From IMG/VR virus record IMGVR_UViG_3300003322_000571, positions 124,001-188,000 of that record: 64,000 bases of DNA; one strand, given 5' to 3'. Shown piece after piece: positions 1-64,000 of the stretch. The position numbers were made by a program, and so were the translations under genes. The notes under the pieces are model-generated. The model had not been told where the DNA came from and ran no database searches. It was given only the letters and a program-made list of their open reading frames with translations. Numbering within the stretch: the stretch's first letter is position 1; every line of letters starts with the position of its first letter.

Positions 1-42
1 CGTGTTGTTCGCTGTGCCATGCTGTTTTGGATAGAATGCCAT
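1..42 (-). CDS. 5' end of a second tail fibre paralogue (runs off window)
   Basis: Reads MAFYPKQHGTANNT, nearly identical to the N-terminus of 42..1481; start overlaps upstream stop (TAATG). Confidence 0.7.
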   Translation of the reverse strand, partial: MAFYPKQHGTANNT

Positions 43-1481
43 TATACACCTTTAGATTCTAGTTGTGCAACTCGTGCACGTAGGTCTTGCACTTCCTTAA
101 CGAGAAGTGGTACGAGTTTGCTGAAATCGACACTCCACGGGTGTGTCTTCTCGTTGTCGCCACCAACCGTGACAGCTGCAGGAACCACGTCATACAGTTC
201 TTGTGCAATAAATCCGGTTACCACGCGACCGATGTCTTCCTTGAATTCGAAGTCGCGAACGCGCATGTTATCGAACTTGTCACCTTGACTAGGTGTATCG
301 ACAATGTTTGTCTTCAAACGTTCATCAGACGACGTATTGAATGCTACCGTTGTAGTAGAGTTCTGGTAGATGCCTCCGTTTTGTGTGCCGGAAGTGTTAT
401 AGCAAGCGAAGTGCCATCCTGTGCCTCCTACAGCTGAAGGATTTAGCTGGGACTGTACACCGTAGCCGAGGCCATCACCAAAGTTATCAATAAACAACGC
501 ACAATCAGCAGCCCCTGTCGAAGCAGACACGCTGAGTTTTGCATTTCCTGTACCGATGCTGGACGAACCCAATCGATTGACGATGAGATTGCCGGTATTG
601 GTCAATCGCATCCAGGCTGTTGCGGTCGAACCGGTATTGTTTGAACCACCTGCTCCATACCAGGCATGCGAACCATCACTAAAGACGTCATAGCTACCTG
701 TATTGGTCAGTGTAGATGATGGCACACGAACTGAAGTAGCATCCAACGTACCAGTAAAGTAATGGCCGATAAGGTTCCTCTGTGTCCATGTAGGTGCTCC
801 ATTGGTGGAGTCAATCGTGATCGCTAGGTTGGTCCGATCTCCTTGACGGAAAGAACGAATCGACCCGTTAACGACAAGTGCAGCACCAGAAGCAGCAGCA
901 GAGCCGATCACGACTTCGCCAACTGGCGTAACACGCATACGTTCCGTATTAGCCGTCGCAACCACCAAAGCTTGCGTGGAACCGTTCGCGTTAATCCAGC
1001 AAGTATTACTGCGGCTAAGGTGTGTAGAACCATACGAAGAGAGACGAAGCAGATTATCATTACCTGTAATTCGTGCTTCACAAAAGTCAACGTTGCTTGT
1101 CGACGTTGATGTGAAATTGACCGTTGTCGTGACAGCCGAAGAAACATCTAGTTTTCCGCTTGGTGAAGCTGTACCAATACCAACATTACCGCCGGACAAC
1201 ACAAATTGATTAGTACCAGCGACAAGTCCGTTCGTAGGCAAAATCAATGTACCTGTCATCGTGTCGCCGGCCTTCAGCACATAGTTTGAACCGACGGGAA
1301 CATCAACCCACGTCAAGTTACCTGCACCGTCTGTAACAAGTGCTTGGCCTGATGAACCGTTACTATTGGGGAATTTAAGCGTACGTGTCGTCGTTAGATT
1401 GCTAGAATCAAGACGCAGTTTGTTGAGACCGACATCAAACGTGTTGTTTGCTGTGCCGGCTTGTTTTGGATAGAAAGCCAT
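42..1481 (-). CDS. Tail fibre/receptor-binding protein with C-terminal intramolecular chaperone (peptidase S74)
   Basis: NVGIGTASP repeat, G/S/T-rich body, C-terminal SSDERLKTNI...GFIAQEL...VD.SKLVPLLVKEVQDL. Confidence 0.9.
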   Translation of the reverse strand: MAFYPKQAGTANNTFDVGLNKLRLDSSNLTTTRTLKFPNSNGSSGQALVTDGAGNLTWVDVPVGSNYVLKAGDTMTGTLILPTNGLVAGTNQFVLSGGNVGIGTASPSGKLDVSSAVTTTVNFTSTSTSNVDFCEARITGNDNLLRLSSYGSTHLSRSNTCWINANGSTQALVVATANTERMRVTPVGEVVIGSAAASGAALVVNGSIRSFRQGDRTNLAITIDSTNGAPTWTQRNLIGHYFTGTLDATSVRVPSSTLTNTGSYDVFSDGSHAWYGAGGSNNTGSTATAWMRLTNTGNLIVNRLGSSSIGTGNAKLSVSASTGAADCALFIDNFGDGLGYGVQSQLNPSAVGGTGWHFACYNTSGTQNGGIYQNSTTTVAFNTSSDERLKTNIVDTPSQGDKFDNMRVRDFEFKEDIGRVVTGFIAQELYDVVPAAVTVGGDNEKTHPWSVDFSKLVPLLVKEVQDLRARVAQLESKGV

Positions 1482-1541
1482 AAGTGCATCCTTTGAAGGA
1501 AAACTCTCTTCCTTGGCTGGTGAGAGAGCAGCGTGATCATT

Positions 1542-1550
1542 TATTTATCA
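1542..1550 (-). promoter_or_regulatory. T4-like late promoter candidate (TGATAAATA)
   Basis: TAAATA motif about 60 nt upstream of the tail fibre start. Confidence 0.45.
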
Positions 1551-1614
1551 CCCTGGAGTTGCCAAAGTTGTGCACTTGTTCTACGATCTAACAAACTCTT
1601 CTAAGAAGAACAAA

Positions 1615-2487
1615 ATGAGCAAAACGAAAAACATTCCAAACCTCGTCCACTACGACGAGAACACCAAAGGACGAGACTTTGTGGTCGGTGATCTACACGG
1701 ATGTGTTGAAGACCTACTGAAGGTTTTGTTGCTACTGAACTTCGATAGTTCGGTCGATCGCGTATTTTCTGTCGGTGACCTCGTTGACCGAGGCCCCAAC
1801 AGCATGAAGACAGCTGATCTTGTCTACGAAGATTGGTTCTTCGCCGTCAAAGGTAACCACGAAGAGCTGATGTACGAATCGATCCTTCGTGACAGTTATC
1901 AACACGTTGGCACGTGGGCGGCGAACGGTGGATTGTGGTCATACAACGAAGACAAGGCAGCACTCAAATCGATCTCGAAGAAGCTCGAGCAACTGCCGTA
2001 TGTGATCACAGTTGGTGAAGGCGCTAACAGGTTCAACATCGTTCACGGTGAACTAAAGTTCTTCGTCACAAACGACGAAGGTGCATACGAACGAGGTGAG
2101 AGCTTCTATAAGCGTGTACCCGTCACTGATGCGATCATTGATCAGTGGTTGTTTACACGCAGCCAAATGGACGATATGTTGTGGGGTCGTACGATCATCT
2201 CGAACGGCAATGAAGACATCAGCAAGGTCAAGCCACATGAGTTCTGGCATGACATGGAAAAGATGTCACTGACGTTTGTTGGTCATACACCTGTTGCTTA
2301 TCCTGTACAGGTACAACGTCAAGTGTACATTGACACAGGTGCTGTCTATCACCACACGAGTAAGAACCAAAGCGAACGTAACATGTTGACAGTCGCTTGC
2401 CCCACAGAAAAGAAGATTTACATGTACAACATGCTTTGGAAGACGATCACGTCGATTGGGTTTGACGAACTACAGGTGCTCGGATGA
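1615..2487 (+). CDS. Calcineurin-like metallophosphoesterase (Ser/Thr phosphatase, NinI/PphA-like)
   Basis: GDLHG, GDLVDRGP, GNHE, GHTP and IDTG motifs. Confidence 0.9.
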   Translation: MSKTKNIPNLVHYDENTKGRDFVVGDLHGCVEDLLKVLLLLNFDSSVDRVFSVGDLVDRGPNSMKTADLVYEDWFFAVKGNHEELMYESILRDSYQHVGTWAANGGLWSYNEDKAALKSISKKLEQLPYVITVGEGANRFNIVHGELKFFVTNDEGAYERGESFYKRVPVTDAIIDQWLFTRSQMDDMLWGRTIISNGNEDISKVKPHEFWHDMEKMSLTFVGHTPVAYPVQVQRQVYIDTGAVYHHTSKNQSERNMLTVACPTEKKIYMYNMLWKTITSIGFDELQVLG

Positions 2488-3095
2488 ACATCACATACAA
2501 CGTTAATCCGTTGAATACCACGATTGAGCTCGATGAAATGGAGACGGAAATCTTCCGTCTTAAGATCAAAATCAATGAGTTGCAAGACATTGCGTTCGAC
2601 GGATACTACTATTCACGTCCAGGACACGTTGATCTAGGCACTCTACGGAAGTATGTCGATCCGAAGTATTTCCTCAACGAAGATGTTGATGGTGGCAAGT
2701 CGAAGCTCGATCAACGAGTTGATGACCTTCTTGCCTACTACATTGACGATCTGAAAGATTCACACTGTGGTGATTGCACATGCATTCCATGTTCTTGCGG
2801 CAAGTGTATGGCAGAACAGTTGCTCGGGATTGATACGATTCCTCGCCTCGGAAAGCACGAAGCTTCGAAGATCAATTCCGCATTCAATAAGTCTGACGGA
2901 ACTATCGAAGGTGCTCTAGAGCATCTAAGGACGTATAATCCTGGTCCGTATGTTGACAAAGGGAATCCACACTGGTCAAAGGAAAAGCACGATTACTGGG
3001 CTCCTCAATGGATTGCACAAGCAGAACGTGCACATCGATGGCTGCTCGAGTATCGCGAGAGACATTTCCCACTATATAACTACGTAGTCAGATAA
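2484..3095 (+). CDS. Hypothetical protein with Cys cluster
   Basis: 203-aa ORF coupled to upstream gene; HCGDCTCIPCSCGKC. Confidence 0.75.
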   Translation: MNITYNVNPLNTTIELDEMETEIFRLKIKINELQDIAFDGYYYSRPGHVDLGTLRKYVDPKYFLNEDVDGGKSKLDQRVDDLLAYYIDDLKDSHCGDCTCIPCSCGKCMAEQLLGIDTIPRLGKHEASKINSAFNKSDGTIEGALEHLRTYNPGPYVDKGNPHWSKEKHDYWAPQWIAQAERAHRWLLEYRERHFPLYNYVVR

Positions 3096-3103
3096 AGGTT
3101 ATC

Positions 3104-3310
3104 ATGAATCAAATCTACGTAGTTGACCATCCTGTTGCGCTGGGAAAGCGCATTCGTGCACAACGTCCTTCGTGTGCCTGTAGAGGTGCAAAAATCGAAC
3201 AGGTTGAGGGAACAGTTGGAAAAGTGATCCACAACTCTAGTGGCTACTGGTACTACTTAACGGAACCAGGTGTAACTGTCAAAGGACAGTGGGTAGATAT
3301 GGTGTACTAA
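3104..3310 (+). CDS. Hypothetical protein
   Basis: ORF with RBS, operonic. Confidence 0.65.
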   Translation: MNQIYVVDHPVALGKRIRAQRPSCACRGAKIEQVEGTVGKVIHNSSGYWYYLTEPGVTVKGQWVDMVY

Positions 3311-3320
3311 GGAGGTACAA

Positions 3321-3917
3321 ATGGCACTTCATGCCGTAATGTTGGCAATGATAATCATTGCTCTGTGGCCAGTTCGTAGAGTATTCACGTACTATAAGTA
3401 TTTGTCTTATGCGCTCAACTTATCGGAAATGCCCGATGTCAAAGAGCGTTTGAAGGATAGCGTATTCAACAACAATATCCTCAAAGCATATCAGATTCGG
3501 CAAGTGCTGATCATGATTTTCCCTGTTGCTTTGCTGGGTCTATTGACGTTGACAGGTTTGATCTGGTGGACGCTTGACAGTAACTACGAACTTGCCGATT
3601 CGTATTTGTTCCTGTACGTGATCTCAATGACAGCTTACATGGCATTGACGTACAAGCTGAATCCAAGGCCTATTTGGTTGCTTAGGTGGATCAACATTCT
3701 GATGTCGACACGCACGACAATCAGGCTCGAGATCATCACCAGTATGTTTGAGCAACTCCAGCAAGTAATCGCTGCTACAAGTGACGAAGACCATGAAAAA
3801 TTGGCCGTACTCGCTCAGCAAGCCGGCCAATTGATTCAGTTAGGTGAGAATGCTGCGATCGAGCTTACTCAGTTGTCGGATGCATATGATCGTCTTACCG
3901 GGAAGCGCGCAACGTAA
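3321..3917 (+). CDS. Membrane protein
   Basis: GGAGG RBS; about three hydrophobic segments and a coiled C-terminus. Confidence 0.75.
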   Translation: MALHAVMLAMIIIALWPVRRVFTYYKYLSYALNLSEMPDVKERLKDSVFNNNILKAYQIRQVLIMIFPVALLGLLTLTGLIWWTLDSNYELADSYLFLYVISMTAYMALTYKLNPRPIWLLRWINILMSTRTTIRLEIITSMFEQLQQVIAATSDEDHEKLAVLAQQAGQLIQLGENAAIELTQLSDAYDRLTGKRAT

Positions 3918-4167
3918 TGCAAACAATCTCTTCGTACGGGAATACTTCAAGCATACCCGTCTGACGATCGGCTGTATGTCCCCACATCAACCAAGGATTG
4001 CCTTTGCTCTCAGCCCATTCCAACAATGCCGCAATTGCGGCATTTTTTCCGTCTGCGGGAATTGGAGAACTGTGATGATACTTGCCATCACGCGTCTGCA
4101 CTTGGAAAGTGAACGTCGTTGCAGTATCAATGATCTTGTTGTAAGAAGCTAGTTCTGAGAAGTACAT
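3895..4167 (-). CDS. Hypothetical protein
   Basis: Last gene of coupled leftward block. Confidence 0.65.
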   Translation of the reverse strand: MYFSELASYNKIIDTATTFTFQVQTRDGKYHHSSPIPADGKNAAIAALLEWAESKGNPWLMWGHTADRQTGMLEVFPYEEIVCITLRASR

Positions 4168-4766
4168 TACACTTTCCTCGCAATAATTTCGTCGTACAAG
4201 TTTTCACCGAACACAAACACATACGTTACACCGTTAACGCTATCGGGAGTGACAACGTGTTCAATGAACACTGTCCAATCAGCAGGATAGTTTAGTTTCG
4301 GCCACACGTTTGCATCCCGCATTGAGACAACGAGAACATACGTCGGACCATTACGGAACGGTTTGACACCGTCGGGCAACGTGCTGTTTGTATAGAACGA
4401 CAAGTTAAATGCGGCCTTCGTGTTGTTATACCAGATTCGACTTGGCAAATAGCCCCGAACATCGTCGCGATCAATCTTCGTTAGTATACCGTGAACAGGT
4501 GCTGTTTCACCGTTGGTGTTTTCCCATTCCATTGTTGTCATCACTGCATCATTGGTGACTCCGGAATCCTTGGACGTACGGAGCGACACAATCTGCATCG
4601 ACATCATCACTTCGTTCTTGACTTCTTCAAATGGAGGCATGAACGATTGTAGTTCAGCTTGACCGATATCATTGTCTTCGGTTGGCAAAGCGGCGCAAGG
4701 GCCATCATGGCCCGGTGCTCGAGTGCAATACCACCCTTCCGGTGGAACATTACATTTATCTGTCAT
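4167..4766 (-). CDS. Hypothetical protein with N-terminal Cys/His motif
   Basis: CNVPPEGWYCTRAPGHDGPCAA. Confidence 0.75.
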   Translation of the reverse strand: MTDKCNVPPEGWYCTRAPGHDGPCAALPTEDNDIGQAELQSFMPPFEEVKNEVMMSMQIVSLRTSKDSGVTNDAVMTTMEWENTNGETAPVHGILTKIDRDDVRGYLPSRIWYNNTKAAFNLSFYTNSTLPDGVKPFRNGPTYVLVVSMRDANVWPKLNYPADWTVFIEHVVTPDSVNGVTYVFVFGENLYDEIIARKV

Positions 4767-4983
4767 TATCTTCCTTTGTTGCTTGGTCTAGATATGTTTG
4801 GAGAACAGCAATCGTCTTGCTATAACGATCAGCATGGCTGTGTCGTTTGTTGGCAACAGCAGCTTTCTTGAAGTGTACAAGACGCGCAATGTCTTCCTTC
4901 AGCAACTTGATCGCCTTGTTGGACATCTCGCGGCCGTCGTAGAATTCATGTGCTGCCTGAACGGTAGTGATATGACCGCTCAT
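4756..4983 (-). CDS. Hypothetical protein
   Basis: Coupled ORF. Confidence 0.65.
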   Translation of the reverse strand: MSGHITTVQAAHEFYDGREMSNKAIKLLKEDIARLVHFKKAAVANKRHSHADRYSKTIAVLQTYLDQATKEDNDR

Positions 4984-5456
4984 TATTTGTCCAAGCCTTC
5001 CAGGCGATGTTGCATCGCCGTAAATGTTGTGATCAGCGAATCGATCAGGCTTTCAGGGCCTCCGCCTTCGCGGACACGGATAGTGTACCGGCACTTGTCC
5101 AGTAGAAACCGAATGTTCTCTTCAACAGTCGATCCGTCTTCAGCCGTCAGACCATCATTCTTGCCAACGACCTTGCACACACATCCGGGACTACCAATAG
5201 GCTTTGTCCAGAAGTTACAGTACGCAAGATGGCCATAGTTTGGCTGAGCTGCTTCCGTTGGATGTGCTTCCCACCACTTCGGTACAGGATCCATCGGACC
5301 TTTGTTAAAGTTCAACTTGCCAGCATACACTGCATCGTTGACGTCAGCAGACATCATCGTTCCAGGGCAGCAAGTAGGTAGTGATCCTTCTGCTCCTCCG
5401 CATACTTTGCAGTGGAGCAAACCGTCATCGCGGTCGTAGTAGGTGTGGGTACTCAA
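4983..5456 (-). CDS. Hypothetical Cys-containing protein
   Basis: HCKVCGGAEGSLPTCCPG motif. Confidence 0.7.
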   Translation of the reverse strand: MSTHTYYDRDDGLLHCKVCGGAEGSLPTCCPGTMMSADVNDAVYAGKLNFNKGPMDPVPKWWEAHPTEAAQPNYGHLAYCNFWTKPIGSPGCVCKVVGKNDGLTAEDGSTVEENIRFLLDKCRYTIRVREGGGPESLIDSLITTFTAMQHRLEGLDK

Positions 5457-5691
5457 TTTGAATCCAGTTTAAGAATTTGTTCAATGTTCGCTTGGCAGCT
5501 TCACGTTCAGGGTCAATCCGACGGTGGTACGTATCAAGTTGTTGAAGGTACAGAAGGTCTTGGCGAATACGTTCAACCATGATACGATCGACGAAATTTC
5601 CTCCGTACTTGTCAACAACTTGTTGAGACGTGACGGGATAATCACGATGATCTGTGATCGTTAACGGATTGCTAGGTAAAATTGGTTCCAT
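5425..5691 (-). CDS. Hypothetical protein
   Basis: GGAGG RBS, coupled. Confidence 0.65.
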   Translation of the reverse strand: MEPILPSNPLTITDHRDYPVTSQQVVDKYGGNFVDRIMVERIRQDLLYLQQLDTYHRRIDPEREAAKRTLNKFLNWIQIEYPHLLRPR

Positions 5692-5692
5692 C

Positions 5693-6364
5693 TCACCTCC
5701 CTACGTACCGCTCTGTCGACTCGAGCAACGACTCCAGACGTTCAAGTGCAAATTGCAGAAGGCGACGATTACCGAAGTCTGCAATCTTGATCGCAGTTTC
5801 CGTTGCACGGATGTCACGACGAATTTCTTCTCGAACGATCGGATGACCGAACGGAACGCGACTATCACCGTACTTCTCGCTGACGTCCTTTGAGCCATAC
5901 AGGCCAACGTTCGGTTCAAATTCCTTGAAAAACGCCTCACGTGCTTGTTCGTGCGGAATCTGCTTACCTTCGTCGATATCAAGAATGTACTGATACAGAC
6001 CCTGAGCTTCAGGTGACATCTTCTTCGTCACCCACTTGTTCAGTTTCAGCTTGAGCATGTCGCTGAACTGAGCAAATAGTTCTTCAACCGACAATTGTGG
6101 ATGTTCAACCTGCAGAATGTCGATCACTTGGAAGAACATGTCAGCAGATTCTTCAAGGACTGAACCAACGCCTTCCTTATCAGAAGCTACGTAGCCGTGA
6201 TTCTGCAGGACTGCTTCGCACAGTTCGCCTGCTTCCTCAACCATCTTTGTCGTCTTAACGAAGATTGGAAGTTGATTGTTATCACAACGGGAAACAGTAA
6301 CAGCGAGTGCAAGCGTGTTAACAATCTGTTCAGTCATAAAATCTTTCTTACTTGGCAATTCCAA
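5693..6364 (-). CDS. mazG: MazG-like nucleotide pyrophosphohydrolase
   Basis: KMVEEAGELCEAV...LEESADMFFQVIDIL (EExxE...EExxD). Confidence 0.8.
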   Translation of the reverse strand: MELPSKKDFMTEQIVNTLALAVTVSRCDNNQLPIFVKTTKMVEEAGELCEAVLQNHGYVASDKEGVGSVLEESADMFFQVIDILQVEHPQLSVEELFAQFSDMLKLKLNKWVTKKMSPEAQGLYQYILDIDEGKQIPHEQAREAFFKEFEPNVGLYGSKDVSEKYGDSRVPFGHPIVREEIRRDIRATETAIKIADFGNRRLLQFALERLESLLESTERYVGR

Positions 6365-6548
6365 CTAAACGGAACACCATCATCAACGAAACCCCAATGA
6401 CAGTGATCCACATAAACGGTGGACCAAAGTACATTGGAAATAACAAAACTGTATATGTCGACAAGAACATCAGGAACCGACGTGGTTCCTTCAAATTGTC
6501 ATACCATTCATTTGCCTTCTTGATCTTGTTCAGCATAGGCACCTCCAT
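6348..6548 (-). CDS. Small membrane protein
   Basis: Two hydrophobic helices. Confidence 0.65.
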   Translation of the reverse strand: MEVPMLNKIKKANEWYDNLKEPRRFLMFLSTYTVLLFPMYFGPPFMWITVIGVSLMMVFRLVGIAK

Positions 6549-6590
6549 AACGATGTCCTATCGTATCTAGTACCCTTACCGAAGACAAGG

Positions 6591-6881
6591 TCACTGGGTG
6601 TAAACACACTGAATGATATTGACGCCATTGATGGTTGTCGAAGTCCAGCTACACGTCGGTGGCTGACCTCGTTCGTACTTACTCATCTCAGCACACGACC
6701 AGCAGAGGACGAACAACCACATGCAACCGACGAAACATGTCCAGATGATCCGACTAAACGTGATGTCGTCATTCCGCTTGTAAGCCCGGACCAAGATCAG
6801 GTCAACGACAAACCACACGACAAACAAACTAGCCGTAGCAACGGCACCAGCAATAAAAGGATGCATACTGACCTCACCCAA
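6591..6881 (-). CDS. Small membrane protein
   Basis: Two hydrophobic helices. Confidence 0.65.
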   Translation of the reverse strand: MGEVSMHPFIAGAVATASLFVVWFVVDLILVRAYKRNDDITFSRIIWTCFVGCMWLFVLCWSCAEMSKYERGQPPTCSWTSTTINGVNIIQCVYTQ

Positions 6882-7041
6882 TAAACCAACTTCCGAACAC
6901 GATCCAGCAGATGATCATCAGACACACCCAAATAATGTTCGGATAGCCTTCGTTAGGATGTGTTCTCTTACACAACATGTCACCGAACAACCACAACAAG
7001 AACAGGATAATCGATCCTGCAATGAATACCAATACACCCAT
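6874..7041 (-). CDS. Small membrane protein (55 aa, not in ORF track)
   Basis: MGVLVFIAGSIILFLLWLFG...; fills the gap in the operon. Confidence 0.6.
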   Translation of the reverse strand: MGVLVFIAGSIILFLLWLFGDMLCKRTHPNEGYPNIIWVCLMIICWIVFGSWFIG

Positions 7042-7050
7042 ATTAACCCT

Positions 7051-7425
7051 TTATGTGCACAACGACTTCTTCAAGTCGCACTTGATTTGCTGAACAGGTT
7101 GTTCAACTGTCACCACTTGTGTCGGAAAGAACAACACTGCAAATGCAACGAACCCCAAAAGGTTACCTACCCTTGCCCACACAACATACTTCGTTGTCGT
7201 CAATACGACAGCCGTATCAAAAGCCCACCACATTAGTAGGCCAATGATACTAAGCACCCACATCGGCTGGCCATACAACGGATAGATCACACACGTTGCC
7301 ATTGACAGATAGAACACACCAATCAACGACATCGCAACCCGGTTGTTGTCACCATTGGTAAACGATTTCCAAATGCAGAACAATCCAATGATGACAACCG
7401 ATGTAACGGCAATCAGATATTGCAT
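7051..7425 (-). CDS. Membrane protein
   Basis: About four hydrophobic segments. Confidence 0.7.
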   Translation of the reverse strand: MQYLIAVTSVVIIGLFCIWKSFTNGDNNRVAMSLIGVFYLSMATCVIYPLYGQPMWVLSIIGLLMWWAFDTAVVLTTTKYVVWARVGNLLGFVAFAVLFFPTQVVTVEQPVQQIKCDLKKSLCT

Positions 7426-7426
7426 T

Positions 7427-7615
7427 TCAACCGCCGTATTGCAGCTTCAAATAGCACGTGATGCAAAACGCAATCAAACTGATCACGGTTGTTGCACAGT
7501 AGATCCAGAACATTGGCTTTTCTTCAGCAGTAGCCATTCTGTATACTCCGCCGACAACCAAGATCAGCAGAACGAAAGAAATCAAACCAAGTCCTGACAT
7601 TTTAGGGACCTCCAC
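7427..7615 (-). CDS. Small membrane protein
   Basis: Two hydrophobic helices. Confidence 0.6.
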   Translation of the reverse strand: MEVPKMSGLGLISFVLLILVVGGVYRMATAEEKPMFWIYCATTVISLIAFCITCYLKLQYGG

Positions 7616-7998
7616 GGTTCAAACAATCCGTACATATTTGCAATCCGGTGAGCAGACAGAGTGAACCAGTATACAAACCGTGTATCATCTCCGTTCTCCA
7701 TCTTTTGACGTGAGTAAGCTGTGTCATGTGCAAACTGCAACATCGCAACCATCTCGGAAATCCCGAGAGACATCACGTCAAACGCCGGTACCCTAGAACG
7801 AATCGCGTCGAACCGTTTCCCTTCGAACGACGAGTCGTACTGTTCATCTGGAATAAGATGACCGACAGCACATCGCAGATCGCCATGTCTGTACTTGCAT
7901 CCTTCCCCGTCAATCGCACTAGCCTTCCCTTGCCTCAACACCGCCGCTACGATATGGACAAACACCGTATCGTACTTCGCGTAGTTGAATGTGCTCAT
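7582..7998 (-). CDS. Tandem paralogue family A, copy 5
   Basis: QG..S...C.YR...CA.G.LI.D..Y...EG...LQ.AHD. Confidence 0.8.
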   Translation of the reverse strand: MSTFNYAKYDTVFVHIVAAVLRQGKASAIDGEGCKYRHGDLRCAVGHLIPDEQYDSSFEGKRFDAIRSRVPAFDVMSLGISEMVAMLQFAHDTAYSRQKMENGDDTRFVYWFTLSAHRIANMYGLFEPWRSLKCQDLV

Positions 7999-8496
7999 TT
8001 AGTTACCAAATTTCCATTCCAAGTTATATTTGTCTGCCACTGTGCTGGCGTATTCCAGGAATTTAGGAACGAAGACATCGTTTGTTCCAGATTCCATCTC
8101 AAAACGAGCTGCATAATCATGAGCAACTTGCAGTTCTTTTGCAAAGCTGTGGAACGACGAGTTGCTAGCTCCATGAGACTGCTTGTTCAGCACAGCAACT
8201 CGTCGTTCAAACTGGTTAGCCAGTTCTCGATGCTCCCTAGCAACAATATGAGATGCATCGTCAAGCAGTGCAGGTGCACTTCGACCTTCAAGATCACGAT
8301 AGTACAGCTCGTCAGGGAGAAGATGACCAACGGCACACATTGTGCCTTCGGGACCCCTGTACTTACAGCGGACACCGTCGGCGTCCTTAACAGCACTTCC
8401 TCTTCCCTGAGCGATCAATGCTTGAACGACGAAGTCAAACACTTCCTGGACAGTATTACACTGAAGCAAGCTCATTGTACATCTCCGTATTTCCAT
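7999..8496 (-). CDS. Tandem paralogue family A, copy 4
   Basis: Same motif set. Confidence 0.8.
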   Translation of the reverse strand: MEIRRCTMSLLQCNTVQEVFDFVVQALIAQGRGSAVKDADGVRCKYRGPEGTMCAVGHLLPDELYYRDLEGRSAPALLDDASHIVAREHRELANQFERRVAVLNKQSHGASNSSFHSFAKELQVAHDYAARFEMESGTNDVFVPKFLEYASTVADKYNLEWKFGN

Positions 8497-8912
8497 TCAA
8501 GGTTAAACTTTGAAGCAATTACCTTTGCTTCAACCTTGAACCACTCAACGAAATTAAGGTGCGTTGCTCGTGCAGTATCGTCGTGAGCGGTTTGAAGTTG
8601 GTCGATCAACTCAAGAAACTTGTCAAGATGATCATTTAAACCGGGACCAAATTGACTGAGGTGTTGTCCTGAGATCACTTCCGATGCGGGTCGCCCTTCC
8701 ATCGATGGATCATACAGATCATCTTTAATCAACCACCCCGCAGCACACTTGTTGCCAGACAGGTCTCGATACCTGCACGAATACGTTGTAAGCCACTTAA
8801 TGTAGAGACCGCTTCCACACCCCTGCGCAATCAAGCTGCTGACAACATGATCAAACGCGTCCTGCAGATTATTGATGTCTTTCAGATCCATTAGGTCCCT
8901 CCAAATTTCCAT
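8472..8912 (-). CDS. Tandem paralogue family A, copy 3
   Basis: Same motif set. Confidence 0.8.
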   Translation of the reverse strand: MEIWRDLMDLKDINNLQDAFDHVVSSLIAQGCGSGLYIKWLTTYSCRYRDLSGNKCAAGWLIKDDLYDPSMEGRPASEVISGQHLSQFGPGLNDHLDKFLELIDQLQTAHDDTARATHLNFVEWFKVEAKVIASKFNLEWKYGDVQ

Positions 8913-9313
8913 TTAAGGTTAAACGCTGCGGCGATTTTCTCTGCCTTCAGCTTAAACCCTTCAACGAAATCAATGCACGTTGCACAAGCTGTATCATCGT
9001 GCGCATTCTGCAACCCTTCAATCATTCCATGAAACTGTTCATATTCAGGACGAATGTACGGATACAGCCGCTCCTTCCAGAATTGAGTCTTAATCAACGT
9101 GCAGAATGCTGCATCTCCCTCAAACCCCTCACTATATTGATTATCGGGGATCAACCATCCTGCTGCACACTTGTTGCCATTCGAATCACGGTAACGGCAA
9201 CTGACGTTACTTGATTCGATCATATCAAAACTACCTCGCCCCTGTGCAATCAGATTGCTGACAACATAGTCAAACGCATCCTGAGTGCAACGAATATCTT
9301 CCAACTTCATCAC
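8891..9313 (-). CDS. Tandem paralogue family A, copy 2
   Basis: Same motif set. Confidence 0.8.
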   Translation of the reverse strand: MMKLEDIRCTQDAFDYVVSNLIAQGRGSFDMIESSNVSCRYRDSNGNKCAAGWLIPDNQYSEGFEGDAAFCTLIKTQFWKERLYPYIRPEYEQFHGMIEGLQNAHDDTACATCIDFVEGFKLKAEKIAAAFNLKWKFGGT

Positions 9314-9759
9314 ATGCTCCCGAAATTCCAGTTCAAATTGTGCTGGTAAGCAACTCCGTACGCCTTGATACGGAACCTGTCAACGAACTCACTATCTGGA
9401 TACATCACCTCTTCTATGTCGTCACTGAACATATCTTGCTCACAAATCGCATAATCATGCGCATGCTGCAAATACTGAATCATATTGACAACATCATCAG
9501 TCAACCTGAAATCCGCTAGCCACAACTGCGAAATCGCATAGAAGTTCTTCCCTTCCATCTCTAGCACATAACGGTCTTCAGGAATCAAATGACCAGCCGC
9601 ACACTTTTCACCAGACGGCATCCAGTACCTACACGCAATCTTGCGGTAGTTGCCATCTAGCTTAATATATGACCCTTTCTCTTGCTTCAGTAAACACGCA
9701 ACAGAATAGTCAAATACGGCCTGCTTGCTCTGAAAATCAACGTTCCTCAGCCCCATCAA
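9310..9759 (-). CDS. Tandem paralogue family A, copy 1
   Basis: Same motif set. Confidence 0.8.
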   Translation of the reverse strand: MMGLRNVDFQSKQAVFDYSVACLLKQEKGSYIKLDGNYRKIACRYWMPSGEKCAAGHLIPEDRYVLEMEGKNFYAISQLWLADFRLTDDVVNMIQYLQHAHDYAICEQDMFSDDIEEVMYPDSEFVDRFRIKAYGVAYQHNLNWNFGSM

Positions 9760-10096
9760 CTACCCCTGGCAACCGAATAACAACCAACGATTCCCGCCCG
9801 TAATGCCGATCAATCTTACTATGCGTCTGCGCCTGGAGCAACATCATCTCACTCATCCCGTAATACGCAGCATTCGCTTCCAGCTCAGCAAGATCATTGA
9901 TCACATCAATATCAAACGACAAGTCATACAAACACGACCCGTCACAATCACGCGAATGCGCAACAACATACAACCGCAACCCGCTACAGGTAACTTCAAC
10001 CAAAGCTCCTAGCGGAATGTCATGCACAACAGCAAGATTGTTCTGACGAACCGTCTTCCCGTTCGCCTCTACAACATCACCAACAATAACAGCCAT
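9737..10096 (-). CDS. Hypothetical protein
   Basis: First clear gene of the leftward block. Confidence 0.7.
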   Translation of the reverse strand: MAVIVGDVVEANGKTVRQNNLAVVHDIPLGALVEVTCSGLRLYVVAHSRDCDGSCLYDLSFDIDVINDLAELEANAAYYGMSEMMLLQAQTHSKIDRHYGRESLVVIRLPGVVDGAEER

Positions 10097-10376
10097 ATTT
10101 CGTCCCGTAAGTCAGTAATCACAGCAACGCCAAAATCCCCGCGAAGCAAGCAACTACAAACAAAAACATTTTTAGGTACGGCAACAATACCAGCAAGGTA
10201 CCTATTACCCGTAACAGGAACCGCAATCGTATCTAAACAGGTAAAAACCCACAACTAATCACCCTGCAGGGGATCATCACACACCACTACCTCCCCCGGG
10301 AAAGAAACACATACTTCCCGCTATATCCCATAGGGGAAAGCAACATAGATTACCTATAGAAGAGAACCACCCCAAC

Positions 10377-10505
10377 TACTAGTAACCTAGCGCTGCGCAC
10401 TAGTAAACCCCGCATCTTCGCAGGGAAAGAGCAATAAAACCTAACGGGGAGAACAGTACACCCCTATAGCAGAAGTACTAGTAACCTAGCGCTGCGCACT
10501 AGTAA
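10377..10505. repeat. 30-bp perfect direct repeat, two copies
   Basis: TACTAGTAACCTAGCGCTGCGCACTAGTAA at 10377-10406 and 10476-10505. Confidence 0.95.
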
Positions 10506-10722
10506 CCACATGAGGCGAACGATAGGGGAGACGATGATTTCTCCCTAGAGAAACGATCACAGGGGATCGTTGTGCAGGGGCACAAAAGCACCCTCGTTGT
10601 GATATATTGCGCACTAACACGTGTCTTACGGACTTTTCTGCCGGGTTTACTAGTAGACAACAGTGTTTTATTCTGTCTAAACGCCGTTTTGGTTAATTTT
10701 CGTGCGTTTGTCTACTGTTCCT

Positions 10723-10875
10723 GTGGGGAATAATCTACGGTTAACCTAGTGTTTAGGTGAAGATTATTGCGTGCTACTGCGGTGAGCAGGAAATTTTCGT
10801 GCGTAAACAGCGTGAAATCCCCGGGGAGGAGCTAAACATTCCCATGTTAGCTATGTAAGGTGGGGAATAATCTAC
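10723..10875. repeat. 16-bp direct repeat, two copies
   Basis: GTGGGGAATAATCTAC at 10723 and 10860; also AATTTTCGTGCGT at 10695 and 10792. Confidence 0.85.
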
Positions 10876-11225
10876 TGCTCTATTCCCTATAGAAGGAAGA
10901 ATCGTGCGTTGACTGTCTTCTCCCTATAGGGGAGGTATAGACGGTCGCAGTGTATCTCTCCCCCTATAGGGAGAAGTAGACCAACCGTGGTGATTGGTCA
11001 ATATGCTAGTGTGGTGACTTTTATCAGGTGGCAGCAGATTAGTCTCGGTAGTTGGTTAGACCAGTCGAGATGCTAGGTTACTGTGGTGAGTAGCCAACTG
11101 ATGAAAGTGACCTATTAATAGGCATAGGCGATCGACCGGCGGACACCGTTAGGTGAAATCAATCGGTGTGCTCTGTTGACTTTGGAAGACCGTACGATTT
11201 GGTAGGGTATAGGTAGGAGGTTGCG

Positions 11226-11254
11226 ATTATCTTACAGAGTGGGTGGAAGGTCAA
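11226..11254 (-). promoter_or_regulatory. Leftward sigma70-type promoter
   Basis: TTGACC-17-GATAAT on the minus strand. Confidence 0.6.
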
Positions 11255-11399
11255 CAGGGCGGTGTTGTGGTTACTGCTCTGCTGCGATTGTTGCATAATA
11301 GCTGGTAGTTGTCTATGGGAGCTAGATGGGGAAGACACCTATTGACTTTTTGTCGTAGGGAGTGATAATGAAGCGGGGTGGTGTGTGGCCGGTGTTTAT

Positions 11400-11487
11400 A
11401 AAGTTGTTGTCCGCTCTCACCGTCCATCCCCAGGTGTGCCTGTTCGAACGCATGTGTGTATTATCGCTGTTTTAGGGTGAAAGTCAA
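11400..11487 (-). ncRNA. Candidate sRNA family X copy 1 with promoter
   Basis: TTGACT-16-GATAAT then CATGCGTTCGA...GGGATGGACGGTGAGAGCG. Confidence 0.55.
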
Positions 11488-11550
11488 CGGGGCTGTTGAG
11501 TGAGTTGGGGTGCTTCTGCAATGTGTTGGTTTTATTGCAGGAGGTTGTTA

Positions 11551-11898
11551 ATGATTGTGACGAATGATGAGGGGTATTTGGTTGGTGATATTAAGGCTTC
11601 GATCGATTCGATTGTATCGTCTGTGCGTGGGAAGCCTGTAGTCGCTTCGTGGTTGGATAGTGTGTGGCCTGATGGGAAGCCGGTGACGTTTGCTGATTTT
11701 GATCCTGCTGTTGGTGATGTGCCGTGTTATCGGTATAGCGCTTGTATTGCAGGGGAGGGGTATGCTGCGTATGCGAAGCGGGTGGTAGAGGAGGTTAACG
11801 ATGTGCTCATTGTTGAGGACATTGTTACTGCGTCGCATGCTCGGCTGCATCCGTACAACGGTGGTTGGAAGTTGGAGTTGTATTTGCATCGCAAGTAA
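11551..11898 (+). CDS. Hypothetical protein, first gene of the rightward early region
   Basis: GGAGG RBS before ATG 11551. Confidence 0.7.
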   Translation: MIVTNDEGYLVGDIKASIDSIVSSVRGKPVVASWLDSVWPDGKPVTFADFDPAVGDVPCYRYSACIAGEGYAAYAKRVVEEVNDVLIVEDIVTASHARLHPYNGGWKLELYLHRK

Positions 11899-11922
11899 TT
11901 GTACGCGTGTTGTCGATTCTGC

Positions 11923-11951
11923 TTGACTTTCTTGCCTGAAGTGAGTATCGT
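11923..11951 (+). promoter_or_regulatory. Sigma70-type early promoter
   Basis: TTGACT-17-TATCGT. Confidence 0.55.
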
Positions 11952-11983
11952 TGCCTTATTGTAATAGCTAGCGGGAGCTAGAG

Positions 11984-12331
11984 ATGAAGCTTGCACCGAA
12001 GGATCCGTACGCTGCGATGTTGTTTGCGACTGTGCCTGGATGTCAGAACATTCGTTCTCGGAAGCAGATGACGGCGCAGGAGCTGAAGGCTCTCAGTCAT
12101 GAGGAGATTCCTCAACACTGGAAGAGGATTCAGAAGCTGGAGAAGCAGCTGAGCTCGCGTCAGCGGAAGATCGTTGATCGTTTGCTGCATGTGTATGCGA
12201 ACAATCTCGGTGCTGCTGAGGAGCTGGGGTTGCCGAAGCGGATGCAGAAGTTTCTCGAGGCGCATATCAATGCGTACTACATCGAGATGGCGATCGATCA
12301 TGATCGTCTGATGCTTGCCAACATGTACTGA
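11984..12331 (+). CDS. Hypothetical protein
   Basis: RBS plus upstream promoter. Confidence 0.75.
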   Translation: MKLAPKDPYAAMLFATVPGCQNIRSRKQMTAQELKALSHEEIPQHWKRIQKLEKQLSSRQRKIVDRLLHVYANNLGAAEELGLPKRMQKFLEAHINAYYIEMAIDHDRLMLANMY

Positions 12332-12338
12332 GGCAATC

Positions 12339-12536
12339 ATGGCACTCTCTGACGAACAGAAGACGCATATCGAGCAGGTCGTCACTTTGTTGAAGAGCGG
12401 CGAGCTGTCGTGGTATGACGTTGACATGGACGATATGTCTGACGACAAGCAGGCGTACTTCGATCAATTGCATGCGGTGTGGCAGGACGAAGCGATTCGT
12501 GGTCCTGCTTTTCTTGCAATGGTCAACAAGGGTTAA
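12339..12536 (+). CDS. Small acidic protein
   Basis: GAGG RBS. Confidence 0.7.
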   Translation: MALSDEQKTHIEQVVTLLKSGELSWYDVDMDDMSDDKQAYFDQLHAVWQDEAIRGPAFLAMVNKG

Positions 12537-12538
12537 TC

Positions 12539-12895
12539 ATGGCAGTATTTCAAGTGCGGCCGTCTTCGCATGACGGCCTAACAGGTAACTGGTCGGATCT
12601 GACGATGATTGCTGAATCGTTGGACGACATCAAGGCAGCGGTGTGTGCTCACCCTCGGGATGAGGAAGCGTACCGTCGTTGTCCTGCGTATGAGATCGCT
12701 GAGATCGTTCGCGGCTGGATCGGTCAAGGACCGATGCGGAATGGCACTCCGTACGATACGTGGGATGAGATTGACTTTGGCTTCATGTCGCTTGAGCATG
12801 ATGTGCTGAAGATCAGCTACTACACTGGCGGTCGTGGCCGTGATCATGAGATCGTTGAGCGGCGTGGTTATATCACGTTCATGCCGGGGAACTGA
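12539..12895 (+). CDS. Hypothetical protein
   Basis: Operonic ORF. Confidence 0.7.
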   Translation: MAVFQVRPSSHDGLTGNWSDLTMIAESLDDIKAAVCAHPRDEEAYRRCPAYEIAEIVRGWIGQGPMRNGTPYDTWDEIDFGFMSLEHDVLKISYYTGGRGRDHEIVERRGYITFMPGN

Positions 12896-12896
12896 T

Positions 12897-13175
12897 ATGT
12901 TCAAGTACACGTTCGATCCTGCATCGAAGTCCGCTCTCGATCATGAGAAGGCTTCGTACGTCGACGGTCCGTATCCGAAGGGTCGGAAGCCGTTCCCGGT
13001 TCGTCGTCTGCTTCAGCAGCAGATGGAGATCGCACATCGTCCTGGCGCTGATCGTATCTTGGACGCAGCGGTCAGCACTGTCTATTATTCCGACAAGAAA
13101 GTCAAGCATATTCCTGTGGAGGGCGTGCTGATTCCCGCGTTCGTTTTCAAGTGCGAGCCCGTTGCCAAGACGTGA
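12897..13175 (+). CDS. Hypothetical protein
   Basis: Operonic ORF. Confidence 0.7.
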   Translation: MFKYTFDPASKSALDHEKASYVDGPYPKGRKPFPVRRLLQQQMEIAHRPGADRILDAAVSTVYYSDKKVKHIPVEGVLIPAFVFKCEPVAKT

Positions 13176-13218
13176 CAGCTCGTTGATACTTGCCGTACTG
13201 AATTAATAGGAGCCAGCG

Positions 13219-13536
13219 ATGGACGTTCAACTGCATGACTGGGCGCACGCTTTCTTCGGTGTGCTCAAGCCGTTGCTGAAGCGTATCGACAAGACGGAGG
13301 ACGAAGCGATCTCTGATCTGATCTTCGGCGACGAAGGTCTGGTGATGCCGAAAGATGTCGTTGACATCTTCATTGTCCGCCTGGTCGACCAGAAGTTCGT
13401 CGAGTTTAATCCTGGAGATGAGACGGACCGTCGTGAGTACACCGATCCGTTGCATCCGCAACGTGGTCTGATGATCGTCGGACATCCGGAAGAGCCCGGT
13501 GTGTTCTGTGTGTCGTTCTTCAACTACGCACTGTGA
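13219..13536 (+). CDS. Hypothetical protein
   Basis: AGGAG RBS. Confidence 0.75.
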   Translation: MDVQLHDWAHAFFGVLKPLLKRIDKTEDEAISDLIFGDEGLVMPKDVVDIFIVRLVDQKFVEFNPGDETDRREYTDPLHPQRGLMIVGHPEEPGVFCVSFFNYAL

Positions 13537-13546
13537 TGTGACCTAG

Positions 13547-13575
13547 TTGACGTTTGGCAAAGAAAGCTGGATACT
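13547..13575 (+). promoter_or_regulatory. Sigma70-type promoter
   Basis: TTGACG-17-GATACT; short wobble hairpin AAGCTGG/CTGGCTT. Confidence 0.7.
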
Positions 13576-13605
13576 GGCTTCACTGTCTAAACAAAGGAGT
13601 CCGAG

Positions 13606-14364
13606 ATGGACATCTCTCCGAAGCTGCACAAGATGAACATCAACCACCGGTCGGCGGCTGCTGCTGTGCAGCACACGCGAGATTGGATCGAGGGGATTGT
13701 GGACGGCGACATCGTCGTCAACAACAAGGTGATCGTCGATCCCGCACCTCCGAGCCGTGATGTGATCGCCAACGCGGTCTACTTCGTCAACCATCTGCTC
13801 AGCACCGAGCTGACCACGCAACAACTGGTCGAGCACTACGAGTTGCACAAGACGGAGTCGCGGGCGAAAGCCGATTCGTGGGCGATCACGTTCGCACAGG
13901 CGATCGTCGAGCAACTGGTCAAGGCTGACTGTGTGCTGCTCGCTGGTTCGACCGCTGATCTGATCAAGATGGCGTGGGAACGCGCAACGAAGTCGATCAC
14001 GTGCGCCCGCTATCCCGAAGTGTTCTCGAAGGCAGAAGTCGCTTCGACCACTGGCGGTGAAGTCAAGGCTGTTTCCGACATGGTCGATGTCAAGGTCGAA
14101 GTGAAGGCCGATGGCAAGATCAAGAAGGGCGGCAAGGAGCAGCTGGCGATCGCATTGTACCAGAAGTACGTCGCGTCGCTCAACGGTGCACCGTACGTCA
14201 ACCAGGACTTCATCAAGATCCTCGTCGAAGAGGCTGGCATGACCAAGCCGGGTGCAACGACGTACAACTACAACATGAAGAAGAAGTTCGGTGGTCAGAT
14301 CGAGAAGCGTGCGGACGCTGAGCCGGTTCGCATGCTGGCAGCGCCCAAGAAGAAGGCTGCTTGA
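13606..14364 (+). CDS. Family B protein (C-terminal E.G.T..GA.TY helical domain)
   Basis: EEAGMTKPGATTYNYNMKK; strongly C/G-biased codons. Confidence 0.8.
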   Translation: MDISPKLHKMNINHRSAAAAVQHTRDWIEGIVDGDIVVNNKVIVDPAPPSRDVIANAVYFVNHLLSTELTTQQLVEHYELHKTESRAKADSWAITFAQAIVEQLVKADCVLLAGSTADLIKMAWERATKSITCARYPEVFSKAEVASTTGGEVKAVSDMVDVKVEVKADGKIKKGGKEQLAIALYQKYVASLNGAPYVNQDFIKILVEEAGMTKPGATTYNYNMKKKFGGQIEKRADAEPVRMLAAPKKKAA

Positions 14365-14368
14365 CCTG

Positions 14369-14411
14369 TTGATCAAAATGGTTAGTGAGGGGATGATCTC
14401 TTCACTAACCA
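14369..14411 (+). promoter_or_regulatory. Hairpin-centred promoter
   Basis: TTGATC-17-GATGAT; 14-bp stem 14379-14411 with 2 G-T pairs. Confidence 0.7.
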
Positions 14412-14430
14412 ACTACATCTGTTAGGAGAG

Positions 14431-14895
14431 GTGATGAAATATGTCGTCAGTGTCGCGATCAGCGACCAGATTCCTCATGTCAAGACCACTCTGGCGCGGT
14501 CGGGGATCATCGATGTTTCGTGCGAGCACCAGACCGCTAAGCGTGCAATGGATGATTTCGCCGCAGTGATGACGGCGATTGCTGATCATCCGGGTTCTGG
14601 TCCGTACTGGCAGGTCAACCCGATGCAAGTACTGGACGCGATCCTCAGTCCTCCGCAGGAGAACGAGCAATCGAACGTCAAGATCGAGTTCGAGGCACGT
14701 GACGCCAACGGTGGTCCCACGTTCTCGCTGATCACCGTGGCGCTGAAAAGCGAAGAAGGCGAGACGGCGAACACGACCAATTCGTGCATGCATGCGATGG
14801 CATGCAAGATGCTCGACGTGCTCGAAACCATGATCCACGGTGGTGACCTCCCGACTGAGGAAGCTTCGATCCCTGAAGGTGAAACGATTCACTGA
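14431..14895 (+). CDS. Hypothetical protein
   Basis: GGAGAGG RBS. Confidence 0.75.
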   Translation: MMKYVVSVAISDQIPHVKTTLARSGIIDVSCEHQTAKRAMDDFAAVMTAIADHPGSGPYWQVNPMQVLDAILSPPQENEQSNVKIEFEARDANGGPTFSLITVALKSEEGETANTTNSCMHAMACKMLDVLETMIHGGDLPTEEASIPEGETIH

Positions 14896-14897
14896 TC

Positions 14898-15179
14898 ATG
14901 ATCAAGCTGACCGTTAAGGCAGACTACAAACACCGCCCTCCGGCGGTGTTTTTCGTTACCGGTTACATCGACATGGTGTTCGTGAGCTGGAAGATCCTGT
15001 GGGCACTTACACGGGCTGCTTCCAAGCAGAAAGCGAACATTGTACAGGAAGGTGAGAGCGAAAGCTACGGAGTGCACACACTTCACTTCGTACAAAAGGA
15101 CGGGAACAATTCAACTCCGTTCATTAGCATTGATTTCGAAGAAGTTGACGAGGTCCCCGACGGTTGGGAGCCCACGTAG
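14898..15179 (+). CDS. Hypothetical protein
   Basis: Coupled ORF followed by terminator. Confidence 0.65.
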   Translation: MIKLTVKADYKHRPPAVFFVTGYIDMVFVSWKILWALTRAASKQKANIVQEGESESYGVHTLHFVQKDGNNSTPFISIDFEEVDEVPDGWEPT

Positions 15180-15195
15180 CACACAGCGCCCAGAC

Positions 15196-15228
15196 AAAAG
15201 CCCACCATTGTGTGGGCTTTTTCTTTTG
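15196..15228 (+). terminator. Intrinsic terminator
   Basis: AAAAGCCCAC/GTGGGCTTTT plus T tract. Confidence 0.85.
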
Positions 15229-15471
15229 CAGCTATACAAAAATGCTCCATTGGTTTGAATGCTTGCTCTGAAGACAAACGAGCAGAGACGGATGTCGTTT
15301 CTGCATGATAATGAAATTGTGTGAGCGCAGGAGTCGCTCGGGTCTGTGCGCGATAAGCGTGTCGTTAAGACGGTTTAAAGTGCTCTGTTGTCAAGACTCG
15401 ACAGATGACTGATAGTTCACTCACTGGTTCGGAAACGCAACCGCAGGGACACAAGCAAGAAACTGCTCCTG

Positions 15472-15500
15472 TTGACAAGTTACCCTGAATCAGAGATAGT
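15472..15500 (+). promoter_or_regulatory. Sigma70-type promoter
   Basis: TTGACA-17-GATAGT. Confidence 0.75.
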
Positions 15501-15551
15501 TACCGCACTGAATCAAGTTTCTCTCAACCACCTGTAACAAGGAGTTTCATC

Positions 15552-16196
15552 ATGACCCAAGCCCAAGCCGCTCTGTCGTCCGCCATCGCCCTCCTGGCCA
15601 ACACCGATGCGTTCCGCCCCGTGGCGGCCGACGCCGGTGAAGTCAAGGCGCTCGTCGGCGACAAGATCGTGTTCCTGACCGCCGACAAGAAGGAATCCGA
15701 CGTCCTGACCGTCGTGATGGTCAAAAAGAAGGTGACCAACACCGTGTCCGACGTGAACGGCGAGAAGATGAGCGTGCCGATGACGCACTTCGGCGCCGAC
15801 GACATCGAGCTGGAAGACGGCACGTTCATCCGCCTGGTCAAGTCGGTGATCCCGCCGAAGCCGGGCAAGAAGGGCCGCGGCCGCGTCGAAGGCGCGCCGA
15901 CCAAGGCTGACATCTGCCGCGGCCTGTTCATCGCCGCCCCGGATGCGCCGAAGGCCGTGATGTGCAAGCTGTTCCAGTCGGAAGCCGGCTGCACCCGGAT
16001 GGGCGCGAACACGTACTTCCTGTCGATCGCCAAGGCCTACGCGGCCGGCAAGCTGAAGGACCTCGTTCTGGACGAAGGCGTCGTCGCCCTCGTGAAGAAG
16101 GCGATCGAGGCGGCGCGCGCCGAAGCGGAAGCCCAGGCGGCGGAAGCGTCGGCCGAGACCACGACCGAGCAGTCGACCGAAGAAGCCTCCGCCTGA
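15552..16196 (+). CDS. Family B protein
   Basis: SEAGCTRMGANTYF; acidic Ala/Glu tail. Confidence 0.85.
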   Translation: MTQAQAALSSAIALLANTDAFRPVAADAGEVKALVGDKIVFLTADKKESDVLTVVMVKKKVTNTVSDVNGEKMSVPMTHFGADDIELEDGTFIRLVKSVIPPKPGKKGRGRVEGAPTKADICRGLFIAAPDAPKAVMCKLFQSEAGCTRMGANTYFLSIAKAYAAGKLKDLVLDEGVVALVKKAIEAARAEAEAQAAEASAETTTEQSTEEASA

Positions 16197-16278
16197 TCCT
16201 TGATCGGGTGAAGTGAGAGGGTAGGGGGCATAGCCCCCTTCCTTCGTTGTGTGCATCCACCATTCTACTAGTAAACAT

Positions 16279-16629
16279 ATGCCGATCCTCTCTCAAGATG
16301 AACTGGTGCAACTGATGGTTGCGAATCTGGAAGACGGTACGAAGGAGATCCGCTTCGGTGATCATCTCCGTCCCTATGGAATGATGGATGCGCTCGTGAT
16401 TCGTCGTATCCGCACACCCGCAGGAATCCAGTACTGCGTCCGTGAAACGTCGTACCGCGGCGAAGGCAGCGGCATCTACGACCACGGTGCCGTCGAGATT
16501 GCGAAGTGGGCACGCCGGATCGCTGAACGGTACATGAAACCGCATCAGTCTGTTGTTGTTCAAAAGGTTATCGCTGAAGCTCGTGGCCTCAATGAGCCGA
16601 GCTTCTACGTGACCGAATGCAACACCTGA
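16279..16629 (+). CDS. Hypothetical protein
   Basis: ORF from MPILSQ. Confidence 0.65.
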   Translation: MPILSQDELVQLMVANLEDGTKEIRFGDHLRPYGMMDALVIRRIRTPAGIQYCVRETSYRGEGSGIYDHGAVEIAKWARRIAERYMKPHQSVVVQKVIAEARGLNEPSFYVTECNT

Positions 16630-16895
16630 TCTTCTGCCACGACCGCCAGTACGGCGGTCTCGGTATCCAGTTCGTGATCACCCCGAACGATGTGTTCGAG
16701 GCGACAGGCGAGCTAGTTGCCCACACAGCCCTCCTCCCGGAGGGCTTTCGTCCGTCTCAGTCGTCGAGATGGAAGTACGTGCCCCCGTATGGTACAGCAC
16801 CTGAGTACGGAGTTCAACAGGGCGTGATCGAACTGATCGCTGCTGGAGTCAAATACTCCGAGGCCCTCGATCAATATGTCAACGGGACAACATGA
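16617..16895 (+). CDS. Hypothetical protein
   Basis: Coupled ORF. Confidence 0.6.
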   Translation: MQHLIFCHDRQYGGLGIQFVITPNDVFEATGELVAHTALLPEGFRPSQSSRWKYVPPYGTAPEYGVQQGVIELIAAGVKYSEALDQYVNGTT

Positions 16896-17002
16896 CTGCT
16901 AAACAAGCACTTGAGCGAGCTCGAATGGCTCGTGCTCGGTCGTACTACGTTGCACTGATGAAACAACTTGGTGTGCGCCAGTTGACGTTGTTCCTTGTTT
17001 GA
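16892..17002 (+). CDS. Small basic peptide (36 aa)
   Basis: ATGA overlap; MTAKQALERARMARARSYY... Confidence 0.45.
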   Translation: MTAKQALERARMARARSYYVALMKQLGVRQLTLFLV

Positions 17003-17033
17003 GGGTCTGGGTAAAAATACTCAAAAGTGACCC

Positions 17034-17076
17034 GTTGTTAAGTCACCTAGTTTTACATATAGTTGACTTCAACAAC
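17034..17076 (+). promoter_or_regulatory. Hairpin-enclosed promoter
   Basis: TTGTTA-17-TATAGT; GTTGTTAAGTCA/TGACTTCAACAAC arms. Confidence 0.6.
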
Positions 17077-17112
17077 TGAGGAAATGTTCCTCGCAACGAA
17101 AGGAGAGAGCAA

Positions 17113-17298
17113 ATGCGTCATCCCGCACAGGGCAAACCGAATCGTTCTGAAGAAGGACGTGCCCAACGTGCCGCTCGCCACGCCCGCGCTGGCCGCCTGC
17201 AAGAGGTGCGCAACCGCGAGCTGGAGGCCGCTGACGACGCATTCTCCGATGGTGATCACGAGGCCGATGTCTGGGCCGATGAGCACGAGCTCGCGTGA
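17113..17298 (+). CDS. Small hypothetical protein
   Basis: AAGGAGAG RBS. Confidence 0.7.
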   Translation: MRHPAQGKPNRSEEGRAQRAARHARAGRLQEVRNRELEAADDAFSDGDHEADVWADEHELA

Positions 17299-17309
17299 TC
17301 GTTTCTAGT

Positions 17310-17705
17310 GACCACTAGTAAACATTAAGCCGGGCTTCGTGAGGTGGCCCACCGATGCAGTAATCTTTTGTACGCTCAACATCAGATGACATACGGCATG
17401 AAGGTGCTCAAGTAGCACCTGGGAGGCGCGCCGGCCGGACATACCGCGCCGTGGCCGGCGCGCAACTCCCAAACCTGCACAGCGGCAAGCATTTCGCCCC
17501 GCAACCGACAACCAGTGAGTCACGACATAGTGCGTTACGCATAGGGCTTTTGACATGTGCCCGCCCCGAAGTCTAACCGATGGCCATAGGGTCGCTCGCC
17601 GGGATGAAAGCGAGCACACACTAACCAAGTGGTAACCGAGTGCGCTGGCGACCGGAATTGCTGGCGCATTCAACATTTCCAGACTTCGAATTCAGACTAG
17701 AAAGG
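17310..17705 (+). ncRNA. Structured non-coding RNA or long leader candidate
   Basis: Several strong stems (17402-17420, 17421-17470, 17638-17671 with 4 G-T pairs). Confidence 0.45.
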
Positions 17706-17710
17706 TCTAC

Positions 17711-17893
17711 ATGTCCCGCAATTCCAAGAACGCCAAGCGCCACATCGCCGAGAAGGCCGCCTCCACCCAGCGCGTGAAGGGCGACAAGGGCCCCACCAAG
17801 ACGACGCCGAAGCACGGCAAGAAGAAGGCGTGGTGGCAGCTGTTCCCGTCGTACGAGGCGTACATCAAGGGCGCCAAGAAGCAGAAGGACTAA
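17711..17893 (+). CDS. Small Lys-rich basic protein
   Basis: GPTKTTPKHGKKKAWWQ; strong codon bias. Confidence 0.8.
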   Translation: MSRNSKNAKRHIAEKAASTQRVKGDKGPTKTTPKHGKKKAWWQLFPSYEAYIKGAKKQKD

Positions 17894-17923
17894 GCGGTTC
17901 TCCGCACTGTCGCTGCAGACACT

Positions 17924-17950
17924 AAAGGGCTCAACAGAGCCCTTTTGTTT
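17924..17950. terminator. Bidirectional-type intrinsic terminator
   Basis: AAAGGGCTC-AACA-GAGCCCTTT. Confidence 0.8.
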
Positions 17951-18045
17951 TGTCCGCACTATAAGACAGTGAGGCGCTCTCGCCGTCCATCCCGCGTTAG
18001 CTTCGAATCATGTGGTGATTATATTCGAAAGAGGGTAAAAGTCAA
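17950..18045 (-). ncRNA. Candidate sRNA family X copy 2 with promoter
   Basis: TTGACT-16-TATAAT then CATGATTCGA...GGGATGGACGGCGAGAGCG, running into the terminator. Confidence 0.6.
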
Positions 18046-18079
18046 CGAGAGAATTTGCCGGGCGGCGGGGGCGCCCCCG

Positions 18080-18108
18080 TTGTCAACTTACTCTGGTTGT
18101 GTGATAGT
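18080..18108 (+). promoter_or_regulatory. Sigma70-type promoter
   Basis: TTGTCA-17-GATAGT. Confidence 0.65.
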
Positions 18109-18139
18109 TGACTCATCAGTTAACAACCACGAGAACAAA

Positions 18140-18445
18140 ATGACGTTCGAACAAGAGCTGTCGGTCATCGAACAACTGTTCGGTGTCAAGATCGAAATCC
18201 AAGCCGCGCCGGGTTCGCCTGTGTGGTACACCTTCAGTGGCCGACAGTTGACGGTCGAATGCATCGAGGGCATCATCACGCAGAACAGCGGGGTGCTTGA
18301 GTGGCAAGACCCGTTGTCGTGGCATTGCAACAACAACGACAATGTCGCGTACCTGGTGGTCAAGCTGACCGACACCGATGAAGATGTCGTGTATGATCGG
18401 CTGTTCGCGTTCGACTTGACCGACAACGAATTCCACATTGTCTGA
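18140..18445 (+). CDS. Hypothetical acidic protein
   Basis: ORF from MTFEQEL. Confidence 0.7.
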   Translation: MTFEQELSVIEQLFGVKIEIQAAPGSPVWYTFSGRQLTVECIEGIITQNSGVLEWQDPLSWHCNNNDNVAYLVVKLTDTDEDVVYDRLFAFDLTDNEFHIV

Positions 18446-18466
18446 CAACTGACCGGGGAGGTCAAC

Positions 18467-18736
18467 ATGTTCGCCTTCGCCTATGCGGTGTACAGCCGCA
18501 ATCAAGCCCAGCCTCCGCACATTGTTGTCGGTGGCAGTGGCATGGAGTGCGTCAACCGCATCAAGCCGTACATCGAACGCCTGCTCGAGGATGAGCACAA
18601 GGAACGTTTCGGTGGCAATGCAGTCAAGACCGCATACGAAGACCTCAAGCAGGTCGGCACGGTCGCTGAGCTGGAGGTGTTTCTCAGCCGGTGGCTGCCG
18701 TATCGCGGCATGCTGGTTTCCGACCAGATCAAGTAA
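18467..18736 (+). CDS. Hypothetical protein
   Basis: GGAGG RBS. Confidence 0.75.
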   Translation: MFAFAYAVYSRNQAQPPHIVVGGSGMECVNRIKPYIERLLEDEHKERFGGNAVKTAYEDLKQVGTVAELEVFLSRWLPYRGMLVSDQIK

Positions 18737-18898
18737 CGAGTGCCCTGTTGATCCCACGTGGGATCTTTGGGATAGTACACACATCGCGAGCGCAAACAAC
18801 AAAGCGCTTGCGAGACGGACAGAATCAAAACTGACCCGTTGTCCAGAAACGAAATTGTGGGATAGTAGACACATCCCAACGCAACCAGGAGAGATGAA

Positions 18899-19537
18899 AT
18901 GACCACGCTGATCCAAACCCTGTTCGCTGCCAACGAAGGCCGCACCGTCGAAGCGAACAACGACCAGAACAAGGGCATCTTCAAGGTCGCCAAGCTGGCC
19001 GACAAGATCGGCACGATGAAGAACGGCGACAAGGCCGAGTACGTCGTGCTGACGAACGAGAACGACGAAGCGGTCGTCATCATGCTCCACCCGAACGTCG
19101 CCAAGAGCCTGTTCGAGAAGGGCGAAGACGCCAAGACCGGCTACAAGATGGTGCCCGTCGAGACGACCGACGAGCAGACCGTCACGACCGCTGAAGTCGG
19201 TGGTGCCCCCGCGGAAGTGATCCTGGCGACGTCGGAAGGCGAAGTGCTCGCCGCTGTCCCCGCCGGCACGACCGAAGAAGCGTCCGCTGAAACGGCTCCG
19301 GAAGACAACGGTGCCGCCGAAGCGAGCACGGAAACGACCGAAGCTGCCGCGGAAGAGCCGAAGGAGCCGTCGAAGAAGGAGCTGACGATCGCTCTGGTGC
19401 ACGCCGGCTGGGATGCCAAGCTCGCGCGCAAGGACATCATCGCCAAGATGATCGCCGAAATCGGCATGAGCGGCCCCTGCGCGAACACGTACTACCAGAA
19501 CGTGAAGTCGGGCACCTGGGGCGGCCGTAAGGGCTAA
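18899..19537 (+). CDS. Family B protein
   Basis: AEIGMSGPCANTYYQNVK after an Ala/Glu/Thr linker. Confidence 0.85.
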   Translation: MTTLIQTLFAANEGRTVEANNDQNKGIFKVAKLADKIGTMKNGDKAEYVVLTNENDEAVVIMLHPNVAKSLFEKGEDAKTGYKMVPVETTDEQTVTTAEVGGAPAEVILATSEGEVLAAVPAGTTEEASAETAPEDNGAAEASTETTEAAAEEPKEPSKKELTIALVHAGWDAKLARKDIIAKMIAEIGMSGPCANTYYQNVKSGTWGGRKG

Positions 19538-19546
19538 TCCCCACGC

Positions 19547-19573
19547 CAAGAGGGCTTCGGCCCTCTTGCTTTG
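19547..19573 (+). terminator. Intrinsic terminator (UUCG loop)
   Basis: CAAGAGGGC-TTCG-GCCCTCTTG. Confidence 0.8.
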
Positions 19574-19626
19574 ACAAGCGTATTGGTATACAGTACGCTT
19601 ATCCAAGCAACTCTCAAGGACATATC

Positions 19627-19836
19627 ATGCCTTTGACGTGGTACATCGTTTTCTCGCTGCTGATGTCGTTCTGCGTGCTGTTCGCTTCGAAGCCGGGGAC
19701 GACTGGCATCCTGATCAAGCTCGCCGCCATCGTCCACATTGCGCTGTCGCTGTGGACTCTCCACCAAAACCACGACCTCGTCAAGCAAGCGCATCTCTTC
19801 GCTGAGAAGCTGCCGAGCGTCACGATCGAGAAGTGA
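19627..19836 (+). CDS. Small membrane protein
   Basis: Two hydrophobic helices; AAGGA RBS. Confidence 0.7.
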   Translation: MPLTWYIVFSLLMSFCVLFASKPGTTGILIKLAAIVHIALSLWTLHQNHDLVKQAHLFAEKLPSVTIEK

Positions 19837-19843
19837 GGGCAAC

Positions 19844-19999
19844 ATGCTCCCCGTCAAGATCAAACAGCCGCTGGAACGGCTCGAGAAGATGGTGCTCGTC
19901 AGCATCTACGAGGGCAAGCGTCTGCTCGGCTGGCGCTTGGTCAAAGCGCGCAAGACCGGCAACGAGTATCGCATTCCTCACGACTCACGTTGCAAGTGA
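19844..19999 (+). CDS. Small basic protein
   Basis: GAGG RBS. Confidence 0.55.
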   Translation: MLPVKIKQPLERLEKMVLVSIYEGKRLLGWRLVKARKTGNEYRIPHDSRCK

Positions 20000-20003
20000 T
20001 ACC

Positions 20004-20744
20004 ATGAACAACATCAAAGACATGCTCCAGTTCGACGGCGTGGCCGCTGCTGAGGATATGACCGGGCGCAGTGCTCGTTTCGACGAGAATACCGGTTTGT
20101 TGGCGCTCGCTCTGTCGGTAGCGCACAACGATGCGCTGTCCAAGGCTCTGGCGTCCGAGGACGACACGCAGTACAACAACAAGCTGACCAACTACCAGCG
20201 GATCATCACCAGCATGGGGTTCGAGCTCGCGCTGCGCACTCCGTTCGTCGGTCAGGCGTGGGGTGATGAGCCTGTACCGGATGAAGCGCAGTACATCTAC
20301 GCGCACCGTGCCGGCATGCTGCTGATCTTCGATACGTACGGAGGCGACAGCGTCAACTCCGCCAAGGTGTACTACGCGCACCGTCCTCACCAGCTCTCGA
20401 GCTGTCATTACAGCAGCGGTGGCTGGTACTCTGCAGAAGAATGGAAGGATTCACGTTATCCTTCTGACATGTGGTGGTTTGGCGATCACGATGCACGGGT
20501 CGCTCTCCGTCACACGATTCGGCGGCTGCACGATAGTGGGCAATTCCTGACTCCGTGGCCGAAGCCGCATAGCACGCGCAGCTCTCCGTCGGTCTGGATG
20601 TGCCATTACATGGACCACAAGAAGTTGGACAAGTTGGGCAGTCCGGAGTACAAGGAGGCGATCCGCAATGCGGAGGCCAGGCTCCATCAACTCCCGGATT
20701 GGGTCAAGGAGATGATTTCCCCGGTCCTTCCCGTCCAGGACTGA
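20004..20744 (+). CDS. Hypothetical protein
   Basis: Long ORF with phage-like codon use. Confidence 0.75.
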   Translation: MNNIKDMLQFDGVAAAEDMTGRSARFDENTGLLALALSVAHNDALSKALASEDDTQYNNKLTNYQRIITSMGFELALRTPFVGQAWGDEPVPDEAQYIYAHRAGMLLIFDTYGGDSVNSAKVYYAHRPHQLSSCHYSSGGWYSAEEWKDSRYPSDMWWFGDHDARVALRHTIRRLHDSGQFLTPWPKPHSTRSSPSVWMCHYMDHKKLDKLGSPEYKEAIRNAEARLHQLPDWVKEMISPVLPVQD

Positions 20745-20803
20745 CTCGACGACGAGGACGAAGATCAAGGGTGATATTACCCAGTTGATTTCCACAATGA
20801 GAC

Positions 20804-20830
20804 AGGGGAGCGTTAACGCTCCCCTTCCTA
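20804..20830 (+). terminator. Terminator-like hairpin
   Basis: AGGGGAGCG-TTAA-CGCTCCCCT. Confidence 0.65.
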
Positions 20831-20850
20831 TTACAACTGCAGAGGTCCTT

Positions 20851-21129
20851 GTGGAAGCAACACTTGACGAGAAGTTCGTCGGCACCGTGAGGTCGCCGAT
20901 TGAATCATTCTGGCAGGGTTGTACGCTGAAGAAGGCCGCTGATGCGGAGCACTTCTTTGACGTGCCGAATGTCGATGCGATAGGCTATTGCCTTGACCAC
21001 AACCACTTTTCCAGTCTGTCCCCAGAAGCAAAGCGGCTGATCCACCGTGTGATCGATATCTACGGCCGCCATGCTGTCTGCGATTATCTGGCTGACCACA
21101 TCAAGCTGGTCAAGCAGAAAACACACTGA
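20851..21129 (+). CDS. Hypothetical protein
   Basis: GAGG RBS, GTG start. Confidence 0.6.
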   Translation: MEATLDEKFVGTVRSPIESFWQGCTLKKAADAEHFFDVPNVDAIGYCLDHNHFSSLSPEAKRLIHRVIDIYGRHAVCDYLADHIKLVKQKTH

Positions 21130-21622
21130 TGTCCTGTTTGCACTTGTTGCACTGATACGCCTTGCCCTTGCGGGCTTGCGTATGCTGATAGTACGACAGT
21201 TGGTGCGACATACAGCCACAGTTCCACAGGTACGTCTTGACGGTTTTCGCCGTGTCGTACCTGTGCGTGATCTCAGCCTTCGCTTCGAATAGCTTCATCA
21301 TCGACTGCCATTCCCGTCCATGCTGGAAAGGGACGTTGCCGTTGATGTCTTGCACGATCAAGTGCGCCAGCTCATGCGGAACGCTGTTCGCGATGTACGC
21401 GTCAGTGTTGTCCCGCAGGTAAATCATGTTCAAATCGATCGTGCGCGTAGCGTATTCGGCGTAGCCTGCGCTCGCACCACGGATACGATACACGATATTC
21501 GGACGTTCGACAACGATGCGGAGCTCCCGCTCAGCGATCGCGATCAGGTTGTCAACGCGGGCATTGACCCGCTTTTGTAGTTCCAGCTTAGTCACATTTA
21601 ACTCCCTGGCGAACTGCCCCAT
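21110..21622 (-). CDS. sprT: SprT-like zinc metalloprotease
   Basis: PHELAH, HG.EW, C-terminal CGC...CNKC zinc motif. Confidence 0.85.
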   Translation of the reverse strand: MGQFARELNVTKLELQKRVNARVDNLIAIAERELRIVVERPNIVYRIRGASAGYAEYATRTIDLNMIYLRDNTDAYIANSVPHELAHLIVQDINGNVPFQHGREWQSMMKLFEAKAEITHRYDTAKTVKTYLWNCGCMSHQLSYYQHTQARKGKAYQCNKCKQDISVFSA

Positions 21623-21818
21623 TATTGTTATTGAGCAGGACGCAATGTAACGATGCAAATACGTGGTTTACGATGTGGTCTGTAAAAATAATTTGGTGTA
21701 TAACAACCAGTTCAATCGATGACGATGTCGCTAGCGAACGTTATTGACCAATGAAATAAAAGTTGCCGAAAGGGTGAAACAGCGTTGATCAAACCGCGTG
21801 GTTCAAGTAGCTGCCTCG

Positions 21819-21926
21819 TTGATCTTTACCCTAACTAGTCAGATAGTGTGCTTCATGCGATAGGGATTCGTTGTTGAGAAGCAGCTACAACTGCTAATCA
21901 ACATTCAAACGAGTTAGCGATCGCAT
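21819..21926 (+). promoter_or_regulatory. Promoter plus long hairpin 5' leader
   Basis: TTGATC-17-GATAGT; 72-nt four-segment hairpin 21855-21926. Confidence 0.65.
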
Positions 21927-21970
21927 CAGTCCTCTTCTTTTGTGTTCGTCAATCTTTGAAAGGAATCATC

Positions 21971-22426
21971 ATGAGCAACGTCACCGAAAAGGGCCTCATC
22001 GTTCTGAAGGCCGCTTCCAAGCACAACACGCGCGAGAAGATCGCCCGCCGCCTCGGCCAAAGCGTCGCCCAAGTCAACGGCGCCCTGACCGGTCTCAAGC
22101 GCAACGGCCTGATCGAGATCGATGCCGAAGGCGTGATCACCGTGACCCCCGACGCCGCTCCCTACCTGAGCAAGCGCGCCGGTGGCACCGCTGAACGCGC
22201 CACCCGCACCAACACGAAGATGGCCGCTGCGCGTCGCCTGTTCGACAAGTACGCGTCGAAGGAAGGTCGTGGCGGTCTGATCGCTCGCTTCATGAAGGAG
22301 ATCGGCCTGACCGAGAAGGGCGCGTCGACCTACTTCCAGACGATCCGTGTGCAGGCCGGTGTGCCGGCGGGCGCTTTCCAGCGTGCTCCGCGCAAGCCTT
22401 CGACCGTTTCGCGCAAGACGTCGTGA
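21971..22426 (+). CDS. Family B protein with N-terminal HTH
   Basis: REKIARRLGQSVAQVNGALTGLKRNGLI (winged-HTH-like) plus KEIGLTEKGASTYFQ. Confidence 0.8.
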   Translation: MSNVTEKGLIVLKAASKHNTREKIARRLGQSVAQVNGALTGLKRNGLIEIDAEGVITVTPDAAPYLSKRAGGTAERATRTNTKMAAARRLFDKYASKEGRGGLIARFMKEIGLTEKGASTYFQTIRVQAGVPAGAFQRAPRKPSTVSRKTS

Positions 22427-22446
22427 ACCCTCACCTCGTCCGCTGC

Positions 22447-22475
22447 AAGGGGAGCCATCGGCTCCCCTTTTTTAT
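22447..22475 (+). terminator. Intrinsic terminator
   Basis: AAGGGGAGCC/GGCTCCCCTT plus T tract. Confidence 0.85.
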
Positions 22476-22719
22476 TTGCTGCGTTCTCTCGTGACATGCT
22501 GTGTTGCTTATTGATTATTGAATCAGTGAACTGATTGTCATGATAAAGATTTCTAAACACAACGCATCCATGCAATTTTTGCTGCAAAAAGATGGTGGAG
22601 AAAACCCCCTAGCAGGCAAAAATTGCTAGACACTTTTATATAGAGCACCCGCTCTATCCTGTTGTCTTCTCGGACATCTGGTAGTATCATTCTCCCATCG
22701 TTAAACAAACGAGGCAGAC

Positions 22720-23073
22720 ATGGCCAAGATCGTTACGAAAGATTCCCTGCGAGACCTGCTGCTGAGCTCGCCTCAAGACAAGCAGGTCCGAATCATCGGT
22801 CGCGCTCTCGTTCGGATCATGGAGCGGCAAACGGAAGCCGAAAAGAGCCTGAAGATGACAACCGATTCGAACAACATCGGTTTCACCAGTGCAGATGCGA
22901 AGACGGGAACCAAGTCAGCGGAGTACTTCAAGCGGACTGGCCGTCTGATGCCGTTCGCGTTCGAGCGGTGGATCAGTGCTGACAGCACCGGCTATCCTCG
23001 GATCTGCCGCTACCATCGTCAACTCAACGAAGTCGCTGAGGCAAAAGCCGAAAGTGCCCAGTTGACTCTGTAA
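22720..23073 (+). CDS. Hypothetical protein
   Basis: GAGG RBS; N.IGFTSADA..G motif. Confidence 0.8.
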   Translation: MAKIVTKDSLRDLLLSSPQDKQVRIIGRALVRIMERQTEAEKSLKMTTDSNNIGFTSADAKTGTKSAEYFKRTGRLMPFAFERWISADSTGYPRICRYHRQLNEVAEAKAESAQLTL

Positions 23074-23098
23074 CCAAATGGGAGTATTATACTCCCAT
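23062..23098 (+). promoter_or_regulatory. Hairpin promoter class A
   Basis: TTGACT-17-TATTAT inside ATGGGAGTA-TTA-TACTCCCAT. Confidence 0.85.
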
Positions 23099-23116
23099 CA
23101 ATCAACGGAGTGCGAA

Positions 23117-23410
23117 ATGCAATTCTCGAAGGAACAGCTGATCTACATCGCGAGCAGCCTCGGCAACATGGACGTTGACTTCATGAAGCAGCTGGCGTGG
23201 GGAATGGTCGCCAATCACGCGGAAGTGATGGCGGAAATCTCCGAAAGCAGCGACATCCATACGCTGCCGAACACGAAGGACACCAAGGAACACGTCAAGG
23301 AGTACCTGTCCGACATGTTCCCGGAAATCCTCACGAAGCTGAAGGAGGAGATCGACGCGTGCCCGATCAACGTCAAGTACTCGTGGAGCGTCGACGTCAA
23401 GATGGAATGA
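23117..23410 (+). CDS. Acidic hypothetical protein
   Basis: GGAG RBS. Confidence 0.75.
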   Translation: MQFSKEQLIYIASSLGNMDVDFMKQLAWGMVANHAEVMAEISESSDIHTLPNTKDTKEHVKEYLSDMFPEILTKLKEEIDACPINVKYSWSVDVKME

Positions 23411-23527
23411 TGGACGGGGCCGGCTCAGGGGCAAGGGAGGGAGGAGGTGCCTGAGCGGTCAGGTGGCGATCCCGTCTCTCCCTGACCAGAGTCCGTCTAT
23501 AATACCGGAATCCATGCAGGAATGCAA
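23410..23527 (-). ncRNA. Candidate sRNA with anti-SD loop, with promoter
   Basis: TTGCAT-17-TATTAT; two 7-bp stems, loop CACCTCCTCCCTCCCTTGCC. Confidence 0.5.
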
Positions 23528-23639
23528 CGCCCATTAATAATGAGCTTGCAGTCCAGTATGGTATTGCTCTTTCTGTTGACTGTCTGATTTGTGCACTTAA
23601 TAATCTGCACAACTTAACAACCAACAGAAAGGGTCAATC

Positions 23640-23816
23640 ATGATCGTCGACAACTTCACGCGAGATATCCCCCAAGAAGACGAAAACCTGTCGCCGGCAC
23701 TGGGTGCGATGATGGGTGTGCTCGCCATGCCGCACCAGTACAGCCGTTTCGTCAACGACACGATGCTGTCGCTCAACATGCAGTGCCCGCAGTCTGCGCA
23801 CGTGATGGAAAAGTGA
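23640..23816 (+). CDS. Small hypothetical protein (58 aa)
   Basis: AAGGG RBS; fills the cassette. Confidence 0.6.
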   Translation: MIVDNFTRDIPQEDENLSPALGAMMGVLAMPHQYSRFVNDTMLSLNMQCPQSAHVMEK

Positions 23817-23820
23817 ACTG

Positions 23821-23858
23821 TTGACTTGTCGGCCGGATGGGAGTATTATGCTCCCATC
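23821..23858 (+). promoter_or_regulatory. Hairpin promoter class A
   Basis: TTGACT-17-TATTAT; GATGGGAGTA-TTA-TGCTCCCATC (T-G wobble). Confidence 0.85.
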
Positions 23859-23879
23859 GGTTAACAACCAGGAACACAA

Positions 23880-24275
23880 ATGTTCAAGACCACCCTGCAG
23901 AACATCCACGAAGTCGACGAGAGCGATTTCGGCTACGGACCGCACGTGTACGGCCTACTGCTCGAAGCGCAGGCCGAAGAGCTGGAAGTGACCGTCGTGC
24001 AACGTGTAATCGACAACGGCAACCCCGCGCACGACAATTACGACATCGTGCTCGATAACGGCCTGAAGGTCGATGCGGTGAGTGGTTACCACCTTGCCGA
24101 CATTCACAACTTCGTGGAGAATACGCACGAGTCGCAGTTCTGCCTCGCTGTGCAACATGGTGTCGATTTCGATCACGGTGTGTGGTCTGAACGGATCGAG
24201 TCCATGCTGCGCGATGCGGAGCAGAATCCGCATATTTCCATCTCGTACGAAACGACGTACGCCATTTCCAAGTGA
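23880..24275 (+). CDS. Acidic hypothetical protein
   Basis: AGGA RBS. Confidence 0.75.
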   Translation: MFKTTLQNIHEVDESDFGYGPHVYGLLLEAQAEELEVTVVQRVIDNGNPAHDNYDIVLDNGLKVDAVSGYHLADIHNFVENTHESQFCLAVQHGVDFDHGVWSERIESMLRDAEQNPHISISYETTYAISK

Positions 24276-24283
24276 AGGTCAAC

Positions 24284-24529
24284 ATGAAAAAGCACAACGG
24301 TTTCACGCTGATTGAACTGTTGATCGTTCTCGCGATCATCGGTATCCTGCTGGCAGTGGCGTTGCCTGCATGGCACAACTACCGCAACAACACCGCAGAA
24401 CCGAGCGGCCGCTACGGGCAGATCGGGCACGACCAGCCGCAAGCAGAATACGAATGCCGCGCTGGCGTTGTGATGAAACGCGACGGCAAGGCGCTGAAGT
24501 CGAGCAACGGCTCGATCGTGACCTGCTAA
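24284..24529 (+). CDS. Short type IV pilin-like protein
   Basis: MKKHNG/FTLIELLIVLAIIGILLAVALP prepilin motif with E5; C-terminal Cys pair. Confidence 0.9.
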   Translation: MKKHNGFTLIELLIVLAIIGILLAVALPAWHNYRNNTAEPSGRYGQIGHDQPQAEYECRAGVVMKRDGKALKSSNGSIVTC

Positions 24530-24549
24530 TACAAGTTACCTCCCTGTTT

Positions 24550-24590
24550 GGGCCGGGTTGAGCGCAAGCTCCCCGGCTCGTTTTTTATTC
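24550..24590 (+). terminator. Intrinsic terminator
   Basis: GGGCCGGG..GAGC-GCAA-GCTC-CCCGGCTC plus T tract. Confidence 0.8.
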
Positions 24591-24630
24591 CGAATCCAGC
24601 GCAGCAAACACACCTTCCCACTTTCCAAAT

Positions 24631-24659
24631 AGCATACGGCAAACTAGATGGTTTGGCAA
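24631..24659 (-). promoter_or_regulatory. Antisense sigma70-type promoter
   Basis: TTGCCA-17-TATGCT on the minus strand. Confidence 0.5.
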
Positions 24660-24725
24660 GTGTGGAAAGCCCTATTGTCCGTCTATCTCGTTTGGTGTAT
24701 ACTTGGTCATCAAGTGGAGATTTAG

Positions 24726-24851
24726 ATGCGACTCGTTGCTTACGTACTGATCCTTGGTTTTGCGTCGGGGTTGCTCGCACGCAATCCGTACATCGGTGCG
24801 TTGGCGGGAGTTGTGTGCTGGATCGTTGACACAATCATCAACAGGGAGTAA
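24726..24851 (+). CDS. Small membrane peptide (41 aa)
   Basis: GGAG RBS; MRLVAYVLILGFASGLLA... Confidence 0.55.
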   Translation: MRLVAYVLILGFASGLLARNPYIGALAGVVCWIVDTIINRE

Positions 24852-24853
24852 TC

Positions 24854-25048
24854 ATGGCACTCGTCATCACAATCATTTCCGCACTGATCCTTGTGATCGG
24901 CGGCATCGGTGCAATCGTTGGCGTTCTCGTTGGCGCAGCGTGGTGGGCGGGAGCGCTCACTGCGCTGATCAGCACGGTCGTGTTCATTATCATCCTGGTC
25001 GTCAGCCTGCTCGTGCTGGGATTCGCCAAGATGGACTCGTTGATCTGA
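24854..25048 (+). CDS. Very hydrophobic small membrane protein
   Basis: Two long TM helices. Confidence 0.75.
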   Translation: MALVITIISALILVIGGIGAIVGVLVGAAWWAGALTALISTVVFIIILVVSLLVLGFAKMDSLI

Positions 25049-25075
25049 ACAGCGAGACAGGTTACAATTGATCCC

Positions 25076-25327
25076 ATGAGTGGATATCTTGGTAACCCGG
25101 ACGCAGAGTCCGAACACGCACTGATCCTCGCTGAGAACGGGATCGATGCGGCACGTGCAATGTTGGCAGGTCCTGTTCTGGAAGACTGTCAGAACTGCGA
25201 TGAGCCGATCGATCCGAAGCGAGTCGCTGCGCTCCGTGCAAACGGCATGAAGTGCATGTACTGCATTATTTGCCAATCGAAGTTTGACGCTGCACCAAAG
25301 ATCAAAATGCTTGACCGCATCCTGTAA
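25076..25327 (+). CDS. TraR/DksA-type C4 zinc-finger protein
   Basis: CQNCDEPIDPKRVAA...CMYCIICQ; no DksA N-terminal extension. Confidence 0.85.
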   Translation: MSGYLGNPDAESEHALILAENGIDAARAMLAGPVLEDCQNCDEPIDPKRVAALRANGMKCMYCIICQSKFDAAPKIKMLDRIL

Positions 25328-25365
25328 GTGTGGGATAGTAGTCACATCAACAACTGAGGTGCAAC

Positions 25366-25626
25366 ATGCCTGCGATCAACATCTCCAACGAACTCGTCCG
25401 TGCCATCAATGCTGTGTGGGACTACATCGGTTCCGACTGCGAGCAGTGCGCCAATGAGTGCGGTGAAGAACTGACGAACGAGATGGCCATTGAGAGCTGC
25501 ATCGACGCCGATCGCCTGAAGACGAACGGTCACAAAGCTGCTGACAAGGAACTCCATGCGCTGATCGAGCAGCACGGTTACGGCCCCGTTGCCAAAGCCC
25601 TCGAGAAGAAGATCAGCCTGGCCTGA
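25366..25626 (+). CDS. Hypothetical protein
   Basis: GAGG RBS. Confidence 0.75.
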   Translation: MPAINISNELVRAINAVWDYIGSDCEQCANECGEELTNEMAIESCIDADRLKTNGHKAADKELHALIEQHGYGPVAKALEKKISLA

Positions 25627-25630
25627 TCTG

Positions 25631-25661
25631 TTGACAAAGCTAGTGTCCTACGGGACACTAG
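25631..25661 (+). promoter_or_regulatory. Hairpin promoter
   Basis: TTGACA-17-GACACT; CTAGTGTCC-TACG-GGACACTAG. Confidence 0.65.
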
Positions 25662-25691
25662 TAAACATCAACACAGTCACAGGTAAACATC

Positions 25692-25913
25692 ATGCCGATC
25701 ATCACTGCCCACGAGCTCGCTCGTCAACTGCTTGCGCAAGGCGACTACGAAGTGTGCTTGCTTGACGAAGGTGCAACGCACGGCTGGAGTATCGGCTCTG
25801 TTGTCTCTTGCCAAGGTCGGAGTGATGATTCCGAGCTGACGAAACCAATGGTCGTCATCACGATCGGCAACGGTCTGACGGAACTTCTTCCAAAACCGGA
25901 GCGTATGCAATGA
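25692..25913 (+). CDS. Hypothetical protein
   Basis: Cassette ORF. Confidence 0.7.
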   Translation: MPIITAHELARQLLAQGDYEVCLLDEGATHGWSIGSVVSCQGRSDDSELTKPMVVITIGNGLTELLPKPERMQ

Positions 25914-26212
25914 CAAGCGAAATGTTCAACAATGAGCCGACCGAGGAGCGGAAGGCGAAGCTTGAGCAGTTGCTCGGGCGGATGGAAGCTCCCGACGTGA
26001 TCGCGAAGCAATGTCAGATGTCGCACGCTGCGGTGTTCGCTCTGATCAACGCTCGGTCGTACACGGGGTTCAACAAGTGGTGGGCCCAGCAGGTCAGCGG
26101 CAGGCGTGCGATGCTGATCAACGACAAGTGGGCACTCGCAGAGGCTGCATATAGCGCAGGCCGTGAGGCACTCGCCGAAGAGATCGCGAAGTTGCGTGAT
26201 CAGCCGTTGTAA
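25910..26212 (+). CDS. Hypothetical protein
   Basis: Coupled ORF. Confidence 0.7.
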   Translation: MTSEMFNNEPTEERKAKLEQLLGRMEAPDVIAKQCQMSHAAVFALINARSYTGFNKWWAQQVSGRRAMLINDKWALAEAAYSAGREALAEEIAKLRDQPL

Positions 26213-26309
26213 TGTAGCAACTACAACACTCCAAAGGCAACAGGGCACTGCCCTGTTGCCTTCGCTGGTCAATTGTGCGATACTGGCTTCATTGTAATAA
26301 GGAGCTGAT

Positions 26310-26606
26310 ATGAGCCGACCGACGTCAGAAGAGATCCGCGCATTCGCTGCTCGTATGGAGCAGAACGACTTCTTTGAGCTCGTTGCTCATCATATGCTGT
26401 TCGTCGAGCAGGCGATCGCGACCGATGCGTTGGCAACAGAGCTCGACGCTGACGATACGTACAATCGCTCGTTGGCTCAGGAGCTGTTCCACGACCCAGA
26501 GTACCTCGCAAACTGCTGTGAGGCAACGCTGTCTGGCATGGGGTTTGAAGAAGCTGTCGTCGAGCAGCTGAAGCTGCTCGCTCCGTCGTACGTTCGGCCC
26601 CGTTGA
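26310..26606 (+). CDS. Acidic hypothetical protein
   Basis: AAGGAG RBS. Confidence 0.75.
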   Translation: MSRPTSEEIRAFAARMEQNDFFELVAHHMLFVEQAIATDALATELDADDTYNRSLAQELFHDPEYLANCCEATLSGMGFEEAVVEQLKLLAPSYVRPR

Positions 26607-26657
26607 TCAGTTTGGTCATTTGGGCGATACTGGACGCATTCAATCAAGGAGCGAGCT

Positions 26658-26983
26658 ATGAAGTACTGGAACGGCGTTGGCCGCCATCAGGCTGCGTACG
26701 ACGAGGTCAGCAAGCTGATCCCCGTCGAAGGTGCGTGCAATGACGCACAGACGACGAACAAGTCGCTCGACCTCCTGCGTCGTGCTACTACGATCTGTAC
26801 AACAACGGCCTGTGCAATCGCGCCAAGGAGTTCCGCACGATCTTCGGGTTTGGCGGTGAGAGTATCGCCAAGAACTTCGCAGATGTCAACGGGATGAACC
26901 TCCTTGACGAGAAGATGGATGTCCTGATCGAGAAGGCGTGCGTCGAACAAGGTCTCGCCCACTTGACATATCGCAAGAGCTGA
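26658..26983 (+). pseudogene. Frameshifted gene
   Basis: MKYWNG...LLRRA continues in the -1 frame from 26786 as YYDLYNNGLCNRAKEF... to TGA 26983. Confidence 0.65.
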
Positions 26984-27021
26984 GGGATACTGGCTTCACT
27001 GTCAACCACTGGAGAGCAAAC

Positions 27022-27315
27022 ATGGCGTACGTGATCTACAACGAAAAGACGTGCAAGCGATACGAGACCGAGCGTCGCACCGCGTCGTGGGCTCAGAAGG
27101 GCAGCGCCAAGAGCGTGCTGACCAAGGCGATCAAGAGCGGCGACATCAAGAACGGAGACGACTGGAAGGTCGGCACGTACGAAGAGTGGCAAGCGAACGA
27201 TCGCGACATCGAAGTGATCAGCGCGATGGACGGCAAGACCGTCTGCAAGATCAAGGCGAGCGAGAAGGGCAATCGCGTCAGCGACCCGAGCATGGAAGGT
27301 TACTGGACGATGTAA
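27022..27315 (+). CDS. Hypothetical protein
   Basis: GGAGAG RBS, own promoter TTGACA..GATACT. Confidence 0.8.
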   Translation: MAYVIYNEKTCKRYETERRTASWAQKGSAKSVLTKAIKSGDIKNGDDWKVGTYEEWQANDRDIEVISAMDGKTVCKIKASEKGNRVSDPSMEGYWTM

Positions 27316-27319
27316 GAAC

Positions 27320-27349
27320 AAGGAGCCTACGGGCTCCTTTTCGTTTTGT
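27320..27349. terminator. Bidirectional-type intrinsic terminator
   Basis: AAGGAGCC-TACG-GGCTCCTT plus T tract. Confidence 0.8.
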
Positions 27350-27446
27350 CAACTGGCAAAGTCGTTGTTCCGCTCTCGCTGTCCATCCCCAGGGTGCCTG
27401 ATCGAACGCATGCTGCTAGTATCGCATAGCTGTCCGTCGAAGTCAA
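27350..27446 (-). ncRNA. Candidate sRNA family X copy 3 with promoter
   Basis: TTGACT-17-GATACT then CATGCGTTCGA...GGGATGGACAGCGAGAGCG. Confidence 0.6.
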
Positions 27447-27449
27447 CTG

Positions 27450-27793
27450 TTGACAAGTTGGTTGTTTGGGCATATACTAGAACCATCTAATCGAGGATCA
27501 AAGACATGGACGTTCTAATCTTCCAAGGTGGTGAGTGCGTTACGGATGACCACCATGTTGTGATTGATGCATGGACCCAAGAAGCAATCGTCAAAGCATT
27601 GATTGAGCGTGAAGGGACTGACGAATGGCTCGAAGAGCAAGTAACTTTCCTTGAAGGAAACGTCACTGTACGTGATACGTTTGAATTTGTCAACGTCAAT
27701 ATGGCACAAATCGTGCTCGACGGGTACAACGGCGGAATGCTCTATATTATTCGTTGCTGACCCATTGACAAGTTGGTTGTTTGGGCATATACT
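27450..27793 (+). repeat. Identical 29-bp promoter duplicated
   Basis: TTGACAAGTTGGTTGTTTGGGCATATACT at 27450 and 27765. Confidence 0.9.
27506..27760 (+). CDS. Acidic small protein
   Basis: Cassette ORF. Confidence 0.75.
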   Translation: MDVLIFQGGECVTDDHHVVIDAWTQEAIVKALIEREGTDEWLEEQVTFLEGNVTVRDTFEFVNVNMAQIVLDGYNGGMLYIIRC

Positions 27794-27821
27794 GGCTTCA
27801 TTGATTCACAAAGGAGCAACC

Positions 27822-28064
27822 ATGTTTGGTCTGACGTTCGAACAAGTCAAGGCGATGTCCTCTGATCAAATCGCTGACGAAATCCTCCATAGCGACGAGA
27901 TGCAACGAGGCTACAGTGATGGCCACATGGACGCGCTGTTCGATGACGACCAAATCCTCAGCGAAAAGGATGCGTGCGAACAAGCAACGATCCGCAAGCA
28001 GCAAGAGGGCAACCATCCTGATTATCTCAAGGGCTATTGGGTTGGTCAAGTGTCGTTTGGCTGA
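27822..28064 (+). CDS. Acidic small protein
   Basis: AAGGAG RBS. Confidence 0.75.
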   Translation: MFGLTFEQVKAMSSDQIADEILHSDEMQRGYSDGHMDALFDDDQILSEKDACEQATIRKQQEGNHPDYLKGYWVGQVSFG

Positions 28065-28076
28065 ACGACTGCCCTG

Positions 28077-28114
28077 TTGACAAAGTGACCTGATGGGAGT
28101 ATTATACTCCCATC
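28077..28114 (+). promoter_or_regulatory. Hairpin promoter class A
   Basis: TTGACA-17-TATTAT; perfect 10-bp stem. Confidence 0.85.
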
Positions 28115-28136
28115 TTAAACGCATTGGAGAAACGAA

Positions 28137-28355
28137 ATGCCTCATCCGACACGAGCACAAGTTGAGAAGTTCCTCAACTACTACGAGCATGATCTCTCGG
28201 ACGAAGACGCAGCTGACCTCATCAACGAAGAGTATAGCGACCTCTATACTGATGACGAGATCGACAATGGTGCGATGGATCAACTGTTCGTGTACGTCGA
28301 CCACTATCGCAAACATGGTGTGTGGCCTGACGACTGTGTGCTCGCTGTTGCCTAA
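28137..28355 (+). CDS. Highly acidic small protein
   Basis: GGAG RBS; D/E-rich. Confidence 0.8.
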   Translation: MPHPTRAQVEKFLNYYEHDLSDEDAADLINEEYSDLYTDDEIDNGAMDQLFVYVDHYRKHGVWPDDCVLAVA

Positions 28356-28384
28356 GTGACCAAATGGGAGTATTATACTCCCAT
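28348..28384 (+). promoter_or_regulatory. Hairpin promoter class A
   Basis: TTGCCT-17-TATTAT. Confidence 0.8.
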
Positions 28385-28403
28385 CACTTACTGGAGAGCA
28401 GAC

Positions 28404-28547
28404 ATGAGCCACATCGCTACCCTCGAACGTCTACACGACGAAGCTGTTGCCTTCGGTGACGAAGAGGCAGCGGAGTTCTACTCCGAAGAGATCGACAACT
28501 ATTGGACGTGTCGCGAGGAAGAAGATCGTTTCGATCGCGACGCTTGA
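28404..28547 (+). CDS. Highly acidic peptide (47 aa)
   Basis: GGAGAG RBS. Confidence 0.75.
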   Translation: MSHIATLERLHDEAVAFGDEEAAEFYSEEIDNYWTCREEEDRFDRDA

Positions 28548-28551
28548 ACTG

Positions 28552-28589
28552 TTGTCTGTCTGACAATAAGATGGGATACTTATCCCATC
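28552..28589 (+). promoter_or_regulatory. Hairpin promoter
   Basis: TTGTCT-17-GATACT; GATGGGAT-ACTT-ATCCCATC. Confidence 0.8.
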
Positions 28590-28611
28590 TTAAACGCGCT
28601 GGAGAAGCGAA

Positions 28612-28941
28612 ATGGCACTGCAAGTTACGAAGTATTCGGTTGAACATTCGAAGTCGATGTCTTTTAACGACACTCGAACTGTGTTGTTCGTGTCGTCGTT
28701 CGATATTCATTCTATGCACATTACTGAACTGACGGGGACAATCGAAGAGATTGCGAAGTACATGATCGGTGTGTGGGCGTTCGGTGAAGATGGTGACTAC
28801 GAATACGATGAAGTTCAACAACTTCAGATCGATGAGTACTACAACGAACTCGCTGAAGAATACGAAGCTTGGGAGATTCTCGATGGTGTGATCGATATGA
28901 TCAACGGTGACGGAGTATATCAGTTGATCTACAAAAACTGA
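28612..28941 (+). CDS. Acidic protein, paralogue of 29001
   Basis: GTIEEIAKYM...INGDGVY. Confidence 0.8.
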   Translation: MALQVTKYSVEHSKSMSFNDTRTVLFVSSFDIHSMHITELTGTIEEIAKYMIGVWAFGEDGDYEYDEVQQLQIDEYYNELAEEYEAWEILDGVIDMINGDGVYQLIYKN

Positions 28942-28945
28942 CCTG

Positions 28946-28982
28946 TTGTCCAAATGACCAAATGGGAGTATTATACTCCCAT
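28946..28982 (+). promoter_or_regulatory. Hairpin promoter class A
   Basis: TTGTCC-17-TATTAT. Confidence 0.85.
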
Positions 28983-29000
28983 CAATCAACGGAGGCCCAA

Positions 29001-29351
29001 ATGGCTTTGAAAGTCGAAGACTACTATCCCGACCAAGGTAAGTGCAACGCTTCGTCGTTGCAAGACGACGTCAAGATCATCCTGACGATCACGCCGTGGG
29101 ATCGCGGTGGCGACACGTCGCCCGAGTACAAGCGCATCGAGGGCACGGTCGAAGAGGTCGTCAAGTACTTGCTCCTCCTCGGCAACTACGGTGGTGCGGA
29201 AAGCGTCGACGACCTCGAAGACGAGGACGAAGTCGAAGAGTTCAACGAAGATTTCAACGTTTTCGTCGCGAACAACGCTCCGCACAAGATCATCGACGCA
29301 ATCATCATTACCATCAACGGCGACGATGGTTACGAGGTAACGTACCTCTAA
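29001..29351 (+). CDS. Acidic protein, paralogue of 28612
   Basis: GTVEEVVKYL...INGDDGY. Confidence 0.8.
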   Translation: MALKVEDYYPDQGKCNASSLQDDVKIILTITPWDRGGDTSPEYKRIEGTVEEVVKYLLLLGNYGGAESVDDLEDEDEVEEFNEDFNVFVANNAPHKIIDAIIITINGDDGYEVTYL

Positions 29352-29368
29352 TCCGTCTTACGGACAAC

Positions 29369-29398
29369 AAAAAGCTCTCCTCGTGAGAGCTTTTTTAA
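29369..29398 (+). terminator. Intrinsic terminator
   Basis: AAAAAGCTCTC-CTCGT-GAGAGCTTTTT. Confidence 0.85.
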
Positions 29399-29487
29399 TT
29401 GCTCCTGTTGCCCAAACCCTATATTCGTGTATACTTGGCTTCATCGGTTAACACAACTCACACGAGTTTTTCAACAGGAGAGCTGAG

Positions 29488-30003
29488 ATGGATGCACGAG
29501 TCGTCGAGAGTGTTCTGGGCAACATCAAGGGCGCGACGTTCGTCGGCCTCGACACGGAAACGGTCGTCGATCTGAAGGGCGGCAAGAAGAACGAGATGCA
29601 GGGCCGCGTCACGAAGGTGATGACCGGCGCTCTCGTGCAAGTGTTCGCCCGCGGTGGCGAAGGCGGTGGCTACGAGAACAAGGTCAACCGTCGCCTCGAC
29701 AAGGAAGGCAAGGAAGTCGAGTTCGAAGTCGGTCCGCGTAAGTGGGGCACGCGTCTCGAAGGCAAGCCGTTCGTCGAGCACAAGGGTGAACTGTACCTCG
29801 AAGTCATCTTCGAGCGCCCGGGGGAATCCCACTACCTGCTGGACGGCAAACCGATCCAAGCTGCCGAAATCATCGGCCTCGACGAAGGCCCCGTGAAGGC
29901 TGGTGAACAGGGCGGCCTGGAAGACAAGGTCATCCTGCGCACGTTCAAGTTCGACAGCATCAAGGCGCTGCGCGTCAACAAGACGGAAGTCAAGGCGCGC
30001 TGA
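29488..30003 (+). CDS. Hypothetical phage protein (strong codon bias)
   Basis: Own promoter, RBS and terminator. Confidence 0.85.
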   Translation: MDARVVESVLGNIKGATFVGLDTETVVDLKGGKKNEMQGRVTKVMTGALVQVFARGGEGGGYENKVNRRLDKEGKEVEFEVGPRKWGTRLEGKPFVEHKGELYLEVIFERPGESHYLLDGKPIQAAEIIGLDEGPVKAGEQGGLEDKVILRTFKFDSIKALRVNKTEVKAR

Positions 30004-30020
30004 AAGTCAACAGCGCCAAC

Positions 30021-30050
30021 AAAGAGCCCACCTCGTGTGGGCTTTTTTAT
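30021..30050 (+). terminator. Intrinsic terminator
   Basis: AGCCCAC-CTCGT-GTGGGCT plus T tract. Confidence 0.85.
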
Positions 30051-30112
30051 TGCCCACTTGATCAATCGACATAGTTGTGTTATTATATCAGCATTGTCAA
30101 ACGGAGATCGAA

Positions 30113-30445
30113 ATGCCGCAAGTTGCCATCCAAGAATTTGGCGTTGAACAGTTGATCGAGGTTCTATCGAACGCCGGTTATGAGCACGACGCGACCGAGT
30201 TCAACGATTCGCTGATTCACTATTTCGGTGAGAAGGACAACCAGTACGTGTTCGCTGTGTCGTTCCTCAATACTGAGGACACGGGCGACGAGGGATTGTA
30301 CTACGTGACGACACTGTTCGTCGAGCGCGACGAAACCGGCCTGCTGTGCGGTGAGTGGGAAGGAAGGCCTTCCAAAGAAGACCTGACGAACGACCAAGTC
30401 ATTGCGTACTTCGACGGTCTCAAAGACCAAGCGTCGTACAAATAA
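30113..30445 (+). CDS. Acidic hypothetical protein
   Basis: GGAG RBS. Confidence 0.75.
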   Translation: MPQVAIQEFGVEQLIEVLSNAGYEHDATEFNDSLIHYFGEKDNQYVFAVSFLNTEDTGDEGLYYVTTLFVERDETGLLCGEWEGRPSKEDLTNDQVIAYFDGLKDQASYK

Positions 30446-30550
30446 TCGTCAAAGTCAACAGCTACAAAGAGTCCTGCAGAGATGTATGGGCTCTGTAGCT
30501 GTTTGGTTCGTTTGGTTGTATACTAGACGCACTGTCCAACGGAGATCAAC

Positions 30551-30757
30551 ATGTCGATTAAGCTCGCTCTAGTCCAGCACAACCGTCCTGGTTTCTATGT
30601 GACGTTGGTGGAAGTGCCCAGCACGTTTACACCTTCGCAAGAACTCCAGCTACGTTACGACGTTGCACGTGAGTTTGAAATGACCGACAACGACGGTGAG
30701 TTCCTCGTGATCGAGAACGGTAACGTGATCGATCGTCGTCAGATTCCTCGCTTCTAA
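30551..30757 (+). CDS. Small hypothetical protein
   Basis: GGAG RBS. Confidence 0.75.
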   Translation: MSIKLALVQHNRPGFYVTLVEVPSTFTPSQELQLRYDVAREFEMTDNDGEFLVIENGNVIDRRQIPRF

Positions 30758-30769
30758 CAGACTGCCCTA

Positions 30770-30807
30770 TTGACCAGAGATGCGTCTGGTGGGATACTGG
30801 ACGCATC
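30770..30807 (+). promoter_or_regulatory. Hairpin promoter class B
   Basis: TTGACC-17-GATACT; 12-bp stem with 2 G-T pairs. Confidence 0.85.
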
Positions 30808-30824
30808 CAATCAAGGAGCGACAA

Positions 30825-31091
30825 ATGCACACGACGCAACAAGAGTTCATTCAATTGACCGTGCTGATGGCGGTCGGCACTGGCCTGACGGGCACGAACC
30901 CCGTCCGCTACCTCAACCAACTGCTTCGTCAGAACCAGTGGTCGGAGGAGACCGATGTCGTCAAGCTGACGGTTGCTTTCCAACCGCAACTGAACTCGAT
31001 CCGTGTGCACGTCGATGCGATCGAGCGTACGATCACGTACTGGATCTCGATCAACATCGATACGCTCGCCGTCGAGTTCGACGTCAGCTGA
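30825..31091 (+). CDS. Hypothetical protein
   Basis: AAGGAG RBS. Confidence 0.75.
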   Translation: MHTTQQEFIQLTVLMAVGTGLTGTNPVRYLNQLLRQNQWSEETDVVKLTVAFQPQLNSIRVHVDAIERTITYWISINIDTLAVEFDVS

Positions 31092-31095
31092 CCTG

Positions 31096-31136
31096 TTGTT
31101 AGACGAGTGCGTTTGGGCGATACTAGACGCACTCGT
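31096..31136 (+). promoter_or_regulatory. Hairpin promoter class B
   Basis: TTGTTA-17-GATACT; 14-bp stem 31103-31136. Confidence 0.85.
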
Positions 31137-31154
31137 TCAACAAAGGAGTGCCAA

Positions 31155-31370
31155 ATGGCCAACACGCTTCCCAAGGAAATCCTCGAACAGCTCTCGTTCA
31201 TTCCCTTTCCCGAAGGTCTGGACTGTGAACAGGTGGGCGACTGGCTCGCGAGCGAAGGTGTGGATGGTGACGTGATCGTGCTCGAGACGGGTCTGGTCGT
31301 GCCGTTCGATAGCGTTGAATACACGGAAACGCTGCTCAAGAAGTGCGTCAAGTTCTTTAACGACGACTGA
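31155..31370 (+). CDS. Acidic small protein
   Basis: AAGGAG RBS. Confidence 0.75.
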   Translation: MANTLPKEILEQLSFIPFPEGLDCEQVGDWLASEGVDGDVIVLETGLVVPFDSVEYTETLLKKCVKFFNDD

Positions 31371-31459
31371 CGGACAAGATCAACAGGGGGCTTAGCCCCC
31401 TTGATTGAAGTGTCGTTGTGGTAGACGATAGCTCAATCAAAGTCACACAGGGATCGATC

Positions 31460-31681
31460 ATGAAGAAAGTTCCGAAGGACTACGCTGCGTTCCTCAAGCC
31501 GTACATCGATGCTCGAGTGCTGACGATCGAATCCGGATCGAAGCACAACAAGGCGGTTCGATCGGACGGTCGGTTCTGGGTGATCCCCAGCAGCCCGAGC
31601 GATCATCGCGGGTTCCTCAACTTCAAGAGCGATATCCGCCGGTTCGTCAGCCAAGCGCCGCAGCACCCCGTTGTCCAGTGA
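31460..31681 (+). CDS. HicA-like (dsRBD-fold) protein
   Basis: GSKHNK...PSSPSDHRGFLNFKSDIRRF. Confidence 0.65.
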   Translation: MKKVPKDYAAFLKPYIDARVLTIESGSKHNKAVRSDGRFWVIPSSPSDHRGFLNFKSDIRRFVSQAPQHPVVQ

Positions 31682-31711
31682 CGATCGTTGTGGGATAGTA
31701 CTCCCATCAAC
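31671..31711 (+). promoter_or_regulatory. Hairpin promoter
   Basis: TTGTCC-17-GATAGT; TGGGA/TCCCA stem. Confidence 0.8.
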
Positions 31712-31725
31712 AACTGGAGAGCAAC

Positions 31726-31914
31726 ATGCACACGGGCCACCACATCTCCAACTTCGTCCAGCGATTCGGCTGCACTGACGAGGTTATTGACGACGATCGG
31801 TTCATCGTTCTGTTCAACTGCATCGATGCTCCCGACCACATCGCGTGCGGTAGCGTGATCAACAACGGGCGTGATCAGCCTATCCAGAACTTCATCAGTC
31901 GCGACGATGAGTGA
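31726..31914 (+). CDS. Small hypothetical protein
   Basis: GGAGAG RBS. Confidence 0.7.
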   Translation: MHTGHHISNFVQRFGCTDEVIDDDRFIVLFNCIDAPDHIACGSVINNGRDQPIQNFISRDDE

Positions 31915-31918
31915 TCAG

Positions 31919-31959
31919 TTGACTTGAACGGCGGTTGGTGGGATAGTACTCCCATCAAC
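31919..31959 (+). promoter_or_regulatory. Hairpin promoter
   Basis: TTGACT-17-GATAGT; GTTGGTGGGA/TCCCATCAAC. Confidence 0.85.
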
Positions 31960-31973
31960 AACTGGAGAGCAAC

Positions 31974-32237
31974 ATGACTCTGTCGTACGAAGCCGCCAAG
32001 CAAGTGCAAATCGCCCTCGCCCTGCACGAGCGATATGTGCAGACGCTCGGCGCGGAGCAAGCGAAGGTGCAACTCGCAATCGGCTTCACGTGGCTTGCCG
32101 GCCACTATGTGACCGAAGCACCGCAAGCTGCTGACCTGCTGAACAAGGTCGGCGGTAGTGTCTTCTACGGATGCGGTAACGGTCAACGGAATTACGTCGA
32201 GATCAAGAACGACGTGTTCGTCACCGAAGTCCGTTGA
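31974..32237 (+). CDS. Hypothetical protein
   Basis: GGAGAG RBS. Confidence 0.75.
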   Translation: MTLSYEAAKQVQIALALHERYVQTLGAEQAKVQLAIGFTWLAGHYVTEAPQAADLLNKVGGSVFYGCGNGQRNYVEIKNDVFVTEVR

Positions 32238-32271
32238 CCTAAACATGGGATGGGAGTATGATACTCCCATC
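32234..32271 (+). promoter_or_regulatory. Hairpin promoter class A
   Basis: TTGACC-17-TATGAT; perfect 10-bp stem. Confidence 0.85.
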
Positions 32272-32294
32272 TTAACCGCACTGGAGGAACAACA

Positions 32295-32663
32295 ATGAAG
32301 AGCCAACAACCTCGACGCTCCGCTGGTGAAGGTCCTTGGATCGCGCTCGATGACATGCGCGCGTTCAAGCAGTTCCTCACCGACAACGGCTTCCAGTGGC
32401 GTGAGCATCCTGGCCTGAACAGCACCGGCTATCAAGTCCGCCACCAAGGGCACTGGATGGCGCTGCTGTGGAACAAGGGGTTCAAGCGGTTCACAGCAGA
32501 CCGTCGATTGTCGCTGATCGTCCAGTCGTTTGCAACGGAGAAGCCGAAGGATCAACGCGTTCCCGAGCTGCCGAAAGGCCCGATGGTCAAGTGCGTTCAC
32601 TGCGGCAACCTGTTCGAGCAGTACTTCGAGGGCGAAGACATGTGCGTTGACTGCGACGACTAA
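32295..32663 (+). CDS. Hypothetical protein with C-terminal C4 zinc ribbon
   Basis: CVHCGN...CVDC. Confidence 0.75.
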   Translation: MKSQQPRRSAGEGPWIALDDMRAFKQFLTDNGFQWREHPGLNSTGYQVRHQGHWMALLWNKGFKRFTADRRLSLIVQSFATEKPKDQRVPELPKGPMVKCVHCGNLFEQYFEGEDMCVDCDD

Positions 32664-32690
32664 TTGTGGGATAGTCGTCGCATAGTCAAC
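32646..32690 (+). promoter_or_regulatory. Hairpin promoter
   Basis: TTGACT-17-GATAGT; TGCGACGACTA/TAGTCGTCGCA plus GTTGAC/GTCAAC. Confidence 0.85.
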
Positions 32691-32701
32691 AGGAGTGCAC
32701 G

Positions 32702-32983
32702 ATGGAGTTCAAGATCACCGAGAAGACGGTTGAGATCCACGGCTACAAGGTCACGTGCAAGTGGACCGAAGAGCGAAATGCGATGTTCGGCCACAAGACG
32801 GGATCGGGATGGCTGCTGACGCGCACTCCGCTCGATAAGCACAGCGGCAAGACGAATGACACGTTGATCTACTGCGAGATCGGCGAGTACATGTGGGTGC
32901 CGAACGGCCGTGTTGGCACCACGAACGAGTCGGATCTGATTTCCGACAAGCGCCTGGAAGAAGTGCTGTGCACGTACTGGTGA
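32702..32983 (+). CDS. Hypothetical protein
   Basis: AGGAG RBS. Confidence 0.75.
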   Translation: MEFKITEKTVEIHGYKVTCKWTEERNAMFGHKTGSGWLLTRTPLDKHSGKTNDTLIYCEIGEYMWVPNGRVGTTNESDLISDKRLEEVLCTYW

Positions 32984-32984
32984 G

Positions 32985-33034
32985 CCGTTGACAAACAATC
33001 AGCTTGGTGGGATACTAAGCTCATTGTTCAACGG
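32985..33034 (+). promoter_or_regulatory. Hairpin promoter reaching the RBS
   Basis: TTGACA-17-GATACT; about 20-bp interrupted stem. Confidence 0.85.
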
Positions 33035-33042
33035 AGTACATC

Positions 33043-33336
33043 ATGTACGCATTCCTCTGCATCAATCCCGATCCCGCCAAGGACGGTGTTGCGATCCACC
33101 TGAGCGATGTCGCCTCGGTTGTTGCTTTCGAGCGCCTGTGGGAACGCATGAGCGACAAGATCCAGGACGAGTACAACTACGATCTGCCGGTCTTCGTCAA
33201 GGAAAGCGACGGCGAAACGCCGGTCGTCAACGTCAAGCCTGCGCAGTTCAAGCGCCTGTACATCGACAGCGTCGTGACGATGACTTTCGCTGGTTTCATC
33301 CAAGAAATCAACAAGTACATCGCCAGCCAAGAATGA
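33043..33336 (+). CDS. Hypothetical protein
   Basis: GGAG RBS. Confidence 0.75.
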   Translation: MYAFLCINPDPAKDGVAIHLSDVASVVAFERLWERMSDKIQDEYNYDLPVFVKESDGETPVVNVKPAQFKRLYIDSVVTMTFAGFIQEINKYIASQE

Positions 33337-33340
33337 CCAG

Positions 33341-33385
33341 TTGATCTTGGATCCGTTTGGTCAGATACTAGACGGATCTAATCAA
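33341..33385 (+). promoter_or_regulatory. Hairpin promoter class B
   Basis: TTGATC-17-GATACT; 15-bp stem, 3 G-T pairs. Confidence 0.85.
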
Positions 33386-33394
33386 GGAGTCAAC

Positions 33395-33700
33395 ATGTCC
33401 CGAATCGCTTTAGCTCACGGCTACATTGAGCAGCTGGTGGCAGGTGCTGAGATCGTGAGCACTCGCGAGACCGATCACGCTGTCGACTGCATGGTCGTGC
33501 ACCCGAAGCGAAAGATCGACCCGACCAGCTTTGCCCGCGCTGCGAAGAAGTACAGCCTGATCGTTGGTTGCACACCGAGTGCGAGCAACCGCAACAAGCT
33601 GATCGTCGCCTACATCACCGTGGCCGACCGCTCTGCCGAGCTGTGCGTCAAGGGCACGAATGAGGGCCCTGTGCACGTCGAAGTGCGCTTTAGGGGTTGA
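33395..33700 (+). CDS. Hypothetical protein
   Basis: AAGGAG RBS. Confidence 0.75.
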   Translation: MSRIALAHGYIEQLVAGAEIVSTRETDHAVDCMVVHPKRKIDPTSFARAAKKYSLIVGCTPSASNRNKLIVAYITVADRSAELCVKGTNEGPVHVEVRFRG

Positions 33701-33732
33701 CCTCAACTGCGTTCGGTGGGATACTGGACGCA
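33697..33732 (+). promoter_or_regulatory. Hairpin promoter class B
   Basis: TTGACC-17-GATACT; 10-bp stem, 2 G-T pairs. Confidence 0.8.
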
Positions 33733-33752
33733 TCCAATCAAAGGAGGCCATC

Positions 33753-33995
33753 ATGGTCAAGGTGATTCAAGTCGAAAGCGGTGTCGTTCGTCAGATGGAG
33801 TTCGAGCAGTTCAACAAGAGCACGATCCTTAGCCTGGTCAACGACGACTCGGACAACGTGTTCGAAGACAAGCACATCCATGTCGTCGAGCAGCCCGGCA
33901 TTGTCGCCTGTTCCGTTCTCCATGACAACGGCCTGGCGCTGGTGACGTTCATCGGTGACACCGCATCGTGGCAGGTCGGCCAGTTGACCGAGTGA
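33753..33995 (+). CDS. Hypothetical protein
   Basis: AAGGAGG RBS. Confidence 0.75.
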   Translation: MVKVIQVESGVVRQMEFEQFNKSTILSLVNDDSDNVFEDKHIHVVEQPGIVACSVLHDNGLALVTFIGDTASWQVGQLTE

Positions 33996-34019
33996 GCGGT
34001 TGGGAGTATCATACTCCCA
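33984..34019 (+). promoter_or_regulatory. Hairpin promoter class A
   Basis: TTGACC-17-TATCAT. Confidence 0.85.
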
Positions 34020-34038
34020 TCACTTCAAGGACCTCATC

Positions 34039-34251
34039 ATGAGTCTACCGCACATTGGCGTCGGAATGGACGTCTGCTTCCGCAGTAAGGTGTTCACTGC
34101 ACCTTACACGCCGCACTTTGACGCGTACAAGGGACACAAGTTCACCGTCGTTGCGATCCATCCTGGCGAACACGTTGCGCTCAAGTGTACGTCTGATCCA
34201 TCGCTGACCGTCAATGGACACGTTCACGCAGACGAGTTGAAGCGGCTGTGA
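34039..34251 (+). CDS. Small SH3/KOW-like hypothetical protein
   Basis: Beta-rich, VGMDV.F...FTVVAI. Confidence 0.65.
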   Translation: MSLPHIGVGMDVCFRSKVFTAPYTPHFDAYKGHKFTVVAIHPGEHVALKCTSDPSLTVNGHVHADELKRL

Positions 34252-34255
34252 CCTG

Positions 34256-34291
34256 TTGTCTTAGTAAGCGTTTGGGAGTACCATACTCCCA
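34256..34291 (+). promoter_or_regulatory. Hairpin promoter class A
   Basis: TTGTCT-17-TACCAT. Confidence 0.8.
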
Positions 34292-34309
34292 TCACTTCAA
34301 GGAGCCGAC

Positions 34310-34522
34310 ATGTTCTTCACGATGACGCCCGAACAAGAAGCAACGTTCAACCGAGTGTGCGAACGAGCTCGCCAGGCATCGCACGACGACTCGTGCACAC
34401 AGCACGTCAACATGCGTGTCCATCTTCGCGGGAACGAGATCCATGCGGAGTTCCTCGTCTCCGACTGGTACGACAGCGACTGCACAGTCCGTTCGTACGA
34501 CGACGGGCGGCTGAAGGACTGA
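34310..34522 (+). CDS. Small hypothetical protein
   Basis: AAGGAG RBS. Confidence 0.75.
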   Translation: MFFTMTPEQEATFNRVCERARQASHDDSCTQHVNMRVHLRGNEIHAEFLVSDWYDSDCTVRSYDDGRLKD

Positions 34523-34599
34523 GCGAAGAGGGCAGATGCCCTCTTGATCTGAGTGTTGTTCTAGGGGACAATACTCACATCATTTACGCTTACGGAATC

Positions 34600-34836
34600 A
34601 TGACCCTCGTTGTCGAAAATGTCAACGCGCTGATGACAGCGCCCGTCGAAGAAACGCAGATCGAACTGCACAGCGTCACTCTGACACTGCGTCGCACAAA
34701 CGGCCACAGCTTCTACCTGCAGGGGAAGATCGATGGCCGCATCGTTCATGTCCGAGACCGCAACACGCACGTTGCAACGTTCAGCCGCAATGAGCTCGTC
34801 CAGCGGCTGCTCGACGGCAATTACGAAATCGGTTGA
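34600..34836 (+). CDS. Small hypothetical protein
   Basis: Cassette ORF. Confidence 0.7.
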   Translation: MTLVVENVNALMTAPVEETQIELHSVTLTLRRTNGHSFYLQGKIDGRIVHVRDRNTHVATFSRNELVQRLLDGNYEIG

Positions 34837-34870
34837 CATCGCCGGTGATAGGTGGGATACTCACTTATCA
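34833..34870 (+). promoter_or_regulatory. Hairpin promoter
   Basis: TTGACA-17-GATACT; TGATAGGTGGG/CTCACTTATCA. Confidence 0.8.
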
Positions 34871-34885
34871 ATAGGGAGAGCAGGC

Positions 34886-35116
34886 ATGCGCAACTTTCTG
34901 TTCCGTATCGGCGATGCAGAGATGAAAAACGGCAAGTGGGCGGCGGTGATCGATTCGTATGCGACCCGCCCCAACGGTGAAGTGTCGCACAAGTCGTCGC
35001 GGATCACTTCCGCAGCGATCTTTGAGTCGGAGGTCGCTGCAATCGAGGGCGCTGATCGTGCTCTCGTCCACCTGGAAGCGACTGGTGAGTTCCCCAACCT
35101 TTGTGAGCCTTTCTGA
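34886..35116 (+). CDS. Small hypothetical protein
   Basis: GGGAGAG RBS. Confidence 0.7.
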   Translation: MRNFLFRIGDAEMKNGKWAAVIDSYATRPNGEVSHKSSRITSAAIFESEVAAIEGADRALVHLEATGEFPNLCEPF

Positions 35117-35391
35117 TGGACATCATTATCACCCAGCAGATCGCCACGCACAACGGCTGGACGGTCCGAATCAACCGCAACGCCGCTGGTCACTGGACGC
35201 TGCTGCGCAATGCGTCCCATCATCCGATGATTCCGCCGTTGACACAACAGCTGATCCAACGTGACGGGATGACGATGTGGGTCGGCATCATCGGTGAAGA
35301 AAAGAAGGCCGGCGACATCGTTGTCGTGGTCAGCTCGGAAGTGCTTGAGGACATCATCAAGCAGACGTGCGCCACTCCTCCCTCTCGTTGA
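35116..35391 (+). CDS. Hypothetical protein
   Basis: TGATG coupling. Confidence 0.65.
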   Translation: MDIIITQQIATHNGWTVRINRNAAGHWTLLRNASHHPMIPPLTQQLIQRDGMTMWVGIIGEEKKAGDIVVVVSSEVLEDIIKQTCATPPSR

Positions 35392-35429
35392 CCTTACGTG
35401 CAACTTGGTATACAATTACCACATTGCAC
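35388..35429 (+). promoter_or_regulatory. Hairpin promoter
   Basis: TTGACC-17-TACAAT; GTGCAA/TTGCAC plus TGGTA/TACCA. Confidence 0.75.
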
Positions 35430-35443
35430 AATAGGAGCCAACA

Positions 35444-35650
35444 ATGGCACACGTACTACCGGAACAACTGATTGATGAGCTGAAGAAGTCCGCTGCTCGT
35501 CAAACCGCTCGAGAGCAAGCAGGTGACTACCTGTTCATCGAGCGTGCCCACTTCGACAGCGACTTCGAAGCGACGTACGCAGGCGGCGTTGACGATGGTC
35601 ATACGATCGCAGCGCGCTCTGTGTTGACTGCGCTCGGCATCCAGTGGTGA
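35444..35650 (+). CDS. Small hypothetical protein
   Basis: AGGAG RBS. Confidence 0.7.
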   Translation: MAHVLPEQLIDELKKSAARQTAREQAGDYLFIERAHFDSDFEATYAGGVDDGHTIAARSVLTALGIQW

Positions 35651-35657
35651 AGTCAAC

Positions 35658-35927
35658 ATGATCGTCGTCATCCATGAAGACCAGTGCGAGCACCTCGCTG
35701 CACTGTCACACTACAACCACAACTACTACAAGCTGCCATTCAAGGTCAACGACTGCGACACCGTGTTCGCGTCGTACGACGGTGCTGACAACTTCAACGG
35801 CCACGAGCTCGGCAATATCGTCGACGGCAAGTTCGAGGTCAAATTCTACCTCCATACGTACGACAAAGATGATAGCACATTCATCTTCGACAGCAAAGAG
35901 CTGAGCGAGACGAACAAGTGGACGTGA
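35658..35927 (+). CDS. Hypothetical protein
   Basis: Operonic ORF. Confidence 0.7.
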   Translation: MIVVIHEDQCEHLAALSHYNHNYYKLPFKVNDCDTVFASYDGADNFNGHELGNIVDGKFEVKFYLHTYDKDDSTFIFDSKELSETNKWT

Positions 35928-35931
35928 CCTG

Positions 35932-35972
35932 TTGACATTGGTCAATTGTTACCTTATAGTTGTTGTAACAAT
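35932..35972 (+). promoter_or_regulatory. Hairpin promoter
   Basis: TTGACA-17-TATAGT; ATTGTTAC/GTAACAAT. Confidence 0.8.
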
Positions 35973-35987
35973 AAAAGGGGTAACTAA

Positions 35988-36287
35988 ATGGCAGTCGATT
36001 TTCTCAATCAGCCGCTGGAAGTCAACGCAGTCGTCATCATGACGCTGCCGAAGTATGCTGACATCTGCGTCGGTGTTGTCAAGAAGGTGACGCCGCAGCG
36101 AGTGCGTGTGGTCTACCGAGACCATAACGACTACGCCAGTGAGATTGTCGTCGAGCACGGCACGGTGATGGTGACTACGCACGAGGTCGCGCTCAAGCGG
36201 GCACGGTTCATTCGCCTGAAGGCGGTTGAAGCTGATCTGCTCAACCGTGCAGACATGAACGACGGCGATCTTCCGGCAGGGCGCTGA
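35988..36287 (+). CDS. Hypothetical protein
   Basis: Cassette ORF. Confidence 0.75.
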   Translation: MAVDFLNQPLEVNAVVIMTLPKYADICVGVVKKVTPQRVRVVYRDHNDYASEIVVEHGTVMVTTHEVALKRARFIRLKAVEADLLNRADMNDGDLPAGR

Positions 36288-36294
36288 TGCTCCG

Positions 36295-36348
36295 TTGATC
36301 TCGACCTCACACGGTGGGATAGTACTCCCATCATGTGAGGGAGATCAA
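36295..36348 (+). promoter_or_regulatory. Hairpin promoter sequestering the RBS
   Basis: TTGATC-17-GATAGT; stem runs from the -35 to the A of ATG 36348. Confidence 0.85.
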
Positions 36349-36677
36349 TGATGACTGTCGCAGCACCGTTCCATCCAGCAAAGCACGTCTACCAAAAAGA
36401 CGACCAAGTTGCCGTTGAGTATCAATACGGCCGGTGGTACTTTGGCACGATCCTATGGATCGAACAAGGCTTTGGCAACCTCAAGTTCGCTGTCGTCCGT
36501 CCCGACGATGATCGGTACATCGCGACGTTCGGTAGCAGCCGTGACATGAGCAACGGCTACAAGGGTTACATCTGCAACGACCCGCTGCTCAACCACATCG
36601 TCCCTCTCGAGCACTATGTGTGGGCGAGTGAGCTGACTGCACAGCAGCGGATGGAAGCGTACAAGCTGATTGCTTAA
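36348..36677 (+). CDS. Hypothetical protein
   Basis: GAGGGAG RBS. Confidence 0.75.
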   Translation: MMTVAAPFHPAKHVYQKDDQVAVEYQYGRWYFGTILWIEQGFGNLKFAVVRPDDDRYIATFGSSRDMSNGYKGYICNDPLLNHIVPLEHYVWASELTAQQRMEAYKLIA

Positions 36678-36762
36678 TTGTCAACATGTGGGCTATCAAC
36701 TGCCCACTGTTGACTTTCGTCGTGGGCGACGTTATGATCGAGTCATTGTACAGGAGGTAGAG

Positions 36763-37008
36763 ATGTCTCTCAAAGACGAGATCGAAGCAAAGCGCAAGGA
36801 GATTGCGGCGCTCGAGCAATCGATTGGCGATCGCAAGCGTGAGCTGACCGCACTGGAGAACAGCCGCGTCAAGTGTGCACATACGTTCTCCGCTGCCGTC
36901 CGTGGCTACGAACACGAAGGTGGTCACTGCACGAAGTGCGGGATCAATCAGCTCCACGCCGACACGCTTGCGTGGCAATATCGCACTGGCCGCCCGTTGA
37001 CGGCTTAA
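36763..37008 (+). CDS. Coiled-coil plus Cys/His motif protein
   Basis: GGAGG RBS; CAH...HCTKCG. Confidence 0.7.
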   Translation: MSLKDEIEAKRKEIAALEQSIGDRKRELTALENSRVKCAHTFSAAVRGYEHEGGHCTKCGINQLHADTLAWQYRTGRPLTA

Positions 37009-37028
37009 CATTTTTAAAGGACAATACT

Positions 37029-37460
37029 ATGTCGGTTCGACAACAAGCGATCGCTGACGTCAAGCTGTGCGAGCGAGTGACGGCGCGCGACGGTGAAGAC
37101 TCTGTCCGTCACTACATGGCGGCGTTCAAGAAGACGTTCGCTCCGCTCGTCAAGGCGGCGCTCGGCACGTCGATCGAGCATGACGACATCGAATCGCTCG
37201 AGATCGACAGCGCAGGTGACCTGTACATCCGCACGTCGTGGGTCAGCATGGGATGTGCTGACGGCAACACGTACATCCTCCCCGCTCACATCATCGACGC
37301 TGCCGATCCGTTGCATGCTGCGACTGTACATCATCTGAAGAAGCAAATCAACGATGCGCAGTCGTACGTCGCACACAAAGAGGCAGAACTGGAACGTGCC
37401 GAACGGTCGCTGGAAGAGCTGAAGAACAGCCTCGCACTTGTTCTCGAACAGAACAGTTGA
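37029..37460 (+). CDS. Family C paralogue
   Basis: LEID..GDLYI...W...G...Y.LP..I. Confidence 0.75.
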   Translation: MSVRQQAIADVKLCERVTARDGEDSVRHYMAAFKKTFAPLVKAALGTSIEHDDIESLEIDSAGDLYIRTSWVSMGCADGNTYILPAHIIDAADPLHAATVHHLKKQINDAQSYVAHKEAELERAERSLEELKNSLALVLEQNS

Positions 37461-37499
37461 CATCTAGTTGAGTGTGGTGTATGCTGCACTCAACTAGAT
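37457..37499 (+). promoter_or_regulatory. Hairpin promoter
   Basis: TTGACA-17-TATGCT; 16-bp stem with 2 G-T pairs. Confidence 0.85.
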
Positions 37500-37514
37500 C
37501 AATAGGGGCCTATC

Positions 37515-37775
37515 ATGGCATCGACTGCGGAGTACAAGTGCAAGAACGACGGCTGTGGCAAGATGTTCACAGCTCGTACTGCCGACCGCAAACGAGGATG
37601 GGCTCTGTTCTGCAGCAAGCGGTGCAAGGCGGTTGAGCAGGAGAAGCGGACAGGGCAGCACGCCGCGTATCAAGCTCGGCGCGATGCCGCTCACGCAAGC
37701 ACGTTCGATAGTGACTGGGAAGTCGCTATGGCTGACAATGAGGCGGGCTGGGACGGGCATAAGAACGCGTTCTGA
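37515..37775 (+). CDS. Small C4 zinc-finger-like protein
   Basis: CKNDGCGK.F...RGWALFCSKRC. Confidence 0.75.
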   Translation: MASTAEYKCKNDGCGKMFTARTADRKRGWALFCSKRCKAVEQEKRTGQHAAYQARRDAAHASTFDSDWEVAMADNEAGWDGHKNAF

Positions 37776-37832
37776 TCATTGACCTAAGTAAGGGTCAACG
37801 GTAACGTGTGCAGTTCTCAATAGGAGCTGCAT

Positions 37833-38051
37833 ATGTCTGAGTTTACCAGGTACACGATCGATTTCGCAACGACAAAGTTCACAACTGTCGCCATCTGTCT
37901 GACGGTTGTCTTGATGATGGCGTTCGTGTACGATATCTGCACTGCGAATGCAATCACGCAGTGTAAAGTCGTTGCTGCGACAACTCGCGTCTACGGTGAA
38001 GAGCAGCAATTGCGGACCGTTGAACAAATCCGTAAGTTGTGCGACCGTTGA
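37833..38051 (+). CDS. Small membrane-anchored protein
   Basis: TM plus C...EQI...C. Confidence 0.65.
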   Translation: MSEFTRYTIDFATTKFTTVAICLTVVLMMAFVYDICTANAITQCKVVAATTRVYGEEQQLRTVEQIRKLCDR

Positions 38052-38104
38052 TATCGCCTATAGGGTTAACCTAAAGTGTACAACATTACGGGTAAGGAGT
38101 CAAC

Positions 38105-38263
38105 ATGGAAATGAAGTGGTATTGCATTGCTGTCGCTGTAGTGATCTCCGTTGTCAGCATCAGTGAAGCTGTTGACAAGTGGCAGCACAATCAGTGCAAG
38201 ATCGAGCTCGCCAAGAGCACAACGAAGACCGCTGAACAGATTGAAGCTGTATGCGGCAAGTGA
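38105..38263 (+). CDS. Small membrane-anchored protein (52 aa)
   Basis: AAGGAG RBS; TM plus QCK...EQIEAVC. Confidence 0.65.
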   Translation: MEMKWYCIAVAVVISVVSISEAVDKWQHNQCKIELAKSTTKTAEQIEAVCGK

Positions 38264-38541
38264 ACACCGTCGTCGTCAATTCTGATGATCCGGATGACGG
38301 GTATTCGTATTCGTACATCGACGTCAGTGGTCAACAACATCCGATGTCTGATCAACAGGTCAGTCACTATCTGTTCGGTAGCCTGACTGAGGACCAACTT
38401 GCGCTCCACTTTGCCCGCGAGAAGGTCGCTAAGTCCGATCATCCTTCACTTGCTGAACTTCGTCAACGGCTGAAGGGCGTTCTGCCTGACGATGTGTCGG
38501 GTGTTGTCAAACGTCACCAAGTAGGTGACAATCATGCGTGA
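38251..38541 (+). CDS. Hypothetical protein
   Basis: Operonic ORF. Confidence 0.65.
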   Translation: MRQVNTVVVNSDDPDDGYSYSYIDVSGQQHPMSDQQVSHYLFGSLTEDQLALHFAREKVAKSDHPSLAELRQRLKGVLPDDVSGVVKRHQVGDNHA

Positions 38542-38782
38542 ACTTGGCCGAGGCGTTTCAGGGACGATTGAGTTCCAAGCTAAGCTCGTTGTCAATGACC
38601 TTCCGATGATCGGCAAGGCTGTTGAATATGCGCAGCGGGTCGATCCGTGGGCTCACTATAAGTTGTGCATGGTCTCTGGTACTGTGACAATCGGCAGCAC
38701 GAACTTCGAAGTGATCGACTATCTGAAGGGACTGTGCAAAATGAACACTACTCCTACACACAGCCAACAAGCAGGACAATAA
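38534..38782 (+). CDS. Hypothetical protein
   Basis: Operonic ORF. Confidence 0.65.
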   Translation: MRELGRGVSGTIEFQAKLVVNDLPMIGKAVEYAQRVDPWAHYKLCMVSGTVTIGSTNFEVIDYLKGLCKMNTTPTHSQQAGQ

Positions 38783-38784
38783 CA

Positions 38785-39093
38785 ATGGCATCGGACATTA
38801 TGACACCAATTACCATTCTAGACAACGAGTATCCTGGTTTCGAAGCCGCTGTTGACATTGAGCGGGACATCAGCGAGATGTGGATGGAACCAGAAGTAGT
38901 CGACATCCCCAGTGAGTATCAAGGGACGATTCGCGTCGTCGTTACGTACATTCCGGATGAAGCAGATCCACCATCACTGTTGAACATCGACCGTCTCCGT
39001 CATGCAATTGAAGGTCAAGTGCTTGGCCTAACTGCGAACATGACGCGTGAGCAGCGCCGTCATGTACTGCTTGCGATCGCGAACGGTGACTGA
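38785..39093 (+). CDS. Hypothetical protein
   Basis: Operonic ORF. Confidence 0.7.
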   Translation: MASDIMTPITILDNEYPGFEAAVDIERDISEMWMEPEVVDIPSEYQGTIRVVVTYIPDEADPPSLLNIDRLRHAIEGQVLGLTANMTREQRRHVLLAIANGD

Positions 39094-39094
39094 T

Positions 39095-39400
39095 ATGACT
39101 AACGGTGACGTACTAGATCAGATCATCGAACAGTTCACGGAAGATGTCAACAGGGCGATTAGCCATGCGAAGTTCTGGGTCGGTGTATGCAACACGAACG
39201 GGTCGATGCGAGACGTTGCTAATGCGATGGTTGCTGTCAACAAAGTAATCACTGTTGTCGATGACCTAATCATTGTGTGCCGGATTGGCAAGAAGCCTGT
39301 TCCGGAGATTGCGCTTGCCGCTGCACACAATGCTCATAATGAGTACGGTGAGCTAGTCTCACGGTTGTACCGCCTTGCAAGTGAGGCAAAGACGCAATAG
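39095..39400 (+). CDS. Hypothetical protein
   Basis: Operonic ORF. Confidence 0.7.
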   Translation: MTNGDVLDQIIEQFTEDVNRAISHAKFWVGVCNTNGSMRDVANAMVAVNKVITVVDDLIIVCRIGKKPVPEIALAAAHNAHNEYGELVSRLYRLASEAKTQ

Positions 39401-39429
39401 ATTGTTGCACAATTTTGGGTTATTAAAGA

Positions 39430-39464
39430 AGCTCCTGGTCAGTTAAAGACCAAGGAGCTTTTTG
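39430..39464 (+). terminator. Intrinsic terminator
   Basis: AAGCTCCTGGTC/GACCAAGGAGCTT plus T tract. Confidence 0.65.
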
Positions 39465-40046
39465 TTTATGAAAGATCACATCCAAGAAGAAGTGCTCAAG
39501 GCGATTCGCGGGGGCAAGTTGACAAGGGCTGAGCTGCTTGAAATGATTGAGAATGCGGACGTTACTGTTGACGACGAGCAGCAGTGGAGAGTCAGTGAGC
39601 ATGTGCCTGTTACACCACCGCGTCCACCGACTCCAGAAGAGATTGTCGCACAGCGTCTCAAGATGATCAACGATTCGATTGATGCGCTCCGCGTATATGC
39701 TGATCCGGATCTCAGTGAAATCAAAGCTCTGTTGAAGGAAGTCGCTGAAGCAGGTAAGCTGGGACCTACGGACGGATGGATTCAAGCACTTGAGATTCAC
39801 CACAACGATATGTTGTTTGTAGAGATTGCTTGGTCGTGTCGTGGCTACACGAATTCAATCCTGCATTATATTCCGATGAGCATCTTCCGTTCTGTTGACC
39901 ATGTTCGTGCTGCAAAGGTATACAGTGCATGTCAGCGTCGCGATGGTTACGAGGCTGAGCTGAAGATCGCTAAGTCGAACGTCGAACGGTACACGAGACT
40001 GATTGCTGAAGAGACAAAGTTGCTTGACGAGTTGGGAGAACAATGA
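39462..40046 (+). CDS. Family C paralogue (C-terminal domain)
   Basis: LEIHHNDMLFVEIAW..RG...YIP. Confidence 0.75.
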   Translation: MFMKDHIQEEVLKAIRGGKLTRAELLEMIENADVTVDDEQQWRVSEHVPVTPPRPPTPEEIVAQRLKMINDSIDALRVYADPDLSEIKALLKEVAEAGKLGPTDGWIQALEIHHNDMLFVEIAWSCRGYTNSILHYIPMSIFRSVDHVRAAKVYSACQRRDGYEAELKIAKSNVERYTRLIAEETKLLDELGEQ

Positions 40047-40477
40047 TGTCGCGTGAACTAATCAAACAAACAATCAGTCAACTGAACACATACCGTAGGC
40101 CAGACATTACTGCTTGTCAAAAGGAGATTGCTTGTGCGATCTATTGGGCAAAGCTAGGCAACATTGACAAAGAGATCATTGTTGACCTTGAGATCGATGA
40201 AGAAGATATTCTCCATGTGACAACGGAGTGGGGCAGCAAGGGAAGCGTGTGCGCTGATACGTACAAGCTACCGATGTACATCTTCGAAGCTCCGTGCCTG
40301 ATCACTGCATCTATGAAATACGGCCTTGAACTGAAGCTCGAGTACAGTCAGGACCAGCTTCAGATGTCCAAAGAGAATGTAGCACACTACGAGCAGGAAG
40401 TCAACAAATATACAAAGTGGCTGGACGAAGTGAACAACGACCGATATACCAAGTCAGTTGCTACGGGGAGCAAATAA
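40043..40477 (+). CDS. Family C paralogue
   Basis: LEIDEEDILHVTTEW..KG...YKLP. Confidence 0.75.
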   Translation: MMSRELIKQTISQLNTYRRPDITACQKEIACAIYWAKLGNIDKEIIVDLEIDEEDILHVTTEWGSKGSVCADTYKLPMYIFEAPCLITASMKYGLELKLEYSQDQLQMSKENVAHYEQEVNKYTKWLDEVNNDRYTKSVATGSK

Positions 40478-40650
40478 TGCCTAATAATCCACACGGTCAT
40501 TTGATCATGGACGAAGATGAGCTTATCTATGTCCGTCCAAGAGATCAACAAGAGTTTACGCTGACGAACTATCAGTATACGAATTACATGGCTGGCCTGA
40601 TGACTGTTGAGCAACTATTCAGCATCTACGAGAATATCGAAGTATGCTGA
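40477..40650 (+). CDS. Small hypothetical protein
   Basis: Coupled ORF. Confidence 0.6.
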   Translation: MPNNPHGHLIMDEDELIYVRPRDQQEFTLTNYQYTNYMAGLMTVEQLFSIYENIEVC

Positions 40651-40955
40651 TCGACCTAACTCAAACTCCCGAAGCTGTGCTCACAGTCAACGAAGACGAT
40701 GTCGTTACGTTCAACGGTGTTCAGTTCGTTGTCCACAGTTACAACGGACCGTTCAATGACAATTCGTACATCCACTTTGTCTCTGTTGACAGTGATTCAG
40801 TCGCACTGGCGAAAGCAGTAGTTGATCAACCGAAAGCTTCTTACGATCAACTGTACAAGCAGTTCATCAAACAGATCCGGATTGGACAGTATGCTGCAAA
40901 CTCTCGTCAAGAGTTTTATTCTGCGCTAAAAGACGGCACTGCGAGGATTGACTGA
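40644..40955 (+). CDS. Hypothetical protein
   Basis: N-terminus resembles 41337 ORF (ID...PE..LTV..DD.V). Confidence 0.7.
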   Translation: MLIDLTQTPEAVLTVNEDDVVTFNGVQFVVHSYNGPFNDNSYIHFVSVDSDSVALAKAVVDQPKASYDQLYKQFIKQIRIGQYAANSRQEFYSALKDGTARID

Positions 40956-41368
40956 TGGACAGTAGTTTCGATCAAATGTGGGATAAGGTCGGTCACGATC
41001 TGGGATGGTTCGATCATAACATGAGTCGTGACCGTCCGTACAATGGTCAGCCACATACTTCAACAGGCGTGCGAGGTTCTACAGAAGTCAAGGGGATTAC
41101 TTTCCGAGACCTGAGAGACTGTTTCATTCGCGCGTACATTCTCAGCCATAATCACCACCGTGACAACGGTCTAAATCGTGCTGAACCAAACGCAACGTTG
41201 CGTGATGAAGCAAACAAGGGTGAGCGAGCTGCACTGTGCGAGGATGACGTCTACAAGTTGAAAGGTAATGTTGACCCTATTGCAATCGCTCAAAATCTGT
41301 GTTGTGAAGTTGAAAAGATAATGGGAATCTTTCCTAATGTTCCACGTTTTGAGCACAGTGATGATTGA
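40955..41368 (+). CDS. Hypothetical protein
   Basis: Coupled ORF. Confidence 0.75.
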   Translation: MDSSFDQMWDKVGHDLGWFDHNMSRDRPYNGQPHTSTGVRGSTEVKGITFRDLRDCFIRAYILSHNHHRDNGLNRAEPNATLRDEANKGERAALCEDDVYKLKGNVDPIAIAQNLCCEVEKIMGIFPNVPRFEHSDD

Positions 41369-41678
41369 CGTCAAGCAATATCCTGAACATCTGTTGACCG
41401 TACAACAGGATGATCACGTTCTGTATGGTGAGCAAGAGATGGTTGTTTCATTTTTGCCGGTGCACCAAGGCGAAGATGAGCAAAAAATTTATTTGACGAC
41501 GGTCGAGAGTGACGTTGCAGGATACAACGATCTTGTATGGCAGTACCATCGTGGTGAGATTGATATCTATCCACAGTACAAAGTGATGATCAAGCACCTT
41601 CGTGTTGGTTATCCTTGTGCTATGTGCCGTCATGAGATGGTCGAAGCGATTCGAAATGGTCTTGCTGTGATTGGTTGA
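41337..41678 (+). CDS. Hypothetical protein
   Basis: Coupled ORF. Confidence 0.7.
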   Translation: MFHVLSTVMIDVKQYPEHLLTVQQDDHVLYGEQEMVVSFLPVHQGEDEQKIYLTTVESDVAGYNDLVWQYHRGEIDIYPQYKVMIKHLRVGYPCAMCRHEMVEAIRNGLAVIG

Positions 41679-41688
41679 GTTGACCCTG

Positions 41689-41725
41689 TTGACTTGGTTG
41701 AATAAATGGGTATTATTGTACCCAT
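41689..41725 (+). promoter_or_regulatory. Hairpin promoter
   Basis: TTGACT-16-TATTAT; ATGGGTA/TACCCAT. Confidence 0.7.
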
Positions 41726-41752
41726 CTTTTGACTGATCTAGGAGATCAAACC

Positions 41753-41944
41753 ATGAACGCTTCGCAACGCCGTATCGCCCGTCGTCACATCCTGTCGGTT
41801 CTGCCGGTCAAGTCTCAAGTCGTCGTTCCGACTGGCTCGATCGGTTCGGTCGTCGGTGTTGACAACAGCCAGAATGTCGTCGTCAAGCTGAAGAACAATT
41901 CGACGAAGACGTATCGTCAGCAACAACTGAAGCTGGCTGCGTGA
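41753..41944 (+). CDS. Small basic KOW/SH3-like protein
   Basis: AGGAG RBS. Confidence 0.7.
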   Translation: MNASQRRIARRHILSVLPVKSQVVVPTGSIGSVVGVDNSQNVVVKLKNNSTKTYRQQQLKLAA

Positions 41945-42201
41945 AACGTCTGCTGATCATCAGCATGCTATCGCTGGCGGGCCATGTGTCCGCCAGCGAC
42001 ACGTCGTTTGTTATTTCGACTAAGTGTGCCGGTGAATTGTGCACGATTACAATCAAAGCTAATGTCCGTGTAATTGTCACTGCGTCTTTGAACGGGCGTA
42101 CTGACAAGTTCACGTTAGCTGCTGGCGGAGTGTACGTTACGAAGTACAAGCCGTCAACGGAAGACAATGTTTCTGTATCGGTAGACAAGGGGAATGTATG
42201 A
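41941..42201 (+). CDS. Secreted/periplasmic small protein
   Basis: Signal peptide MKRLLIISMLSLAGHVSA. Confidence 0.7.
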   Translation: MKRLLIISMLSLAGHVSASDTSFVISTKCAGELCTITIKANVRVIVTASLNGRTDKFTLAAGGVYVTKYKPSTEDNVSVSVDKGNV

Positions 42202-42467
42202 GCAAGCTGATCAGCAAGTCGGAGTGGGAAATCATGTACTCCGACTTGCAGGGCCAGATGGCGTCGGTTGACTCATGGATGTACATTGGTCGTAAGTACA
42301 AAGACAAGTCTGCTGTCCGTAATGCCGCATTTGCTCTTGGCAAAGTCGCTGGATCATTGAAGGCGATCACCGGTTATCTGCGGTCGATCGGTGAACCTGT
42401 CCCTTCGCATGTGACGGAGATTTCCGACAAGTACGAAGACATGTGGACGGAAGTCGGTAGCTGGTAA
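42198..42467 (+). CDS. Hypothetical protein
   Basis: Coupled ORF. Confidence 0.7.
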   Translation: MSKLISKSEWEIMYSDLQGQMASVDSWMYIGRKYKDKSAVRNAAFALGKVAGSLKAITGYLRSIGEPVPSHVTEISDKYEDMWTEVGSW

Positions 42468-42475
42468 AGGAGCGG

Positions 42476-42504
42476 TTGAGATTATCTCGCAAACGTGGGA
42501 TAAT
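42476..42504 (+). promoter_or_regulatory. Hairpin promoter
   Basis: TTGAGA-17-GATAAT; ATTATCTCGC/GTGGGATAAT with 2 G-T pairs. Confidence 0.7.
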
Positions 42505-42539
42505 GTTCCGTTGTTTTGACCCGCCCATTAGGAGCAATA

Positions 42540-42842
42540 ATGTTTAACTGGCTAAAGCGTCTGTTCGACAAGCAGAACGATCAACAGATGCTCGACGGCG
42601 ATGCCCACCCTGTTCTTCGTGACTACGTCGTCATTCTCGGACAGTGCCCGAAGTGCGCTCTGGCGGTCGTCGAAGGGACTGAGAGCAATGTTGCGGTCGG
42701 CCCTGCGATTCACAAAGTGTGCCACACTGAGCTGCTTCGTGAGGCGACGAACGACGATCCAGAAATGATCATCATGATGTTGCGCGAACTGCGCGACTTT
42801 CGTAACAAAACCGGGATCACGCCGAATGTATCAGTGATATAA
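42540..42842 (+). CDS. Hypothetical protein (Cys/His motif)
   Basis: AGGAG RBS; CPKC...HKVC. Confidence 0.7.
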   Translation: MFNWLKRLFDKQNDQQMLDGDAHPVLRDYVVILGQCPKCALAVVEGTESNVAVGPAIHKVCHTELLREATNDDPEMIIMMLRELRDFRNKTGITPNVSVI

Positions 42843-42850
42843 GGATACCA

Positions 42851-43168
42851 ATGACGGAGAAGTATTGCATTTGCTGCGATAAGGAAGGACACTACACGAA
42901 CGAATGCTGGAGCACACACGGGCTGAATACGCCGTACGATCGGGAGATCGACCGGCTATGTCAGCTCGCTTCGTTTGTAGAGGGCCACACCAAACCGACG
43001 GGAGTCGTCACGGTGACAGGCTGGCCGTCATTGACGTCTAATAATCTCGAGAACAACGTCTATACGCCTCTGTATAGCTTGCCGCCTGGCAGGTGGAATG
43101 TATATGCATTGAGGCTTGCTGACGGTAACCCTGAACCGAAGCAACCAAACGGTAGGTTGATCAAATAA
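42851..43168 (+). CDS. Hypothetical protein with N-terminal zinc knuckle
   Basis: CICCDKEGHYTNEC (CX2CX4HX4C). Confidence 0.7.
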   Translation: MTEKYCICCDKEGHYTNECWSTHGLNTPYDREIDRLCQLASFVEGHTKPTGVVTVTGWPSLTSNNLENNVYTPLYSLPPGRWNVYALRLADGNPEPKQPNGRLIK

Positions 43169-43183
43169 GGGGTAGTTGCTACA

Positions 43184-43795
43184 GTGTTGACATTGGTTCA
43201 ACACTTGCTACTTACCCTTATGAACGTATCCAAAGCAACAACTGTTAGCCGCCTTCGCAAACTAGCGGACACCCTGTCAGACGTCGATCCAAAGTACTTC
43301 AACATTGATTCATGGTTGAAGATCAACGGAAGTCATCACCTGCACAGCAGTGATGAGGCGTTCCTTGGTCTAAACAGGAATGATATTGACGTTACCGAGG
43401 TCGTCAATAAGGCAAAGAAAAACGAATGTGGCGCCGCTGCTTGCGCGCTTGGTTGGGCATGTTCGATTCCATCGTTCAAGGAGGCGGGATTGATTATGCG
43501 TGCTCAGGCTGATTCCGATTCGTGGAACACGGTGAAACCTTCGTTGGTTGTTGGTGGCCGGGTAATCGCAACGGATTATGACGCTGGGGCGAGGTTCTTC
43601 GGTGTTAATGATGCAACGTCTGAATACCTGTTCGACCCCGATTCGTACGTAACTGAACCGTCCGCAAAACAAGTTGCGCGCCGGATCCGTGCGGTCGCGA
43701 ATAAAATCGAACAAGGTTTTGTGATTCGCGACGTTAACTATACATACGACTGCTTCAGCCGTGTGCGTGTCAACTACGTCAAACGAAAAGGTTAA
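43184..43795 (+). CDS. Tandem paralogue family D, copy 1
   Basis: RL.KLAD.L...FN...W...CG.AACA.GWA..IP.F...FFG...LF.P..Y...VA.RIR. Confidence 0.85.
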   Translation: MLTLVQHLLLTLMNVSKATTVSRLRKLADTLSDVDPKYFNIDSWLKINGSHHLHSSDEAFLGLNRNDIDVTEVVNKAKKNECGAAACALGWACSIPSFKEAGLIMRAQADSDSWNTVKPSLVVGGRVIATDYDAGARFFGVNDATSEYLFDPDSYVTEPSAKQVARRIRAVANKIEQGFVIRDVNYTYDCFSRVRVNYVKRKG

Positions 43796-43797
43796 TT

Positions 43798-44406
43798 ATG
43801 ACAACAATCGCTACAGCAATTCGCCGCCTAAACAAACTGGCGGACTTCCTGGACACAGTTCCACCTAAGCAATTCAACATCAATCGTTGGTTTGAAACGG
43901 ACGTTGAAGCTGATCACAAACTTCACTTGTACAAGAATAGCAAGAACGTTCCGGTCAAGCAATACATCGAGCGGAGGCACAAGGAGGACAATGAATGCGG
44001 AGCGGCTGCATGTGCTTTTGGCTGGGCTTGTACGATTCCGTCGTTCAAGAAGGCTGGTCTCAAGATGGTCGGCATGATTGGTGAATTTGAGCCACGGTAC
44101 ACGGCAAAAGATGGCCAGGTGTTCCACAATTTCTCCGCCGCTGAGCAATTCTTCGGTATCAACTACGAAACCGCTGAATACCTGTTTGATCCGACGTGCT
44201 ATATTGCACCTCCGTCTGCCAAGGGCGTTGCTCGCCGTATTCGAAGCGTCGTTGCTCAGCTTGAGAAGGGCAATGAGCTGACGTACTATTCGTCGCGTTA
44301 CGGTCACGATACACAGCGGCGCGGTCGCATTGTGACGAAGTACACGAAGATTCAAACATCTAACAAGTCGAAGGAAGACGTCGATGGCATCAATTGGTAC
44401 TGGTAA
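43798..44406 (+). CDS. Tandem paralogue family D, copy 2
   Basis: Same motif set. Confidence 0.85.
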   Translation: MTTIATAIRRLNKLADFLDTVPPKQFNINRWFETDVEADHKLHLYKNSKNVPVKQYIERRHKEDNECGAAACAFGWACTIPSFKKAGLKMVGMIGEFEPRYTAKDGQVFHNFSAAEQFFGINYETAEYLFDPTCYIAPPSAKGVARRIRSVVAQLEKGNELTYYSSRYGHDTQRRGRIVTKYTKIQTSNKSKEDVDGINWYW

Positions 44407-44986
44407 TAAGCGACTGCTGAAGCTGGCGGATTTTCTTCAGACTGTTCCCGAGGAAAGCTTCAACTTGGACAATTGGTTGGAGCACCAAGAAGGGTACAAG
44501 CTGACTGCCGTACAAGAGAAGTTCCGTGAACAGCATCGAACGAATGCACAAAATGTGATTGATAAGAAGGGTGTTGACCTTCTTAATATCGACGTTGAAA
44601 GCCTAACGACACCTCAATGCGGGTTCGCAGCTTGTGCAGTTGGGTGGGCATGTGCAATTCCAGCGTTCCGCAAGGCTGGTCTCCGCATGCGGACTACACA
44701 TCAAACGTCACTCAACTTTTACCCAACACTTGTTGTCAAGGAAGAACATCCTTCAGAATGGCCTCAAGGATTTGATGCTGTTAATCAATTCTTCGGTCTT
44801 TCAAACGATGCGTCTGAGTACATGTTCAATCCGTGTGGTTATATCAACCCACCGTCAGCCAAGCAAGTTGCCAAACGTATTCGTGCGTTCGTTGCAAAGC
44901 GAGAACAAGGATACGACTTGTTCAACTTTGAGGTAGAAACAAACCGCGTCCGTGCGAAGTATTCCAAGAGCAAAGGTTCGAAATGA
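44384..44986 (+). CDS. Tandem paralogue family D, copy 3
   Basis: Same motif set. Confidence 0.85.
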   Translation: MASIGTGNKRLLKLADFLQTVPEESFNLDNWLEHQEGYKLTAVQEKFREQHRTNAQNVIDKKGVDLLNIDVESLTTPQCGFAACAVGWACAIPAFRKAGLRMRTTHQTSLNFYPTLVVKEEHPSEWPQGFDAVNQFFGLSNDASEYMFNPCGYINPPSAKQVAKRIRAFVAKREQGYDLFNFEVETNRVRAKYSKSKGSK

Positions 44987-45462
44987 GTGAACGCCAACTA
45001 GATGTAAGTAACCGCCGTCTACTTAAGCTGGCCGAGCACCTTGATACGATTCCCGTAGAAGCGTTCAACATCCACCACTGGGTTAGTCTCAACGAAAAAG
45101 ATACCGTCTGGGCGCCTGAAGTTAAAAAACTGGAACAGTACGATAGTATTTCTGAAGGCGTACTGGCCAACGTCGAATGTGGATTTGCAGCTTGTGCTGT
45201 TGGTCATGCTTCAAGCATCAAGGAATTCCAGCAGGAAGGTTTCCGTATGCTGCATGATGAGGAATTCGGTCCTATCTATCCGTCGTACAGAGGTCGACAT
45301 AGTTTTGCCGCTGTCAATCTGTTCTTTGGTTTGGATGATGAAGAAGCACAGATGCTGTTTCAATCAACTGGCTACGGGACTAGAAATGTAACACCGTATG
45401 ATGTTGCGAAACAGATTCGCACGTTTGTCAATACACGGACAGAATATAACGGCGAGTATTGA
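44983..45462 (+). CDS. Tandem paralogue family D, copy 4
   Basis: Same motif set. Confidence 0.85.
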   Translation: MSERQLDVSNRRLLKLAEHLDTIPVEAFNIHHWVSLNEKDTVWAPEVKKLEQYDSISEGVLANVECGFAACAVGHASSIKEFQQEGFRMLHDEEFGPIYPSYRGRHSFAAVNLFFGLDDEEAQMLFQSTGYGTRNVTPYDVAKQIRTFVNTRTEYNGEY

Positions 45463-45469
45463 TCGCTTG

Positions 45470-45520
45470 TTGTGAATGAAATAAGGTGAGAGTATCATGA
45501 CTCTCACCTTTTCTTTTATT
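45470..45520 (+). promoter_or_regulatory. Promoter embedded in a terminator-like hairpin
   Basis: TTGTGA-17-TATCAT; AAGGTGAGAGT/ACTCTCACCTT followed by TTCTTTTATT. Confidence 0.75.
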
Positions 45521-45531
45521 AGGTAACTGAA

Positions 45532-45801
45532 ATGCCTCGTCATCTTGAAGTCAATGTTTCTACGATTGGTCATTTGGATCTTCGTGAGTACAAGCCGGAG
45601 CCTTGTGTGTACGGCGGGTTCAGGATTCCGTCCCGGTTCTTCCGTGAAGGGGCTGACCAACTGACACGGGAACAGTTTGCAGAGATGCTCGTTCGTGAAT
45701 TCGAAGCTGGTATTCAGCGCTTGGAGGATGAAGTCAACGAGTATCACGCCAATGCCGGACGTGAACTGGTCAAGTTGCCATTTAGCTACAAACAATCATG
45801 A
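45532..45801 (+). CDS. Hypothetical protein
   Basis: ORF after promoter. Confidence 0.7.
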   Translation: MPRHLEVNVSTIGHLDLREYKPEPCVYGGFRIPSRFFREGADQLTREQFAEMLVREFEAGIQRLEDEVNEYHANAGRELVKLPFSYKQS

Positions 45802-46160
45802 GTCTAGTCACTTATACTGCTGCTCAAGCGAAGCGTGATTACTCACAGTCAACAGCGGCAATTAGACAAGCTGTTCGTGAAATCGAGCAGATCATTGCAC
45901 AAGCTGCAAATGACGGAAAAGCATCAGTCGAAGTTCATTCACTGAAGCACAACAATGAATTTGTCCACTACCATCTTCCGACATACACGTGTTTGCAGAT
46001 GTCAGAAGCGTCCGCTGCTATTGTTGATGCTTTCAAAGCAGCTGGTTACCGCTGCGGATTTGTCCGCGATGAAGGTTACATTCCAGCCAGTCGCGCAGGT
46101 GAATGCAACGAAGAACAATATCGTCTCCACCGCTGGGTGTTGACATTTTACTGGGATTAA
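45798..46160 (+). CDS. Hypothetical protein
   Basis: Coupled ORF. Confidence 0.7.
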   Translation: MSLVTYTAAQAKRDYSQSTAAIRQAVREIEQIIAQAANDGKASVEVHSLKHNNEFVHYHLPTYTCLQMSEASAAIVDAFKAAGYRCGFVRDEGYIPASRAGECNEEQYRLHRWVLTFYWD

Positions 46161-46163
46161 TAC

Positions 46164-46880
46164 ATGAGTCACAATGATAAGCGAAGCGTCCATACCGACG
46201 CTCTAGAAACCCTCGGCACAATCATTTCTGATAGTGAGAAGCGAGACGCAATCCACCTAGCTGTCGAACCGATCGAAGCGGGTGAAATGCTCGTTCCTGG
46301 TCAAGACGTTGGTATCGCCTATGGTAAGGCGTTCCACCGTGGTGTTAACCATGTTGGTATCGTTGATCCGTTCCTCAAGGTCGCCGTCAGGCCTGGTCAG
46401 AAGTTCTGGCTAGTTGTTTATCCGCGGAAGATCACATCGCTTCGTCATGTGTGGACACATCCCGACTTTGCAGAAGTTCCGGAGGTCGCCGCCGTGCAAG
46501 CCCCTTTCGTCGAACCCAATCCGGAGGTTCCCGCCGTTAAAGCGACAACTCCTCGGAAGCGAAAGTCGCAAGCACGCATCAACGATGAAGTAGCCGTCCC
46601 GCCAGAGCTAAACGATCCAAGGGTTGCTGCTGATCTATGGCTACGTAATTATGCTGGCCTCGTTGATGCTGACTATGACGAGATGATGTACGTTGCTCAA
46701 CAACACTACAATTACACGATCGGACTGTCGAAAAGTTGGCCTGACTATCTTATCGACGGTGGTAAGTGGGAAGGTGAAAGTGTGCCAAGCGAGTTTTGGG
46801 ATCATTTCGTTGTGTTGAAGGGCCTTGAACCACTAGCAGACGACGTGTGGAAGCCGTCGTTCTTTAGCTGCAGCTGCTGA
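46164..46880 (+). CDS. Conserved phage hypothetical protein
   Basis: RDAIHLAV...GIVDPFL...ITSLRHVWTHP. Confidence 0.8.
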   Translation: MSHNDKRSVHTDALETLGTIISDSEKRDAIHLAVEPIEAGEMLVPGQDVGIAYGKAFHRGVNHVGIVDPFLKVAVRPGQKFWLVVYPRKITSLRHVWTHPDFAEVPEVAAVQAPFVEPNPEVPAVKATTPRKRKSQARINDEVAVPPELNDPRVAADLWLRNYAGLVDADYDEMMYVAQQHYNYTIGLSKSWPDYLIDGGKWEGESVPSEFWDHFVVLKGLEPLADDVWKPSFFSCSC

Positions 46881-46881
46881 T

Positions 46882-47265
46882 ATGAGAACACCGAAACCAA
46901 ACCTTGGTGTCCTGTACCGGTACGACTACACTGCTTATTTCAATGGTGCATACGACATGAACGGTGAAATGTACAGGGTAGGACCACCTAAGCCGGTTAT
47001 TCACTGTGACAAGTTCAGGATTGTCAAAGTCACTCCGAAAGGAAACTGGATTGACGTTCATGGCAAACGGAAGTTTGTTCTGGGAACAGCACAAAAGCAG
47101 TATGCTTGTAGGACTCAGGAAGAAGCTCTCGTGTCATTCAAAGCACGGAAAGAGCGACATCTGAGTATTCTCCAACAGAAGATGAATGAACTCGAACGAG
47201 TGCTCGAGTTGGCAGAAACCGCTGATAAACTGGAAGCGAGGCAAACATGGTGGTCCAATACGTAA
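46882..47265 (+). CDS. Hypothetical protein
   Basis: VKVTPKG.WI motif. Confidence 0.75.
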   Translation: MRTPKPNLGVLYRYDYTAYFNGAYDMNGEMYRVGPPKPVIHCDKFRIVKVTPKGNWIDVHGKRKFVLGTAQKQYACRTQEEALVSFKARKERHLSILQQKMNELERVLELAETADKLEARQTWWSNT

Positions 47266-47687
47266 TTGTCAAATACGCAGATGAAGTATACGATACCGCT
47301 GGTACGTTCAAACACGGTGCTTTTGCTGATGCGAGCGCTCACGACACGTACACAGGACGAAAGCTTCATTGCAAGACGGTATACGACACTGAGCAAGAAG
47401 CACAAGTGAAGTGTGATGAGATGCGTAAGTTTAACCCTCACGGATACTACGCAGTCAAGCGAGTCCTCGACTTGTATGACCTCACTGATCGCATTGCACG
47501 TTTGGAAACTATTGTAGAAGCCGCTAATGCGATTGCATCGCATTTTACGACTTGCGAACAGCAGCGTGGAGAACTGTATCCAGAAACGTGTCGCAATCCA
47601 ATCAACAACAGTGTGATTCCAAACGCTGTGATGATTCCGATTGCGATGCTACGGAAGTTGCAACAGGCAACGAACCAGACCCAATAA
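47247..47687 (+). CDS. Hypothetical protein
   Basis: Coupled ORF. Confidence 0.7.
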   Translation: MVVQYVIVKYADEVYDTAGTFKHGAFADASAHDTYTGRKLHCKTVYDTEQEAQVKCDEMRKFNPHGYYAVKRVLDLYDLTDRIARLETIVEAANAIASHFTTCEQQRGELYPETCRNPINNSVIPNAVMIPIAMLRKLQQATNQTQ

Positions 47688-47720
47688 CAAAACTGAGATA
47701 TTAAGGTAACAACCTACAGG

Positions 47721-47750
47721 ATAGCCGCCTGAGCGCGGCTACTTTCTCTG
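47721..47750 (+). terminator. Terminator-like hairpin
   Basis: TAGCCGC-CTGAGC-GCGGCTA plus CTTTCTCT. Confidence 0.55.
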
Positions 47751-47754
47751 CAAC

Positions 47755-48030
47755 AAAAGATTAGTCCGTGAAACACCGGGCGCAAAATGGCATACGGAGG
47801 TCGCAAAAGCGATATACGGTTCGTCAGGCGGCTTGCAGCGCATAGGACGATAAACGGCAGCGGAACAAGAGGTCAATCTCTCCGCCGGCTGAAGCAACAA
47901 TATTGACTAACCATTGAAATGGCGGCGGAGACACGGCTCTGCTTGTTACCGGCTGTGCCTAACTTCGCTTTGCATAAAAGCTGGGAGCTTCCCGGCTATA
48001 CCTCCATCGTTTGCATGCACATGTGGTTAA
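47755..48030 (+). ncRNA. Structured non-coding RNA candidate
   Basis: About 280 nt ORF-free, at least 6 hairpins, G-T pairs favour the + strand. Confidence 0.4.
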
Positions 48031-48064
48031 ATTGTACATTTTGTGTGTTTTATAAGGAGCTACC

Positions 48065-48274
48065 ATGTGGCTTATGATTGCCTTGTTTGTTGTCATTGCG
48101 GTACTGACGCTGTTCGCATTCATTACTGACAACCAGTCGCATACGTATACCAGTGAGTTGATTTGCCGTGCCCTGTGTGTATGCGCAATAGTCGCGTACT
48201 TTAATGTCTGGGCTGGCTTTGCCAGTGTCGTCTTGACGTATATCTACTTTAGGTTTGTGAGGAAATATGATTGA
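48065..48274 (+). CDS. Small membrane protein
   Basis: AAGGAG RBS; hydrophobic. Confidence 0.7.
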   Translation: MWLMIALFVVIAVLTLFAFITDNQSHTYTSELICRALCVCAIVAYFNVWAGFASVVLTYIYFRFVRKYD

Positions 48275-48467
48275 TGTGATTGCGCAGATTCTTCTGCTGA
48301 CAACGATTATGATGGTCGTTCTTGGATTCGTTTTCAGGGACAGTGACTACAAGCGATGGGCTGCTTATTGCTTTGTTCCAGGTATTTTGCTGTACCTGTT
48401 TGGCTTCTACTTGACGGTGCTGATCTTTGGTGTGTACGCACTGGTCAAGTACTTTGACAAGAGGTGA
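48267..48467 (+). CDS. Small membrane protein
   Basis: Hydrophobic, coupled. Confidence 0.7.
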   Translation: MIDVIAQILLLTTIMMVVLGFVFRDSDYKRWAAYCFVPGILLYLFGFYLTVLIFGVYALVKYFDKR

Positions 48468-48470
48468 AGT

Positions 48471-48680
48471 ATGATCGCCGTTAACGACTTAGTTTCACTT
48501 TTGTTGGTTGTAGGCGGCGTATGTGCCTTCTTCATCGGCCTGTTCTCCATTCACACGCAAACATTGATTTGGGGCGTCCGAGGGGTATTGACAGGGATTC
48601 TGTTGTGCACTGTCGGTTTCTCGATTACTTGTGTGATCCTCTTTGTGTACTACGTGTATCAGTGGTTTGACTCACGTTGA
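48471..48680 (+). CDS. Small membrane protein
   Basis: Hydrophobic, coupled. Confidence 0.7.
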   Translation: MIAVNDLVSLLLVVGGVCAFFIGLFSIHTQTLIWGVRGVLTGILLCTVGFSITCVILFVYYVYQWFDSR

Positions 48681-48739
48681 CGCGTATAGGGTTAGGTTAC
48701 ATAGTTGACTGGTAACTTTTAACTGAGGTTGTCTAACCC

Positions 48740-48991
48740 ATGCGTACTGATTTCGCCGATGAGCACAAAGACTACAACCGTTTCGAATTCGCTGGTCAAG
48801 CTGTTTGGGCTGAGAAGGATCTGGAAGCGAAGCGGGACTTGTTCATCAAGACGATGGTCGATAAGTTTGCCTACCCAAAGAAAGCAGACCAATTCCGTCA
48901 GAAAGCAATCAAAACGACGAATCCGACCGTGATCGACAAGATGGTTGGTGATTTGATCTTGCTGCAGAGCGGCGATAAGGTGATTCGATGA
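48740..48991 (+). CDS. Hypothetical protein
   Basis: GAGG RBS, upstream promoter TTGACG..CATAGT. Confidence 0.75.
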   Translation: MRTDFADEHKDYNRFEFAGQAVWAEKDLEAKRDLFIKTMVDKFAYPKKADQFRQKAIKTTNPTVIDKMVGDLILLQSGDKVIR

Positions 48992-49572
48992 ACAAGTTTC
49001 ACGTCCAACCGATCACGGAAACTGACAAAACGATAGTTGGCCAGATTGCTCACCTCGAGCAAGTCGCAACACGTGTCGATCAGGCGATGGTGATTATGTC
49101 TAAACTGGGAATTGAATTGGCTCAATTCCCAGAGATGTTCAACGAGCTTGTTAAGCGGTACGTTGAACTCCAACCGAAACAACGACCAGCATCTCCTGGT
49201 CATCTGAACCATTGCAATCTCAACTTCCCAGCAACGATCGATTCTGTTGACGATTACTGTTCGTGTCAGTTTCACACGGTTGTCGCATTCCCGAGTGATC
49301 ATGTGTTTACGAGAAGGGAGAACGGCGAAGCCCTGCGTAAGCAATGGCACCTTGATGGTCGAGATACTAACGATGAAATCGTCATTGTTCAGATTCCTGA
49401 CACGATGTACACTATTTCTTCGTCGTTTTTCATCGGGTTGTTTGCTGACTCCCTGCGTAAGATGGGTCGTGAGCGGTTCAAGGAAAAATACAGGTTCGTC
49501 GGTTCGTCCAAAACAGATACGATCCAAGACGTGCTGAATGTTCACATTCAGACGACACTTCGCTGGATATAA
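48988..49572 (+). CDS. Protein with C-terminal STAS-like (DUF4325-type) domain
   Basis: GEALRK...IVIVQIPD..YTISSSFFIGLF..S...G...F..KY.F. Confidence 0.6.
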   Translation: MNKFHVQPITETDKTIVGQIAHLEQVATRVDQAMVIMSKLGIELAQFPEMFNELVKRYVELQPKQRPASPGHLNHCNLNFPATIDSVDDYCSCQFHTVVAFPSDHVFTRRENGEALRKQWHLDGRDTNDEIVIVQIPDTMYTISSSFFIGLFADSLRKMGRERFKEKYRFVGSSKTDTIQDVLNVHIQTTLRWI

Positions 49573-49573
49573 T

Positions 49574-49798
49574 ATGAAATACACACAATATACTCTCATC
49601 GTTGAGGGAGATGATGAGGATGTCTTCGTCGCTCAAATCAACGAGAAAATTCAACAAGGATGGCAACCGATTGGCGGTGTTGCTGCTTCGAACGGTTTTC
49701 TGCTGCAGGCCATGGGTCTGCCCGAACAAACAACTTTGATCACAGAGGTCGGCAATGATCTACACGCAAGTCAACTCGCAGCCTCTAGCCACCACTGA
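49574..49798 (+). CDS. DUF1737-like small protein
   Basis: FVAQINEKIQQGWQPIGGV...QAM. Confidence 0.65.
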   Translation: MKYTQYTLIVEGDDEDVFVAQINEKIQQGWQPIGGVAASNGFLLQAMGLPEQTTLITEVGNDLHASQLAASSHH

Positions 49799-50099
49799 GT
49801 ACGAGGCACTGATCCAGCAGTTCACCGAGAAGTTCTTCTTCGACTTCATGGAATACGGCAAGGGCGGAATCAAGCGCGTTAGTGAAGACTTCATCGACAC
49901 AATCGAGGCGTGGTACAAGGCTCGTTATCCTGAGTATGCAAACACAAACATCTCAACTGCGGATCACAAGCGGACAACGCTGTACATCATGCAAGAGATC
50001 GTCAATGCGTTGATCACTCAAGGGACAGGTGGCATCAAATCTGTGTGCTACAGCTCCACGTCGTATGTGTTTAGTATGTTGAAGGGCTCCGTACAATGA
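49755..50099 (+). CDS. Hypothetical protein
   Basis: Coupled ORF. Confidence 0.65.
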   Translation: MIYTQVNSQPLATTEYEALIQQFTEKFFFDFMEYGKGGIKRVSEDFIDTIEAWYKARYPEYANTNISTADHKRTTLYIMQEIVNALITQGTGGIKSVCYSSTSYVFSMLKGSVQ

Positions 50100-50371
50100 A
50101 ACCGGTTATTCCTCTTCATTTGTTTCATAACGACCGTCCAAACGAACTTTGGATTGACAGTATCGAGTTGCAACAATATGCTGGATGGAAGTCGGGTTTC
50201 ATTGTCGAGATGCATGATTCAGCACTCGCTGAGGCGACTTTCACCTCTGCGGAAACGAAAGCTGGTGGTCAGCAACTGAAGTTTGAACTGTTGTCGACGA
50301 CCGTAATTACAATCTGGCACACACCCAACGCACGTATGGGGTGGGTGTCTTCCGATGATATTGCAAGATGA
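50096..50371 (+). CDS. Hypothetical protein
   Basis: Coupled ORF. Confidence 0.65.
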   Translation: MKPVIPLHLFHNDRPNELWIDSIELQQYAGWKSGFIVEMHDSALAEATFTSAETKAGGQQLKFELLSTTVITIWHTPNARMGWVSSDDIAR

Positions 50372-50643
50372 ACGTATACCAAACTGAATCAGTCCGCCTG
50401 ATGGAAGAAGTCTTCGATATTGATTACTTCGTTGAGACGTTCTTCTTTGTTTTGAAGATGAACGCTATGACGGTCGACGGAATTCGCAAAGGTAAATTTT
50501 CGAACACCAAGCTGCTCACACTGTGGAATCGTTTTTGGGAATATCTTCCGGACACTGAAAGCATTCGAACGTTGACGTTCTTCCATCTGTGTGATATGTG
50601 CGACGGTACATATGATCCAGAAGACGACACTGATATTGGGTGA
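50368..50643 (+). CDS. Hypothetical protein
   Basis: Coupled ORF. Confidence 0.7.
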   Translation: MNVYQTESVRLMEEVFDIDYFVETFFFVLKMNAMTVDGIRKGKFSNTKLLTLWNRFWEYLPDTESIRTLTFFHLCDMCDGTYDPEDDTDIG

Positions 50644-50658
50644 TGGAGGAGTCGTAAC

Positions 50659-51087
50659 ATGACAAAGATGTATATTCCTCAGCTGCGGGACAAGATCCAA
50701 TTGACTGCTGATTGGACATTCAAATTGTACTGTGAGTCGCGCAATAGTTCGTTGTTCGAAGAAACAGATATCCGGCAGAAGCAACAAGCAGCGTGGCAAC
50801 GGTACCGAGACATTGAAGATCAAATCCAACAACTGGGTGGGAAGTATTCAGTAACTCAGGACCTACGAGACCAGTGTAAACAAGCGTATCATGATGCATA
50901 TCATGTTTACGTTGACTACACGTTCCCTGTCGGCACAGTCTTGTCGATCGACCGGATCTACATCAAGAACGGTCAGACGGATTACAATAGTGTGACGTTC
51001 CGCTTGGTTGATCCGTATCGCAAGGGCGTCCGGTTCTGGGCGAAACTCGCTGATGTTAACACGATCGAATTCGACCTCTTACCCTGA
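50659..51087 (+). CDS. Hypothetical protein
   Basis: GGAGG RBS; W.F.L..E.RN...GT.L.IDRIYI...S.TF...RFWAKL.D.N. Confidence 0.8.
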   Translation: MTKMYIPQLRDKIQLTADWTFKLYCESRNSSLFEETDIRQKQQAAWQRYRDIEDQIQQLGGKYSVTQDLRDQCKQAYHDAYHVYVDYTFPVGTVLSIDRIYIKNGQTDYNSVTFRLVDPYRKGVRFWAKLADVNTIEFDLLP

Positions 51088-51153
51088 GGTCTGAGTGTTG
51101 ACACCCATGGCTGACGTTCCTATAGTGGAGTTGTTCATTTAAGGAGAACAGTC

Positions 51154-51279
51154 ATGGAATACGTAACGTTGATTCTGTTGGTGATCGTCGGTATTGGTGG
51201 TGGTTTGGCTTTCCGTCAACATCGCCGCACTACACGGCAAGAGCCGTTCAAGACGCAGCTGCACGACAGCCGCAAGTAA
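51154..51279 (+). CDS. Single-TM peptide (41 aa)
   Basis: AAGGAG RBS, own promoter. Confidence 0.6.
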   Translation: MEYVTLILLVIVGIGGGLAFRQHRRTTRQEPFKTQLHDSRK

Positions 51280-51288
51280 AGGATTTGT

Positions 51289-52047
51289 ATGACGAAGTCG
51301 ACGTTCGGCTTTCACAAACTAATTGGCGCAACGATCAAAACCGTTGTTTCAGATGGCGTTGGCGACGTTATCACCCTGATCGACACAGACGGTGTCAAGT
51401 ATCGTGTGTTGGTCGAAGGTGATGGATTGGTGTCTCTTACCAAGAAGTCACCTCGTAAGCCTCGCGCGAAGAAATCTGGTCTTTCTGACGACTGGCCGGT
51501 GCCTAAGGGGCCGAGTCATCCTAGCGTCAAGGAGATCGCTGAGTTCAATAAACTAAACGAACGTCTGATTGAAGTTAAGAAGTCGTTCCCTGCTTGGCCT
51601 TATCCGACCAAAGAGCAGTATGAAGTACGATCGGAAGAGCGTTCTTCGATAGCCAAGGAGCTGAAGAAGAATAAGAAGCTGTGGAAGAAGCACAAAGCAC
51701 AACAGCATTCTGCTGACACTCTATCACAGTCGTCGCTTAACTTGCACTATGTGTCGATCCATGTGATCGAGAAGGTGCTTAAGCCGATCGTTGCTAGCCG
51801 TTTGCACTTCGAAGAACGGAAGATCGTCCCGCATACGTTGATCTTCAAGGATTCGATCACAGACGAACTTGATCGCGTTGAGTTTTTGATGGCGGTTGAA
51901 GATGCGTTTGGACTCGAACTACCTGATACCTGGTTGACTGAGAACTACGACAACGTGAAGTTCGAACGTTTCGTCACCGAGCTTCATGTTCGGTTGAATA
52001 GCAAGTTGTTCGTTGAAACACGCAAGTATGTCCCCGGACTGCGGTAA
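51289..52047 (+). CDS. Lys-rich protein with C-terminal acyl-carrier-protein-like domain
   Basis: DSITDELDRVEFLMAVEDAFGLELPD matches ACP helix II, with Glu at the Ser site. Confidence 0.65.
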   Translation: MTKSTFGFHKLIGATIKTVVSDGVGDVITLIDTDGVKYRVLVEGDGLVSLTKKSPRKPRAKKSGLSDDWPVPKGPSHPSVKEIAEFNKLNERLIEVKKSFPAWPYPTKEQYEVRSEERSSIAKELKKNKKLWKKHKAQQHSADTLSQSSLNLHYVSIHVIEKVLKPIVASRLHFEERKIVPHTLIFKDSITDELDRVEFLMAVEDAFGLELPDTWLTENYDNVKFERFVTELHVRLNSKLFVETRKYVPGLR

Positions 52048-52068
52048 TTAGGCGATTTAAGTAGTACT

Positions 52069-52098
52069 ACGGGAGCTACACGCTCCCGTTTTTATTTG
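52069..52098 (+). terminator. Intrinsic terminator
   Basis: ACGGGAGC/GCTCCCGT plus T tract. Confidence 0.75.
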
Positions 52099-52353
52099 AG
52101 GTTTTGTATGTTGATGACACAATACACGTACTTGCTGTGGCAAGATGACCGTGGAACACACATCAAACTGATGCATAAAGAACTGCAAGAGAAAGTCAAG
52201 CATTTCTTCATCGCTGGACAGCGAGATCCTGGTCCAATTCATTCCCATATGCGCAGCCTTACTGATGAACTGTGTGACGGATTCTTCCCTGATCCAAACC
52301 GTCGTAAGAAGAAAGAGAAGAAGCCAAAAGAGGAAACTGTTGAGGTCAAATAA
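52096..52353 (+). CDS. Hypothetical protein, basic tail
   Basis: ORF. Confidence 0.6.
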   Translation: MRFCMLMTQYTYLLWQDDRGTHIKLMHKELQEKVKHFFIAGQRDPGPIHSHMRSLTDELCDGFFPDPNRRKKKEKKPKEETVEVK

Positions 52354-52385
52354 CTTGCCACTATAATTGCGGTAAGTTAAATCTC

Positions 52386-52691
52386 TTGGAGTTGGTCGTG
52401 AATCGTCTTCCGATGGTCGGTGATATTGTTCGTACGTCGTGCGGGGTTGATCAATTGGTAGTTAGCGTCGATAACAAAGTGCCGCAGAGCAACGACTTTG
52501 TTTTTAACACGGTTCCGTTCATGGACGACATGCCGATGTCAAAACTGAACCACAATGCCTACCACATTTCTTTCGACCGCAAGACGGTCGTTGGTGGACG
52601 TAGTGTCATCCTGAAAGACCTTGAGTTCATCAACAGCGCAAAGATCAAAGAAACAAAGACGGACTATGTGTTTGTCAAATACAATAAGTGA
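52386..52691 (+). CDS. Hypothetical protein
   Basis: Downstream of hairpin promoter 52340-52379. Confidence 0.65.
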   Translation: MELVVNRLPMVGDIVRTSCGVDQLVVSVDNKVPQSNDFVFNTVPFMDDMPMSKLNHNAYHISFDRKTVVGGRSVILKDLEFINSAKIKETKTDYVFVKYNK

Positions 52692-52699
52692 GGTAGCTT

Positions 52700-53137
52700 T
52701 TGGGACGAGTTAACCATCAGCAGATTCAGCAAGGGAACGTTCCGTCGTTCATTAAATTGCTGAGCATGCAAATGACTACGGGTAGCGGATACCTGACAGT
52801 TGGAAGTATCCTCGAGGGGATGTCCGATGTTGATTTGATGCAGATTCTTCGCTTTGCTGATCAACTTGGCGAAGAGAACGATGAGTATGCATCGATTGTA
52901 ATGGTAATCCTGACAATCCTGATGTTACAGGCAGACGGAAGTGACGATCCAACAGATCTGGAAACGATCCACACAGCATTGAACCAAATTGTCAATCTGT
53001 TTGCATGGGAATACCTTGCACGCAAAGGACGAATGAAGATGCATTACCAGAACATTACTCTGTCGCCTGACGCTGACAACCGAGTGATCGCTGAAGTTAT
53101 TGACCCCAAAGGGATTGAAGATGATCTTGAAGACTAA
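52700..53137 (+). CDS. Hypothetical protein
   Basis: GAGG RBS. Confidence 0.7.
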   Translation: MGRVNHQQIQQGNVPSFIKLLSMQMTTGSGYLTVGSILEGMSDVDLMQILRFADQLGEENDEYASIVMVILTILMLQADGSDDPTDLETIHTALNQIVNLFAWEYLARKGRMKMHYQNITLSPDADNRVIAEVIDPKGIEDDLED

Positions 53138-53567
53138 TTCGTGGCACTACCGTCTTGCATCAAAGTATGCACACATGGACGAACGACCTCACGATTTCTG
53201 CTCATACGCGCGCAAAGTGTTGCAGGGTGGCATTCTCGCACTGATGCTTGCTCTCGTTGGAGCAGCAGTCTTGTTCTTTTATGTGTACCTAGGTGCGCAG
53301 CTAGTTGCCGCTTACGTTTCGGGCGTCTGGATGCTTGAATGGTACTCCGATGCTGTATGGGGTGCTGTGTGGGAAACTGTTACACTCGGCAGCATCGCCG
53401 CGTACATCGGATACCAAATCTGGGATCAGAACACGTATCAAGCACGATTGGAGAAGAAGCGAGCTGCCTTGAAGGCGAACGGCGGCGTGGCTCGTCAGCC
53501 AGGATTCTTTACCATGTTGTACCGCACGATCCGTGAAAAGACGTGCTTCACTGTGACCTACAAATGA
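53121..53567 (+). CDS. Membrane protein
   Basis: Two to three TM segments. Confidence 0.75.
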   Translation: MILKTNSWHYRLASKYAHMDERPHDFCSYARKVLQGGILALMLALVGAAVLFFYVYLGAQLVAAYVSGVWMLEWYSDAVWGAVWETVTLGSIAAYIGYQIWDQNTYQARLEKKRAALKANGGVARQPGFFTMLYRTIREKTCFTVTYK

Positions 53568-54118
53568 TTGAACTTATCGACAAGATCAAGGACGTCCGTT
53601 CGTATATTCGGAATCGTTTCATCACGAAGTCTCACGCTGTTATTACGTCCCTCAAGAAGGGATCGTGGCACGAGTGTGAAGAGCTGATGTTGCATTCGAA
53701 CTTCCAGATTCTTGTCGATTATGTAGAAGTCCAGTGTGCTTGGATGCACATTACCAGTGATCCTGGTAGGCAACACTTGAAGAAGTACGGCTATCCAACG
53801 AACAGTTGGTCACCTGTGTCGTGGGTTCGTAAGATGTTGTGGCGGAACCGTGAAGCAGGTATCGCTCGTCTCCGCTACGAATCGGAAGTGATGGATCAGA
53901 ACTTCTCTGACCAACACACCAAAGGTGGCGATTACGCCCGCGAGCAACTTGAGTTGTATCTTTGGTGGACTGATATCTACCCTGCTCGCCCTGATCCGTA
54001 CGACTTGTATGAATGGTCCGACTATACGAAGATTGGCGTGCTGGAGAAGCAGTATGCCGATGAAGAAAACGAAAACTTGATCCGTCTGATCAAGATCCGT
54101 AACACGATGTGGACGTAA
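53564..54118 (+). CDS. Conserved phage hypothetical protein
   Basis: F..LVD.VE...A.M...LYLWW...P.R.DP...LI.LIKIR..MWT. Confidence 0.8.
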   Translation: MIELIDKIKDVRSYIRNRFITKSHAVITSLKKGSWHECEELMLHSNFQILVDYVEVQCAWMHITSDPGRQHLKKYGYPTNSWSPVSWVRKMLWRNREAGIARLRYESEVMDQNFSDQHTKGGDYAREQLELYLWWTDIYPARPDPYDLYEWSDYTKIGVLEKQYADEENENLIRLIKIRNTMWT

Positions 54119-54369
54119 TGACCCCATTTGATATTGCTGCGATTGAGGGTGACAAGATCCTCAAGATCACCGTCAACAGTGAGCGACACCTGACAATTCA
54201 CGGCGAAAAGTTCACATTTCAGTTGACGAACATGATCGATCAGACTGACAGTGACCAGATTCCGGTCTTCAATGTTCGTACAACTGAAAACCGAAGTGGC
54301 CCTCGACCTCGCGTTAAGGCGCCTGAAAAGTCAGCAACCATTTTTGAGTTCAAGAGGAAAAACGAATGA
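54109..54369 (+). CDS. Hypothetical protein
   Basis: Coupled ORF. Confidence 0.6.
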   Translation: MDVMTPFDIAAIEGDKILKITVNSERHLTIHGEKFTFQLTNMIDQTDSDQIPVFNVRTTENRSGPRPRVKAPEKSATIFEFKRKNE

Positions 54370-54788
54370 CAAAGCCAAAGAATCCTGTGACGATGACTCG
54401 TGATCAGGCGTTCCAGAAGACGATCGACATCATTACGAACGGATTCGATGCAACTGCGATCGCTCAGGCTCTCGCAAAAGCAAATCCTGTGTTGTTCGTT
54501 GAACTGCACGCCAAAACGGTTGCACAATCGACCTTTGTAGCGACCAACTTGTCGGCCGATCATTTCTTCGTGGTTGATCAAATTCGTGACGGTAGTATCG
54601 TTACTGCGATCAAGAAGCTTCGTGAAATGACTGGCTTCGGCCTCAAGCATGCAAAGGACGTTGTCGACCACGTTCGTGGTACTCTCGACCCGACGGCTGA
54701 TGGATCGTCGTACCGTCTAGACGCTGAACAGCAGGCTGTGTACGAACAATTGGTTATCGCTGGTCGTCAACGTTACGCTGCTGCCTAA
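54366..54788 (+). CDS. Protein with ribosomal bL12 C-terminal-like domain
   Basis: IVTAIKKLREMTGFGLKHAKDVVD. Confidence 0.75.
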   Translation: MTKPKNPVTMTRDQAFQKTIDIITNGFDATAIAQALAKANPVLFVELHAKTVAQSTFVATNLSADHFFVVDQIRDGSIVTAIKKLREMTGFGLKHAKDVVDHVRGTLDPTADGSSYRLDAEQQAVYEQLVIAGRQRYAAA

Positions 54789-54796
54789 CTGTTACT

Positions 54797-54804
54797 AATA
54801 AATA
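54797..54804 (+). promoter_or_regulatory. Late promoter candidate (AATAAATA)
   Basis: Upstream of the MKLFE gene. Confidence 0.5.
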
Positions 54805-54835
54805 GTTTCACGCTTAGTATCTGAAGGAGATAAGC

Positions 54836-55192
54836 ATGAAACTATTCGAAATGGCAAAACCAAAGGTTTGCGAAAAGTGCGGTAAGACGATGTCAAAGAA
54901 CCACTACTGGTACAAGGGTGGTTGGAAGTGCAGCGACAAGATGGGGACAAAGCCTCGTAAGCCTAAGGACGGTTCGGAAGCACCGGCTAAGGCAGAGAAG
55001 AAAGAGTCTCCTCCGCAACGCGTCGAGCGTAAGGATGTTCCGGAGACGGATCACACACGTGAGATGAAGAAGAAAATGGCTGCTGCAAACGAAGAAGCAG
55101 CTAAGAAGCGCGATATGGAATTCTACAAGAAAATGGAAAAACAAAAGCGCAAGGACGACGGCGGTATTGCAGACGAGCACAACGAAGATTAA
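54836..55192 (+). CDS. Lys/Glu-rich late protein with CxxC motif
   Basis: MKLFEMAKPKVCEKCG; AAGGAG RBS. Confidence 0.75.
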   Translation: MKLFEMAKPKVCEKCGKTMSKNHYWYKGGWKCSDKMGTKPRKPKDGSEAPAKAEKKESPPQRVERKDVPETDHTREMKKKMAAANEEAAKKRDMEFYKKMEKQKRKDDGGIADEHNED

Positions 55193-55239
55193 TCGTTGAG
55201 TAACCAAAGGGTTAGCTAAGAATATGGCAGCAAGGCAAC

Positions 55240-55662
55240 TTGACTGCCATTTCTTTTATGCTTGACGATTATATGACTAAAGCAGCAAATGCTGCATTTG
55301 AGTCGTTCGTTCAAAGCTTCGACGATTTCCTCGCAGGATCATTTCCCAATCTCTGGATATACGGAGACGACATCATTTCCGTGTATGTTCGCAAAGGGAA
55401 GAGGTTTATTAACGGAGGTTGGTTCACGTGCTTTGACATTGGAACGATCACAATCAATGAACAATACCAAGGCAACGGTATTGGTATAAAGGTGATTGAC
55501 TATTTGCACAGCAATCATCCGTATAGAGCAACGCTAGTTGAGAGTATCCTGAATCAACGTCTATACGACAGATTGAAGAGGGAGCATTGGAATGATGTCC
55601 AAAATAGTGTACCCCCTTCTTTGTTCAAACTGAAGCCGCTGAAACACGGAGAACAACTGTAA
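55240..55662 (+). CDS. GNAT-family acetyltransferase-like protein
   Basis: IGTITINEQYQGNGIG motif A. Confidence 0.65.
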   Translation: MTAISFMLDDYMTKAANAAFESFVQSFDDFLAGSFPNLWIYGDDIISVYVRKGKRFINGGWFTCFDIGTITINEQYQGNGIGIKVIDYLHSNHPYRATLVESILNQRLYDRLKREHWNDVQNSVPPSLFKLKPLKHGEQL

Positions 55663-55663
55663 G

Positions 55664-55714
55664 TTGACCTTTTGTTTACTATGTGATATGCTTCTCCTGA
55701 TTAAATAGGAGAAG
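55664..55714 (+). promoter_or_regulatory. Promoter with RBS-sequestering hairpin
   Basis: TTGACC-17-TATGCT; CTTCTCCT/AGGAGAAG. Confidence 0.75.
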
Positions 55715-55716
55715 TA

Positions 55717-55974
55717 ATGCATATGGTGTATTGGACCGTGTGGTCCGACGGTGAAGCAACAGCGCTTCAAAAAGATTTCGACAACAGCCAGCTTAAGCAG
55801 GCTCTTGATTTCTGCAAATCGCTGCGCAAGCGAATTGACCTTGGCGAACCGCTTGGTTTCGTCACAATGGCAACGGAGGATCCCAACATGGTTGGGAAAA
55901 TGGGCGTAGACTCCATTGTCGATGGTATGTGCCCTGATGGTGTCCCGTACACATGGAAAAAGCGTCGCATCTGA
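55717..55974 (+). CDS. Conserved hypothetical protein
   Basis: FVTMATEDPNMVGKMGVDSI.DG.CPDG..YTWKKRR. Confidence 0.8.
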   Translation: MHMVYWTVWSDGEATALQKDFDNSQLKQALDFCKSLRKRIDLGEPLGFVTMATEDPNMVGKMGVDSIVDGMCPDGVPYTWKKRRI

Positions 55975-56178
55975 TCGAATTCCAACAGAAGGTCGTTGAT
56001 ACGTTGAATCAAGCAACGAACGACCTCGATATTGCTTTCACAGAAGGCTGGAATCCTATTGTCCCGCCGATGCCAATGACGTTTGGTCAAGTCCAATTCT
56101 TAAAATCAGGTACGACGGAAATGATGACGATCCGTCATCCAACGTCATGGTATTATATGTTATACAGATGGAGAACAG

Positions 56179-56523
56179 ATGAAAAGAGTAACGGAGAAGA
56201 CTGACTTCTATTTGTCGAAGTACGAGCTAGAAGGCTCTTTTGATGATGTTGTTGCCAGTATTCGTGCAGTTGAAAAACAAGCACTCGATGCATATCACGA
56301 AATGTGCTACGACCATCTTAATCCGGAGTTTTACTTTGATTGGGAACCTGCAGAAGACGGTGGTGATGTGTTAACGCTGTACGTTAAACGCGACGAACTA
56401 CACCACGAAGCGCTTGTTCGTATTATGGAAGAGCAAGCACGTCAAGCAGATTTCGAGAAGTACGAACAAGAGCTATACTTGAGACTACATGAAAAATACG
56501 GAAAAGTACTCCGTGAACAATGA
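56179..56523 (+). CDS. Hypothetical acidic protein
   Basis: GGAG RBS. Confidence 0.7.
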   Translation: MKRVTEKTDFYLSKYELEGSFDDVVASIRAVEKQALDAYHEMCYDHLNPEFYFDWEPAEDGGDVLTLYVKRDELHHEALVRIMEEQARQADFEKYEQELYLRLHEKYGKVLREQ

Positions 56524-56528
56524 GCAAT

Positions 56529-56553
56529 AAGCCGGTTTGACCGGCTTTTTTTG
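56529..56553 (+). terminator. Intrinsic terminator
   Basis: AAGCCGGT/ACCGGCTT plus T tract. Confidence 0.85.
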
Positions 56554-56606
56554 TTGTTCGGTATTGGGTTCATTGTTACAATGTTGGTTCTTTACAGGAG
56601 TATTCT

Positions 56607-56780
56607 ATGCAAGTGTACGAATCGAATCTTTCAGCTGCTTTGTCAGTCGCAATTGCAGAACGCCGTAAGGTAGAAGCTCAACTTGGATATACGGGCGACT
56701 CAGCGTTTGTTGCTGGTCTCGTACAAGTGCTAGAGGCATTCGAGCGCGGTGAACACATTGAAATCGTTCGAGGAGCCTAA
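56607..56780 (+). CDS. Small hypothetical protein (57 aa)
   Basis: AGGAG RBS; MQVYESNLSAAL... Confidence 0.6.
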   Translation: MQVYESNLSAALSVAIAERRKVEAQLGYTGDSAFVAGLVQVLEAFERGEHIEIVRGA

Positions 56781-56845
56781 TATGACGCTCGACGATCTGT
56801 ATCCACAACGAAAGATTTGCCGTCTCCTGCAACGACCTTCACAAT

Positions 56846-57715
56846 ATGAACAACATCAACGACATTCCTCTTCAAACGACCAGCAACCTACTCAACGCGT
56901 TCCCGTCCAATCTCCAGAAGAGAGATCCGTGGCCACGAAAGGTTCCTGTTGGTATTGAGGTGGAAGTTCCTTGGCGTGGTTATTTTCCGGATTTGTGGGT
57001 AGACGGGTTTCCAAATGTAGATGAAGAAACTCTTGCACGAATCACTGAGGAATGCACTAAGCGTGAGGAAACACTTATTCCTAAGCTGCGTAAAACGCAA
57101 GAATGTGGCGTGAAACGAGGTGCTGACAAGTACTGGGAATTCGCATTCGATCCTGTCACAGATGTTCGTATCACGTGCGACCATGTTGAGATTCTCCGTC
57201 AGCATAATCTGATTCCTGAAGGGCCGCATTCTTTACACATTACGTTTGGTGGCTTGCGAGCTACTCGTGACATGCATTACGTTGCAATGATTCTCGAGTG
57301 TTTTGCTTGTTCTCCTGAGCGAATTTTGTCGGGATTCCATCCAACGAGCGAAGCACAATCTGTTGGGTGGGCTCGTAAGGGATTTGCTGGTCTATTTGAA
57401 AAGACAGGTTCTCATGATCTTTTGCACGGATATCAATACGGTTGTGAGATCCGGCTACTGACCCTACCACAGACAGACGATGAATTGTTCTATCTGCTCG
57501 ACATTGGTCAGTGTTTTGCCGTACTTGCATTGAACAAAGATCCAATGTGGACGAGGATTCGTGATACGTTGAAAATGATTCTGTTGAAGAACGGACTTCC
57601 AGATGAGAACTGGAAGAAGCCACATATTAACCCTGAACTGTGGAAGGATGTTGCTGAAAAGTGGCCTGCAGTTCAAGCCAAGGTTGTAGACTTCATCTCT
57701 GACGTCTACCCTTAA
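56846..57715 (+). CDS. Putative amidoligase (GS/GCS2-fold)
   Basis: VGIEVEV...WEF...HITFG...CEIR pattern. Confidence 0.55.
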   Translation: MNNINDIPLQTTSNLLNAFPSNLQKRDPWPRKVPVGIEVEVPWRGYFPDLWVDGFPNVDEETLARITEECTKREETLIPKLRKTQECGVKRGADKYWEFAFDPVTDVRITCDHVEILRQHNLIPEGPHSLHITFGGLRATRDMHYVAMILECFACSPERILSGFHPTSEAQSVGWARKGFAGLFEKTGSHDLLHGYQYGCEIRLLTLPQTDDELFYLLDIGQCFAVLALNKDPMWTRIRDTLKMILLKNGLPDENWKKPHINPELWKDVAEKWPAVQAKVVDFISDVYP

Positions 57716-57742
57716 TGACTAGCCTATATACTGGAGTAATGG

Positions 57743-58003
57743 ATGGAAACCACCAAGACGGATTTGATTGCCATTGTTGAGAGCGTATGGGGCGTTCAAC
57801 CGATGGAAGTGGTTGAGGAGTTGTTGTTTTCAACGACAGCTTTTCCATTCGCTCCGGTTGAGAAGATTGCAGTCCAGTTGAAAGAGTACTTCGACCGAAG
57901 CGGTGGTAATCCCGGTAAAGCGATCAATCTTGCGTACGAAGATTTTGATAGGGAATGGGAAGAATACAAAGCGAGGGAGAAGGAAAATGAAGAATCGAGT
58001 TAG
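57743..58003 (+). CDS. Hypothetical protein
   Basis: GGAG RBS; LF.TTAFPF. Confidence 0.75.
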   Translation: METTKTDLIAIVESVWGVQPMEVVEELLFSTTAFPFAPVEKIAVQLKEYFDRSGGNPGKAINLAYEDFDREWEEYKAREKENEESS

Positions 58004-58106
58004 GGAAAAGTTTGGATTGGTGTTCGTGATCGCAGTTGTTATTGCGTCGTGTGCAGCCGCATACGTATCAGCCCTGCATTAATTGCCGTATTTGTTTGGG
58101 TGACAA

Positions 58107-58114
58107 TATAAATA
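58107..58114 (+). promoter_or_regulatory. T4 gp55-type late promoter (TATAAATA)
   Basis: Perfect consensus 27 nt upstream of ATG 58142. Confidence 0.65.
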
Positions 58115-58141
58115 TGCCCAACAAATATAGGAACACCAATC

Positions 58142-58444
58142 ATGGAATTTCTGAGGGAACTGCTAAGCGAGAGTAAGAAGGACAAGAATAAAGCTCCTGT
58201 CCTTAAGATGTTGCCAATCAAGTCATTCGTGGCTGGTAATATGGTTACGTCTAATCCAGAAGATGATGAGTGTGAATCTGTGACAGAAGGTAAAGACAAA
58301 GTGAAAGTACCGGTTTCAAAGCCACGCGCCAAGGACATCAACGATGCTCTCGTTCACACGAAGAGTGGTCGCCACTATGATCCAAAGCGTGATTATGTCC
58401 GCGCGAAGGAGAAGTCGCGTAGCCGTAAGGAAATGCAAGACTAA
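58142..58444 (+). CDS. Basic late (possibly virion) protein
   Basis: MEFLRELLSE start; late promoter. Confidence 0.75.
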   Translation: MEFLRELLSESKKDKNKAPVLKMLPIKSFVAGNMVTSNPEDDECESVTEGKDKVKVPVSKPRAKDINDALVHTKSGRHYDPKRDYVRAKEKSRSRKEMQD

Positions 58445-58453
58445 ACCCTTTAG

Positions 58454-58507
58454 TTGAACAACTAAACAACCCTCAGTATAGTGTATGCAAGTACATTACT
58501 GAGGGTT
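58454..58507 (+). promoter_or_regulatory. Promoter with RBS-sequestering hairpin
   Basis: TTGAAC-17-TATAGT; AACCCTCAGTA/TACTGAGGGTT covers the GAGGG RBS. Confidence 0.75.
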
Positions 58508-58513
58508 TCCTTT

Positions 58514-58942
58514 ATGCGAGCTTACTCGTTCACTAACTTCTATCTGTCGTCGATCCAGCAAGGTATCCAACCCGCTCATGCGATCGTCGAAATGTTTGTC
58601 AAGTACAAGAACCATGTGCAGGAAAGCAAACACTTGTTTGATTGGGCAACCAATCACAAGACGATGATTTGCTTGAACGGTGGTACTTCTGCCGACATTC
58701 GTGATCTGTACTTCGAATTGATACACGTTGCTGAAGCATTGCAATTGCCGTACAGTCCGTTCAATGAAGACGAAGCATCTCTGGACGGAGCATTGACGTC
58801 CGTGGCGATCATCGTTCCTGAGAAAATTTACATGGAAGCTGCTGAGATGCGTGATCGCGATTACGATCCGACGACTTCTTTGCTGAATCCAGCTGAAACA
58901 CAGCTTGCTAAAATCCTGAATCGCTATAGCTTGGCCAAATAA
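58514..58942 (+). CDS. Peptidyl-tRNA hydrolase PTH2-like protein
   Basis: HKTMICLNGG...LPY..F.ED...L.GALTSVAI.VP. Confidence 0.55.
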   Translation: MRAYSFTNFYLSSIQQGIQPAHAIVEMFVKYKNHVQESKHLFDWATNHKTMICLNGGTSADIRDLYFELIHVAEALQLPYSPFNEDEASLDGALTSVAIIVPEKIYMEAAEMRDRDYDPTTSLLNPAETQLAKILNRYSLAK

Positions 58943-58943
58943 C

Positions 58944-59309
58944 ATGAATAAGAAACAATACATCTGGGTTACGTTCCAAAAAGAAGGTCTTCATCTCTAT
59001 CCTGCGGCTGCACATGATCCGAAGCTCGCCTCTGTCGATTTCCTCGGAGTACTGCATCGTCACATTTTCCACTTCCGTGTTGAACTGGAAGTGATGCATG
59101 ATGACCGCGATATTGAATTCATTATGTTCAAGCGCGAATTGGAAAAACTGTACACCGAGGAAACTTTGAAGCTGAACCACAAGTCATGCGAAATGATCAG
59201 TGATGACCTCGCTCAGTACATTCGTAAAAACTATCCTGACCGCGAAATCATCATTGAAGTCGCGGAAGACGGTGAAAATGGATCGCGTACGATCTATCCA
59301 AAGGACTAA
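58944..59309 (+). CDS. queD: QueD-like (6-carboxytetrahydropterin synthase/T-fold) protein
   Basis: H.YP.A...LG..HRH.FHF.V...V.HDDRDIEFI.FKR...SCEMI..DL. Confidence 0.75.
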   Translation: MNKKQYIWVTFQKEGLHLYPAAAHDPKLASVDFLGVLHRHIFHFRVELEVMHDDRDIEFIMFKRELEKLYTEETLKLNHKSCEMISDDLAQYIRKNYPDREIIIEVAEDGENGSRTIYPKD

Positions 59310-59310
59310 T

Positions 59311-59820
59311 ATGCCAACCCTCCACGGGCATCCCGCACCACAACGACTATTCGGTGAAGTGTTTCAATTTGAAGCGGACATCACAACCGTAACTGGTGGC
59401 CTGATTTGTCATGGCGTTAACTGCCAAGGTAAAATGGGATCTGGCGTTGCTTTGGCGATTCGAAAGAAGTGGCCACAGGTAGCAGAAGGCTATTTTGAAC
59501 ACATTAAGGTCAACGGGACGGGCGAACAGAACCTCGGAATGGTTAACTTCGTCAAGATTACCGATGAACTACATGTTGCCAACTGCTTTACGCAGAACTT
59601 CTACGGTTACGACGGTAAGAAGTATGCTGACGTCAGTGCAATTGCGATGTCGTTGGATCGTGCATTCAACTTTGCATATCACAATGACCTTGCAGTGTAT
59701 CTGCCTGAAATTGGTGGTCTCCGTGGTGGTTTGAACTTCCAAGAAGAAGTGTTGCCAACAATCTTCGAACTATCGAGGTACTACCATACGACTGCTAACG
59801 TCTTGACGTTTAGGGAGTAA
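59311..59820 (+). CDS. Macrodomain (Appr-1''-p processing) protein
   Basis: ADI...ICHGVNCQGKMGSGVA.AI..KWP...ANCFTQ...IGGLRGGL. Confidence 0.9.
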   Translation: MPTLHGHPAPQRLFGEVFQFEADITTVTGGLICHGVNCQGKMGSGVALAIRKKWPQVAEGYFEHIKVNGTGEQNLGMVNFVKITDELHVANCFTQNFYGYDGKKYADVSAIAMSLDRAFNFAYHNDLAVYLPEIGGLRGGLNFQEEVLPTIFELSRYYHTTANVLTFRE

Positions 59821-59823
59821 CGA

Positions 59824-60096
59824 ATGCATATCCCTAAATTGACAGGACCGTTGGAATCTAGTTTGATTGGACGTAAAGTCAAACTCAAGATTTCGATTAT
59901 CGAATATCCCTCTGGTCGCAAGTACGAGAGGTATGAAGTCGACGATCCACAGTTTGTTGCTGACGCAAAAGCTGAACATGGTGATGGTGTAACTATTATG
60001 CCACCTGGTACAGCAAGTGACGGTTCTGTCCGGCTAGGTCGTGTTAGGATTTGGATCCAAAAGAACGGTAAAGTTGATAGTGTTGTAAGAGGGTAA
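59824..60096 (+). CDS. Hypothetical protein (I78-inhibitor-like C-terminus)
   Basis: RIMPPG-like TIMPPG...D....RVRI......V..V..G. Confidence 0.6.
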   Translation: MHIPKLTGPLESSLIGRKVKLKISIIEYPSGRKYERYEVDDPQFVADAKAEHGDGVTIMPPGTASDGSVRLGRVRIWIQKNGKVDSVVRG

Positions 60097-60099
60097 TTG

Positions 60100-60128
60100 T
60101 TGATCGAACGAAAGTTCGCATATATAGT
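60100..60128 (+). promoter_or_regulatory. tRNA promoter
   Basis: TTGATC-17-TATAGT. Confidence 0.7.
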
Positions 60129-60170
60129 TATCTACATTGCTGAGGACGACTGGACTCAGCAATGTCCAGC

Positions 60171-60242
60171 GGGGGATTAGTATAGCTGGGAAAACACCGC
60201 CCTTGCAAGGCGAAGTCACCGGTTCGACCCCGGTATCCTCCA
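60171..60242 (+). tRNA. tRNA-Ala(UGC), CCA not encoded
   Basis: Acceptor GGGGGAT/ATCCTCC with G3-U70, loop CTTGCAA, T-arm ACCGG-TTCGACC-CCGGT. Confidence 0.92.
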
Positions 60243-60392
60243 CAGTATCTCAAGAAGGCCTGTTAGTACGTGCTCTAAGCGTCTTCTTTCACTGACTCGC
60301 ATAGAATGCAGAGAAACATCACGTAAATGTCTCTGTAGACCACTAGCGAAAGTCGTTTAGTCGATGGTTACGGTGCAAGCCCGGAACAAAAT

Positions 60393-60466
60393 CGGAGTAT
60401 AGCGCAGCCTGGTAGCGCAACTGCTTTGGGAGCAGTGGGTCGGGAGTTCGAATCTCTCTACTCCGA
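60393..60466 (+). tRNA. tRNA-Pro(UGG), CCA not encoded
   Basis: CGGAGTA/TACTCCG acceptor, loop TTTGGGA, GTTCGAATC T-loop. Confidence 0.95.
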
Positions 60467-60492
60467 CATAATATAACACAGCGAGATTGTAC

Positions 60493-60945
60493 ATGAAGTA
60501 CACTGGTGCTCTCCTCTTCACTGCGCTTGTTCTTGGCGTAGTTCTCTTCGTCGGTCCCGCACCAATGCCTGAGTATTCCAGGCCAGGCAAGCCAACCCCT
60601 CCCACCTCCGCAACTCCATCTGAAAGTGATCAGTTTATTGCTTTGTGTTCTGGCCTTGATGTGTCAGATGAAGCAGTAAAGCTACTCGGCTTGTCGAATT
60701 GCCTTGGTCGTCTGCGTGGTTTTGTTGATGGTCATCAGCTGACTGTTCAACTGATGAAGTCCAAGGACAGGATGTGGTGCGTTGACGCTGATGTCAAGGA
60801 CAAAGAGGTGTTCGATGCTGTGATTGATTGGGCAGTTGAAAACCCTAAGCAGGTCAGCGAAATTACTCGTGATTTCGAAGGAATCAACGCTGCGACCGCA
60901 ATTGCGATTCGTGCGATCCATCACAAGTTTCCCTGCAAGGTGTAG
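60493..60945 (+). CDS. Exported Rap1a-like (T6SS amidase immunity fold) protein
   Basis: Signal/TM; CLGRLRGFVDG...WC...VIDWAVENP...AI..KFPC. Confidence 0.65.
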   Translation: MKYTGALLFTALVLGVVLFVGPAPMPEYSRPGKPTPPTSATPSESDQFIALCSGLDVSDEAVKLLGLSNCLGRLRGFVDGHQLTVQLMKSKDRMWCVDADVKDKEVFDAVIDWAVENPKQVSEITRDFEGINAATAIAIRAIHHKFPCKV

Positions 60946-60947
60946 TA

Positions 60948-61289
60948 ATGAGCAATCTCAACCCACAAGCATCTGACCTGAAGGTCTATACCGCTTACAA
61001 CCGGCTTGATCGCAGCCAAAGCCTGATGGTTGTTGCTGCTGAAGATGTCGAAGCGAAGTTTAAGGTACTTGACAAGATTGGCTACTGGATCGTTGAAGAT
61101 ACAAACGACCGTAAGCGTTGGAATCTTGTCGATGCTGATGATATTTCGATCGTCGAAGCTGCTTTGAAAAGTGCTGATTTGGAAGACGCGTACAATGAAG
61201 CCTTGGGATTGATTTCGTGGACGGTTACTGAACCTACAGAATTGATCGGCGGATCTCTCGGCGCTGGTTTTGGACTGGAAGAACAATGA
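60948..61289 (+). CDS. Hypothetical acidic protein
   Basis: Coupled ORF. Confidence 0.7.
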   Translation: MSNLNPQASDLKVYTAYNRLDRSQSLMVVAAEDVEAKFKVLDKIGYWIVEDTNDRKRWNLVDADDISIVEAALKSADLEDAYNEALGLISWTVTEPTELIGGSLGAGFGLEEQ

Positions 61290-61531
61290 GTATCACAGAA
61301 CAACTCGCAGCGATTGCTGAAGTAACCGACGACGTTATTATTCGGTCGTTGCTGGAAACTCGCAAGATTAATCCCGAACTGTACCCCGATGATCAGGAAT
61401 TTCTGATCATCGTCATTCAATGCTTGGCACTGAATGCACAAATCACAAGATCATCACTGGTTGATTACGTAAAGAACCTCCGTCCGGAAGCTTATTACAT
61501 CAACCAACAGAACGAACAAAACTGGACATAA
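61286..61531 (+). CDS. Hypothetical protein
   Basis: Coupled ORF. Confidence 0.7.
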   Translation: MSITEQLAAIAEVTDDVIIRSLLETRKINPELYPDDQEFLIIVIQCLALNAQITRSSLVDYVKNLRPEAYYINQQNEQNWT

Positions 61532-61541
61532 GGAATAGAAT

Positions 61542-62129
61542 ATGAAACTGACGTTGCGCCAAGCTCACAAGATCGTTGACAAGATCAACGCACGACTCGT
61601 CGAAGTTAACGTAGATGCAAACCCGACGCTGTCGGCGTATAACATCACCGATCCGGCGGTTGCTTTGGACGAAGCTAAGAAGGCGTTCGAAGCTGAACTC
61701 GGCCGATACATGTCGTTGATCGCCGCCCGTTCGTTCATTCGTGCACAAGTCGCGTACGCAAACGCACATGAAGTCGACACGCTGGTTGCTCGCCGTAAGG
61801 CTTCGCTCGATATCATCGCGAAGTACCGTTCGGTCAAGGAATCGTACAACGAACGTGCTCTGGCAACGCCTGAAGCACTTGGTGCAAAGGTTAATGCAGT
61901 TCTTGAAGCTGCAAAGACAACGACGTCGCTGTACGGGTCGACTGACCAAATCACGGTCAGCGTGATGGACAAGCAGTACGTCGCTGATCTGGACGACAAG
62001 ATCCAGAGCCTGCAGTTGACGATCGAAGCGATCGAAGATCAACTGACGACGGCAAACGCCAGCACGACGATCGAACTGCAAGAAGACGTTCGTCTCGTCC
62101 TGGTTAACGAGAAGATTTTGGGAGAGTGA
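61542..62129 (+). CDS. Coiled-coil hypothetical protein
   Basis: AAGGA RBS; strong codon bias. Confidence 0.8.
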   Translation: MKLTLRQAHKIVDKINARLVEVNVDANPTLSAYNITDPAVALDEAKKAFEAELGRYMSLIAARSFIRAQVAYANAHEVDTLVARRKASLDIIAKYRSVKESYNERALATPEALGAKVNAVLEAAKTTTSLYGSTDQITVSVMDKQYVADLDDKIQSLQLTIEAIEDQLTTANASTTIELQEDVRLVLVNEKILGE

Positions 62130-62368
62130 TCTCACACGCGAAGTGGACCAGCTTCGAATCGAGGACTACAGCGTTTTTCTTTCGCAAGAAAGAACAACAA
62201 CCACCTTAATGGCAACTGGTCTCTTGTTATACGTGCGCTAATTACACCCTGTTTGTTGGATTGATGGATAGTCGTACGTTCTCAGGCCTCTAATTGTTAG
62301 ATTGTGCAATTGTTTGATTGTCAGAAATTGTACCTTCTTTCGTTGTCTACCACTTCGCACCTGATGTA

Positions 62369-62398
62369 AAAAGCCGGCTAAACACCGGCTTTTCTTAT
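62369..62398 (+). terminator. Intrinsic terminator
   Basis: AAAAGCCGG/CCGGCTTTT. Confidence 0.75.
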
Positions 62399-62408
62399 TG
62401 GAGAAAAC

Positions 62409-63161
62409 ATGTCACACCTTTCATTTGTTTCGTACACTGGTGCGGACGATAACACAAACGTAGAAGCACTTGCACGTTTTGTCGAAGGAAACTCACCTAC
62501 GCCTCTTTCCAAAAACGTTGAGATTGCATTGCTGTACTTCCCGGAAAAGGAAGGTCAGAACCGTAATCCAACAAAGAATAAGCGGCTTGAGATCATTGAA
62601 GCGCTTCCAAGGCACAATCTTGCAGTCCATCTCTGCGGTGAGCAAGTGTTTCGACAGATTCTCGAAAACGACAAAGATGTGTTCGATGAACTCGATCAGT
62701 ATAGTCGCATTCAGTTGAACATCAATGCTCGGAAACAGTTGTTTACGCCGCAGGAAGTCGAAGATGTGTATTACACATTGTGGAACCGTGATTATCAATT
62801 GATCTTGCAACACCACGAGAGCACACGATTCATTGTTGAAGATTTTGCGTACTCTCGTTTCCGTACGGGGTATAACGTTCCGCACATTTTGTTTGATACA
62901 TCTCGCGGAAAGGGAATTGCACCTGAAATCGTGCCGCATCCTTTGCCGTGGTTGTCGTGCGGTTACGCCGGCGGTCTTAACAAAGACAACATTGCAACTG
63001 TGCGTTGTGATGTCGAAGCAATCTATCAACACATTGAGAACAGTATTACGAGCTACATTGGTGAATTTTGGATGGATCTGGAAACGGGTGCTCGAACCAA
63101 TAACGAATTTGACCTTGACGTTTGCCAACAAATCCAGGATGCTGTCAGCATTACAAAATAA
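62409..63161 (+). CDS. TIM-barrel protein, phosphoribosylanthranilate-isomerase-like
   Basis: TGAD...HLCG...RIQLN...LFD.S.G.G...GYAGGL..DN...W.D.E.G.R. Confidence 0.65.
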   Translation: MSHLSFVSYTGADDNTNVEALARFVEGNSPTPLSKNVEIALLYFPEKEGQNRNPTKNKRLEIIEALPRHNLAVHLCGEQVFRQILENDKDVFDELDQYSRIQLNINARKQLFTPQEVEDVYYTLWNRDYQLILQHHESTRFIVEDFAYSRFRTGYNVPHILFDTSRGKGIAPEIVPHPLPWLSCGYAGGLNKDNIATVRCDVEAIYQHIENSITSYIGEFWMDLETGARTNNEFDLDVCQQIQDAVSITK

Positions 63162-63176
63162 GAGGGAAGACCCGTA

Positions 63177-63740
63177 ATGCTATTCGCCATTTCAGGTTCA
63201 CAAGGAACCGGTAAGAGCACATTGCTGAACGCACTTAACTACCCGACTATCGAGCGAAAAACGTCTCGTTCGATTCTTGCGGATTGGGGTGTGACGCTTT
63301 CGCAAGTAAATAACGACCGACCGCTAACGATCAAATTTCAAGACGAAATCCTGCTACGCAAAGTACAGGATGAAAAAGATGCGGTCGACTCGAGTGAAAT
63401 CTACTTCACCGAACGCACATATGCCGATCTGTTTGTTTATGCGCTTGTTGCAATTGGCAAGGATAACGAATACAGTGATTGGCTCGATGATTATTACCAT
63501 CGCTGTGCGGAAGCACAAAAATCGTACCAACGTGTGTTCTATCTAACCGGTGGTCATTTTCGCCCTGTAAACGACGGTGTTCGCGCTATCAACCAGCATT
63601 ACAGCAAGATGGTTGATATGACGATGCTCGAATACACGAAGCGGATGTTTGACCTAGGTGGTGGACTTCAATTCATTGATACGCCTGATATCAATGAGCG
63701 CGTACGATTGGTCCAGCAACAAGTTCAAATCCAACAATAA
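63177..63740 (+). CDS. P-loop nucleotide kinase (AAA_28/NadR-like)
   Basis: ISGSQGTGKSTLL, FTERT..D. Confidence 0.85.
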   Translation: MLFAISGSQGTGKSTLLNALNYPTIERKTSRSILADWGVTLSQVNNDRPLTIKFQDEILLRKVQDEKDAVDSSEIYFTERTYADLFVYALVAIGKDNEYSDWLDDYYHRCAEAQKSYQRVFYLTGGHFRPVNDGVRAINQHYSKMVDMTMLEYTKRMFDLGGGLQFIDTPDINERVRLVQQQVQIQQ

Positions 63741-63755
63741 GAGAAACGTTTTTAT

Positions 63756-64000
63756 ATGTCCAATAACGAAGGTAAGTACCTGAAGCAAGCTGGCGGCCGA
63801 CTGTTCCGCTTTAATGATTACTCGAAGCACATGCCTCACCTCAAGTTCGAGTATGACGAGGACTACTACCCTGAAGATAGCGATCTGCCAGATCCACAGA
63901 TTGATCCGTTCATCCCTGGTCTTCGTGTCGAACTAAACAAGGTCGGCGTTAACGGCGTCCATCTTCCTATCAAGTTCCTCCGTCGGGACGGTACGGTGCA
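63756..64000 (+). CDS. folE2: GTP cyclohydrolase I type FolE2 (5' part)
   Basis: DLPDPQ...LNKVGVNGVHLPI matches the FolE2 N-terminus; runs off window. Confidence 0.75.
   Translation, partial: MSNNEGKYLKQAGGRLFRFNDYSKHMPHLKFEYDEDYYPEDSDLPDPQIDPFIPGLRVELNKVGVNGVHLPIKFLRRDGTV

What the first reader, a model, noticed from the sequence alone, without database searches (positions are those of the whole stretch)
13547..58507. Early promoters are built as covarying hairpins centred on the -10 box
Seen: at least 25 promoters with correct 16-17 bp spacing have their spacer complementary to the sequence just after the -10. The arms differ in sequence but always pair: GATGGGAGTA/TACTCCCATC, GATGCGTC/GACGCATC, ACGAGTGCGT/ACGCACTCGT, TGCGACGACTA/TAGTCGTCGCA, ATCTAGTTGAGTG/CACTCAACTAGAT, TGGTTAGTGA/TCACTAACCA, AAGGTGAGAGT/ACTCTCACCTT, ATTGTTAC/GTAACAAT. 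Non-Watson-Crick positions are almost all G-T on the + strand (14379, 23836, 30779, 31103, 31934, 33347, 33708, 34846, 37462, 42481). This points to folding of the non-template strand or read-through RNA, not a dsDNA palindrome for a dimeric protein. Inference: a structure-encoded regulatory layer such as read-through insulation, RNase III processing, cruciform-assisted melting, or synchronous shut-off of all early promoters. Caveat: some wobbles are forced by the -10 consensus itself.
Basis: partly seen in the sequence, partly recalled or inferred. Interest (0 to 1): 0.88.

Follow-up and report, generated by a model that had tools for sequence, protein, structure and literature searches.

The report
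Stem-loops embedded in phage early promoters
Nearly half of the roughly sixty host-type promoters heading the small early genes of this uncultured 350-kb phage carry a hairpin-forming inverted repeat across their -10 box; this is real, but it matches the 'promoter-early stem-loop' (PeSL) cassettes already described in T4-like phages.

Summary
The hairpins are real. A position-weight scan finds 63 sigma-70-type promoter sites on the + strand. Of these, 28 fold better than shuffles that keep the -35 and -10 boxes (z<-2) and 22 reach z<-3. Each spacer pairs far better with its own downstream sequence than with another promoter's (permutation z=11.3). The claim is overstated, though. About 55% of these promoters have no such hairpin. 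Some junctions carry the stem-loop upstream of or over the -35 box. Related phages with the same promoter type have different arms (L010) or none (L011, L099). The G-T argument does not hold: the strand asymmetry disappears once the conserved TGG/-10 core is masked. The anatomy is stop codon, -35, 17 bp, -10, stem-loop, Shine-Dalgarno, ATG, repeated before unrelated ORFan genes in a plastic region. That is the published PeSL cassette of T4-like phages, a composite promoter and attenuator. I read the stem-loop as acting on read-through RNA from the upstream gene, not on initiation. It sits over the -10 because the spacer and the discriminator are the only freely variable sequence in a roughly 55-nt junction. 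It lacks a U-tract, so it is not a canonical terminator. Verdict: a new member of a known kind, of moderate to low interest.

The parts
13162..37505 (+). Array of about 54 sigma-70-type promoter modules (upstream stop codon, CC(C/T)G, TTGACa, 17 bp, (TGG)GATAcT or TATTAT, NNNNNCATC, GGAG, ATG), each heading a small gene of 40-250 aa. It is densest from 22.6 to 37.5 kb and lies in the GC-rich block.
   Evidence: PWM scan; gene and promoter table; stop-to-ATG gaps of 38-139 nt (median 59 for hairpin modules); GC profile; consensus scan 46 sites against 9.1 expected.
14369..14411 (+). Promoter with a hairpin at 14379-14411 (15-bp stem including 2 G-U, 3-nt loop inside the -10 GATGAT).
   Evidence: dG -21.7, z -5.0; z -7.5 with strand folding.
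19566..19603 (+). Promoter with a hairpin at 19573-19603. A GC-rich stem-loop at 19547-19568 also precedes it and overlaps the -35.
   Evidence: z -5.2; upstream stem-loop dG -15.9.
23062..23098 (+). Promoter with the ATGGGAGTA/TACTCCCAT hairpin at 23078-23098 (3-nt loop, -10 TATTAT).
   Evidence: z -4.8; repeat family D1.
23576..23618 (+). Promoter with a weak hairpin, TTGTGCA/TGCACAA. A 12-bp outer helix pairs the upstream gene end and -35 with the Shine-Dalgarno region.
   Evidence: z -2.4; outer helix.
23821..23862 (+). Promoter with the GATGGGAGTA/TGCTCCCATC hairpin (one G-U), extended to about 19 bp with bulges.
   Evidence: dG -19.5, z -3.4.
25631..25662 (+). Promoter-like site whose spacer holds the hairpin GCTAGTGTCC/GGACACTAGT. 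The putative -10 lies in the 3' arm.
   Evidence: dG -17.9, z -7.4.
25801..25842 (+). Promoter-like site with a weak hairpin, TCGGAGT/ATTCCGA.
   Evidence: z -2.2.
28077..28120 (+). Promoter with the GATGGGAGTA/TACTCCCATC hairpin at 28092-28114.
   Evidence: dG -15.8, z -3.9; z -5.5 as RNA and -6.2 as DNA; sequence.
28348..28389 (+). Promoter (-35 TTGCCT) with the ATGGGAGTA/TACTCCCAT hairpin at 28364-28384.
   Evidence: z -4.7.
28552..28592 (+). Promoter with the TAAGATGGGAT/ATCCCATCTTA hairpin at 28567-28592. The register is shifted, with half of the -10 in the 5' arm.
   Evidence: dG -15.0, z -4.6.
28946..28988 (+). Promoter with the ATGGGAGTA/TACTCCCAT hairpin at 28962-28982.
   Evidence: z -4.9.
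30058..30098 (+). Promoter with only a weak, interrupted hairpin. It lies 11 nt downstream of the canonical terminator at 30021-30047.
   Evidence: z -2.1; terminator (D9).
30770..30807 (+). Promoter with the GATGCGTC/GACGCATC hairpin at 30779-30807. It is extended by G-U pairs through TGGTG/TACTG.
   Evidence: dG -18.2, z -4.2.
31096..31137 (+). Promoter with the GACGAGTGCGT/ACGCACTCGT hairpin. The helix continues into the -35 (TTGTT/AACAA).
   Evidence: dG -24.4, z -7.2 (I1, 25, 92).
31919..31963 (+). Promoter with the GTTGGTGGGA/TCCCATCAAC hairpin. It shares a 39-nt identical segment with module 31671, although the genes that follow are unrelated.
   Evidence: z -2.6; repeat D2; no paralogy.
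32234..32274 (+). Promoter with the TGGGATGGGAGTA/TACTCCCATCTTA hairpin.
   Evidence: dG -18.2, z -4.5.
32647..32681 (+). Promoter with the TGCGACGACTA/TAGTCGTCGCA hairpin. The 5' arm overlaps the last codons and stop codon of the upstream ORF.
   Evidence: z -4.1; stop codon position.
32988..33028 (+). Promoter with the AGCTT/AAGCT core hairpin plus an outer helix AACAAT/ATTGTT.
   Evidence: z -4.1.
33341..33381 (+). Promoter with the GGATCCGT/ACGGATC hairpin (15 bp including 3 G-U).
   Evidence: dG -19.4, z -6.7.
33697..33732 (+). Promoter with the TGCGTTC/GGACGCA hairpin (G-U containing).
   Evidence: z -2.9.
33984..34019 (+). Promoter with the 8-bp TGGGAGTA/TACTCCCA hairpin (borderline z).
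   Evidence: z -2.0; simple-hairpin dG -10.3.
34256..34291 (+). Promoter with the 8-bp TGGGAGTA/TACTCCCA hairpin (borderline z).
   Evidence: z -1.8; dG -10.3.
34544..34577 (+). Promoter with the hairpin TGAGTGTTGTTC/GGACAATACTCA, with the -10 in the 3' arm. A GC stem-loop at 34526-34545 also overlaps the -35.
   Evidence: z -3.1.
34833..34875 (+). Promoter with the TGATAGGTGGG/CTCACTTATCA hairpin.
   Evidence: z -3.7.
35388..35429 (+). Promoter with a two-helix hairpin (GTGCAA..TTGCAC outside, TGGTA..TACCA inside).
   Evidence: dG -14.6, z -6.4.
35932..35972 (+). Promoter with the ATTGTTAC/GTAACAAT arms and a 12-nt loop holding the whole -10. It is energetically weak.
   Evidence: Present in the sequence; z only -1.1.
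36295..36339 (+). Promoter with the nested helices CTCACA/TGTGAG and GGTGGGA/TCCCATC. The 3' arm reaches the Shine-Dalgarno sequence.
   Evidence: dG -18.9, z -5.0; Shine-Dalgarno unpaired probability 0.00 in read-through RNA against 0.50 in its own transcript.
37457..37498 (+). Promoter with the ATCTAGTTGAGTG/CACTCAACTAGAT hairpin.
   Evidence: dG -23.5, z -6.0 (I9, 25, 92, 93).
41689..41725 (+). Promoter with the ATGGGTA/TACCCAT hairpin followed by CTTTTGA. It is the only promoter hairpin with a partial T-run.
   Evidence: z -2.0; listed as terminator-like.
45478..45513 (+). AAGGTGAGAGT/ACTCTCACCTT stem followed by TTTTCTTTTATT. This is an ordinary intrinsic terminator. The promoter assignment over it is weak (PWM 13.5).
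52340..52379 (+). Promoter-like site (TTGAGG, 16 bp, TATAAT) with the TAACTTGCC/GGTAAGTTA hairpin.
   Evidence: z -4.3.
26234..26262 (+). Perfect 13-bp stem-loop whose 3' arm is the -35 region (GCCCTGTTGCCTT) of promoter 26256. This is an example of the stem-loop placed over the -35 rather than the -10.
   Evidence: dG -23.2 (I7, 59, 60).
31385..31401 (+). GC stem-loop AGGGGGC/GCCCCCT abutting the -35 of promoter 31401. The orthologous junction in L011 has a GC stem-loop plus a 22-bp hairpin running from the -35 to the Shine-Dalgarno sequence.
29369..29395 (+). Canonical intrinsic terminator (11-bp stem followed by a T-run) 13 nt upstream of promoter 29408, which has no -10 hairpin.
   Evidence: (D9).
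22447..22469 (+). Canonical intrinsic terminator (10-bp GC-rich stem followed by TTTTTATTT). Others of the same type lie at 14928, 15196, 17924, 27320, 52069, 56529 and 62369.

Best explanation
These are PeSL-type cassettes (promoter-early stem-loops). Each is a compact intergenic module: the stop codon of the upstream gene, a host sigma-70-type promoter, a stem-loop, a Shine-Dalgarno sequence and the start codon of a small ORFan gene. The module is repeated about 50 times in a plastic early region of an uncultured 350-kb phage (IMGVR_UViG_3300003322_000571, positions 114001-178000).

Shown: the promoter consensus, the module anatomy, the statistical reality of the hairpins, their variable register and position, their lineage-specific arm sequences, and the absence of a U-tract.

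Inferred: host RNA polymerase starts at the A of the conserved CATC, about 7 nt after the -10. That places the start inside the 3' arm, so a module's own transcript never contains the hairpin. Only RNA reading through from the upstream gene folds it. There it would act as an attenuator, pause site or 3'-exonuclease barrier that gives the upstream mRNA a defined, protected 3' end and limits read-through, promoter occlusion and run-on expression across the tandem promoters. This is the role shown by reporter assay for the RB49 PeSL stem-loop.

The hairpin sits over the -10 because the junction is only about 40-70 nt long. The -35, -10, start site and Shine-Dalgarno sequence are fixed, which leaves the 17-nt spacer and the discriminator/5'UTR as the two free segments, and these flank the -10.

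The shared module sequences probably also serve as recombination sites that shuffle ORFan cassettes.

I give about 0.8 to the classification as PeSL-type modules and about 0.5 to the RNA-level attenuator/3'-end mechanism.
For: The module anatomy and spacing are regular. The stop codon ends 4 nt before the -35, or lies inside it, in most modules. The ATG lies 24-33 nt after the -10.

The hairpins are real and promoter-specific, and the - strand control is clean.

The position is flexible. The centre ranges from -3 to +7. Of 29 strong junction stem-loops, 8 lie upstream of or over the -35. This matches the five positional subclasses of PeSLs (PMC2839356).

Junction windows are enriched for stem-loops of -8 kcal or better: 61% against 29% of background windows.

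Promoters just downstream of a canonical terminator carry the hairpin less often: 2/10 against 26/53, one-sided Mann-Whitney p=0.056.

The same promoter class works without hairpins in relatives (L011 0/17, L099 0/6), while L010 has 14/26 with different arms.

Within one register class drawn from three phages, 97.5% of cells pair and 9 of 11 pairs change on both sides (this set was selected for pairing).

Module repeats of 29-69 nt precede unrelated genes.

The window and L010 are collinear, with ORFan insertions, deletions and replacements between anchor genes.

In RB49 a PeSL stem-loop cut downstream lacZ expression about as strongly as rrnB T1.
Against: There are no transcript data for this phage or any relative, so start sites and 3' ends are inferred.

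The hairpins have on average 1.7 T in the 8 nt after the stem, while the window's canonical terminators have 6-9 T in 11 nt. Efficient intrinsic termination by E. coli-type polymerase is therefore not expected.

The sense-strand preference expected for an RNA element is not demonstrable once the conserved core is masked.

Fewer than half of the junctions have the -10 hairpin. Relatives that lack it do not clearly compensate with upstream stem-loops (L011 5/17 against 13% background), so any function is dispensable.

The terminator/hairpin complementarity is only a trend (Fisher p=0.16).

The hairpin centre follows the -10 (sd 1.9 nt) more closely than the midpoint between stop codon and Shine-Dalgarno sequence (sd 8.1 nt). 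This also fits a promoter-linked role.

Nine copies share one exact 19-21-bp palindrome, which could equally be a protein site.
Confidence: 0.55

Rival explanations
1. By-product without a function of its own. The inverted repeats arise and spread by recombination or gene conversion among the repeated promoter modules (concerted evolution). They persist because the spacer and the discriminator are the only unconstrained segments.
For: Hairpins are absent from 55% of promoters, and from all promoters of the same class in L011 and L099. Each phage has its own dominant arm family: nine ATGGGAGTA/TACTCCCAT-type copies in the window and about seven GGTGAGACC/GGTCTCAYC copies in L010. Identical 29-39-nt module segments precede unrelated genes.
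Against: At least 15 different arm sequences in the window each keep complementarity. Paralogous modules with 70-87% identity show matched changes in both arms (D4/D5). Permutation z is 11.3. Random duplication does not create inverted complementarity across a conserved -10. The 26603 module shows that the arms can decay, which implies the others are maintained.
Confidence: 0.15
2. Operator palindromes. A phage-encoded dimeric DNA-binding protein recognises the dominant palindrome across the -10 and switches that promoter subset off, or on, together.
For: Nine promoters share an exact 17-21-bp palindrome centred on the -10 in one register (centre 3.0). It is conserved more strictly than their -35 boxes. 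L010 has a different dominant palindrome, as would be expected if protein and site co-evolve.
Against: The other roughly 19 hairpin promoters have unrelated arms and registers from -3 to +7, so one protein cannot read them all. Loops of 6-13 nt and stems that depend on G-T pairs are poor double-stranded DNA palindromes. No candidate regulator was identified; the ORFs have no family matches.
Confidence: 0.12
3. DNA-level switch. Negative supercoiling extrudes the inverted repeat as a cruciform that removes the -10 from duplex DNA or changes -35/-10 geometry, making these promoters sensitive to supercoiling.
For: Both strands fold as DNA (dG -5.5 to -12 kcal per arm). Twelve of 21 strong hairpins have 3-nt loops. 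The AT-rich -10 sits at the centre, and the centre tracks the -10 closely (sd 1.9 nt). From my own knowledge: an engineered E. coli promoter is repressed by cruciform extrusion (Horwitz and Loeb 1988), and phage N4 early promoters are DNA hairpins.
Against: Watson-Crick arms are mostly 8-11 bp, which is short for extrusion. Many hairpins reach short loops only through G-T pairs, which would be mismatches in one arm and A-C in the other. The register varies. Stem-loops placed upstream of or over the -35 and hairpin-free relatives show that the promoter class does not need the structure.
Confidence: 0.1
4. RNase III (or other double-strand-specific) processing sites that cut the polycistronic early RNA into single-gene messages, as in the T7 early region.
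For: The position is intergenic, between every pair of early genes. A few stems reach 15-22 bp when the -35/5'UTR complementarity is included (31096, 37457, 23821 and L011 9738). The -35 region is generically complementary to a conserved 5'UTR motif (z 5.8 against shuffles).
Against: Most stems are 8-13 bp, below the roughly two helical turns of typical RNase III substrates (my own knowledge). The outer helix shows no promoter-specific covariation (permutation z 1.5). No Rfam family matches.
Confidence: 0.05

Closest known systems
PeSLs (promoter-early stem-loops) of T4-like phages RB49/phi1, T4/PST and KVP40/nt-1 (Arbiol et al. 2010, PMC2839356; Comeau et al. 2014, PMC4122927)
   Same: [quoted passage not shown] The promoter is sigma-70-like with a 17-bp spacer. 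The stem-loop sits most often between the -35 and -10 or over the -10, but also over or upstream of the -35, and the published figure marks G-T pairs. The modules form dense arrays before ORFans in a plastic region. Module sequences are repeated before unrelated genes. Related genomes differ by ORFan insertions, deletions and replacements between modules (searches compared).
   Different: There is no AT-rich stretch upstream of the -35 (42.5% AT against 45.1% for the region), because the upstream stop codon abuts or overlaps the -35. The stems are not Gn-loop-Cn or another single consensus but at least 15 different arm pairs. The -10 consensus is (TGG)GATAcT as often as TATnAT. The host phage is an uncultured 350-kb genome whose relation to T4-like phages is unresolved. 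Attenuator activity, promoter activity and mini-circles are untested here.
Rho-independent (intrinsic) terminators
   Same: A stable stem-loop just after a stop codon. The window has at least 10 textbook examples, so the host polymerase evidently uses them.
   Different: The promoter hairpins have no U-tract (mean 1.7 T in the 8 nt after the stem) and overlap an active-looking promoter.
Phage N4 early promoters, which are DNA hairpins read by the virion RNA polymerase (from my own knowledge)
   Same: Early promoters that contain a short hairpin with a 3-nt loop.
   Different: N4 sites have no -35/-10 boxes, a 5-7-bp stem and conserved flanks, and are read by a phage polymerase. Here the sigma-70 boxes are the conserved part, the arms vary, and more than half of the promoters lack a hairpin.
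Cruciform-regulated promoter (Horwitz and Loeb 1988, engineered lac promoter; from my own knowledge)
   Same: An inverted repeat lying between and over the promoter hexamers.
   Different: That was an engineered case with a longer perfect palindrome. Here the arms are short, often depend on G-T pairs, and vary in register.
T7 early-region RNase III sites and REP-type 3' stabiliser hairpins
   Same: Intergenic stem-loops in polycistronic early RNA that define or protect mRNA ends.
   Different: The stems here are much shorter than RNase III substrates, they overlap promoters, and no processing data exist.

Membership tests
PeSL (promoter-early stem-loop) cassette | Sigma-70-like -35 and -10 hexamers with a spacer of about 17 bp, repeated many times | tested here: met
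   63 PWM sites against 1-3 in shuffled sequence. 46 consensus sites against 9.1 +/- 3.1 expected. The spacer is 17 bp in 57 of 63 sites.
PeSL (promoter-early stem-loop) cassette | A stable stem-loop inside or next to the promoter, in one of several positions (between -35 and -10, over the -10, over the -35, or upstream) | tested here: met
   28 of 63 sites have z<-2. 21 strong stem-loops lie over the spacer and -10, and 8 lie over or upstream of the -35. Registers are given.
PeSL (promoter-early stem-loop) cassette | [quoted passage not shown] | tested here: met
   (gaps of 38-139 nt). Genes are 41-252 aa, almost none with a family match, and they are unrelated to one another.
PeSL (promoter-early stem-loop) cassette | [quoted passage not shown] | tested here: not met
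   The 20 nt upstream of the -35 are 42.5% AT against 45.1% for the region. The consensus there is CC(C/T)G. This trait is described for RB49/phi1. I treat it as accessory rather than defining, because the 2014 paper accepts PeSLs with other consensus sequences.
PeSL (promoter-early stem-loop) cassette | Association with insertions, deletions and replacements of ORFans between related genomes | tested here: inconclusive
   The window and L010 share about 15 collinear anchor genes, with different numbers of unrelated ORFs between them. One interval is 10 kb in the window and 2.1 kb in L010. The genomes are too diverged (25-74% amino-acid identity) to place breakpoints inside modules.
PeSL (promoter-early stem-loop) cassette | The stem-loop attenuates transcription from upstream, the module drives strong early transcription, and mini-circles form by recombination between modules | not testable with these tools
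   This needs reporter assays, RNA end mapping, and inverse PCR or read-pair analysis.
PeSL (promoter-early stem-loop) cassette | Carried by a T4-like myovirus | tested here: inconclusive
   The window holds no T4 hallmark gene. A 60%-identical homologue of one array gene lies beside a T4-type replication module in L015. The window's own contig was not among the 80 best DNA-polymerase matches.
Intrinsic terminator | GC-rich stem immediately followed by a U-tract | tested here: not met
   Mean 1.7 T (maximum 4) in the 8 nt after 21 promoter hairpins. True terminators in the window have 6-9 T in 11 nt. The exceptions are 45483-45510 (a true terminator) and 41706-41725 (a partial T-run).
Operator for one dimeric repressor | One shared palindromic sequence in a fixed register | tested here: not met
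   At least 15 arm sequences with centres from -3 to +7. It is met only for the nine-member ATGGGAGTA/TACTCCCAT subfamily.
RNase III processing site | Roughly 20 bp or more of near-continuous duplex | tested here: not met
   Stems are 8-17 bp with a median of 10-11. Only three or four junctions reach 19-22 bp.
N4-type hairpin promoter | Hairpin with conserved flanks in place of -35/-10 boxes, read by a virion RNA polymerase | tested here: not met
   The conserved elements are the sigma-70 boxes, the hairpin arms vary, and the hairpin is absent from 55% of sites. The definition of the family is from my own knowledge.

The most novel reading that the evidence does not exclude
The tight centring on the -10 (sd 1.9 nt) and the exact conservation of one palindrome in nine promoters reflect a DNA-level or protein-mediated control layer. 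In this reading a phage-specific factor, or supercoil-driven extrusion, reads the hairpin or palindrome across the -10 and coordinates the switching of a defined subset of early promoters, with specificity co-evolving between related phages (different dominant arms in L010). This would go beyond the attenuator and recombination roles proposed for PeSLs.
Probability: 0.12. Interest if true: 0.7.

Novelty: new member of a known kind. Interest (0 to 1): 0.35.

Why it matters
PeSLs have so far been documented only in a few cultured T4-like phages. How a stem-loop without a U-tract attenuates transcription, and whether it really drives cassette shuffling, is still unsettled. This window and its relatives offer a natural comparison set. 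One promoter architecture occurs with one arm family (the window), with another arm family (L010), and with no hairpin (L011, L099). There are also more than 15 naturally 'compensated' arm variants. That makes the attenuator, operator and cruciform hypotheses easy to separate with synthetic reporters. Practically, it warns annotators that inverted repeats over -10 boxes in phage ORFan arrays are a recurrent module and not a new regulatory principle. It also provides compact promoter/insulator parts of 40-70 nt.

Tried and rejected
1. Shine-Dalgarno sequestration in read-through RNA. The unpaired probability of the Shine-Dalgarno sequence is 0.40 in read-through RNA, 0.39 with a shuffled upstream part and 0.53 in the module's own transcript. 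It is not a general feature, although it is clear at 23576, 29408, 35388 and 36295.

2. An outer helix between the -35 region and a conserved 5'UTR motif (TCAAC/GTYAAC). It is better than shuffles (z 5.8) but shows no promoter-specific covariation (permutation z 1.5). I treat it as two conserved motifs that happen to be complementary.

3. Column-wise mutual information over 105 anchored promoters gave no anti-diagonal signal, because the registers vary.

4. G-T against A-C counts. Strict internal mismatches are 5 against 2. The chimera baseline is and the masked-core folding. None gives a robust strand asymmetry, although unmasked hairpins favour the + strand (window 13 against 4, L010 9 against 0).

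5. Looking for close relatives by DNA. There was no megablast hit in cultured phages. The 21-nt palindrome finds only the window's own contig in IMG/VR and one chance hit in metagenomes (L009, 35% GC, no promoters).

6. More distant relatives (L005-L008, L015-L018, L100, L101) have no comparable arrays.

7. Complementarity between canonical terminators and promoter hairpins is only a trend. My first strict terminator detector missed several terminators.

8. Intergenic length does not differ significantly between hairpin and non-hairpin modules (median 59 against 66.5 nt, p=0.19).

9. Placing the phage taxonomically failed: a phosphatase tblastn was uninformative and the DNA-polymerase scan did not return the window's contig.

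10. Rfam found nothing but two tRNAs.

Full report
WHAT THE WINDOW IS. The 64-kb window is positions 114001-178000 of an uncultured viral contig of 350,089 bp, IMGVR_UViG_3300003322_000571. It has no close DNA relative among cultured phages. The left end carries a tail-fibre gene and leftward genes. A non-coding gap of about 1.3 kb (10.25-11.5 kb) separates them from a long rightward array of small genes, and two tRNA genes lie at 60.2-60.5 kb. The stretch from 12 to 38 kb is 54-58% GC, against 45-50% elsewhere. This is where the finding is concentrated.

CHECK OF THE OBSERVATION. I started from obvious sites and refined a two-block weight matrix. It finds 63 promoter-like sites on the + strand from 13.1 kb onward, against 1-3 in shuffled sequence. 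An independent consensus scan gives 46 sites against 9.1 +/- 3.1 expected in 13-33 kb.

The consensus is CC(C/T)G, TTGACa, 17 bp, then (TGG)GATAcT or TATTAT, then NNNNNCATC, then GGAG, then ATG. The ATG lies 24-33 nt after the -10. The upstream gene's stop codon ends 4 nt before the -35, or inside the -35 or spacer, in most modules, so the stop-to-ATG gaps are only 38-139 nt.

I folded spacer + -10 + 16 nt against 200 shuffles that keep both hexamers. This gives z<-2 for 28 of 63 sites and z<-3 for 22 of 63. The strand folding reproduces the energies, with z of -4.8 to -7.5 for six hairpins and +0.9 and -0.7 for two promoters without one.

The best contiguous helix between a spacer and its own downstream segment averages 6.79. 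For spacer-i/downstream-j mismatches it averages 5.08 (permutation z 11.3). Thirty PWM hits on the - strand, which are presumably spurious, have mean z -0.14.

So the core observation is right and far beyond chance. But 35 of 63 promoters lack the hairpin, and the 45470 example is simply an intrinsic terminator with a T-run.

COVARIATION. There is no fixed-column covariation, because the hairpin centre ranges from -3 to +7 relative to the first base of the -10 hexamer. There are two favoured registers, 0-0.5 and 3. Accordingly, mutual information over 105 anchored promoters shows nothing.

Within one register class (11 modules from three phages), 97.5% of cells pair, against 29-54% when the partner is slid. 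Nine of 11 pairs change on both sides. That set was chosen for pairing, so the count is descriptive.

The less biased evidence is the permutation test, together with paralogous modules of 70-87% identity whose two arms change together. In families D4 and D5, the arm pairs are GATGCGTC/GACGCATC, GGATCCGT/ACGGATC and GACGAGTGCGT/ACGCACTCGT. Their sibling 26603 has lost pairing.

THE G-T ARGUMENT. If helices are extended through wobbles, there are 29 G-T against 10 A-C, and the + strand folds 1.6 kcal better than the - strand. However:
- Strictly internal mismatches are 5 against 2.
- Chimeric promoters show a compositional offset of 0.84 kcal, not significantly different from the real one (p=0.18).
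- When the 6 nt before the hexamer, the hexamer and one further base are forced unpaired, the asymmetry vanishes (n=16, -10.1 against -8.9 kcal, p=0.19).

The sequence therefore cannot decide between RNA and DNA folding.

WHERE ELSE STEM-LOOPS SIT. I scanned from 40 nt upstream of the -35 to +18. In this scan 61% of promoter windows contain a simple hairpin of -8 kcal or better, and 54% one of -10 or better. In background windows of the same block the figures are 29% and 11.5%.

Of the 29 strong hairpins, 21 span the spacer and -10. Eight lie upstream of or over the -35. Examples are the perfect 13-bp stem at 26234-26262, whose 3' arm is the -35 region, the GC stems at 19547, 31385 and 34526 that run into the TTG of the -35, and the true terminators at 29369 and 30021.

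The window also has at least 10 textbook terminators with 6-9 T in 11 nt. The promoter hairpins have 1.7 T in the 8 nt after the stem, so they are not canonical intrinsic terminators.

Promoters that closely follow a canonical terminator carry the -10 hairpin less often (2/10 against 26/53). This is a trend only (Mann-Whitney p=0.056, Fisher p=0.16).

RELATIVES. The 171-aa product of 29488-30003 has homologues of 60-74% identity in Logan assemblies. Their contigs show the same architecture of small rightward genes with gaps of about 60 nt, and the same promoter class.
- L010 (32-kb contig): 14 of 26 promoters have z<-3, but with other arms, dominated by GGTGAGACC/GGTCTCAYC and GATGAGGCT/AGCCTCATC.
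- L013 and L014: 2 of 7.
- L011 and L012: 0 of 17.
- L099: 0 of 6.
- L011 has only a weak excess of upstream stem-loops (5/17 against 13% background).

So the hairpin is an evolutionarily labile accessory of this promoter class, not a requirement for it.

The window and L010 share about 15 collinear anchor genes, with different numbers of unrelated ORFs between them. One interval is 10 kb in the window and 2.1 kb in L010. Inside the window's array the genes are almost all unrelated to each other, yet module segments of 29-69 nt recur. These include a 39-nt identical stretch, running through the Shine-Dalgarno sequence and ATG, before two unrelated genes.

More distant relatives lack such arrays. 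One of them (L015) places the homologue next to a T4-type replication module. Whether the window's phage is T4-like remains open.

WHAT IT IS. The anatomy matches the promoter-early stem-loops (PeSLs) of T4-like phages point by point. These run from the upstream stop codon through a sigma-70-like promoter and a stem-loop to the Shine-Dalgarno sequence and start codon. [quoted passage not shown] PeSLs occur in dense arrays before ORFans in hyperplastic regions and are associated with insertions and deletions between related phages. One stem-loop reduced downstream lacZ expression as strongly as rrnB T1 (PMC2839356; PMC4122927).

The differences here are as follows. There is no AT-rich stretch upstream of the -35. 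The arms are many and unrelated rather than a Gn/Cn-type consensus. The -10 consensus is G-started and TGG-extended. The carrier is an uncultured 350-kb phage.

HOW IT MOST LIKELY WORKS. The predicted start is the A of CATC, 7 nt after the -10, which lies inside the 3' arm. A module's own mRNA therefore lacks the 5' arm, and only read-through RNA from the upstream gene can fold the hairpin. I infer that the stem-loop marks and protects the 3' end of the upstream message and damps read-through and promoter occlusion along some 50 tandem promoters, as proposed and partly shown for PeSLs.

The centring on the -10 is tight: mean offset -0.7 nt with sd 1.9, against sd 8.1 relative to the midpoint between stop codon and Shine-Dalgarno sequence. 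The module's constraints explain this. The spacer and the discriminator/5'UTR are the only free segments, and they flank the -10.

The weak points are the missing U-tract, the absence of any transcript data, and the dispensability of the hairpin in relatives. I put 0.8 on the classification and about 0.5 on this mechanism.

RIVALS.
- Neutral by-product of concerted evolution of the modules (0.15).
- An operator for a phage regulator, at least for the nine-copy exact palindrome (0.12).
- A supercoil-driven cruciform switch (0.10). Both strands fold as DNA, but the Watson-Crick arms are short and the register varies.
- RNase III sites (0.05). The stems are too short.

Shine-Dalgarno sequestration in read-through RNA was tested and rejected as a general rule.

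VERDICT. The feature is real and well supported. Its description as a universal, -10-centred, G-T-marked design is overstated, and it belongs to an already described kind of phage element. It is a new member in a new lineage, and useful as a natural test set for how PeSL stem-loops work.

Noticed in passing
window 10250-11500: A non-coding gap of about 1.3 kb between the leftward and rightward gene blocks. It holds a 33-nt direct repeat (10374 and 10473), CCCTATAGGG-type palindromes including a perfect 16-nt inverted repeat (10917-10932 / 10961-10976), a 16-nt exact repeat (10723 and 10860), and divergent promoter-like sites (- strand 11254 and 11487; + strand 11176 and 11342). It may be an origin or a regulatory hub.
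   Followed up: partly
window 12000-38000: This block is 54-58% GC against 45-50% in the rest of the window. It coincides with the hairpin-promoter ORFan array. Relative to L010, part of it (31.7-41.7 kb) is a roughly 8-kb expansion.
   Followed up: partly
window, -35 regions and +8..+16 of the 5'UTRs of the array: The conserved cYGTTGAC around the -35 is complementary to a conserved 5'UTR motif (TCAAC / GTYAAC, sometimes CAACAGGAG including the Shine-Dalgarno sequence). It scores better than shuffles (z 5.8) but is not promoter-specific. In a few junctions (23576, 29408, 36295; L011 9738; L010 9657) the whole promoter lies inside a 12-22-bp helix.
   Followed up: yes
window 43220-45462 (+) and 7999-9759 (-): Four tandem paralogues (191, 202, 200 and 159 aa; phrog_889) lie on the + strand, and three tandem paralogues (phrog_17693) lie on the - strand. 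Their function is unknown.
   Followed up: no
window 23880-24275 and 24284-24529; L010 3876-4130; L011 4641-5048: Small proteins with a prepilin-type N-terminal methylation motif (N_methyl / pilin-like PHROGs) are conserved in the early arrays of the window phage and its relatives. They may interfere with the host's type IV pili or type II secretion.
   Followed up: no
L015 1-8900: A 60%-identical homologue of the array gene 29488-30003 lies next to a T4-type replication module: clamp loader gp44/gp62, RegA, DNA polymerase B, UvsX split by a homing-endonuclease-like ORF, and a DnaB-like helicase. This hints that the gene pool is shared with T4-like phages.
   Followed up: partly
window 27450-27478 and 27765-27793; 31690-31728 and 31938-31976: There are exact 29-nt and 39-nt duplications of promoter-module segments in front of unrelated genes. 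This suggests recent recombination or gene conversion between modules.
   Followed up: partly
window 58445-58507: A further promoter-like site (TTGAAC, 17 bp, TATAGT) has arms CCCTCAGTA/TACTGAGGG around an 18-nt loop. The weight matrix missed it, so the census of hairpin promoters is a lower bound.
   Followed up: no

What the first reader, a model, noticed from the sequence alone, without database searches (positions are those of the whole stretch)
13606..22426. Four dispersed, highly expressed early proteins share a C-terminal E.G.T..GA.TY domain
Seen: 13606, 15552, 18899 and 21971 end in EEAGMTKPGATTY, SEAGCTRMGANTY, AEIGMSGPCANTY and KEIGLTEKGASTY, each fused to an unrelated N-terminus (one is HTH-like). 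Each has its own strong promoter and extreme host-like codon bias. Inference: a modular helical, probably nucleic-acid-binding domain used for early host takeover, and a candidate reader of the promoter hairpins.
Basis: partly seen in the sequence, partly recalled or inferred. Interest (0 to 1): 0.6.

Follow-up and report, generated by a model that had tools for sequence, protein, structure and literature searches.

The report
Unnamed phage helix-turn-helix-like tether domain
Four small genes in the early region of an uncultivated 350-kb soil phage share a real, basic, three-helix C-terminal domain; it belongs to a large phage domain family that has no name and most likely tethers varied effector parts to DNA, although binding is untested.

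Summary
Four + strand genes (13606-14364, 15552-16196, 18899-19537, 21971-22426) end in a homologous domain of about 55 residues. A profile built from any three finds the fourth as the best non-training hit in the six-frame genome (E 1e-7 to 7e-3). There is no fifth copy. The N-termini are unrelated by BLASTP.

A profile search found 2,877 cluster representatives (536 at E<=1e-10). Among the best 148, the domain is mostly C-terminal and often in 2-4 tandem copies. Its fusion partners include SprT-like proteases, ADP-ribosyltransferases and winged-helix domains. No Pfam, NCBIfam or PDB sequence entry covers the domain. PHROGs has only an unannotated family that matches 6 of 149 copies.

AlphaFold gives a confident three-helix bundle (pLDDT 85). 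Its best structural neighbours are tri-helical HTH DNA-binding domains, but every match is weak. 95% of copies carry net positive charge.

Each gene has a sigma70-like promoter motif, a strong Shine-Dalgarno and codon bias among the strongest in the genome. Early, high expression is therefore plausible but not measured.

The proposed role as reader of promoter hairpins has no support. Hairpins across the -10 exist at 12 of 23 island promoters, but clearly at only one of these four genes.

Most likely this is a new HTH-like DNA-tethering module. Binding is inferred.

The parts
13606..14364 (+). Gene P0001 (252 aa): N-terminal part of unknown fold plus the C-terminal domain
   Evidence: ORF and translation. 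A close homologue, P0103, exists in the protein library. No Pfam, PHROG or NCBIfam hit.
14122..14307 (+). Domain copy 1 (P0001 residues 173-234), net charge +5
   Evidence: HMM envelope. Genome search places it at 14119-14298, E 1.6e-17. Charge.
13547..13575 (+). Promoter-like site of P0001 (TTGACG-N17-GATACT), with a hairpin across the -10
   Evidence: Fold z-score -2.35.
15552..16196 (+). Gene P0002 (214 aa): N-terminal part unknown, then the domain, then an acidic helical tail
   Evidence: GC3 0.907 and Nc 27.5, the most biased ORF in the genome.
15894..16058 (+). Domain copy 2 (P0002 residues 115-169), net charge +5
   Evidence: (E 3.5e-15).
15472..15500 (+). Promoter-like site of P0002 (TTGACA-N17-GATAGT). 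A second site lies at 15388-15416.
   Evidence: No hairpin (z +0.5).
18899..19537 (+). Gene P0003 (212 aa): SH3/Tudor-like beta-barrel (1-88), disordered acidic linker (89-153), then the domain (159-204)
   Evidence: AlphaFold model built from a 12-row family alignment. The N-terminal domain is conserved in 10 other cluster representatives. Fold matches: Spindlin Tudor Z 6.1, CarD Z 5.3.
19361..19534 (+). Domain copy 3 (P0003 residues 155-212), net charge +5
   Evidence: E 7e-18; pLDDT 85; helices 10-23, 28-39 and 43-55 of the modelled piece 150-212.
18748..18866 (+). Two promoter-like sites upstream of P0003 (18748-18776 and 18839-18866)
   Evidence: Only weak hairpins (z -0.5 and -0.8).
21971..22426 (+). 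Gene P0004 (151 aa): N-terminal winged-helix-like domain plus the C-terminal domain; whole-protein net charge +17
   Evidence: Sub-threshold hits to 14 HTH-type or related Pfam families (best DUF4423, 21.8 bits against a cut-off of 30). Charge.
22205..22375 (+). Domain copy 4 (P0004 residues 79-135), net charge +7
   Evidence: (E 1.5e-17).
21819..21847 (+). Promoter-like site of P0004 (TTGATC-N17-GATAGT)
   Evidence: No hairpin (z -0.5).
22447..22469 (+). Terminator-like hairpin with a T-run just after P0004
   Evidence: 10 pairs, 7 of them G-C, then TTTTATTT.
21110..21658 (-). Neighbouring SprT-like metalloprotease gene, divergent from P0004. Elsewhere this family is found fused to the domain.
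   Evidence: Pfam SprT-like, 47.9 bits against a cut-off of 25.6. Fusions in 4 of 148 representatives. The best ESM Atlas shape match is a viral SprT-like cluster (TM 0.70).

Best explanation
The four genes encode unrelated effector or adaptor N-termini. Each is joined, often through a disordered linker, to one copy of a basic three-helix domain of about 55 residues. This domain family has not been described and is abundant in large phages.

I read the domain as a helix-turn-helix-like nucleic-acid tether, most likely for double-stranded DNA. It would place whatever it is fused to on host or phage DNA soon after infection. The fused part can be a wHTH, an SH3/Tudor-like barrel, and in other phages a SprT-like protease or an ADP-ribosyltransferase.

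Shown:
- homology of the four copies;
- the size and architectures of the family;
- the predicted fold;
- the positive charge;
- the promoter-like motifs and the codon bias.

Inferred:
- DNA binding;
- early timing and high expression;
- a role in host takeover.
For: Homology and family size:
- Leave-one-out recovery of each copy.
- 2,877 library representatives at E<=1e-3 and 536 at E<=1e-10.
- Among the best 148, the last copy ends within 15 residues of the C-terminus in 130. 84 carry 2-4 tandem copies.

Fold and chemistry:
- AlphaFold with 149 rows gives pLDDT 85 and three helices. In the full-length P0003 model the domain reaches about 95.
- The Foldseek PDB list is dominated by tri-helical DNA-binding HTH domains: homeodomains, Mos1/Tc3 transposase HTH, DeoR DNA-binding domain, Mu I-beta.
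- ESM Atlas structural neighbours include HTH_Tnp_1, Myb, SpoIIID and GerE families.
- Net charge averages +4.2 and is positive in 95% of copies.
- The conserved polar positions are Lys, Arg, Thr, Tyr and Asn at the N-caps of helices 1 and 2 and along helix 3.

Partners are DNA-associated:
- SprT-like proteases, wHTH families and an HC2 histone-like tail.
- In this window an SprT-like gene lies next to P0004.

The pattern recurs in other phages:
- Several copies per genome: Aeromonas phage Ahp1 5 matches, XacN1 4, RAS14 3, Xoo-sp13 2, G004 7, G001 5.
- In the relative G001, the same promoter motif lies directly upstream of its domain genes.
Against: - No structural match is significant (Foldseek E>=0.4, VIA Z<=6.1). 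Three-helix bundles are common, so the HTH assignment rests on the make-up of a weak hit list.
- No HTH Pfam family matches the domain consistently. The GerE and WH_Rok hits on a few copies are below threshold.
- Helix 3 is nearly invariant across thousands of proteins (G-A-x-T-Y at 94-100%). That is unusual for sequence-specific DNA readers. It fits non-specific DNA binding, but it fits a single conserved protein or RNA target equally well.
- No binding, expression or timing data exist.
- The host is unknown.
Confidence: 0.55

Rival explanations
1. The domain is a protein-protein interaction module. It docks diverse phage effectors onto one conserved, acidic host protein, for example a part of RNA polymerase, in the way sigma region 4, T4 AsiA or gp33 use small helical domains.
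For: - Helix 3 is nearly invariant across the family, which suggests one conserved target.
- The domain is fused to ADP-ribosyltransferases. From established knowledge, T4 Alt/Mod enzymes of that type modify RNA polymerase.
- The four-copy profile gave a weak hit to T4 gp33 (E 0.4).
- The N-terminal domain of P0003 weakly resembles the Tudor-like RNA-polymerase-interacting domains of CarD, Mfd and UvrD.
Against: - The gp33 hit weakened as the profile deepened: absent with 10 rows, E 1.8 with 149 rows.
- Tandem arrays of 2-4 copies and a net charge of +4 to +7 fit a polymer ligand such as DNA better than a single protein site.
- The partners (SprT-like, wHTH, HC2-like tail) point to DNA.
Confidence: 0.2
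2. One reading: the domain specifically reads the hairpin or cruciform-forming promoters of the early island, or the matching RNA hairpins, and so regulates phage transcription.
For: - Inverted repeats across the -10 are real and enriched: 12 of 23 sites have z<-2, against 11% of control windows.
- The arms differ between sites but stay complementary.
- A structure-specific ligand would explain the invariant helix 3.
Against: - No evidence links the two features.
- Three of the four genes here lack a clear hairpin at their own promoter.
- The domain is abundant in phages with other promoter types. G004 has no match to this motif in the stretch examined. Aeromonas phage Ahp1 is a T4-like Straboviridae phage, though its promoters were not examined here.
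- Fusions to proteases and ADP-ribosyltransferases do not suggest a transcription factor.
Confidence: 0.08
3. The domain is a DNA-associated packaging or ejection tag. It would carry proteins into the capsid with the genome and into the next host, like basic internal head proteins and the injected T4 Alt.
For: - The domain is basic and probably associates with DNA.
- It is fused to ADP-ribosyltransferases at the N-terminal side.
- About 44% of phage ADP-ribosyltransferases lie in contexts that suggest packaging into the head (PMC9503650).
Against: - In this phage and in G001 the genes lie behind sigma70-like promoters, in a block of small genes far from the structural genes.
- This fits synthesis early in infection, not late.
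Confidence: 0.05
4. The shared motif is a chance or compositional similarity among unrelated small proteins.
For: - Pairwise identity is only 20-36%.
- One leave-one-out E-value is modest (7e-3).
Against: - All four leave-one-out tests rank the omitted copy first among the non-training hits.
- All four copies score E 3.5e-15 to 7e-18 against the 149-row family profile.
- Thousands of homologues share the same signature.
Confidence: 0.01

Closest known systems
Tri-helical helix-turn-helix DNA-binding domains (homeodomain-like fold; Tc3/Mos1 transposase HTH, Mu transposase I-beta, B. subtilis DeoR DNA-binding domain)
   Same: - About 50 residues in three helices with a short turn between helices 2 and 3.
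- Basic.
- These domains are the top Foldseek and ESM Atlas neighbours.
- The helix 3 consensus T-Y-[YF]-Q-N-x-K-K resembles the homeodomain W-F-Q-N-R-R pattern. This is recalled from memory and is only a lead.
   Different: - No significant sequence or structure score to any of these families.
- Helix 3 is almost invariant across the family, whereas sequence-specific readers vary there.
- The domain is nearly always C-terminal, often tandem, and fused to enzymes.
Tandem three-helix repeat proteins (Myb/SANT repeats, RecX)
   Same: - 2-4 head-to-tail copies of a three-helix unit of about 55 residues.
- RecX appears among the structural matches (Z 4.8-5.3).
- A Myb-containing cluster appears in the ESM Atlas.
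   Different: - No sequence relationship was detected.
- In this window every protein has a single copy.
T4 MotB (early, toxic, non-specific DNA-binding protein; PMC7827196, PMC6070864)
   Same: - An early phage gene in a block of small non-essential genes.
- Built in modules: an SH3-like N-terminal domain plus a DNA-binding C-terminal domain. P0003 pairs an SH3/Tudor-like barrel with the domain in a similar way.
   Different: - The MotB C-terminal domain is predicted to be an OB fold, not a helical bundle.
- No homology, so MotB is a functional analogue only.
CarD/CdnL (Tudor-like RNA-polymerase-interacting domain plus helical DNA-contacting domain)
   Same: P0003 has a five-stranded barrel that matches the CarD N-terminal domain at Z 5.3 (17% identity over 60 residues), followed by a helical basic domain.
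   Different: - Spindlin Tudor domains (Z 6.1) score higher than CarD, and Hfq (Z 4.3) scores nearly as well. The match therefore shows only a generic small barrel.
- P0003 has a 65-residue acidic linker that CarD lacks.
- Binding to RNA polymerase is not shown.
T4 gp33 (late co-activator that binds the beta flap)
   Same: A 24-residue stretch of gp33 aligns with helices 2-3 of the four-copy profile.
   Different: E 0.4 only. The hit was lost or weakened to E 1.8 with deeper profiles. Rejected as a relative.

Membership tests
The domain family itself (four window copies as homologues) | Each copy is recovered by a profile built without it | tested here: met
   Leave-one-out E values of 1.2e-7, 7.4e-3, 8.4e-6 and 1.6e-5, each the best non-training hit. 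E 3.5e-15 to 7e-18 against the 149-row profile.
Helix-turn-helix superfamily (tri-helical, homeodomain-like) | Three-helix core with a tight turn between helix 2 and helix 3 | tested here: met
   AlphaFold pLDDT 85. Helices at 10-23, 28-39 and 43-55, with a 3-residue turn. The same result appears in the full-length model.
Helix-turn-helix superfamily (tri-helical, homeodomain-like) | Significant structural or profile match to a solved or curated HTH domain | tested here: inconclusive
   HTH domains head the Foldseek list, but with E 0.4-2 and TM about 0.5. VIA Z is no higher than 6.1 and the hits are mixed. No consistent Pfam HTH hit. No PDB sequence hit.
Helix-turn-helix superfamily (tri-helical, homeodomain-like) | Binds nucleic acid through helix 3 | not testable with these tools
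   Only indirect evidence: net charge +4.2 on average, and conserved K, R, T, Y, N and K positions.
Pfam GerE/LuxR or WH_Rok | Score at or above the Pfam gathering threshold | tested here: not met
   GerE 19.6-22.1 bits against a cut-off of 23.5, and WH_Rok 20.8-22.7 bits against 27.6, on copies in four long proteins only. None on the window copies.
T4 gp33 | Detectable sequence homology | tested here: not met
   E 0.4 with 4 rows, absent with 10 rows, E 1.8 with 149 rows.
Winged helix-turn-helix (P0004 N-terminus) | Pfam wHTH family at the gathering threshold | tested here: inconclusive
   14 HTH-type or related Pfam families hit residues about 15-65, all below their cut-offs. The best is DUF4423, 21.8 bits against 30. 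phrog_35 transcriptional repressor, E 3e-4.
CarD-like RNA-polymerase-interacting Tudor domain (P0003 N-terminus) | Tudor-like barrel that stands above other small barrels | tested here: inconclusive
   CarD Z 5.3, Spindlin Z 6.1, Hfq Z 4.3. Foldseek E 0.1-0.3.
CarD-like RNA-polymerase-interacting Tudor domain (P0003 N-terminus) | Binds the beta lobe of RNA polymerase | not testable with these tools
   No informative result was obtained here. This needs a pull-down or a two-hybrid test with the host's RpoB.
SprT-like metalloprotease (neighbouring gene, 21110-21658, minus strand) | Pfam PF10263 above the gathering threshold | tested here: met
   47.9 bits against a cut-off of 25.6. An HELAH (HExxH-type) motif is visible in the translation.

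The most novel reading that the evidence does not exclude
The domain is a phage-specific reader of a DNA structure or state rather than of a sequence. Candidate targets are the hairpin or cruciform-forming early promoters, modified phage DNA, or supercoiled or injected DNA ends. It would deliver very different cargoes to that target (transcription adaptors, SprT-like proteases, ADP-ribosyltransferases) across thousands of large phages. That would make it a general addressing module of phage early programmes, which would explain its nearly invariant helix 3.
Probability: 0.12. Interest if true: 0.75.

Novelty: new variant of a known kind. Interest (0 to 1): 0.5.

Why it matters
Early genes of large phages are mostly unannotated. 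This work defines a compact, easily recognised module: K-x3-A-x2-[IL]-[YF] ... R-K-x-I-I-x2-F ... G-[LM]-[TS]-x2-G-A-x-T-Y-[YF]-x-N-x-K-K. It marks at least 2,877 protein clusters, occurs several times per genome in distantly related large and jumbo phages, and is absent from Pfam, NCBIfam and the PDB sequence set. PHROGs has only an unannotated family that matches 6 of 149 copies.

If the domain is a DNA tether, it gives a first functional handle on hundreds of 'hypothetical' early proteins. It also identifies which SprT-like proteases and ADP-ribosyltransferases act on DNA-bound targets. Finally, it offers a small domain that can be tested by EMSA, localisation and toxicity assays in laboratory hosts.

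The fold class itself is ordinary. The interest lies in the breadth of the family, its invariance and its fusion pattern.

Tried and rejected
- **T4 gp33 relationship.** A weak hit with the 4-row profile was lost or weakened with deeper profiles. Rejected.
- **Family libraries.** Pfam, PHROGs and NCBIfam scans of the four proteins and of 148-149 family members found no family that covers the domain. Only phrog_18416 (unknown function) matched 6 of 149 copies.
- **PDB.** Sequence profile searches found nothing significant.
- **Cultured phages.** Megablast of the region against cultured phages gave no match. tblastn of P0003 and of an Ahp1 protein found only Aeromonas phage Ahp1.
- **Complex prediction.** A prediction of the P0003 N-terminal domain (1-92) with Xanthomonas RpoB 1-480 returned 'no answer' (score 0.00). 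This is evidence neither for nor against binding. A first attempt with another reference name was not held.
- **Atlas search.** The ESM Atlas search on the N-terminus of P0001 gave no usable hit.
- **First hairpin test.** It allowed loops of at most 10 nt and a window that ended at the -10. It found no enrichment and was wrong in design. The repeat with 46-nt windows across the -10 found the hairpins.
- **Bacterial genomes.** Presence in bacterial chromosomes or prophages was therefore not tested.
- **T4 MotB.** Considered as a relative. The paper predicts a KOW domain plus an OB fold, so it is only an analogue.
- **Sequencing runs.** The DNA occurs in root and soil metagenomes. No listed holder is on record as RNA. 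One run guessed to be RNA carries three short contigs at 18888-19141, 20395-20579 and 21899-22096. Contigs cannot show expression.


Full report
**Setting**

The window is bases 124,001-188,000 of a 350,089-bp IMG/VR virus record. A 984-residue head-tail adaptor (phrog_211) is 36-37% identical to proteins of the jumbo phages Xanthomonas XacN1 and Xoo-sp13 and Stenotrophomonas CM1 and RAS14. The phage is therefore an uncultivated, distant member of that group. Its DNA occurs in root and soil metagenomes.

The genome carries 56 tRNA genes and has 47% G+C. A block at about 135-163 kb (window about 11,500-39,500) has 53-57% G+C.

**Check of the observation**

The four ORFs and their motif strings are present as described. 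The similarity extends over about 55 residues (A1 and A2).

An HMM of all four copies finds no fifth copy in the six-frame translation of the genome. In leave-one-out tests, the omitted copy is always the best non-training hit (E 1.2e-7, 7.4e-3, 8.4e-6, 1.6e-5), and the next hits have E>0.2. The N-terminal parts show no similarity to one another.

**Expression signals**

- Each gene is preceded by a site of the form TTGAC-N17-GATA[CG]T and by an AGGAG-type Shine-Dalgarno.
- The genome has 43 such sites against 10.9 in shuffles. 25 of them lie in 137-160 kb, 23 of these on the + strand. A generic sigma70 scan agrees (16 found against 3.9 expected).
- A strong terminator-like hairpin follows P0004.
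- The four genes have GC3 of 0.78-0.91 and Nc of 27.5-37.5. Outside the block the means are 0.49 and 49. P0002 is the most biased ORF in the genome.
- Together with the phage's own 56 tRNAs, this fits genes translated by the host's apparatus early in infection of a G+C-rich host. That is an inference. No run on record as RNA holds the stretch.

**The family**

Pattern scans of viral contigs found relatives in four other large contigs. They include an orthologue of P0003, an orthologue of P0001, a protein with two copies, and stand-alone proteins of 77 and 88 residues.

A 10-row profile searched against 1.84 billion representatives found 2,877 proteins at E<=1e-3 and 536 at E<=1e-10, with lengths of 63-844 residues. 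Among the best 148:
- 130 have the last copy within 15 residues of the C-terminus;
- 64 have one copy, 78 have two, 5 have three and 1 has four.

No Pfam family covers the domain. The partners are SprT-like proteases (4), ADP-ribosyltransferases (3), several wHTH families and one HC2 histone-like tail. PHROGs holds only an unannotated family that matches 6 of 149 copies. NCBIfam and PDB sequence searches found nothing. Source names are 'hypothetical protein' or refer to the fused enzyme. ESM Atlas clusters are 84-100% viral.

Several copies per genome is the rule: Aeromonas phage Ahp1 (Straboviridae) 5 matches, XacN1 4, RAS14 3, Xoo-sp13 2, contig G004 7 and contig G001 5. All are annotated as hypothetical in the cultured phages examined.

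In G001, the same promoter motif lies directly upstream of its domain genes. At least three of the window copies have closer relatives in other phages than in this genome. They are old paralogues, not recent duplicates.

**Fold**

With 149 rows, AlphaFold gives pLDDT 85 and three helices: 10-23, 28-39 and 43-55 of the piece P0003 150-212.

- The Foldseek PDB list is headed by homeodomains, Mos1 and Tc3 transposase HTH domains, the DeoR DNA-binding domain and Mu I-beta. All have E 0.4-2 and TM about 0.5.
- An exhaustive VIA-align search gives Z no higher than 6.1 and a mixed list in which wHTH and HTH domains are common.
- BFVD matches are uncharacterised phage proteins.
- The best ESM Atlas shape match is the C-terminus of a viral SprT-like cluster (TM 0.70, rmsd 1.5 over 54 residues).

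Column statistics give this signature:
- K at 99% at the N-cap of helix 1;
- R/K at 96% followed by K at 57% at the start of helix 2;
- T/S at 100% in the turn;
- G 94%, A 97%, T 98%, Y 100%, Y/F 93%, N 60% and K/R 85% along helix 3.

Net charge is +5 to +7 in the window copies and positive in 95% of all copies.

**Other parts of the four proteins**

- **P0004.** The N-terminus gives sub-threshold hits to 14 HTH-type or related Pfam families.
- **P0003.** It belongs to a conserved family (10 further representatives). Its model shows a small barrel (1-88, pLDDT 80-93), a disordered acidic linker (89-153) and the domain. The barrel matches Spindlin Tudor domains (Z 6.1), the CarD/CdnL N-terminal domains (Z 4.9-5.3), Mfd and UvrD Tudor-like domains, and Hfq. 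This shows a generic SH3/Tudor-like fold. The CarD-like reading is only a lead.
- **P0001 and P0002.** Their N-termini remain unassigned.

**Mechanism**

The most economical reading is a basic HTH-like module that tethers its cargo to DNA. The reasons are the fold neighbours, the charge, the kind and position of the conserved residues, the tandem arrays and the DNA-associated partners. An SprT-like gene also lies next to P0004.

The near-invariance of helix 3 argues against sequence-specific recognition. It fits backbone or shape recognition, but a single conserved protein or RNA target cannot be excluded. I give the DNA tether 0.55, a protein-docking module 0.2, a specific hairpin reader 0.08, a packaging tag 0.05 and chance 0.01.

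**The hairpin claim**

My first test missed the hairpins because of its design. When 46 nt across the -10 are folded, 12 of 23 island sites have z<-2, against 11% of control windows. The arms differ between sites but stay complementary. The hairpins are therefore real.

However, only P0001's site among the four genes shows one. G004 carries the domain but has no match to this promoter motif in the stretch examined. Nothing connects the domain to the hairpins.

**Comparison and novelty**

The fold class (tri-helical HTH-like) is ordinary. The family itself is in none of the curated libraries or papers consulted. Two jumbo-phage surveys mention many HTH factors, SprT-like peptidases and ADP-ribosyltransferases, but term searches in them found no mention of this module. 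T4 MotB is a functional analogue with different folds.

I rate the finding a new variant of a known kind, with interest 0.5.

Noticed in passing
window 28552-36340 (also 13547); sites at 28552, 30770, 31096, 31671, 31919, 32647, 32988, 33341, 33697, 34833, 36295: Inverted repeats of 5-14 bp bracket or include the -10 hexamer of the sigma70-like promoter motif. 12 of 23 sites fold with z<-2, against 11% of control windows. The arm sequences differ between sites but remain complementary, which suggests selection for a DNA or RNA structure at these promoters.
   Followed up: partly
window about 11500-39500 (genome 135-163 kb): A block of about 60 small ORFs from a crude caller, mostly on the + strand, has G+C of 0.53-0.57 and mean GC3 of 0.67. 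The rest of the genome has 0.47 and 0.49. The block holds 25 of the genome's 43 promoter-motif sites. It is probably the early region, with codon usage unlike the rest of the phage.
   Followed up: partly
genome 332868-332944 and 344214-344286 (outside the window); tRNAs inside the window at 60171-60243 and 60393-60467: The phage has 56 tRNA genes, including two with anticodon CUA (amber-suppressor type). TAG ends only 22 of 467 crudely called ORFs. No recoding was assumed or tested.
   Followed up: no
window 21110-21658 (-): An SprT-like zinc metalloprotease gene (Pfam 47.9 bits; HELAH, an HExxH-type motif, in the translation) lies divergently next to P0004. In other phages this protease family is fused to the domain studied here.
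   Followed up: partly
window 18899-19162 (P0003 residues 1-88): A conserved SH3/Tudor-like barrel family, with 10 further cluster representatives, always followed by an acidic disordered linker and the C-terminal domain. It weakly resembles the CarD, Mfd and UvrD domains that bind RNA polymerase.
   Followed up: partly
window 13541-13546, 18742-18747, 26250-26255, 26597-26602, 30764-30769 and others: A conserved GCCC[CT]G-like stretch lies immediately upstream of the TTGAC element in many of the promoter-motif sites. It may be an upstream extension of the motif.
   Followed up: no
L008 3626-4384; P0062, P0067, P0088 (library proteins): Other phages carry two domain copies in one small protein, or two N-terminal copies joined to a C-terminal ADP-ribosyltransferase of the exoenzyme type (608-844 residues). 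One is named 'MAG: ADP-ribosyltransferase [Vampirovibrionia bacterium]' on a 3.7-kb contig.
   Followed up: partly
window 18888-19141, 20395-20579, 21899-22096: A small public run guessed to be RNA (X4, organism coded) holds three short contigs; two, over the 5' parts of P0003 and P0004, are near-identical, the one inside the 19833-20744 ORF has 13 differences in 185 bases. Contigs cannot show expression, and the run type is not on record.
   Followed up: partly
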